Positions 1 through 36,621 are shown, numbered from the stretch's first letter. The stretch: 36,621 nt of DNA from Octopus bimaculoides (GCF_001194135.2 NC_068989.1:34317390-34354010); one strand, 5' to 3'. Notes: generated by a model from the sequence alone, not told the origin. A program made the numbers and translations.

Positions 1-793
1 ATCTTAGAAAAGTCTTTTTTGAAAAGAACATGAATTTTATTAATTTCTCATAACTACGTCTAGAAATCATTATTACAACATTAGATAATAAAACTCTAGT
101 AATAAGTTTTGTGTTATGTATTGGGTGTGTCTTTTATTTGCTAAACCATTATCTATAGGATTTGTCTCATTTTTTAAAAAGTGCTTAACGCTAAAAGGAA
201 GTACTTACTTATACAAACAATAAGTTCTTTGCAAAAGCACATCCTACGTCGTGTTGTAATATAGGTTCAAATAGAATTTTTGAATTATAACTTACTTTTT
301 CTATACGTACCCAACCCCCATCTCTCTTTCATTCATTCCCCCCCCCCTTTGTGCTTGATATTTTGTTGCTTTTGTTATTTGCTTATTTAATTTCATGACT
401 AGAGTATCACCACGAAAAAAATAACGAATTCTAATGTGATCTGTTAAATATGCATTCTCTTTCTTCGCTTAAAAGTTTATAAACTTTCTATTTACACATA
501 ATCATTATCTCTTTCGACTTATTTACCACCAAATCCCTTTATCTATATACTTATTCCATTGTTTGTCAGTTCTTCACATACGGCAGAACTTTTTCTTATG
601 GGCCTCATTTTATCATTGATTGAGTGAGTGGGAGGGCAATTATGTGTAAGTAGATGTGGGCCATTTTAAATCTCAAATGTGAAATAAGGAATTTCAGAGA
701 CAAAACGTTCATTGTAGTTTTTAAATTTACAATACACAAGACAACAAAAGCATAATATAAAAGCTACTCATGTGCTTGCGTGTGCGTATCTGT

Positions 794-854
794 AAGAAAA
801 TTAGGAAATGGAGACATAGCATTTAATTATCAGAAAGGGATAAATAATTTCTAA

Positions 855-897
<43 letters not shown>

Positions 898-1040
898 TTG
901 TTGTTTATGTTTATAATCATAATGCAATAAAGTTTAATTAAATAAATGAATAAATAGCAAATCCAGAATAATATGGAAAGAGGGTTTAAGCAGATACTAA
1001 ATTTTTATTAAATGCTACATCTCCATTTCCTAATTTTCTT
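794..1040. repeat. 34-bp inverted repeat pair flanking a (TAA)n tract (MITE-like remnant)
   Basis: AAGAAAATTAGGAAATGGAGACATAGCATTTAAT (794-827) matches the reverse complement of 1007-1040 with 2 mismatches; (TAA)n at about 858-896. Confidence 0.6.
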
Positions 1041-1932
1041 TTAAATGATTATAAACCATGATTTATATTTAGACCTATTATTTTATGAATGTTATTATTC
1101 ATAACAAATATTAGGTAATGAACCAGTAATTCATTGGGTATTACCATCCCTTAATGAGGCTAATTTAATCTCTAATTGAATTCTATAAACTATTTATGTA
1201 TCTATCTAACTCTTTTATATTAGGTGCTTGTCTCCCCCTTGTAAACATAAGGACACAGGAAATGTGTCAAGGCCGACAGGAAGCAGAGCTGCTTCCTAGG
1301 GCTAAATAGCTGTAGTATTATTTCCTTCATGGGACTGTCACATTAAGTTGACAGCATACATCTACTTATATATATNNNNNNNNNNNNNNNNNNNNNNNNN
1401 NNNNNNNNNNNNNNNNNNNNNNNNNNNNNNNNNNNNNNNNNNNNNNNNNNNNNNNNNNNNNNNNNNNNNNNNNNNNNNNNNNNNNNNNNNNNNNNNNNNN
1501 NNNNNNNNNNNNNNNNNNNNNNNNNNNNNNNNNNNNNNNNNNNNNNNNNNNNNNNNNNNNNNNNNNNNNNNNNNNNNNNNNNNAAACAAATGCGCATTTG
1601 TCTTGCTTCTATATGTTGGTTCCCTGACGATGAATATATGTGGAATTCCAGCAGCTCTTACTTCTTTGGAGTAGAGTGCACATATATTTTGAAACATATG
1701 TAGGAATTAAAGGAACTTTTATTTATATGCGTTTTGCTCCATTTATTGTTATTATTCACATCTACTCAAAATGCATCACTTTAACTTGGTATCTCTACCT
1801 ATAAAACGGGTGTGATATCCTGGTTTTTTTGTGTAATTTTTGCTACCCATGGTAACTATTAACATATTTAGATTGTCAAGGTTTTTTTAAACTGGGATAA
1901 TATTAATATATACATAAACTTGTGACAATTGT

Positions 1933-2199
1933 GGAGGTGCAATGGCCCAGTGGTTAAGGTAGTGGATTCGTGGTCATGGAATCGCGGTTTCGATTGTGAG
2001 TGTTTATTGAGCGAAAACACCTAAAGCTCCACGAGGCTCCGGCAGGGGGTAGTGGCAAACATCACAACTTTCTCTCACTCTTTCTTCCTGTTTCTGTCAC
2101 GCTAAATCTGCCTGAGAACTACGTTAAAGGTACACGTGTCTGTGTTAGCCACTTGCACGTTAATTTCACGAGCAGTTGATCGGATCTGACAGAGTGCCA
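1933..2199 (+). mobile_element. tRNA-derived SINE (internally deleted copy)
   Basis: tRNA-like head with A-box TGGCCCAGTGG and degenerate B-box GGTTTCGATT; body resembles an abundant cephalopod SINE (recognition); possible 10-bp TSD TGTGACAATT at 1921-1930 and 2206-2215. Confidence 0.75.
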
Positions 2200-2201
2200 T
2201 G

Positions 2202-2706
2202 AATATGTGACAATTATTCGGTTGCCATAATAAAACTCTGAGTTTCAAATGTTGGGGCGGAAACCTGCACTGGCATCTCTTCAGTTATTGAAGCAATTAA
2301 AAAATGCTATGAAAATGACCGTTAAACAAAGGGAAATTACTATGTAAATGACCGTTATTAAGACAAAAGAGCTATTAGAATGACCGTTAAATAAGGGAAA
2401 AACCCAAGGGAAGTAAGTAAAAAGTAAAGGAGTAAGAAAGCTCATAGCAATCGCGTGTGCGCCCATGTACATACTCATGCATGCATGCACACCCACATAC
2501 TTTTTACTTATTTCCCTTGGGTTTTTCCCTTATTTAACGGTCATTCTAATAGCTCTTTTGTCTTAATTATGGTCATTTACATAGTAATTTCCCTTTCATA
2601 GCATATTTTAATTGCTTCGATAACTGAAGAGACGCCAGTGCAGGTTTCTGCCCCAACATCCGAAACTCGGAGTTTTATTGTGGCAACCGAATAATTGTCA
2701 CATATT
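2202..2706. mobile_element. Fold-back / MITE-like element with about 210-225 bp inverted arms
   Basis: Arm 2202-2426 is the reverse complement of 2498-2706 (e.g. ATATGTGACAATTATTCGGTTGCC / GGCAACCGAATAATTGTCACATAT); 71-bp spacer; non-coding. Confidence 0.8.
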
Positions 2707-3558
2707 ATATTACAAATAAATTCCTCTATTTACATAATATCAAGGTCTCTTTCATTCTTTTGGTGTCCTACCATTACTATTAATATATATATATATTATA
2801 TAACTACTAGATATGTGGAAAATCAGTGTGTTTGTTTGTGGCACTGTTAGCTATACAGCCCCTGGAAGGGACCTTTATATCTAACTCAAATAACTATTTT
2901 TTAAAACACCCAAGGGGAATAACCCATAGCACCTACACAATATTTTTTTAAACACTCAAGGAAAATAACCTATTTCATTGTTTATGTTCGATTACTTTGA
3001 ATATTGATTTATTGTGTCCAATTTATAATTTTTGCAGACAATATCACTTTATTTGACATGCGAGTAGAACTCATGTCTGGAAACCTCGTGACATACTTAG
3101 ATTGTTGAAAAAATCAATAGGGCCCCTCCAATGGATCCTTCTATCTACTTCATATTACTAGTGTTTTATTTAAACAACCCAAGGGAAATAACCCATACCG
3201 CTTACAGTTTTTAGCGAAGCGATCAATATTTCTCACAATCAGCCGACCTAATTCTGCATTTCACTACTCACAGTTTTGAACTGCTAAACATTATTGCACT
3301 TCCTTAATTTGAATCGTAAACCTTAAAGACTTCATTCATACATCTCTAATACATGTATACTTTTTTGAATGCCCATCACTCCGATAATTCTGCATGGTTA
3401 GTTACACTTTTTCCATGACAACAGATAAATTTTTTATTCGACAACGTATTTGTAGTGACTTCATGCAGGCATAGCGTGGATTCGATCCTCGATTGCCAAA
3501 TTTCACTTAACACTTCAACAGCACTTGTCTCGCGGTATAACAATAGTTTTTCTGTGAA

Positions 3559-3960
3559 TGACAGCAGTTATACATTCCCTAGATGCCTTCGCTAAGCAGA
3601 ATAATGTCTTTGCCACTTGACCATTCTAACCTCTTCCAGGCCACCACTGGCTGGAATGCAGATAAGACCTCCAACGAAATCATTTGTTCTCAACAATATG
3701 TCTATTCTTCTGGCTGCTTTTAGATAGTTATAAAAACAAGAACTCCGTAAGCTAAAGGCAGTTACTGAGAGCGACCATCAGTGAGTATGAACATTATTAT
3801 TGCACTTTCTTCAAACACTTCATTCATATATTTATATAACCTCTCTCACCAACCTCCGAGAATCTTTCTCCTCAACCTTCAAAAACCTCTCTCGCCAACC
3901 TCCAGCAATTTCTCCCTCCTCCAGCTGACAGTTTTTTTGTACTTTTCATGACAGAAAATA
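3559..3960 (+). mobile_element. Partial LTR related to LTRs at 20150 and 24264
   Basis: 3559-3780 aligns with 24264-24480 (TGACAGCAGTTA..AGATGCCTTCGCTAAGCAGAATAATGTCTTTG..GATAGTTATAAAAACAAGAACTCCGTAAG); contains TATAAAA. The right boundary is approximate. Confidence 0.6.
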
Positions 3961-4028
3961 CACCTTTTGCGGCAGTTATAACGAAATTGCTTTCTTATAT
4001 CAGAGTAATAAGGTGTTTNNNNNNNNNN

Positions 4029-4084
<56 letters not shown>

Positions 4085-4221
4085 GATGAAATTATTGATT
4101 GAATGGTGCATGCTCCTGTTTTGATTATATACTAATTCCTTCTTACTATTTACTGTTATAAATAATGTTCTTTGTTACTGAATTATTGCAAATAAAGTTA
4201 ACATGCTGAGAAAAGTAATGA

Positions 4222-4425
4222 GTGGCTTCTAAATTTGGCACAAGGCCAGCAATATTGAGAAGAATGGTTAGTCGATTACATCAATCCTTAATGCTTGACT
4301 GGTAATTTCATTTGATCGACCTCAGAGGAATGAAAAATGAGGTGAACCTCAGTAGAATTTGAGAACATAAAGAGCTGGAAGAAACCCAGCAAAACATTTT
4401 GTCTGATGCTCTAACGATTCTGCCA
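4222..4425 (-). mobile_element. tRNA-derived SINE, degenerate (same family as 21899-22126)
   Basis: Reverse complement aligns to the SINE head at 21899 (TGGCAGAATCGTTAG..GAGGTCGA..AGTACCAGT). Confidence 0.65.
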
Positions 4426-4499
4426 TATTGGCACAGAGGACAAATCGAATCCACTGACTGGTACTTATTTGGGCTTCGAAAAAATGAAAAGCAAGGTGA

Positions 4500-4753
4500 T
4501 TCCAAGAGAGACCTGCAAGACATGGATATAGAGGTCTACAAAACAAAACCCGACACTTTCCTAACCACAATACCAGGCGAACCAATGGCACAAAAAGAGA
4601 CACAGTTGAGGGCAGTGATGTCAAATTGTCTTATACACCAGATGTGCCTTCGAAAGTCTTGATTGGACAACATCAGGTGGCGAGGAAGAATCATGCAAGG
4701 AACGTGCACAGAACACAGCATAAGGAGGGAAAGTCATGGTGGTGCTCCAGCAC
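4500..4753 (+). mobile_element. CR1-like LINE, 3' end of ORF2 plus 3' UTR
   Basis: RDLQDMDIEVYKTKPDTFLTTIPGEP..QLRAVMSNCLIHQM is homologous to KDLRDLHAVDVDVLKTKLD..QMRAVASNSLMHQM at 8255-8400; both are followed by GGTGGTG..CCAGCA. Confidence 0.7.
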
Positions 4754-4894
4754 NNNNNNNNNNNNNNNNNNNNNNNNNNNNNNNNNNNNNNNNNNNNNNN
4801 NNNNNNNNNNNNNNNNNNNNNNNNNNNNNNNNNNNNNNNNNNNNNNNNNNNNNATATGTACATACCTACATATATATGTATATATACATGCATA

Positions 4895-5135
4895 TATGGT
4901 TACCTGAAAAAAATGTGAACAATATGAAAAACGAGAACATAAAAAAACAACAAAAACATGGAAGAGAAACCGGAAGATCTTGGCCTTACACCAACAGCAG
5001 CAGAAAGTGCGGTCTCTGCAATATAGGCAGTTGGATCATCTGGAAAAGTTCTTTAGACCCCGCTACATGTTTAAATTCAAGAACTGAACTTTTTAGGTCA
5101 TGTCCACATATGGCAAAACATTTGTTACGTTTTTG
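4895..5135 (+). pseudogene. Penelope-like element, GIY-YIG endonuclease C-terminal relic
   Basis: PYTNSSRKCGLCN..TCLNSRTELFRSCPHMAKHLL matches the typical PLE C-terminus pattern PY..G...C.LC..EK..I....LN.R.EL...C.H..K.LL. Confidence 0.6.
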
Positions 5136-5231
5136 GACCCCGCCGCCCAAGATCACAGTTAGAACCTGCTTTTTATATTATTTCCATGTACAAGCCTTTC
5201 ATATGTCTTAACATTTCTTATATATTTTTTA

Positions 5232-5875
5232 TTGCTTTATATATTTTTCTGTATATTATTTTTCACCTTTTATAATTGTCTAACTATATATGCGTGTAGT
5301 ATATATCAAATTTGTATGTGCGTGCTTATATACATGTGTACGAATGATTGTATATATACGAGTGTAAAACACTACCAGTTGTACCTGTCTCCTTCCTTCA
5401 TACATATATGTATGTATATATCTGCAGGTGTAAATGTCTTTGACAGACAGGAGGGTGTGTTTCTGTACATTCATAAATAACTGATATGTATTTTCACGTT
5501 TTGAGGTGATGTGAATGTTTTGCAGTTTTTTGAGTATGTGCTTTCATTTGTATACATGTCTATCCGCATATGTATGTTCCTGTGTGTATAGACTACATTT
5601 TGTATATCCATGTATGTATGTGCATGAGCATATAGAGATGTGTATACGAACATAATGATGCATGCATGGGTATATATACGTATGTATGTGGATGTATTGT
5701 ATGTATGTATGTATGTTTACATATGTACAGACAGATATATATATGTGTGTGTTTGTATGTATATGTACATGCATGTGTGAGTATGTATATAAATATATAC
5801 ACACGTGTGTGTATGTGTGTGCATATGTGTATGTATATGCATACATGTGTGCATATGCAGATTCTATGAATGAAG
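5232..5875. repeat. Degenerate (TA/TG/CA) low-complexity tract
   Basis: Runs of TATG/TGTG/ATAT; source of the spurious Y/I/H/T-rich ORFs. Confidence 0.85.
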
Positions 5876-5894
5876 TTTTACTTTCCCCACACCT

Positions 5895-6033
5895 ATTGGA
5901 GTAATTTCCCCTTTATTCAACGGCCGTTTTTATAGCGTTTATGTTTGTCTTAATAACTGATGAGATGCCAGAGCAGACTTCAGCCCTGGCACCCGAAACT
6001 CTGAGTTTTATTATGACAACCAACTAAATGTCA
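5895..6033. mobile_element. Single diverged arm of the fold-back element at 2202-2706
   Basis: AACTGATGAGATGCCAG..CCCGAAACTCTGAGTTTTATTATGACAACC..TGTCACA aligns with 2623-2702. Confidence 0.7.
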
Positions 6034-6142
6034 CACACACACAAACACACATATATATATACATATACACACATATATATATATACATATATATATACAC
6101 ACACACACATATATATAAACATATATACACATATATATATAT

Positions 6143-6333
6143 GCCGGTGGCACGTAAAAGCACCTACTACACTCTCGGAGTGGTTGACGTTAGGAAGGGC
6201 GTCCAGCTGTAGAAACTCTGCCAAATCAGATTGGAGCCTGGTGTAGCCATCTGGTTTCACCAGACCTCAGTCAAATCGTCCAACCCATGCTAGCATGGAA
6301 AGTGGACGTTAAACGACGATGATGATGATGATG
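6143..6333 (+). mobile_element. Retroposon 3' tail (SINE or RTE-type LINE 3' end) ending in (GAT)n
   Basis: GCCGGTGGCACGTAAAAGCACC..CCCATGCTAGCATGGAAAGTGGACGTTAAACGAC(GAT)n; a common cephalopod repeat (recognition). Confidence 0.7.
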
Positions 6334-6407
6334 ACATATATATACATATACACATATATATACATATACATATATATACATATATACATATATATACATA
6401 CATATTC

Positions 6408-6439
<32 letters not shown>

Positions 6440-7106
6440 ATACATACATATATATATATATATACACATATATACATACATATATATATATATACACACA
6501 TATATACATACATATATATATACACACATATATACATACATATATANNNNNNNNNNNNNNNNNNNNNNNNNNNNNNNNNNNNNNNNNNNNNNNNNNNNNN
6601 NNNNNNNNNNNNNNNNNNNNNNNNNNNNNNNNNNNNNNNNNNNNNNNNNNNNNNNNNNNNNNNNNNNNNNNNNNNNNNNNNNNNNNNNNNNNNNNNNNNN
6701 NNNNNNNNNNNNNNNNNNNNNNNNNNNNNNNNNNNNNNNNNNNNNNNNNNNNNNNNNNNNNNNNNNNNNNNNNNNNNNNNNNNNNNNNNNNNNNNNNNNN
6801 NNNNNNNNNNNNNNNNNNNNNNNNNNNNNNNNNNNNNNNNNNNNNNNNNNNNNNNNNNNNNNNNNNNNNNNNNNNNNNNNNNNNNNNNNNNNNNNNNNNN
6901 NNNNNNNNNNNNNNNNNNNNNNNNNNNNNNNNNNNNNNNNNNNNNNNNNNNNNNNNNNNNNNNNNNNNNNNNNNNNNNNNNNNNNNNNNNNNNNNNNNNN
7001 NNNNNNNNNNNNNNNNNATATACATACATATGTATATATATATATATATATATATATTGTATACATATACATATATATATATATATATAGATATATATAT
7101 ATACAG

Positions 7107-7139
<33 letters not shown>

Positions 7140-7160
7140 CATACATATATATATACATAC

Positions 7161-7225
<65 letters not shown>

Positions 7226-7306
7226 CACAGATACATATATATACATATGTATATATATACATACATATATATATACATACATATATATACATATATCTAT
7301 ATATAT
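6334..7306. repeat. Long (TA)/(TACA) microsatellite containing an assembly gap (N 6547-7017)
   Basis: Seen directly in the sequence. Confidence 0.95.
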
Positions 7307-7495
7307 TCAAGTTGAGGATCTTAGATCCACATTAGGGATCATATAATCCGAAAAGTTCCTGTGGTTAGTCACTATCATATAAGGAGACAGCCTCTACAAT
7401 ATGTTAGTGATTATTGTAGTAATACATATTAATATTGAAAGGAGAAAAATGGATGCATGAATAATTTATTTGTATGAATATACATACATATATAT

Positions 7496-8500
7496 AGGGA
7501 CTCTTCTGAGTCCACTACTGTCCATAATGGCCCTCTCAGTTTTGCCCTCAGCCACACAGTGATTCACAATCACAAGTTATGCAAATGATACAAAAGTCTC
7601 ACAGGTGATGCAGAACCCTGAAGTCACTATGCACCTACAGCATGAGTTAGATGAAAAATATAAGTGGGCTATAAGAATAGTATGCAAAACTAAATGCAAT
7701 AATGGATTAAATACACTGGACCTGGAGGGATTGCAATCCCAGAGACACAGTCAGTGCAAGACCTGGGCATTTATATGAGTAATGATGCATCCTTCAATGT
7801 GCATGTTGTTATGTTGGCAATGAAATACAAGCAGCTAACCAGATAGATTCTTAAAACTTTTAAAACGAGAGATCAGGGAACCATGATTGTCCTCTAGAGG
7901 ATATTTGTCCGAAGCCACTTTGACTATTGCTCCCAGCTATGGTCACCAACCAGTGTAAAATTAGTTGCAGAACTTGAGGCAATCCAACGAAGCTATACAA
8001 AGAAGATAGCCTCTAAGCAGCATATAAGCTACTGGGAAAGACTTAAGAGATTGAGACTCTATTCTCTGAAGTGTAGATGAGAAAGATCTGGAAGATTCTG
8101 GAGGGACTTGTCCCAAACTTTGGCATTGAGAGTTACACTAACGCTAGGGCAGGGCACCACTGCATAGCGTCAAAGACTTCAACTTTACCATCAAAATACA
8201 GGACAAGATATTGTAGCCTTGATTTTAAAGTCCCACAACTCTTCAACATCCTCCTGAAGGACCTGAGAGACCTACATGCGGTGGATGTAGATGTCTTAAA
8301 AACAAAACTAGATCTCTTACTGTTAAGATGAACTAACTTTACAGCAGGAAGTGCAAATGAGGGCAGTGGCATCAAACTCCCTCATGCACCAAATGTCGAG
8401 TTCTAAAAAGAATTGGTAAAATAAAAATTATGTAGCAACACAGAGTGGTGGTGACCCAGCATGGCCACAGCTCATGAGCTGAAACTAGTTCAATTCAGTT
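7496..8500 (+). mobile_element. 5'-truncated CR1-like LINE (degenerate RT C-terminal half and 3' end)
   Basis: GTLLSPLL..SYANDTK (RT motifs, YADD decayed); FDYCSQLWSP..LEAIQRSYTKKI..YWERLKRLRLYSL; QLFNILLKDLRDLH; stops and frameshifts present. Confidence 0.85.
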
Positions 8501-8552
8501 CATTCAATTCACACACACACACACATGATAGATAGATAGATATTCACATGTA

Positions 8553-8737
8553 TACTCTTTTACTTGTTTCAGTCATTTGACTGCGGCCATGCTGGAGCAC
8601 TGCCTTTAGTCAAACAAATCGACCCCAGGACTTATTCTTTGTAAGCCTAGTACTTATTCTATCGAGCTCTCTTTTTAAACACACCACGATTGGTTGTCAA
8701 GCGATGTTGGGGGGGACAAACACAGACACATAAACAT

Positions 8738-8792
<55 letters not shown>

Positions 8793-8964
8793 CATATATA
8801 CGATGGGCTTCTTTCAGTTTCTGTCTACCAAATCCACTCACAAGGCTTTGGTCGGCCTGAGGCTATAGTAGAAGACATTTGCCCAAGGTGCCACACAGTG
8901 GGAATGAACCCAGAACCATGTGGTTGGTAAGCAAGCTACTTACCACACAGCCACTCCTGCGCCT
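8553..8964 (-). mobile_element. tRNA-derived SINE with internal (CA)/(TA) microsatellite
   Basis: Minus-strand head AGGCGCAGGAGTGGCTGTGTGG (A box)..GGGTTCATTCCC (B box); same family as 34040-34368. Confidence 0.85.
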
Positions 8965-8976
8965 ATATTCAAATTC

Positions 8977-9121
8977 ATATAAGTGGGCTATAAGAATAGT
9001 ATGCAAAACTAAATGCAATAATGGATTAAATACACTGGACCTGGAGGGATTGCAATCCCAGACACAGTCAGTGCGAGACCTGGGCATTTATATGAGTAAT
9101 GATGCATCCTTCAATGTGCAT
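8977..9121 (+). repeat. Local copy of LINE segment 7658-7804
   Basis: 145 bp matching 7658-7804 except one 2-bp indel and one substitution; flanked by GC(G/A)CCTATATTCA at 8959-8971 and 9125-9137. Confidence 0.9.
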
Positions 9122-9310
9122 TTTGCACCTATATTCATATACATATTCATGTATATATATATATATATTCACCTATTCATATACATATATTCACATATAT
9201 ATTCATATATATATTCATGTACACGCACACACATATGTTCATCTATCTATGTCTGTAATATATTAGCTCTAAATCTTGTCTCACGTGTTTAAGCACTAAA
9301 TCACGGAGTC

Positions 9311-9391
<81 letters not shown>

Positions 9392-9414
9392 NNNNNNNNN
9401 NNNNNNNNNNNNNN

Positions 9415-9460
<46 letters not shown>

Positions 9461-9519
9461 GAGAGAGAGAGATGTGTGCATCGTGAGAAGAATGGCGAAA
9501 GAATGTTTGTCATACTTAC

Positions 9520-9724
9520 AACGGATACCTTTCATCACTTTCCCACAGAATCCTACTGGTGGTTTAGGAGGTTCTTTCTGTTCATTGAATTTACTGCCGT
9601 ACATACCCGGTTCCATACCGTATGATTGATTACTATCATTAGATGTGGGAACTAAACCCAAATCGTCATTACTTTGCCATGCTTTACGAGATTGGGCACT
9701 AGCAGGGCGGCTGGTCCCTGACAT
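9520..9724 (-). CDS. First coding exon of a host gene, probably polycystin-2 / TRPP (PKD2 or PKD2L1-like) channel
   Basis: ATG at 9724 in ACC-ATG context; 68 codons MSGTSRPASAQSRKAWQS..KEPPKPPVGFCGKVMKGIR plus 1 nt, then canonical donor GTAAGT (9519-9514). The ending C..xxxGIR followed by a phase-1 intron mirrors my recollection of PKD2/PKD2L1 exon 1 (G(I/L)RG|LWGT). Exon reality about 0.8; family identity about 0.55. Confidence 0.65.
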
Positions 9725-11464
9725 GGTCAATGTGATAGCTGATCCAAGGAAACGCACGTCTTGTATACGTTAATGTTGTTGCCTTTTTTTGCGAGGGTTA
9801 GTTATTGGTGAGCTTGGGGGTGCTATGATGAAACCAGTATAGAACTGTAGGAACTTTTTGCACTGTGAATGGAACTGGACAGTTAATGACAAATCGGATA
9901 TTAATCTCCGACTATAAAAAGACTGTTTTTTTCCTTAATGTTTACGAAGTCAGTAGCGGTCAGGCAGGCTTGGTAGGAGGATGGTTAGCTGAAGATAGAT
10001 AAGCGTGTGTTGTTGGAATGAGTGGGTTGTTTTGATTAAAAAAGGTGGATATCAATAAACTGTCATGAAATAATGATTAGCTGCTGAAGGACGAGTGAGA
10101 GAGAAAGAGAGACATATAGTGCAGAAACAGAGCGAGAGAGAATTTTGAGGGATGAGGATACAAAGTGTGTATGTTTGAACTTGTTTCATTAGAAGTCTAG
10201 TTCATTATTTTCCTATTAGTTTAGATAACTTTACTAAAGTTCAATTAAGTTTATTTATACATGCATAAATTTAAATATCAATGTAAATAATCTAAGTTGT
10301 ATCAGTGCCAAGTTTGTTACAGTTGCCTGCTTCACATTTGTGTTCCTGCTATAATTATTTCAGTTGTTTTAGTTGGCTGCTAAAACAAAAACAGAATTAA
10401 CTTAACCAAAAGAGGAACAGATATAGGAGAGAGAGTGAAATGTAGACATGTAAAGATACTGAGAAGTTTGGAGTAGTTGTTACTGTTGTTATTTGAATAT
10501 TATTGCTGTTGTTACTAATGTTCCAAAAATGACGTGAACGGATCAACAGAACAAAAATATAATAGAAGTAGAAAGAAATGAAAACAAAGTTGAAGTGATG
10601 GTGGAAGTAGTTCGTAATGATGAGACAGCGAACAGCGTTAACAATATTGGGGACGGTGGGGATTGGAAAAAGCTTTGGGTGACATTGATGGGACTTGTTG
10701 ACGGTGATGATGGTGGTGATTGTAAAAAAGGTAATGATGTGTGGTAAACTGGGAAATAAAAAAAAAAGAGTGAGAATGAAATCAATATTATAAGCTTGTT
10801 GAGTGTATGGCTACAGATGAAAAGAGTAATTTGTATTATTATAATTGGTCAAACAGCATCTTCCCTTCATGTGCTGTAGTGACAGGGCGGTCTTGTTTCT
10901 TAACAAGTCACTCCTTCCTTCAGTAATCCACAATTCATCAAATGACGGTTCCTGGGGAACAAACATAACATTCACTATTGATTTACAAACTCTTCGATAT
11001 TGATTTGTACAGGACAGGACAAGCCTGGTCTAGTTCTTTTCCTGTTTGTTTGTTTAACAGCAAAAATGAATAAGACATGGAAACATAGCAACCGAACTTA
11101 ATCGGCTATGGCAGAAGTCTCTTATTACCACCACCAAGTGAACTTTTACAGCTTCCGTCTGGCTGCCAGTAAAACAAGGCCTAGAATTTGGAGCAGAAAC
11201 GAAGCCTGTTCTTTCTCTCTTTTTTCAAAGTTTTGAAGAACTAGACTTGCTTTTCTTTTAACATTGCGAACTTAACAAGAAATACCAACAAGAAGAAAAG
11301 AAATAGTAGGAGGAAAACTTTTTTCTAAAAGTGAAGAATGTTTAAAGGAAAATATAAATTTAGTAAAAATAATCATTAAATCAAAGTAAAAAAGAAGAAT
11401 GATAGAGTTCAAGAAACCAGGACATATAAAAAAATAAATTAAAAATGTTGTTGTTTATTCTTAG

Positions 11465-11660
11465 CTCAGCCCTCATTGAGCAGTGCGTTCCAAAGGCTTT
11501 CCACCCATAACCATCCAGTTTGATTTTAGAAATAGCGTACCTAGCGTTACATTATTCAATATGCCTCTTCCTTTTCAAAGGCGGTGGTGTGTGATTTGGG
11601 GAAGATTTAGATGCATTTTGTAGCAAGTCCAATAACTGTGAGAGGGCTCCGTCATTGCCT
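11465..11660. repeat. Interspersed repeat (SINE-like), degenerate
   Basis: Recognition only: ..CCATCCAGTT..TACATTATTCAATATGCCTCTTCC..TGTGATTTGGGGAAGATTT. Confidence 0.35.
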
Positions 11661-12134
11661 CACTTTCATGAATGAGTGTTGATATTGTTGTTTCAAATGT
11701 CCAAAGGATCTTCGTCGGATGCACCGATCCATATCTAAAAATTAGATTTATTTGAGATACGTCCTGTTTTCTCAACTGCACTAATGTAGATTCTAACATA
11801 TGTAATATAATGAGGTGAAAAACTTAGATTAACTGACATTATTCAATCTATTAGAAGACAAATACTCTCTCTCTATGCGGTGTTTAAACACCAAAAACAA
11901 GAGAAATAAGACAAGTAAAGTTAACTGACCGAAATTTAGGGGCAATATAAACGCTAAAAATTGATGTGAATCTGGTCTTTTATGTTAACAAGTGAAAGCG
12001 ATGGACACGTTTCGAGCTTATTTGACCTCTTCAGCGAAGCATATTCACTTCAGTTGGCAAGACTAAGATTGATTAATGTATACACACACACACATATATA
12101 TACATACACACACACACACACACATACACACACA

Positions 12135-12169
<35 letters not shown>

Positions 12170-12177
<8 letters not shown>

Positions 12178-12385
12178 AGTTTAAATAGAGCTCAAAACTG
12201 ATCCATTGAAAATACTTTATTATAATAATAATGATAATAATAATAATAATAATGAAAATGACCTATGAACATTTCATTTTATAATTTATATATTTTATAT
12301 TTTATATATTTTATAATATTTTATAATATTTCATAATATGTATTAATCATTCTGGATGTTCCATCGAAATGTTCATAGGTCATTT

Positions 12386-12438
<53 letters not shown>

Positions 12439-12478
12439 AAGTATTTTCAATGGATCAATTTTGAGCTCTATTTAAACT

Positions 12479-12490
<12 letters not shown>
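12170..12490. repeat. Inverted repeat (about 120-bp arms including TAA tracts) embedded in (TA)n
   Basis: ATCAAGTTTAAATAGAGCTCAAAACTGATCCATTGAAAATACTTTA..(TAA)n..GAAAATGACCTATGAACATTTC is mirrored at 12367-12483 with one mismatch outside the microsatellite. Confidence 0.85.
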
Positions 12491-12522
<32 letters not shown>

Positions 12523-14881
12523 ATAACACACATACATATGTGTGTATACATGCGCGTGTGTGTACAGAAAAGCATAAATTTCACAGATAGCTCATTTAGT
12601 TAATTACTTTCAACACCTGTCTCGTTAGGAGTAAACATCTTTAATTCCATAATCAAGTAGTTAAGATGTATGAGTAATTAAAGTAAATCAATTTAAATTG
12701 AATTAATTTAAAGCAATATTTATCCCAAATCATCAGGAATATTACGGGTTATGCCAATCATAGACAATTACTAAAAAACAGAATGCGTTGTGACAATTAG
12801 GAACAACGTCAAATGAGAAGTGAGGATAATCTCGAGAATTAAAAATTAAATTATCCAAATTCATTTTCTCCTGAAGAGAAGATACTCTTTTTGTATATGT
12901 TTAATTAACTCGTTTACTGGAGTCATGGTAAGACAACAGCTATGCTGATGACGCTTATTAGGGTATGTGGCTACAGTACGTGGCTACATTCGTCTTTTGT
13001 CTCCAGACAATCAGACTATCTTTTCTAAAATGGCATGTCAATTTGGGGAAATTTTTGATTCGTGACATTATCTCGTCTTCTCATTTGGAGTTGGTCGCAA
13101 TTGCCAGAAGGCATTTTTCAACTCTTCTCTCGGAGGGAGGTTAATTTCAATAAATCAAAAATTCATCTAGTATGGTATTTGAAGGATTAGTTCATCTTTC
13201 TTTTCATGCGCGCGCACAGTCATTTACATACATAATACATACATGCATACGTACATAGTTTTATTGAAACTGAAGCTTCGCATAACCGACCGTCAGTATT
13301 CTGGCAGATGATTGGTTACGTGAAACTCTGAGTAACAGTTGGTGAAGTTTTTGAGTTTCAACAAACACTATACTCTATTTGAGTGTTGTTTTCTCAACCC
13401 CGTTTTGCACCTATGTACTCACGTGTGTATTTGTACGTGTGTGTGATTTGTGTGTGCGTGTGTGTGTGTGTATGAGTGTGTGTGTGTGTGTGTGTGTGTG
13501 TTCGTGCGTGCGTGCATACATACACACTGTGAACCCTCGTTAAACTGTACCAATAACGGGAATTCGTTTTAATTGATTGTCCGAGTTAAGAGCAATAGTA
13601 GGGATTAATAATTTTTTTCTCTCTCACCATTTTTCCCCTCATCTCTTTCTGTCGAAGAGCGTAGGCTTGAAACGTCAAAGACTTTCTCATTTTTCCCGAG
13701 CGTCAAATTAATACACCTTGCTTGTCGTTCCTTCACCCGTCTCTGTTTTTTGGGGGTTTTTTTTGTACATTTGAACCACACATACACACGCACACGCACA
13801 CGCACGCACAAACACACACACCTCCATTTACCGGAATGAATCTATGGAAACCTGCAAGCGCAACATTTTCGACATCCCAAAATTAAGATCCTGCATTCAC
13901 CCAATTTTACACGGACTCTTGTGCATATAGACTCCCGAGAACTTTTTCTTAGCATGCACCTATTCTTTCTTGCAACACTCCCTATATTCAAGTTTGTCAT
14001 TCCATATTTCCTTCTTTTGTTTACGCTATTTTGTACTCTTATGTTTTCTGTCCTGCAAACTTTTCATTCTTTAGATGTTAGCACGTTCATAAACTAGCAA
14101 CACGATTTTGTCAAAATTAATGCGAAAACGAATTATTTATTCTACGAAGATGATTAATTCACGTGCGTATGTTTTTATACTGTTCCTTTGTCACAGGCTG
14201 CTTGCATTGCAGATCATTTCATGCACACGTATCGTATGTAGCCTGTTTTTCGCTACATGTTTTCTCTTAAATGCTTAGTTTTTCACAGGTTGATAAATCG
14301 TTGCACTATTGTATGTTTTTTTTTTGGAGGGGGGGGGGTAGAAATATAAATAACGTTCACACATGTATGCATGTCTACATCCAACTACACACATGTGGCC
14401 CAATACTGTTCCTTTATTGACTTGTTTTCAATGTCTGTGCCTACTCAGCTCTGTTCTGACTCAGTGCATGTCGGATGTCTGACTGATCTCTCTGCGCTCT
14501 TGCTTCCAGACGCACTGTAGAGAAAGTTTGCCAGTCTTAACGCATCAGCATGTCATACTTTGTCGTCTTGTTTACTCACAACAAATGTACGCGACCACAA
14601 CGTCAGACACTTAGCCTCTGAACTTCTTTTATGGCACTTAATACAGAATGTACATTTCTGCCAGAAATCTTCCAGTTATATCATAGATTGAAAATGCACT
14701 CCCTTGTCTCAGCTCCTTTCGTTGAAAGTCCTCAGCTGAAGGTCCCTGGCATCACATCTACCTGTAACTTCACACTTTGAAATCACAATTTTGAACGTTC
14801 TTCAGTTTTCGCACACTGCACATTCCTGCAAGTTCTATTATCGATCTTTTGTCTTCGGCACATTCTCTGGGAGGAGTGTGA

Positions 14882-15434
14882 TGTAATGGATAGCTACCAA
14901 CACTCTAAGCAAAGATTCGAAACCGAATCCACATTTTCCTACAAATCCTCGGTCTATTGTTCTTGCCTGATGCACTAAGAAGTCTATGAGAATAAGCTGA
15001 CTTCTTAGACCTTTTCAAGTCATTCAAGCGTCAGAACTGATACAGAGGAAAACCCTTCGTTTATCTCGACCTACTTTGGTTTGAAACTATATAAATAAGC
15101 AACATCAAGTTAATTCTTCCTCATTGGTTATTTGGCGCCTACCCGAAGAACACATTTCTCTTGCCAAATTCAAGCATGGCTTGTCATGCGCGACAACACA
15201 ATCTTTACTCTTTCTTCGGAGAGGAAGCTATCTACCATACACAATGGACCATGGAACTAAAGAGAGTTTGTTTACTGCAACAACAAACAAGCTGTGTATA
15301 CAAACAACTCGAAAAAAGTAATTTTCTATATTCTAACGGCCATCATAATAATCATCGCAACACATGATTATTGTAATTTGTGACCTCCGATGTTTATAAA
15401 CTACTAAAATTGGATCTTTCACACTGCCGTTACA
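14882..15434 (+). mobile_element. 3' LTR of a Gypsy-type element (TGTAATGG...CCGTTACA) preceded by a purine-rich tract
   Basis: Inverted termini TGTAA(T)GG / CCGTTACA; GGGAGGAGTGTGA at 14869-14881 as PPT; TATATAAA near 15087; shares GAAACCGAATCCACA 37 nt from its start with the LTR ending at 17025. Confidence 0.65.
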
Positions 15435-15896
15435 CTTAAACGTTACACACATGCACGCACGTACACACACACACACATAAACTTTGCAGAAATAAGTTTT
15501 CGAATAAGTAGCTTATGATTATGTGAATAAAATTATTGTTTTTAGTTATTAATATTTTATTCGAATACAAAAGAAATCAATATCTTTTTGACCATTCAAT
15601 AACTTGTTCATGTTCGATGCACAAGATGATGACGTCAGGTAAGAGAAACAGAGCACATCACAGGATATTGTTTAGAATACTTTCGATTGATATTAATGTA
15701 GGTTAAACATAAACTCGGAAATTTTTTTTAAATCATGCTTTCCACTTTCATATTCATAATGAATAGTAACAATCGGGATAATATATGTATTTTACGTTAT
15801 GCCAGAAGTTACTGGAAGGTTTAAAAAGTTCTTTCTGCTTAGCTTAGGTTTAGATCTGTCATAAGCCCTAGGACTCATAAGGTTGGAGCTTAACCT

Positions 15897-16105
15897 GGTT
15901 TCTATGGCGTATAAGTGACTGACATTACAACACTACTACCCCTGAACAGGACGCCAATCTGTCGTGGGGTTAATTTTCCGGCTATTATTAGAATTCATTT
16001 ACATCGTGGATTGGAGCAGCATGAAATTGAATATTTTGCTCAAGAACACAACCCACCGCTCGGTGCGGGAATCGAAACTTCGGTCTTTAGTGCAACACCC
16101 AAACA
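15897..16105 (-). mobile_element. SINE with CORE-like central domain, degenerate
   Basis: Minus strand TTCGATTCCCGCACC (B-box-like)..TTCTTGAGCAAAATATTCAATTTCATGCTGCTCCAATCCA resembles a CORE-type segment (recognition). Confidence 0.5.
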
Positions 16106-16324
16106 AATAGGCCTCGCGCTTTTACTTTCTGATAAAAAAGAGAAATATAAGCATTACCTTAACATAATAGTAATTTATACATTCAAAGATTCTGTAAAAT
16201 TTCGTTGGAAAAGTATATACATTATTAACAAAGTTATAAGGATATAAAAGTCAAGGTAGAAAAGTTTAATGATTGCATTTGGCAAATAGATGACAGAAGA
16301 ATATATAATTATATGAGATGGCCT

Positions 16325-16682
16325 TGTAACGGACAGATGTGAGTGTACATCGAAGTTACTAAGTGTAGTGGTAAGATACGAAGGGTCACCACATGTAGAT
16401 AGTCGAAGGCAGGATGAAACAGCGTAATAACAACATCGAAGAGGAAAGGAATACTATATTTATTTGCCGGCAGTGGTTAGTAAAATATACATAGTAGTAA
16501 CTGCCAATAGTGATGAATTGTTGGTGGCTTGCTGGTAGTTGGTAGTGTGTAAGCTATGCAGTCTGCTGACAGAGGAAGAAGGGGTAAGGGTTACGTTGTC
16601 CCTTTCCATTCGGTCGATGCTATTGTTCCTGGTTAATGGCTGATACGAATAGCGATGTGTGCTCTCTATTAGCCGGTTGAAC

Positions 16683-16768
<86 letters not shown>

Positions 16769-17025
16769 AAGAGAGACAGACAGACATACAGACAGACAGA
16801 CAGATGCTCTCAGTTTATATAGGGTATGTCCAGGACATAGGTCAAACCTAAAACAATGGACTGACTCTTCACTGACCAGCAGAGGTCCTTAGGAGGTAAG
16901 GTGTTTCTCATTAATCTCCCAGCATGGAGATAAAACACAATGGAATTAGACATTCGTCGGACAAGTAACAAGTGTGTGGATTCGGTTTCGGATCTTAGTT
17001 AGGCAAGGCTAAGCGATCTCCAGCA
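16325..17025 (-). mobile_element. LTR on minus strand with an embedded tRNA-Trp PBS near its end and a (GA)n expansion
   Basis: Minus strand: AAAGGGG purine tract then TG at 17025; CTATATAAA; AATAAA; CTACA-TG-TGGTGACCC (16398-16383); final CCGTTACA (16332-16325). Confidence 0.6.
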
Positions 17026-17740
17026 CCCCTTTATTATCTTATAATTGTAGTTGTACACAGATTTTTTTGCCGCTCTGTTACCCAATCCGTAGGTAGCAAA
17101 AGTCATTTTTAGGTGACTGCTAGAAGACGTGGAAAAAGGAGAAAGAAAGGGAGTAAGAGAGTCTAGACAAGTAGAGAGGGTAAGAGCTTTGCATAAGGTA
17201 TTTCTCCGTCGGTGCTGAAAGAAAGAAGGAAGAACTGAATTTGGTTACTGTCTTTATATATGTTGGAAAGCTGGATGTAAGTCAGAGAACAATGGAAAGT
17301 AATGGGTTTATCTCTCTCAAGATATAATTAACCCAAGAATGGTAACTTAAACAACAGAACTTAATTGTCACAGTTGACTCTCAAAAATTTCTAAGTGCGA
17401 AAACCGAGAACAATGGGAAGAGAACTCGTAAAAATGTGGATTCGATTTTGGATCCTGGCTTACATAGAATCTAGAAAGTTATTCGTTAATAGTTTACTTC
17501 AAATTCTTGGGAAATGCGCTAGTGATTAATGCAAAAAGATTTACTCTGCTAACGAAAAGCTTATTTGAAAAGCATCTAAATTCTATATTACAAAAAATAT
17601 TAACTCTATTATAGTTAACTCTATCATTTCCCCCTCCTCTCATCTTTTTCTCTCTCACTGTGTATGAATATAACGTTTCTTTATTCATTGCCTGACACCA
17701 AGTTTAACCTCTTACGTTAACTCTCTATGTACCTTTCTTT

Positions 17741-17776
<36 letters not shown>

Positions 17777-18514
17777 GTGATGTAAAGCGTGACTGGAGAA
17801 TCAACCAACCAACCAGCCAGCATTTATATTGACTATTATTATATAAAGATATTTTATAAAAATTATTTAAAATTACAGCATGCAAAATTACAGTACGCAA
17901 AATTTAACAAGTTAATTCTATTGCTAATTTCGTTTATCTGAGATATATGACAGACGCGGTCAGTGTAGTTGATGTAGATATAGATGTAGCAGTGATAGTA
18001 TATCATTATGAGGCAGTAGAACTATTGATTCTCCTCTTGTCTTTACTTTCCACTCTTAGACATCTGAAGTGACTGAGGAGGGACTGAATCAACGAAAGGA
18101 AGTGGGAATCATTAACATCAGCAAGATAGGGACAAATTGGCTATAGAATGAGTTAAGTTTCAGTCGTTTACCTTACTGATGCAGCTTCCAGATAATGGTT
18201 CTCTTAAGATAAACTATGTTGATAAAATCGCTGGATATAAGTTTCTGTTGAAAAGTCAATGCATAAAATGACATTACCAAGGAATTTTCGTTAACTGTTT
18301 AGGCTTCTGGGCAATGGTTCATCGTTTTCATCATCTTCACTATCTCTGTGCTGTCGCTGATGAGAACTTCTTCGTTACTATTTCTCCTGTCAACACTTGA
18401 TATTCAAGAGTACCAGCTGGGTTTTCTAGCCATATTCTGACTTTGTGGGACATATTTTGCCTGTCCTCTGAAGTTTGCGATGAAAATCACTTGCCTTGAA
18501 TCCTTCCAAATGAT

Positions 18515-18562
<48 letters not shown>

Positions 18563-19879
18563 AATATAATTTTTTGCAGGCACAACAATTACACATTGAT
18601 TCATTGACTGGATCATAGAAGTAACGTTGGGTGGTAAGAAGATGCATCTTATTTTCCTGTCATTACTGACGGACTGCTAAGCACCTGAGTGAACAGGTGC
18701 AGTATTGAAAGTTAGACCCACATCATCACCAAAAAGTTTGAAAACATCTTTTTGGTATTTTACGCACTACTCGAATGAAATGCGAGAAAAAGTGATCAGC
18801 AAACATATATATTTTGAGCCATGATTTCTTGGCATGGTAATAATGCACAAGTAGTTGGTGCGTTATATCTTTCAAAACTCGTAGATGTCCCCATCTCTTT
18901 ACTACCTCTAATTGGAAAATGGACATACCGCCTGCGTTCGTGCAATAAAATGCCGAAAAAATTCTTTAGTTTACTAGATATGGAGGATTCCTTCTTAAAA
19001 GCTTGCATATTGCTGGATAGTGACCACCAATGTAAACCCAATTTCATCCCCATTAGACATTTGACAGATTAGGAGCCTTCATTTTTAATTAAACCTATTA
19101 ATTCCTTCTTCAATGGCTTAATTGCTTCGGTTGGTATGCTGCTTCTTTCACCATAGACGATATTACTGTGTGTGTGGGCATTGAACGACACCGGGTTGAC
19201 TTTGATCACCGAACATGATTGTGTTGGATAGTTTAAGTATATGTTGAGAGTAAAAGAACGGGAATAATGAATAAAAGGTTGAATTGATGCTACCTATTTT
19301 CGTCTTTGTTATGTTGTGGATATCACACAGTAATAATTTTCTGTACATCTAATATACTAAATGTACATACGTATATTATAACATTATTCTGCTTGTTCTT
19401 GTGTTCTTGCCTATTTCATCCGTGTGTTACGCTTGCGTCATCAAAGGAGGTAATAATTCGAATGGAGAAATGTATATATATATATAGAGAGAGAGAGAAA
19501 GGGGTGCGAAAGGAAAACAAAGAAAGAAATGGAACGGGAATGATGGAATCAGTGAAAAATAGAAAGAGAAAACATGAAAGAGAGGGAGAGAGAGGAAGGA
19601 GAGAGATCTCTATAATTAGAGGAGTGATAGATAGATAGATAGATAGATAGAAGTTCAAAGTTCAGTTTTGCCTTTTCCTTAAATCCATTGTACGTTGTAT
19701 TAACGAAAATGGGGATGAAATTACGAAAAGATGTTTTAAAAACTGTCATTCATAAGCACCACATCGATGTCTTTTTTTTTCAATTATGGCTGATTTTTTT
19801 TTTCTTTTTAAGATTTCTTCATTTGTAAGCTGTGGATGTGTTAAGCGTTATAGTTTATTTAGGAGATAAATAAACGTTA

Positions 19880-20152
19880 TTTAGATGATAACGTTGTTGC
19901 AGTCGCTTCTTCGTCTTCCTCGCGAACTTGCATTTCTGCTCCGGACGACACACAATCCTCCGAAACCTTACGGGCTATTAGGGAACTGACCCATCAAGTT
20001 TCACGCATGTGTAGGAACCGTTCTTCTTCACGGGATTATTCTACAGGGTGGACCAAACATCGCTCTTTCTCGCGCTGACGCGCGCTTTCCTGCTCCACCT
20101 ATTTGCTGGTATCATAAGAAATTCAAGGATCAGGTTGAAAAGTGTACACAGC
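19880..20152 (+). pseudogene. CsRn1-clade Gypsy gag C-terminal fragment
   Basis: LRAIRELTHQVSRMCRNRSSSR (Arg/Ser linker) then CWYHKKFKDQVEKC, the start of the CHCC motif C-X2-H-X9-C-X3-C. Confidence 0.8.
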
Positions 20153-20880
20153 AGTTAGATATTTCCCAGATGCCTTTAGCTTGGCCGAAGCGGTGCCTCC
20201 GCCACTTGACCCTTTCTGACCTCTTCTACTCCATCAAATCTAGAATAGAATCCTTTGTCCTCACTATCCTTCTTGATAGCTATAAAAACAGGAGACCACA
20301 AGCAAAGTTTCTTTTTAGTCACCAGTCGGTGACGCCTCAACAGGCTAGTCACCAGTCGGTGACGACTCATGGAGAACGAAGCCTGGCTGACCAGCTACAA
20401 CCTTGACCAGAGGGAGAAAGAAGTTTACTGTCAGCCACTGTGAGACAACGTCGCACACATAACTAATACGAGCTCGCATCCTTTTCTCTTTAACACTACC
20501 ATCTCTCTCTATATATAAATACTACTATGAANNNNNNNNNNNNNNNNNNNNNNNNNNNNNNNNNNNNNNNNNNNNNNNNNNNNNNNNNNNNNNNNNNNNN
20601 NNNNNNNNNNNNNNNNNNNNNNNNNNNNNNNNNNNNNNNNNNNNNNNNNNNNNNNNNNNNNNNNNNNNNNNNNNNNNNNNNNNNNNNNNNNNNNNNNNNN
20701 NNNNNNNNNNNNNNNNNNNNNNNNNNNNNNNNNNNNNNNNNNNNNNNNNNNNNNNNNNNNNNNNNNNNNNNNNNNNNNNNNNNNNNNNNNNNNNNNNNNN
20801 NNNNNNNNNNNNNNNNNNNNNNNNNNNNNNNNNNNNNNNNNNNNNNNNNNNNNNNNNNNNNNNTCTTTAAACCGTTACAT

Positions 20881-20933
20881 TGGTGACCCGTCCGACTTTA
20901 ACATTTTCCAAATCGTTACAATTGGTGACCCCG
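20881..20933 (+). promoter_or_regulatory. Two tandem tRNA-Trp primer-binding sites
   Basis: TGGTGACCCG (20881) and TGGTGACCCCG (20923), complementary to the tRNA-Trp 3' end (..CGGGGUCACCA); each is preceded by (C/T)CGTTACA. Confidence 0.8.
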
Positions 20934-21898
20934 TAAAAAAAGAATTGCAGCCTTCCCAAGAACCAACAGTTACAACTGTCGACTCCGAGCGAAAGAATTA
21001 CTACCTTCTGCATTTTTGCTGAATTCGAACTAAAGAACTAGGATATCAACAGTCGCTGAACCAAAGAAAACTAATGACAAACTTCGTCACCGCCAAGATG
21101 CACTCTCCTTCGACCTGCTACAAAAAGCACTATACTGCGATGCAACCTACGATGCACTTCACAACAATGCAACGCTGCCGACGCACAAAGTATTCGCCGA
21201 CCAAGAAAGCCTATAAGCGCAACATTTTGCCAGCTACATGCCCAGAAACTAACTGGATGAAAATACAGAAACCCTTACATGCAACCTTTTCAGCATACAC
21301 ACGCAATGGCTACGAACTTTTGCACGTACATAAGATGCCCATTCCGCAATGCACATTCCGCGATGCCCATTCCGCAATGCACAAATTCTGCTACGACTCG
21401 TTTCACCAAAACTGCTAAATTCATGTGCATATTTTTTTTTGTGAATGTTCTATGTCATTATTCATATTTTGCATGTACTTTTTTCTCTCGTTCACTTTGA
21501 AAATGTATTGTTGCATACACACCCGCATGCACCTTTTCCTCAGTGCCTGGCCTGGCACACGCATCTGCACACATGGTTCATAAATACACAAATGAACATT
21601 CATGCTCCACACATACCTTTCTCGCCTGTTTTCCATGCTCAATGCGCCCTTGTAGACACAACTCATTTCTGTAAGACCCTAGGCTGGTCACGCATACATA
21701 GAGAAAGTTTTTGTCCCTTACAACGCGCCAGCATGCCACACTTTTATTCCTGCATGATCGAGGCTTATAATACCTCATGCACCGGCTGGCAGTCTCAGCC
21801 TTACTGCATTAATCACCGGCATATTCAATCCTGTACACTGTATTTGTAATCAATGCACTAGCATTAGCCTCAGCCTTGCAAGCCCTATTGCACACATG

Positions 21899-22126
21899 CG
21901 GCGAGCTGGCAGAAACGTTAGCAAATCGGGCGAAATGCTTAGCAGTATTTCGTCTGCCGTTACGTTCTGAGTTCAAATTCCGCCGAGGTCGACTTTACCT
22001 TTCATCCCTTCGGGGTCGATAAATTAAGTACCAGTTAAGCACTGGGTCGATGTAATCGACTTAATCCCTTTGTCTGTCCTTGTTTGTCCCCTCTATGTTT
22101 AGCCCCTTGTGGGCAATAAAGAAATA
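21899..22126 (+). mobile_element. tRNA-derived SINE with 8-bp target-site duplication
   Basis: Head GCGAGCTGGCAGAAACGTTAGC..GAGTTCAAATTCC (B box); ACACATGC at 21892-21899 and 22127-22134. Confidence 0.9.
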
Positions 22127-23489
22127 ACACATGCACGTGCACCTCTGTTATGCATATCTACTACTTCCTTGTTTTGTCACACTTCTGCGTCAGCTCAATT
22201 CCAATCCCGACTCAAAGCACGTCGGATGTTCACATGCTCTGCGCTCATGTTTAGACATAATTTCCCTCCGTTAGACCCTTGTTTGGTCACGTAATTAACA
22301 GAGAAAATGATCTGTCTCGCGCATCACTTCAGCATGCTTACACTATCGTCCCTGCTAACTCAGCAATTAACCACGACAACAGCACCAGACGCATTTCACC
22401 TTCAGGGCATTTTTCACACTGCAACCCTGCAGGAAGATCTTTCATATCACGAACTGAGAATGCACTCACTCGNNNNNNNNNNNNNNNNNNNNNNNNNNNN
22501 NNNNNNNNNNNNNNNNNNNNNNNNNNNNNNNNNNNNNNNNNNNNNNNNNNNNNNNNNNNNNNNNNNNNNNNNNNNNNNNNNNNNNNNNNNNNNNNNNNNN
22601 NNNNNNNNNNNNNNNNNNNNNNNNNNNNNNNNNNNNNNNNNNNNNNNNNNNNNNNNNNNNNNNNNNNNNNNNNNNNNNNNNNNNNNNNNNNNNNNNNNNN
22701 NNNNNNNNNNNNNNNNNNNNNNNNNNNNNNNNNNNNNNNNNNNNNNNNNNNNNNNNNNNNNNNNNNNNNNNNNNNNNNNNNNNNNNNNNNNNNNNNNNNN
22801 NNNNNNNNNNNNNNNNNNNNNNNNNNNNNNNNNNNNNNNNNNNNNNNNNNNNNNNNNNNNNNNNNNNNNNNNNNNNNNNNNNNNNNNNNNNNNNNNNNNN
22901 NNNNNNNNNNNNNNNNNNNNNNNNNNNNNNNNNNNNNNNNNNNNNNNNNNNNNNAATCCTTTGTCCTCACTATCCTTCTTGATAGCTATAAAAACAGGAG
23001 ACCACAAGCAAAGTTTCTTTTTAGTCACCAGTCGGTGACGCCTCAACAGGCTAGTCACCAGTCGGTGACGACTCATGGAGAACGAAGCCTGGCTGACCAG
23101 CTACAACCTTGGCCAGAGGGAGAAAGAAGTTTACTGTCAGCCACTGTGAGACAACGTCGCACACATAACTAATACGAGCTCGCATCCTTTTCTCTTTAAC
23201 ACTACCATCTCTCTCTATATATAAATACTACTATGAAAAAGTGTACATACAGATACAGGCCGAAATTCTTTACCTTGTATGCTTTACGTACAAACTGTTA
23301 TACTATTAAACTAACCTACCCGTCGTGGTATGGCAACATAAAGTAACGGTAAATAAATATTTCTATAAAAATGTTGATCATCTTCATCGTTCACTCAATA
23401 ACCGTTACAATTGGTGACCCTTTCATCTCCAATAACCCTACCGTTACAATTGGTGACTCCTCCGACTTTAACATCTTTAAACCGTTACA

Positions 23490-24263
23490 GACCCATCAAG
23501 TTTCACGCATGTGTAGGAACCGTTCTTCTTCACGGGATTATTCTACAGGGTGAACCAAACATCGCTCTTTCTCGCGCGGACGCGCGCTTTCCTGCTCCAT
23601 CTATTTGCTGGTTTCATAAGAAATTCAAGGATCAGGTCGAAAAGTGTACACAGCCCTGCTCTTATTCTTCTCAGGGAAACTAGGCCAGGAGGCACTGGGC
23701 ACGAGAGTTGTCTCCTTCATTGATTCACTTTACCGTGCATTTTTTATCCGAGATACTATTTCTTCAAAGTTCTTTATGGTGAACACGGGAGCCAGTGTGA
23801 GTGTCTGGGCTCGAAGGTTTACTGCCACCAATCCTGGTCTCTTTGACATCTTTCTCTACGGGGTGAATCACTCTGCTATTAAAAGCTACGGGCAAATCTC
23901 TCTTACACTGGATTTGTCACTCCGTGGGGATTTCAAGTGGATCTTCGTCATTGCGGACCTGTCCTACTCCATCCTAGGAGCTGACTTCTGACATCACTAT
24001 TCTCTCCTTGTGGACTTAGAGGACGCCGGCTTCTTGTTGATACTACCTCACTCATTGTATCCGGAAAGGATTCTTCTGTTCCTGTTGTGAGCCCTTCTTT
24101 TTTTGTGGCTGCTTTTGTTGACTCTTACCACCAGTTACTCGCTTCGTTTCCAGAGTTGACCGATTTGTTATTTCATCCGTTGAATCCAGCCCATTCCACG
24201 AGGCATTTCACCATGACTAAGAGACCTATTTTTTTATCCCGACCGCACCGTTTGTCTCCAGAG
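23490..24263 (+). pseudogene. CsRn1-clade Gypsy gag end, protease and start of RT (degenerate)
   Basis: CWFHKKFKDQVEKCTQPC (C-X2-H-X9-C-X3-C) QGN* at 23683; -1 frame FMVNTGASVSV (DTG changed to NTG, 23782-23790), WIFVIADLSYSILGADF; then FLSRPHRLSPE, truncated by an LTR. Confidence 0.88.
23674..23680 (+). promoter_or_regulatory. -1 ribosomal frameshift slippery heptamer G GGA AAC at the gag/pol overlap
   Basis: Gag frame CAG GGA AAC TAG; the protease frame (GGG AAA CTA) is -1 relative to it; X XXY YYZ pattern directly before the gag stop. Confidence 0.7.
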
Positions 24264-24859
24264 TGACAGCAGTTACATTTGCCAGATGCCTTCGCTAAGC
24301 AGAATAATGTCTTTGTCACTTGACCCTTCTAACCGCTTCTAGGCCACCAAAAGCTAGAATAGAGATAACTGACCGCCAACGAAATCTATTGTTCTCAACA
24401 ATATGTCTATCCTTCTGGCTGGTTTTGGATAGTTATAAAAACAAGAACTCCGTAAGCCAAAGTCAGTTAGTGAGAACCGAGTCTGGCTGACCGGCTAAAC
24501 AAAACACCGTCTCTGCAGGAAAAGGCAAAGGAGACAACTATGGTAACTCACCAACGAAGCAGTTGTTTCGTCTCACCACTCTCACTTTCACTAACTCACT
24601 TTCTTTTCTCTGTAACATTACTATCACTCTCTATATATACGACTATGAGATCGTGTACACACATATTCAGGCCGAAATTAACTTTCTTTACCTTGCATGC
24701 TTTACGAACTGTCTTATACTATTACACTAGCCTATCCGTTGTAGTATGGCATATATCAAAGTAACGGTAAATAAATACTTCTTTACAACTTCGATCACTG
24801 TTCTTCTTTCATCTTTCACATCTTACAACATGCTGTTGCAATAAATCTTTGCCGTTACA
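24264..24859 (+). mobile_element. LTR C (diverged relative of LTR A/B; closest to the 3559 copy)
   Basis: TG..CCGTTACA; TATAAAA at 24434 with Inr TCAGTT whose A (24465) is 31 nt downstream; GGTAAATAAATA poly(A) region shared with LTR B; no PBS follows. Confidence 0.75.
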
Positions 24860-24959
24860 GAATCATAGATTAATTAGAACATGTCGGTGAAGTGTTATCA
24901 CTTGGCATTCGGCGAGACGAGACCATGCCGGTCAATATTTGCTGTTGGACAAGAACTTC

Positions 24960-25905
24960 GGCTAGAATCTTTACTTCAGCCCAAGATAAAAAACTATGAA
25001 TAGGAAGGCAGTCAAATTGACCAGTCTCATTCAAGAATCCACGACGTTGATGGGGATGTGCTGAACATTCTTTTCCAGAAGTGCTACAAGTTAAAGATGA
25101 AGGTATTCTTGGTAGGGCTCAATTACCTCAAGGTTATTTTAATAGTTGCCCAAGATTAGCCATCTTGAATTGAAAGATGAACTCGAAAGATCGATCAGTA
25201 ATTGCAGCTCCAATAGAGCATCACGCTAATGAGGGAGGAACCGCGATAGAGAGGAAGAAGTCACTAAACAATTTTACAATCTGTTGATGGGTGGTTGAGG
25301 AACCAGAGCTCGCATTTGGAACTGTTGATGCAAAGGCCCCTACGACCGAGTTCCTCAATCATCGTCCTCTCAGTTGCAATGACCTTACCAGGACCCCCAT
25401 CCCCAAACAAGCATCATCAAGATACCAGACATTCAAGTCCAGGCCAGCTCCCTTCTTGGTAACATCATCAATACCCAGTGCAAATAGAGCAGGTCCAAGC
25501 GGGTCACCCTGTTGGACTCCAGAAGCAGAGGGGATGAAGTGATCGCCAAAGGAGAGATAGGAGTGCTCCTGATAAGCTTGCCAAGCAAAGTTATAGAGTT
25601 GTGGGGTATTCTCCTTTCCTGCATGGAGGATGATATTCCGACTGATGGAAATGAAGACATTCCTGAGATCTAGTTTGAGGATGATCTTTGGGGTTTCAGA
25701 AGGCACGTTAGTGAAAGCTCTAGAGGCGTGAGTAGCAACCTCACAACCTACCTTTGTACCCACCTCTAGCTGAGTAGGGGAAAATTCGGCAGACTGGCAA
25801 TTTCATCGTGAGCCGTCGCAGAGTACATCCAACTGCTATGGGTCGGAGGTCACCATTGGGCTTTGTGAGACCAAATAGTTTAGCCCCAATGTCTGGCTCT
25901 TGAGA
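24960..25905 (-). pseudogene. CRE-clade (RLE-type) non-LTR retrotransposon RT relic
   Basis: GAKLFGLTKPNGDLRPIAVGCTLRRL; PTQLEVGTKVGCE; LKLDLRNVF; GVQQGDPLGPALF; WYLDD; GLCINSSKCEL. Order and spacing are typical of CRE-like RTs; frameshifted. Confidence 0.8.
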
Positions 25906-26499
25906 AGCGATGCATATTTATGTGATCGCGTACTAATTTGCATATGACTGCTTAGTTCGTGTATAGTTTTAGTAGGTTCTCCAGCTAGGTGTTGGTTCTT
26001 ACGTATTGTTTTAAATCATCAATGTAAAGAAGATGATATAGAGTTTTTCCATAGCATTCGTAAATGTTAATAGTTTGATTCGGTTTTGTTATAGTGCTTG
26101 TAACTTTTTATATCCTTGACACACGTTGGATATATAAATTACGCAGCAGAGGTTAAATCAATGTCTTCACACGACATTTTTCGCAAGACTACCAAACGCT
26201 CTCTACCCGACTACTACCGACCTCTACTCTTTATAAGAGTTCGGCTAGTCCATTCTTCCAATCTCCCAAGAGTGTCAATGACTCTCGCCACATCTCCCCC
26301 TTTGAAATTGACTACCGTTGGAAGTTAATATTATTTTTATTTATTTATTTTTCTTTCATCACATCTCTATTTTGAGATTTTCCTCCTGGGGAAGTTTAAT
26401 ATTTTTTTTCCGCTTAGGTACTACTTCCAACCGTTCTGTTTGTTTCCTCTTTCTTGTGCTGCTACGACTATGTTCGATTTCTTGTGGTGTTGGAACATC

Positions 26500-29420
26500 A
26501 AAGGTGTCATAGAACACTTCCATGGGTATCTCTTTTCTTTTTTCCGTATATCTATTTTTTAGCTGGTTTAATTGTCTTTTGTGTTCCCATTTTTAACCTC
26601 TTATATATGTCATGTTGCCATTTCTTTTGTTACTACTCCGTCTTCGTAACCTTGTCTTCTATTTTTATATATTTTGAAAAACACCTTGTCACCGATATTA
26701 ACACACTTTGTCGTATTTTTATTGTTTTCCCTACTTGTCTTTCTTACTGGTAGCAGCTTATCAAAATTTGACTTTATTTTTCGAGCAAACATTAGTTCCG
26801 CAGGCGACTTGCCTGAAAAAGCGTTTGGGTTTGGTGTTATCCTAGAAACCCTCAGAAATTGTGTCAATGCTGTGTTATTGACTAGCTCGTTTCTTGATTT
26901 CTTTGATGCTCTTTTAAATGTACCCACGAACCTTTCCGCTTTCCCGTCAGATCTTGAGTGATACGGAGGAGTAAGTAACATGTTCAATTGAGTACATCTA
27001 GCAAAAATTCTTAAATTCATTCGCCGTGGATTGTGTACCGTTATCGGAGACTATGGTATCCGGGACATCATACCAAGCAAAGGGTTCGTGTAGAAATTTG
27101 ACAGTTACCGTGGATGCTGGTTTGCTACATTTACACATTTCTGGTCATTTTGTATAGCTATCTATCACTATTAGATAATATGATCGGTTTAACGGTCCTG
27201 CGAAGTCTATGTATAGTCTGGACCATGGTATATCGGTCTTGGACAAAGGTTGAAATTTTATAAGTGGTGATTTCGTTGCAAGAGCACAGCCTCTGCAGGA
27301 TTTTACCGACTTCTCGATATCTAGATCTATTTTTGGCCAGTAAACATAACTCCTTATAAGCGACTTGATTCTAGAAATTCCTGGATGTCCAGTGTGGAAT
27401 TCCTTTAACATTCGACCTTTCAGTGAGGTAGGCATTACGACCCTCTGTGCTTATATAAGCACATTATCACATATCGAATACAAATTCGAAGCTATGTTAC
27501 GTTCAGCCACACGTATTTTTTCTTTTTTTCTTTTGATCTCAATATTTTTTTTCATTTTTATGATAAACTTGTCCGTCTCTATCTTAATTTTTGTTTCCTC
27601 TAATGTCACAAGCAATTCACGCACAATATTGCATAATATATTTTTTATTTCATTTTCGGCTTTTAACACTGCTATCACTGTGTCTTCTAGTGGTTCACCG
27701 TATTTTGGTATTAACCTTGACAAACCAACTGCATGTCCCAATTTTTTCGATAACAAATACTCCATCTTGAAGTTGTAATTCAGTAGGATCGTTCCCCAGC
27801 GCTGCAATCTGTTGGCTGTATGATTGGGGATACCCTTTTTTGATCCATAGATGGACAATAATAGGCGGTGGTCTGTCTGCAGACGGAACCTTCTTCCATG
27901 TATAGATTCATGGAATTTTTTTTTTACCACAAATACGATGGCTAATGCCTCTTTTTCTATTTGACTGTAGCTTTTCTCAGCCGGCAATAAAAAACGCGAA
28001 GTGAGCTACTGCTTTCTGGCTACCATCTTCATATTTGTGTAAAACCACAACTCCGATACCACTTTTACTAGCATCTGCTGCCACTACTATTTCTAAATTC
28101 GGGTTAAAATGTAATAACGACAATTCCGACGTTAAGACGTTTTTAATTTTTTCAAAACTTTTTTGGCATTTGTCCGACCAGTTCCACTAAGTTATTCTGG
28201 GGTGCTCTTAAATCTTACATATTCAAGATGTATACCTGGTAGTAATTTGCAAGCCCCCAAAATGCTTGTAAAGCTGTAATGTTTGTTGGGTGAGGCATAT
28301 TTTTTATTACACTCGCCTTAGCCGGGTCTAGTCTGAGTCAATTTTCATCAATAATTTGCCCTAGATATTTCATTCTTGACATAAAAATTCACACTTTTCC
28401 TCGCTGAGCTTAAAACTCTTTTATTCTTTGGAAGACCTTTTTAACATGCTCAGCATGCTGACCTCGAGATTCACTTTTTATGAGCATGTCGTCAAGGTAA
28501 GCTACATCGAAATCCGAACCGGCGAGCATAATGTCCATAACTTGTTGGAAAATGCCAGGTGCTACCTTTATACCAAAGGGGAGTCGATTAAATTTATACA
28601 ACCCTTTACGAGTATTTATTGTCAATAATTTTGAACATTCCTCATCGACTGCTACCTGCAAATATACTTCAAATAAGTCCAAATTTGAAAAAAATATTCC
28701 TTCATTCAACTTTGCGAAAATTTCTTCCGGACTTGGTAACGGGTATTGTATGGCATCAAACGTTCGTTTAATCCCGTTGAGAAATCAGCGCATACTCGGA
28801 TTTTATAAGTGTTTTTTTTTTTTTGTTTGTTTACATAAACTGTTGGGGACGCCCATTTTGAGTAAACAATTTTATCAATAACGCCAAGCTTTTCAAGTCT
28901 ATCCAATTCTTCGTTGACTTGTTTCAACGCTGCGAAAGATACCATTCATTTTGGTTTAAAAACCAGTACAACGTTTTCTTTCACTTGAAACTTCGCCTCT
29001 ATTTTGGTACAAAGACCCAATTCCCCAGAAAAAGCTTCAAGAAAAAAAATTTTTTTAATCCTCCGACACCTTATTTATAATAGCAGAAGAACCATTCACA
29101 TTTTTACGAAAAATATTTATGGGGAGGTCTCATAAGTGAAATAGTTCCACCCAATCTGTTCCAAATAAATTTGTTGTATTTTTCAACACAAAAGCTTTGG
29201 CTTTCAAGGTTTTTCCACGAAATGTAACATCACTTATCATTTCGCCCATAAAATACATTTTTTTTCCTGAAACACCTCACGCAATTTTCGAAGTTTTCTT
29301 TAATCTAGGTTTCCCTATCTTTCTCCATGTATCTGTATTAATTATCGTGATATCATTGCCCGTATCCAATTGTAACTTGATATTCAAATTATTCATTTTT
29401 ATAGACACAAATTTTCTTTT
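26500..29420 (-). pseudogene. Gypsy pol (protease, RT, RNase H, integrase), disrupted
   Basis: LQLDTG (DTG at 29366-29358); RVCADFSTGLN; RLPFGIKVAPGIFQ..YLDD; YSQIEKEALA..TDH; FHTGHPG..YWP..CRGC (HHCC); IDFAGP; SDNG; PYHSRSDGKAERFV. Confidence 0.92.
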
Positions 29421-29496
29421 CTGAGCCTCGCTTAGAATTTTTTTTCTTTTTTTAACAATACATTCTTCCTAGAATTTTTAAAATTTGACCCATTTT

Positions 29497-30430
29497 TTAT
29501 TTTGCTATACAATGTGAGCTTTTATGTCCGATTTTTCCACAATCAAAACATTTACGATTTTTAAAAGGACAATTACTTTTAAAATGTAAACCTCCGCACC
29601 CATACCATAGATTTGGTCTTGACGTTCGTTTTTCTTTTTTTTTTTTTATCCGTTTCAGGTCGACACACATTGTATTTGAGAGCAATCTTTTTCTTCATTT
29701 TTATCCGCGTCATGTCTTAAATTTATAATCCTCTGACATTCTTCAGCCAATGCCTGTAGAGTTAATTTTTGGTCCTGTTCTAATTTTGTTAACCTACGGG
29801 AACGTATATCAGCATCTTTTCTGACTGTTAACTCTTGAACAAAAATTAGACATTTGAACAAATCCGGAGTTAATTCATAAATTTGAATTTTTCACACTCT
29901 TTGTTAACGACCTCAACATAGGTGACGAAATCTTCATCTTTTTAATTAAATTTAATCATTGCCAACGAGTATTGAACAGAGAATTTCTTTCACTGAAAAT
30001 TCTCGATAACAACTTAGCTGTTTCATCGAAACAAATCTCACCTGGTTTCTTCGGCAGAATATAGTTACAGTGTTTTTCGTGTTCGGCAGAGGATAACTTT
30101 CTTAAAAGTAGTTGCACCTTCTTCTCGTCATTTCAATTCTTTGAAGATTTCTTCGTATCTTCTAAAATATGCAGAAAAATACCTTCTTCTGGGTTATAAA
30201 TAAATTCTCCAATTGAATTTGCTACGCAGTCTGACGAAAACGAACCTGAAGTAGTTTCAGACTTCTTCACCATTACTTCCAATAACTGTTGGTATTGTTG
30301 TTGTTGCTATTGTAATTGTTGTAACTGCTGTTGTTGCTATTGTAATTGTTGTAACTGCTGTTGTTGCTATTGTAGTTGTTTTAACTGCTGGTGTTGCTGT
30401 TGTAACTGCACTACGCAAGCTCACAAATCT
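29497..30430 (-). pseudogene. Gypsy gag with Gln-rich N-terminus and two zinc knuckles
   Basis: ANSIGEFIYNPEEG; FKCLIFVQ..ADIRSRRLTKLEQD; WYGCGGLHFKSNCPFKNRKCFDCGKIGHKSSHC (double CCHC, first Cys mutated); stops and frameshifts. Confidence 0.85.
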
Positions 30431-30714
30431 TCGATGTTAATGATTTTTTCTTTGGTTTCGTACCACAAAAAAAATTTAAACGTTCGACGCAAGCTCAAAT
30501 ATCTCGTCGCCACTTTTATATCCTTGACACACGTTGGATATATAAATTACGCAGCGGAGGTTAAATCAATGTATTCACACGACGTACTTCGCGAGACTAC
30601 TAAACGTTCTTCGCCCGACTACTACCGACCTCTACTCTTTATAAGAGTTCAGCTAGTCCATCCTTCCAATACCCCATGGGTGTTAATGACTCTCGCCACA
30701 ACATAACCGTTTTT

Positions 30715-30914
30715 AATTGTGGATCTAGTTCAAAACGGGGGCACCAGTATTTTCTTAACGAAACACTAACTTGGGACACTGGTAGAATGTGTCATATAAA
30801 ACATCTTTTACTCTTAGTCTTCTTAAAAAAACGTACATCGCAAGTTATTCCATGTTAAAGTTGTCGTATTTCTGTAATTTCAACCAATCACTGACGTCTA
30901 TTCAGCTGAATAGA
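30715..30914. repeat. 200-bp segment identical to 31299-31498 across an assembly gap
   Basis: The two copies appear identical by direct comparison and diverge immediately after TATTCAGCTGAATAGA. Confidence 0.85.
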
Positions 30915-31301
30915 GTTACTGCTAGCCGGTCATAAAGATGTTATTCCCTGTGATATATTTCATCCGGTTTAATCGTAATTTATACGCATATATTGTTTAT
31001 ATAATAAATTACGCTGTGCGTATNNNNNNNNNNNNNNNNNNNNNNNNNNNNNNNNNNNNNNNNNNNNNNNNNNNNNNNNNNNNNNNNNNNNNNNNNNNNN
31101 NNNNNNNNNNNNNNNNNNNNNNNNNNNNNNNNNNNNNNNNNNNNNNNNNNNNNNNNNNNNNNNNNNNNNNNNNNNNNNNNNNNNNNNNNNNNNNNNNNNN
31201 NNNNNNNNNNNNNNNNNNNNNNNNNNNNNNNNNNNNNNNNNNNNNNNNNNNNNNNNNNNNNNNNNNNNNNNNNNNNNNNNNNNNNNNNNNNNNNNNNNAA
31301 T

Positions 31302-31659
31302 TGTGGATCTAGTTCAAAACGGGGGCACCAGTATTTTCTTAACGAAACACTAACTTGGGACACTGGTAGAATGTGTCATATAAAACATCTTTTACTCTTA
31401 GTCTTCTTAAAAAAACGTACATCGCAAGTTATTCCATGTTAAAGTTGTCGTATTTCTGTAATTTCAACCAATCACTGACGTCTATTCAGCTGAATAGACG
31501 TCAGTGATTGGTTGAAATTACAGAAATACGACAACTTTAACATGGAATAACTTGCGATGTACGTTTTTTTGTTAAGAAGACTAAGAGTAAAAGATGTTTT
31601 ATATGACACATTCTACCAGTGTCCCAAGTTTCAAAGTGTTTCGTTAAGAAATAGATCCA
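31302..31659. repeat. Spacer-less palindrome (about 160-bp arms) centred at 31489/31490
   Basis: ..CCAATCACTGACGTCTATTCAG|CTGAATAGACGTCAGTGATTGG..; arms differ only by distal indels. Confidence 0.9.
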
Positions 31660-32566
31660 ATAAACATCGGATTCAGACCAGGAATCGAAACCTTTGGTTT
31701 CGCATTCGTTTCCATTGCTTTGAGATTGTGCACTTAAAATCCATTTGTTTAACCTGTCAAGTTCACCATCTTCGTCGATTATACATAGGCGAATCTATAT
31801 AAACTCGTTCAGCTCTAATTTCAGTAACCTAATTCAGCTTTAACACCGGACTATATTCGCGGTAAAAGACAACTAAACTATAAAAAAAACCAGTTCTATC
31901 TGCAACTTTTAGACAGTTTCTTTGATTTTTCTGGAAGTTCTTTCTGTCATTCTCAGAGTTTACTTCTGCCGCCCATAGTCAGTAACCTCGGCAGACGCGC
32001 GCTCGCGCTCGCGCACATATAAGCAACTTTTTTTTGCGCGTACCTTATACCCTTTATATTCCTAGTTCCATACACTTTCCGACATGCAATTATATGGAGT
32101 GGACGGGAGATTTTCGAGGTAAACTGTCATCCACAATACTTACGTGTTCTTTTCCAACTCGTCGGAGTTGAGTAAGTACGTAACATTTAAATAAAATCAG
32201 TAATAAGTATAGACTATCTTTCGTCACTTCATTTCATTGTATCCAGAAATGGATTAACTTGTTATATCTCAAACCGTTACTCATGTTACATATAGACAAC
32301 AATTGAAGACTTACTCAGACTTCTTATATTTGATCCAGTTTCCAAAATGACGCATTAGAGAACTGAAATACTTAGCATTTCATTCCACAGCAAATATTTT
32401 TTTTATTCTTAAGTCAGCAGCAACTTATTTTAGATTAAATATTGGTGGTATTGTTCAAAAACCATTGCCCTTTTTGGAAAAAAAATATCGGTAAAAAGCC
32501 AGCAATTTTGCAAGTGTGTGTGTGTGTCCGTGCGTGCGTGCGTGCGTGTGTGTGTGTGTGTGTGTG

Positions 32567-32610
<44 letters not shown>

Positions 32611-32707
32611 AACAGACAGACAGACACATAGACAGATAGATAAATGTAATATACGCACGCGTGTGAATATGTATGTAAACGACTTGCAGTACAAAAATGG
32701 AAAGGAC

Positions 32708-32962
32708 CGCCTTAGAAATTTTGGAAACATTCGAGGATTCCACACGTGTAGTATAAATAAAACTTTATGAGCGAATTGAGGGATCTGTGAGTACTAAGAC
32801 CAAACTTGCTTAATTATCGTTTTATGGTATATTTGATAAACAATAAAATACCATTCTTTAAAAGTTTTGTTCATATTTGCGGAGCCTAGCATATTAGGCT
32901 CATAAAGTTTTATTTATACTACACGTGTGGAATCCTCGAATGTTTACAAAAATTCTAAGGCG
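32708..32962. mobile_element. MITE-like element with 65-bp terminal inverted repeats
   Basis: 32708-32772 is the reverse complement of 32898-32962 with a few mismatches; 125-bp spacer. Confidence 0.7.
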
Positions 32963-33386
32963 TACTGTTTTATATTAAATATACTATAAACCGGTAATTC
33001 AAACTTGGTGAATGTAGCATGTCATTTCTATATAGTCCTTTCCGAAGTTAAAATTTTTTTTTTTACCAGAGGTCGTAATGTACAGACTTGATAACTTTGC
33101 CGGATTATCCGTAGGTTGGTTTTAATTTGAATTATTTGAAAATTTAATCAGTTATTCAACAGGATTCAGTCAATTTTTACTATTACATCCATCTCGTAAG
33201 GCGGACGTAATCTCTGATCAGAGAACTTTCGGAATACCTACCATTACATCATAAAAAATGGAAGAGAGCAGGAAAGTGGATGGTTGTTTCCTTCTATAAA
33301 AAATTTATGTTAAAAAAAATTAATTTTTATTTTCTTTTTAAAATTTTATTTCTCCCTCAAACTGTGCCCTTCCCTAGTAAATTTCA

Positions 33387-33422
33387 ACTGTTTCACCCGT
33401 CTCGCGAGACGGGTGAAACAGT
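33387..33422. repeat. Perfect 36-bp palindrome
   Basis: ACTGTTTCACCCGTCTCG|CGAGACGGGTGAAACAGT. Confidence 0.95.
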
Positions 33423-34039
33423 AAAAAAAAAAAAGAAATATTTTTACCTTTAAAACTTAAAGTAGTTTGTCCAAATTAAAACAAAATAGCATTAAGTTCT
33501 TAAAGTAATGAAATCTGGAAAGCTGATGTAAATACGAAACAACTAACAGAGATGCGTGTGTGATAGAATAAACTATCTGCTGGCTTGAATAAACAAATTA
33601 CTGAAACCAGAGTGTTCTTCCAAATATAATGTGAAGATGCAGGAATATAAAGGATACCTCTACCACCAGCAGCAGTAACAGATGGGTAACCAGTAAAACT
33701 TCGTTTCTTTGGCGCCGAAAAACGAAAAATATTTTTAAAAAATTGTATTGTGGTCATGATAGCCTTCGAGAATAAAGTTGATTGCATCGAAAAGATAAAA
33801 GGTATAAGAGAAAGAGAAGAGAAAGAGAGGGATCTGAACGAAAAATGTAATAAGGAAGCGTATTCAGAAAGTATTTTGTCGAATGCTCTTTTATTAAATA
33901 GAATACATTTTCTTTATTAATTTTCACTCCGTACAGTCAACAACAGGAAACGTTTACATTCAGATATATAATACCGTTTACTTTTACATGGCAAACATAC
34001 ATTAGACAGACACTACATAATTTTAACAATAGTATGTTC

Positions 34040-34362
34040 CTTTACAAACACATGGTTCCGGAGTAAATGTCATCAACTATATCTTCGGGCCGACCAAAGA
34101 CTCATGAGTGGATTTGGTAGACGACAGCTGAAAGAAGCCTGTTGTATATATATATATGTATATGTGTGTGTATCTTTGTGTCTTGTCATCTCATCACCGC
34201 TTGACAACCGGTGCTAGTGTGTTTACGTCTCCCTAAATTAGCACTTCAGCAAAAAAGACCGATAAAATAAGTACTGTCCTTAAAAAATAAGCCCTGGGAT
34301 CGATTTGCTAGACTAGAACCCCTCAATGCAGTGCTCCAGCAGTCTAATGATTGAAAATAAAA

Positions 34363-34368
<6 letters not shown>
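34040..34368 (+). mobile_element. tRNA-derived SINE, degenerate (family of 8553-8964)
   Basis: CACATGGTTCCGG..GGGCCGACCAAAG..GAGTGGATTTGGTAGACG..CTGAAAGAAGCC..GATAAAATAAGTACT..GTGCTCCAGCA..AATAAAAGAATA. Confidence 0.75.
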
Positions 34369-34416
<48 letters not shown>

Positions 34417-34487
34417 GTTTATAAATAAATGCATACATACATACATACATACATACATACATACATACATACATACATACATACATA

Positions 34488-35508
34488 CGAGGTCTGTACT
34501 GAAAATTATGCAAAAGGTGGGCATAACATTTTTAAAAACCAATATAGCCCCTTCAAATTGCACAAGTTGACATAATAATACTTCCTCTATGCAAAGATAC
34601 TACTCAACCTAATCTCCATCACAAGCGATGCATTTGTGTCATAGTTGAATCCAACTCCTGAATCCTCTTTGAAAAAATTGCACTGTTTTACCCACAACTT
34701 CATCTGTGTCTTCAAATCATTGTACTCTAAGACTGCTCTTCATTGTATCAAACAGGTGAAAGTCAGAAGGCGTCCAGATCCGGGCTGTATGGTAGAAGTG
34801 GGGAGTGCTGATTTGTTATCAAAGATTAATATGGTCGCCCATTGTCGTGGCAAATGTGAATTGTTTTTCAGATTCTTATTCGGGCTCTTCTTTGTAATGG
34901 CTTCTTTAAACCTTTTTAGTGTCTCACTGTTCATGGAACAACCATGTTACAGAAAATCAAGGGCGATGACACTTTTGTCATCTTCTAAAACAGTCATTAT
35001 AACTTACTGTGCTGATCACTGGCTCTTAAATGTCATAGGCCTTAAATAAGAGGTGTGACGCCAATCTGAGGACTAATCTTTCGCTTCCATATCTTAAGGA
35101 TACGCCCACATTTCAAACGCTGCTACCAGAACGGGAAAATTATGTCTTCGTTGGGTTTAAACGCTTCCCGTAGATTAGGGCAGACTTCCACCGTTCTCTT
35201 CTTCAAATTAAGTGTCAAGTACCGTGTTAACCCACTTTGCACACACTTTCCGATTACCGACGTCTTCCACCATCTATATTGCGTTGTGATCACAGTCCAA
35301 ACTCTCAGATTGTTGAGTTTGCTGTACGAATTAATTTTTTCACTTACTGGAGATTTGTGTTAATGGTCGCAAGAGTTGTTTCTCTTTTGCCCGTAAAGAA
35401 GGAAACACAGGAAGAGCTACTCTACCAACATATGTATTTCAAACGACTTGTCAATAAATAAAAAAAAAAGTTATACCTACTTTTGCACTGCTTTCAATAC
35501 AGTCCTAG
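34488..35508 (-). mobile_element. Mariner (Tc1/mariner) DNA transposon, internally deleted
   Basis: TA TSDs at 34486-87 and 35509-10; imperfect TIRs CGAGGTCTGTACTGAAA.. / ..TTTCAATACAGTCCTAG; minus-strand motifs KVCAKWV, HDN (34849-34841), YSPDL (34789-34775), DFHLF. Confidence 0.88.
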
Positions 35509-35579
35509 TAAGTGTGTGCATATAGTATGAGTATGTATGTATGTATGTATGTATGTATGATTATGTGGTAAGAAGCTAG

Positions 35580-35975
35580 TGTAGTGACGTCTTTAATAGC
35601 AGACGACATTTCCGGAAAGCTTATCCACGCATGCGCAGGAACTGGTTCCGGAGGGAATACAGGAAGAGTCTCATGCGCATGCGTGGTCATTCGACGTCCA
35701 AGTTTCGCGCGGTTTTTCATTCTCTTTCTCGCCGGCCGACGAAGAGCCAAGACGTTGTAGCAGTCTCTCTCCAACATTCCAACTCTGGAGCGAGACAAAT
35801 AACCACTCAACATCATTGATGGCGTCTCAGCAACCAAAGGGCGAAGTGCTGCCTATTTCCTCTGTAAATAAATATTGTTGTGTTGATAGTTCAGAATCTG
35901 CGTTCTGTTGTTTCTTCAAGAAATTTAATGTACAGAAGCGAGTATACACCTAATGGTGTATAACCACTTCCTACA
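35580..35975 (+). mobile_element. 5' LTR (396 bp, TGTAG...CTACA) of a tRNA-Trp-primed Gypsy element
   Basis: Inverted termini TGTAG/CTACA; internal AATAAA; AT then TGGTGACCCCGA at 35978-35989, a 12-nt match to tRNA-Trp. Confidence 0.8.
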
Positions 35976-36409
35976 ATTGGTGACCCCGAATAAAGAACAA
36001 CCGCAGCCGAGGATTCTGATCTACCGACCGACAATACTACACGAGCTGTCAACATGCTCGTCACAGATAGAGAATGCACACAATCACTCGCATCAGCTTA
36101 TTCCACAGCTGCAGGACTTTCTCTTGGTCATCACACGGTATTTCCCTACAATTGATGACCCCGAATAAAGAACAACTGCAGCCGGGGATTCTGAGCTACC
36201 GACCGACAATACTACACGAGCCGTCACCACTCAACATGCTCGTCACATATAGAGAATGCACACAATCACTCGCATCAGTTTATTCCACAGCTGCAGGATT
36301 TTCTCTTGGTCATCACATGGCACTTCCCTACAATTGATGACCCCGAATAAAGAACAACTGCAGCCGAAAATCTGAACTGCCGACCAATAATACTACAATT
36401 GGTACCCCG
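35971..36409 (+). repeat. Tandem array of LTR-end + PBS + leader units (periods 175, 182, 65 bp)
   Basis: CTACAATTG(G/A)T(G)ACCCCG starts at 35971, 36146, 36328 and 36393; units 1-3 share AATAAAGAACAA(C/CT)GCAGCCG. Confidence 0.92.
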
Positions 36410-36621
36410 AGCTAAAAGATCTACAGACCTCGTTTCAACAGCCATTGAATTCGTATGTTTCGCGACGTTCAACTTCAGGATTGCCTTTACATTCTCATCC
36501 ATCACAAGTGAAAAGCTAAGAAAATTTTTCTACGTTAAAGTTTTTCATTTTGTCAATGACTTCCAGAGCCTATAACCAAAGACTTCTTTACAGCTAAGAC
36601 CTTTGTGGTTTTTCACACAAA

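What the first reader, a model, noticed from the sequence alone, without database searches (positions are those of the whole stretch)
15376..36409. Recurrent multiplication of the LTR-terminus + tRNA-Trp PBS junction across distinct LTR families (possible 'LTR-end creep' or multi-primer system)
Seen: the junction (CCGT/C)TACA-xx-TGGTGACCC occurs repeatedly instead of once per element. It appears as 40-bp units at 20872-20933 and 23402-23489, as about 180-bp units at 35971-36409, embedded about 60 nt inside a PPT-preceded LTR at 16383-16398 (minus), and in degenerate form (ATTTGTGACCTCCGA, 15376-15390) about 45 nt inside another PPT-preceded LTR. Known: Ty3/Gypsy elements normally have one PBS just 3' of the 5' LTR, everything 5' of the PBS used is copied into U5 of both LTRs, and 3'-CCA tRNA fragments can block LTR elements at the PBS (shown for mouse ERVs). 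Inference: duplicating [U5 end + PBS] and priming from a distal PBS would absorb the older PBSs into both LTRs, lengthening them stepwise and leaving 3' LTRs with internal PBS fossils, which fits what is seen. The arrays could also act as decoys for primer tRNA or tRNA fragments.
Basis: partly seen in the sequence, partly recalled or inferred. Interest (0 to 1): 0.78.

Follow-up and report, generated by a model that had tools for sequence, protein, structure and literature searches.

The report
Repeated LTR-end plus primer-site modules
In an octopus genome window, a group of Ty3/Gypsy-type retrotransposons carries several copies of the short module "LTR end + tRNA-Trp primer site", and related LTRs end at successive copies of it, which suggests that the LTR boundary shifts with the primer site used.

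Summary
The core (..TACA + 2 nt + TGGTGACCC) occurs 6 times at 3 or fewer mismatches against 0.07 expected. It lies in gap-free sequence at 16383-16402(-), 23402-23489 and 35971-36411. At 20871-20933 it starts 8 nt after a gap. The fifth site (15376-15434) could not be confirmed as an LTR.

The motif matches the complement of the tRNA-Trp 3' end for 9-12 nt. Relatives of the adjacent protease ORF are PR-RT-RNaseH-IN Ty3/Gypsy polyproteins. Four relatives from other animals, including Octopus vulgaris, each carry one Trp-type primer site beside the LTR.

The key new result is that the U5 regions of three LTRs (b, d, e) are colinear homologues. LTRs d and b contain termini T1 and T2, each followed by a primer-site copy, and end at T3. 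LTR e ends at the position homologous to T2. LTRs b and e are followed by unrelated flank, not by a primer site, so the fossil modules lie inside LTRs. The direction of change, the duplication mechanism and any decoy or multi-primer role remain untested. The 182-bp array next to LTR f is best read as a leader repeat. No 5'/3' LTR pair is intact, and two gaps break the d element.

The parts
16325..16571 (-). LTR b (3' or solo LTR, or a 5'-truncated one). Tentative start TGTCAGCAG.., end ..CCGTTACA, followed by unrelated flank with no primer site.
   Evidence: U5 is colinear with LTR d (local alignment z=6.0, 0 of 300 shuffles). Coordinates come and the sequence.
16383..16402 (-). Embedded module T1 in LTR b: CTATCTACA + TG + TGGTGACCC (9-nt match to the tRNA-Trp complement).
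16355..16371 (-). Embedded module T2 in LTR b, decayed: CCACTACA + CT + TAGTAAC. It is homologous in position to T2 of LTR d.
   Evidence: alignments; coordinates
16325..16332 (-). Terminal CCGTTACA (T3) of LTR b.
19888..20152 (+). gag fragment, copy 1. Its last 168 nt (19985-20152, 'X') encode the zinc-knuckle region. It is truncated and abuts LTR d directly.
   Evidence: 96% identical to 23487-23654. Homologous upstream context is seen in Logan contig L007.
20149..20531 (+). LTR d, copy 1, 5' part. It runs into gap 20532-20863.
   Evidence: 99.6% identical to 22955-23237. The start is homologous to the TGACAGCAGTTA.. starts at 3559 and 24264.
20864..20920 (+). End of a d-type LTR just after the gap. 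It holds module ACCGTTACA + T + TGGTGACCC (20871-20889) and the terminal ATCGTTACA (20912-20920).
   Evidence: 20871-20920 aligns to 23440-23489 at 86%; sequence
20923..20933 (+). Best primer site of the d family: TGGTGACCCCG, 11 nt complementary to the tRNA-Trp 3' end.
   Evidence: The leader that follows it is homologous to the leader after the single primer site of the O. vulgaris relative L006 (z=8.3, 0 of 1000 shuffles).
20934..22472 (+). Leader and non-coding internal sequence of contig 20864-22472. No gag or pol domains were found. It contains a dispersed repeat of about 200 bp at 21898-22127.
   Evidence: Only one ORF of this stretch (21023-21415) was scanned against Pfam, without a hit. 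The repeat occurs in 8 or more copies in L006.
22955..23489 (+). LTR d, copy 2 (from about LTR position 97 to the end). It starts at gap 22473-22954 and is gap-free to its end.
23402..23420 (+). Module T1 in LTR d: CCGTTACA + AT + TGGTGACCC.
23441..23459 (+). Module T2 in LTR d: CCGTTACA + AT + TGGTGACTC.
23482..23489 (+). Terminal CCGTTACA (T3) of LTR d. It is followed by a truncated primer-site remnant that merges into the gag fragment.
23490..24263 (+). Broken internal fragment: gag zinc-knuckle region ('X', copy 2), protease and the first residues of RT. The rest of gag and most of pol are deleted. The reading frame is split into at least three pieces, with at least two frameshifts and at least one stop.
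   Evidence: ORFs. The protease ORF has 1596 HMMER relatives.
24264..24859 (+). LTR e (TGACAGCAGTTA .. CCGTTACA). It is preceded directly by the RT fragment and followed by unrelated flank. Its end is homologous to T2 of LTR d, and the 9-nt primer-site core after its T1 is absent.
   Evidence: e versus d U5 alignment z=6.7, 0 of 500 shuffles. Offsets, coordinates.
35580..35975 (+). LTR f, a probable 5' LTR of a different family (TGTAG .. CTACA). An AATAAA signal lies about 100 nt before the end.
   Evidence: No significant similarity to b, d or e.
35978..35989 (+). Primer site next to LTR f: TGGTGACCCCGA, 12 nt complementary to the tRNA-Trp 3' end.
35965..36411 (+). Tandem array of 182-bp units (2.4 copies). 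Each unit starts with about 9 nt of U5 end + AT + a primer-site copy. The later copies carry one substitution (36146-36164 and 36328-36346). A fourth variant junction lies at 36392-36411.
15376..15434 (+). Candidate 'a': an exact CCGTTACA at 15427-15434 with a weak primer-site-like stretch 45 nt upstream. Not confirmed as an LTR.

Best explanation
These are cis-acting end modules of a clade of tRNA-Trp-primed Ty3/Gypsy-type LTR retrotransposons of an octopus. Each module has three pieces. The first is the last 8-9 nt of U5 (..TACA), which is the end that integrase recognises. The second is the 1-2 nt that lie between U5 and the primer site. The third is 9-12 nt complementary to the 3' end of tRNA-Trp.

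The module has been iterated in the U5/leader region. Everything between R and the primer site that is actually used gets copied into both LTRs, so the site used sets the LTR end. Modules upstream of the used site become fossils inside U5 of every LTR, as in b, d and e. Modules downstream of it stay in the leader, as in the array after LTR f.

Shown:
- the modules and their excess over chance;
- their match to tRNA-Trp;
- the Ty3/Gypsy affiliation;
- the colinear homology of three U5 regions that end at different successive termini;
- the absence of a primer site after b and e.

Inferred:
- the iterations arose by template switching of reverse transcriptase near the U5/primer-site boundary, where the minus-strand template ends;
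- alternative primer-site use moved the LTR end;
- the change may go either way.
For: - Module excess over chance.
- Complementarity to the tRNA-Trp 3' end for 9-12 nt, using the human tRNA-Trp oligonucleotide printed in bioRxiv 10.1101/400127.
- The protease ORF next to LTR d has 1596 relatives. The long ones are PR-RT-RNaseH-IN(H2C2) proteins, and one relative (P0094) also carries a DUF7041 gag domain.
- Relatives in O. vulgaris (L006) and in three other animals (L009, L010, L011) have one Trp-type primer site directly after the LTR.
- b versus d U5: z=6.0, with three termini in the same order.
- e versus d U5: z=6.7, with e ending at the T2 position of d.
- b and e are followed by unrelated flank, not by a primer site.
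- The site at 20923 is followed by a leader homologous to the leader after the single site of L006 (z=8.3).
- The site adjacent to the current LTR end is the best match in both families: 11 nt at 20923 and 12 nt at 35978. The other copies carry mismatches.
- Cores are identical at 32 of 38 positions between b and d, against 56 of 116 elsewhere in U5.
Against: - The window holds no intact element with paired LTRs and target-site duplication, so 'both LTRs carry the fossils' is not seen directly.
- Both d-type copies are in a 5' LTR position.
- The 5' boundary of LTR b is uncertain, and no polypurine tract adjoins b or e.
- The stretches between the cores of d are not significantly similar to each other, so a simple tandem duplication of a 40-bp unit is not demonstrated.
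- T1 is better preserved than T2 in both b and d. Neutral decay of older fossils would not predict this.
- The core-versus-rest contrast is biased, because the alignment anchors on the cores.
- The species' own tRNA-Trp was not available.
- The assembly is built from short reads with gaps, so the copy number of the 182-bp units may be wrong.
Confidence: 0.55

Rival explanations
1. The modules are only leader repeats. All iterated modules lie downstream of a shorter LTR that ends at T1, in the same way as the 182-bp array after LTR f. LTRs b and e are rearranged or truncated 5' regions, not LTR ends.
For: Both d-type copies are in a 5' LTR position. The f array clearly lies downstream of the best primer site. 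No paired LTRs are available.
Against: LTR b stops being homologous to d exactly at the terminal CA of T3. LTR e stops exactly at the CA of T2. Each is followed by different, unrelated sequence. Random truncation at these exact bases twice is unlikely. LTR e also sits 3' of an internal pol fragment.
Confidence: 0.15
2. The module array is maintained by selection. Several primer sites are kept functional, either to raise priming efficiency or to soak up primer tRNA or inhibitory 3' tRNA fragments.
For: Cores are much better conserved than the rest of U5 between the diverged LTRs b and d (32/38 against 56/116, p=1e-4). T1 keeps a perfect 9-mer in both. PBS-targeting 3' tRNA fragments are known from mouse elements (reviewed in PMC7599909, listed).
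Against: The contrast rests on a single pair of sequences and carries alignment-anchoring bias. T2 is decayed in b, and the T1 core is deleted in e. The embedded copies match tRNA-Trp for only 7-9 nt. No small-RNA or expression data exist. Four relatives manage with one site.
Confidence: 0.15
3. The arrays are an assembly artefact. They come from mis-joined or collapsed repeat contigs around the gaps.
For: Identical 283-nt stretches abut two gaps. Gap 31024-31298 is flanked by a perfect duplication. The first module at 20871 lies 8 nt from a gap.
Against: The modules at 16325-16402, 23402-23489 and 35965-36411 lie well inside gap-free stretches. The units differ from each other in sequence, so they are not collapsed copies. 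The same three-terminus architecture occurs at two unlinked places on opposite strands.
Confidence: 0.05

Closest known systems
Canonical primer-binding site of Ty3/Gypsy (Metaviridae) LTR retrotransposons
   Same: The LTR ends in ..CA. A primer site complementary to a cellular tRNA 3' end (here tRNA-Trp) follows 1-2 nt later, then leader and gag. Relatives with PR-RT-RNaseH-IN order show exactly this design with one site.
   Different: Here the end-plus-primer-site module is present two to four times per LTR/leader region. Copies lie inside U5 of LTRs that are not followed by a primer site.
Tandem repeats in the leader (5' untranslated region) of LTR retroelements, for example insect gypsy-like elements (recalled from general knowledge, not tested here)
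   Same: The 182-bp array after LTR f is a tandem repeat that starts directly at the primer site.
   Different: Each unit here begins with a copy of the U5 end and the primer site itself. In the b/d/e family only the roughly 20-nt module is iterated, not a uniform unit.
Tandem LTR-internal-LTR arrays of non-autonomous elements, such as the Cassandra arrays in plants (PMC7215508, listed)
   Same: At 19888-24859 an LTR is flanked on both sides by the same internal fragment, and a further LTR follows. Consecutive internal pieces therefore share an LTR.
   Different: The internal pieces differ in extent, the two LTRs belong to different subfamilies, and two assembly gaps interrupt the region.
Inhibition of LTR elements by 3' tRNA fragments that pair with the primer site (mouse; reviewed in PMC7599909)
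   Same: The target would be the same kind of sequence, a primer site ending in the complement of ..CCA.
   Different: Nothing here shows tRNA fragments, and nothing shows a decoy effect.

Membership tests
Ty3/Gypsy-type LTR retrotransposon | Long terminal repeats bounded by TG..CA | tested here: met
   LTR e is TGACAG..GTTACA (24264-24859). LTR f is TGTAG..CTACA (35580-35975). LTR b is TGTCAG..GTTACA. In-window repeat copies: d x2 at 99.6%, and the e start also at 3559.
Ty3/Gypsy-type LTR retrotransposon | Primer site complementary to a tRNA 3' end within 0-3 nt of the 5' LTR | tested here: met
   11 nt at 20923 and 12 nt at 35978 match the complement of tRNA-Trp as printed in bioRxiv 10.1101/400127. 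The species' own tRNA was not available.
Ty3/Gypsy-type LTR retrotransposon | pol order PR-RT-RNaseH-IN with the integrase H2C2 zinc domain | tested here: inconclusive
   The window holds only the zinc-knuckle, protease and RT-start fragment (23490-24263). Pfam finds nothing in it. Its long HMMER relatives have RVT_1, RT_RNaseH, Integrase_H2C2 and rve, and one relative carries DUF7041.
Ty3/Gypsy-type LTR retrotransposon | Polypurine tract directly upstream of the 3' LTR | tested here: not met
   LTR e abuts a pol fragment with no purine run. Upstream of the likely start of b the sense strand is pyrimidine-rich. Both copies are deleted or rearranged, so this says little about the family.
Ty3/Gypsy-type LTR retrotransposon | Target-site duplication flanking a paired-LTR element | not testable with these tools
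   The window holds no intact pair, and the same species could not be reached in the collections.
   LTR b has T1 and T2 inside, T3 terminal, then unrelated flank. LTR e has T1 inside, ends at T2, then unrelated flank.
   LTR e ends at the position homologous to T2 of d. LTRs b and d end at T3.
   No intact pair exists. Gaps 20532-20863 and 22473-22954 break the only candidate.
Leader tandem repeat | Head-to-tail units downstream of the primer site used | tested here: met
   Period 182, 2.4 copies, 88% matches at 35965-36397. The first unit carries the only perfect 12-nt site.
tRNA or tRNA-fragment decoy | Binding of tRNA-Trp or its 3' fragments to the extra sites, with an effect on the element | not testable with these tools
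   No small-RNA or binding data were available.

The most novel reading that the evidence does not exclude
An octopus Ty3/Gypsy clade keeps an array of working 'integrase end + tRNA-Trp primer site' modules. Successive replication rounds can then start at different modules. The LTR boundary would slide back and forth along the array, U5 would lengthen or shorten stepwise, and spare sites could buffer the element against primer-site-directed silencing.
Probability: 0.2. Interest if true: 0.75.

Novelty: new variant of a known kind. Interest (0 to 1): 0.52.

Why it matters
LTR boundaries are usually treated as fixed by one primer site and one polypurine tract. Related LTRs that end at successive end-plus-primer-site modules would be a simple way, not described so far as I could find, for U5 to grow or shrink. 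They would also give an element redundant primer sites.

This affects three things: how LTR ends are annotated, how LTR families are delimited in repeat-rich invertebrate genomes, and whether primer-site redundancy bears on tRNA-fragment-based silencing. The evidence comes from one window of a gapped assembly, so for now it is a well-founded lead and not an established mechanism.

Tried and rejected
- **Exact DNA-pattern scans.** Scans of viral and metagenome collections for the module gave only chance hits in phage or bacterial coding sequence and in a bacterial tRNA gene.
- **First word-index protein search.** The search with the protease ORF found nothing. The full HMMER search did find relatives.
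- **Pfam on window fragments.** Pfam found nothing in the window's gag/protease fragment, even at E of 10 or less.
- **Copied tRNA beyond the primer site.** I tested whether the sequence after each primer-site copy continues the tRNA, as read-through of the primer would produce. No site extends beyond 9-12 nt, and gapped scores are no better than shuffles.
- **Simple duplication of the d spacers.** I tested whether the stretches between the cores of d are duplicates of each other. They are not significantly alike. The only strong pair is the same unit seen in two LTR copies.
- **Candidate 'a' (15180-15434).** It is not significantly similar to b, d or e.
- **U5 of the O. vulgaris relative L006.** It is not significantly alignable to d, e or b, so no claim is made about fossils there.
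- **The f leader.** It is not significantly similar to the d-family or L006 leaders beyond the primer site.
- **Unhelpful loci.** L005, L007, L008, L012 and L013 gave no useful LTR or primer-site information.
- **Rfam and ARAGORN.** They found nothing in the window.
- **Literature searches.** Searches for duplicated or multiple primer sites were swamped by unrelated uses of 'PBS' and gave no precedent.

Full report
**What the window is.**
The window is eukaryotic. It is AT-rich (37% G+C), full of microsatellites, and holds eight runs of N. A locus of Octopus vulgaris (L006, GCA_951406725.2, OX597815.1) shares many dispersed repeats with it at 80-92% identity. The window therefore comes from an octopus, but not from that assembly. 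Exact look-ups of window ORFs found nothing.

**Gaps first.**
- Gap 20532-20863 has the interior of an LTR ('d') on its left and the last stretch of a d-type LTR on its right. Order and orientation agree with one LTR. By comparison with the contiguous copy at 22955-23489, about 236 nt would be missing, against 332 N.
- Sequence 20249-20531 is 99.6% identical to 22955-23237, and both stretches abut gaps. The placement of the 1.6-kb contig 20864-22472 between them, and the reading of these two LTR copies as the pair of one element, cannot be trusted.
- Gap 31024-31298 is flanked by a perfect 200-nt duplication, which looks like an assembly artefact. It does not touch the finding.
- The modules at 16325-16402, 23402-23489 and 35965-36411 lie well inside gap-free sequence.

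Yes, for four of the five places.
- TGGTGACCC (1 mismatch allowed) occurs 15 times against 3.6 expected.
- The 17-mer across the junction occurs 6 times at 3 or fewer mismatches against 0.07 expected.
- The terminus CCGTTACA occurs 7 times against 0.5 expected.
- Tandem Repeats Finder gives a period of 182 with 2.4 copies at 35965-36397.
- On the minus strand, CTATCTACA-TG-TGGTGACCC lies 59 nt before a terminal CCGTTACA.
- The fifth place (15376-15434) has only the exact 8-mer. Its surroundings are not significantly similar to any of the LTRs. I treat it as unconfirmed.

**What the motif is.**
The complement of human tRNA-Trp including CCA, as printed in bioRxiv 10.1101/400127, begins with the same letters. 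The copies match it for 12 nt (35978), 11 nt (20923), 9 nt (20881, 23412, 16391 minus) or less. None extends further than chance.

The protease-like ORF next to LTR d (23620-23988) has 1596 relatives in the full HMMER search. The long ones carry RVT_1, RT_RNaseH, Integrase_H2C2 and rve, and one relative (P0094) carries a DUF7041 gag domain. This is the Ty3/Gypsy order.

Relatives fetched with their DNA show the ordinary design, with one Trp-type site 1-2 nt after the LTR:
- O. vulgaris L006, CTACA-TT-TGGTGACCCCCG;
- L009, with 100% identical 173-nt LTRs and an 18-nt site carrying one mismatch;
- L010;
- L011.

The clade is therefore tRNA-Trp-primed, and one site is the norm in the relatives sampled. 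The other, minus-strand Ty3/Gypsy element in the window (about 26100-30700) uses a different site and is not part of the phenomenon.

**The key comparison.**
I took U5 as the stretch from the AATAAA signal to the terminal CA. It is 132 nt in LTR d (22955-23489), 134 nt in LTR b (16325-16571, minus strand) and 84 nt in LTR e (24264-24859).
- LTRs b and d are colinear homologues (z=6.0, 0 of 300 shuffles). Both have terminus T1 followed by two bases and TGGTGACCC. Both then have terminus T2 followed by two bases and a primer-site copy (TGGTGACTC in d, decayed in b). Both end at terminus T3.
- LTR e is also a colinear homologue of d (z=6.7, 0 of 500 shuffles). It has T1 at the same offset of 52 nt, lacks the 9-nt core after it, and ends at the position homologous to T2 of d.
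- After their last CA, b and e continue with unrelated sequence and no primer site. LTR e lies 3' of an internal pol fragment.
- A d-type LTR end on contig 20864-22472 is followed by the best primer site (20923-20933). After that comes a leader that is significantly homologous to the leader after the single site of the O. vulgaris relative (z=8.3, 0 of 1000 shuffles).

So fossil end-plus-primer-site modules do sit inside LTRs. Related LTRs end at successive modules of one array.

**How it most likely works.**
It is established for LTR elements that minus-strand synthesis starts at the primer site, and that everything between R and that site is copied into both LTRs. It follows that, in an RNA carrying several modules, the site used sets the LTR end. 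Upstream modules become part of U5 in every LTR. Downstream modules stay in the leader.

The b/d/e family shows the first state. The array after LTR f shows the second. There the site next to the LTR is the only perfect one, the later copies share a substitution, and the units share only about 9 nt of U5 end.

A new end can only serve if it carries the sequence that integrase recognises. That would explain why the iterated piece is the roughly 20-nt module and not a uniform unit. The stretches between the cores of d are not alike.

How the modules were first iterated is inference. The minus-strand template ends at the U5/primer-site boundary, which is a natural place for reverse transcriptase to switch templates. 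Direction is also open. LTR e may be an earlier, shorter state, or it may be the product of priming at an upstream module.

**A hint of constraint.**
Between b and d, the cores are identical at 32 of 38 positions, against 56 of 116 elsewhere in U5 (p=1e-4). T1 is better kept than T2 in both. This could mean the embedded sites are still used or bound. It rests on one pair of sequences and on an alignment anchored on the cores, so I give the functional reading (multi-primer or decoy) a low probability.

**State of the copies.**
None of the copies in the window is intact.
- The fragment 23490-24263 holds only the gag zinc-knuckle region, the protease and the first residues of RT. It is split over at least three reading-frame pieces, with at least two frameshifts and at least one stop. 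It has lost the rest of gag and most of pol by large deletions.
- The primer site after LTR d copy 2 is truncated.
- The same 168-nt gag piece flanks LTR d on both sides. Both junctions show a few bases of microhomology.
- The flanking LTRs d and e belong to different subfamilies (79% identity over about 215 nt).
- This arrangement resembles tandem LTR-internal-LTR arrays (PMC7215508), but two gaps lie within it.
- Intact relatives exist in other animals (L009).

**Comparison with what is known, and verdict.**
- Each module is an ordinary Ty3/Gypsy primer-site junction. The 182-bp array is an ordinary kind of leader repeat, except that each unit starts with the junction.
- What I could not find described is the presence of fossil junctions inside U5 together with related LTRs ending at successive junctions. 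Those searches were noisy, so absence of a precedent is weak evidence.
- I rate the finding as a new variant of a known kind.
The decoy idea is untested.
- The decisive evidence is a census of paired and solo LTRs in a long-read assembly.

Noticed in passing
window 26100-30700 (minus strand): A separate degraded Ty3/Gypsy element lies here. Its LTRs are about 190 nt (26106-26292 and 30514-30700, 90% identical). It uses a different primer site, starting TGGCGACGAG. Its pol is broken by at least two frameshifts and four to six stops.
   Followed up: partly
window 30715-30914 and 31299-31498; 31335-31651: A 100% identical 200-nt direct duplication flanks gap 31024-31298 and is probably an assembly artefact. 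Next to it lies a 324-nt palindrome (95.7% identity). It contains another primer-site-like word, TGGTGCCCCCG.
   Followed up: no
window 21898-22127; L006 2777-3335, 15741-16027, 17804-18125: A repeat of about 200 bp inside the 'internal' part of contig 20864-22472 recurs in 8 or more copies in the O. vulgaris locus. Some copies are head-to-tail, at 83-91% identity. It may be a SINE or a young satellite.
   Followed up: no
window 19888-24859: The same 168-nt gag piece lies on both sides of LTR d. Both junctions show short microhomology. The next LTR (e) belongs to another subfamily. The arrangement could be a tandem or chimeric product of template switching or recombination, but it is interrupted by two gaps.
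   Followed up: partly
window 25362-25802 (minus strand): A fragment of a reverse transcriptase lies here. It hits RVT_1 (E=3.7e-7) and looks like a non-LTR (LINE-type) element.
   Followed up: no
window 2202-2706, 12144-12512, 32708-32962: Three long imperfect palindromes (78-83% identity) lie here. They are possibly foldback or MITE-like elements.
   Followed up: no
window 3559-3790: A third, truncated copy of the start of an e-type LTR lies here (88% identical to 24261-24475).
   Followed up: partly
L008 5001-10616 (ENA ERZ1194204, NODE_107): An uninterrupted 1871-residue ORF has ten protease-like stretches related to the window's protease ORF. It sits in an unrelated contig of 31% G+C. It shares no DNA similarity with the window and shows no tandem DNA repeat at the threshold used.
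   Followed up: partly
window 16355-16371 (minus strand); 36146-36164; 36328-36346: The decayed primer-site copies differ from the intact ones mainly by G-to-A changes: two in module T2 of LTR b, and one shared by two units of the f array. The numbers are too small to interpret.
   Followed up: no
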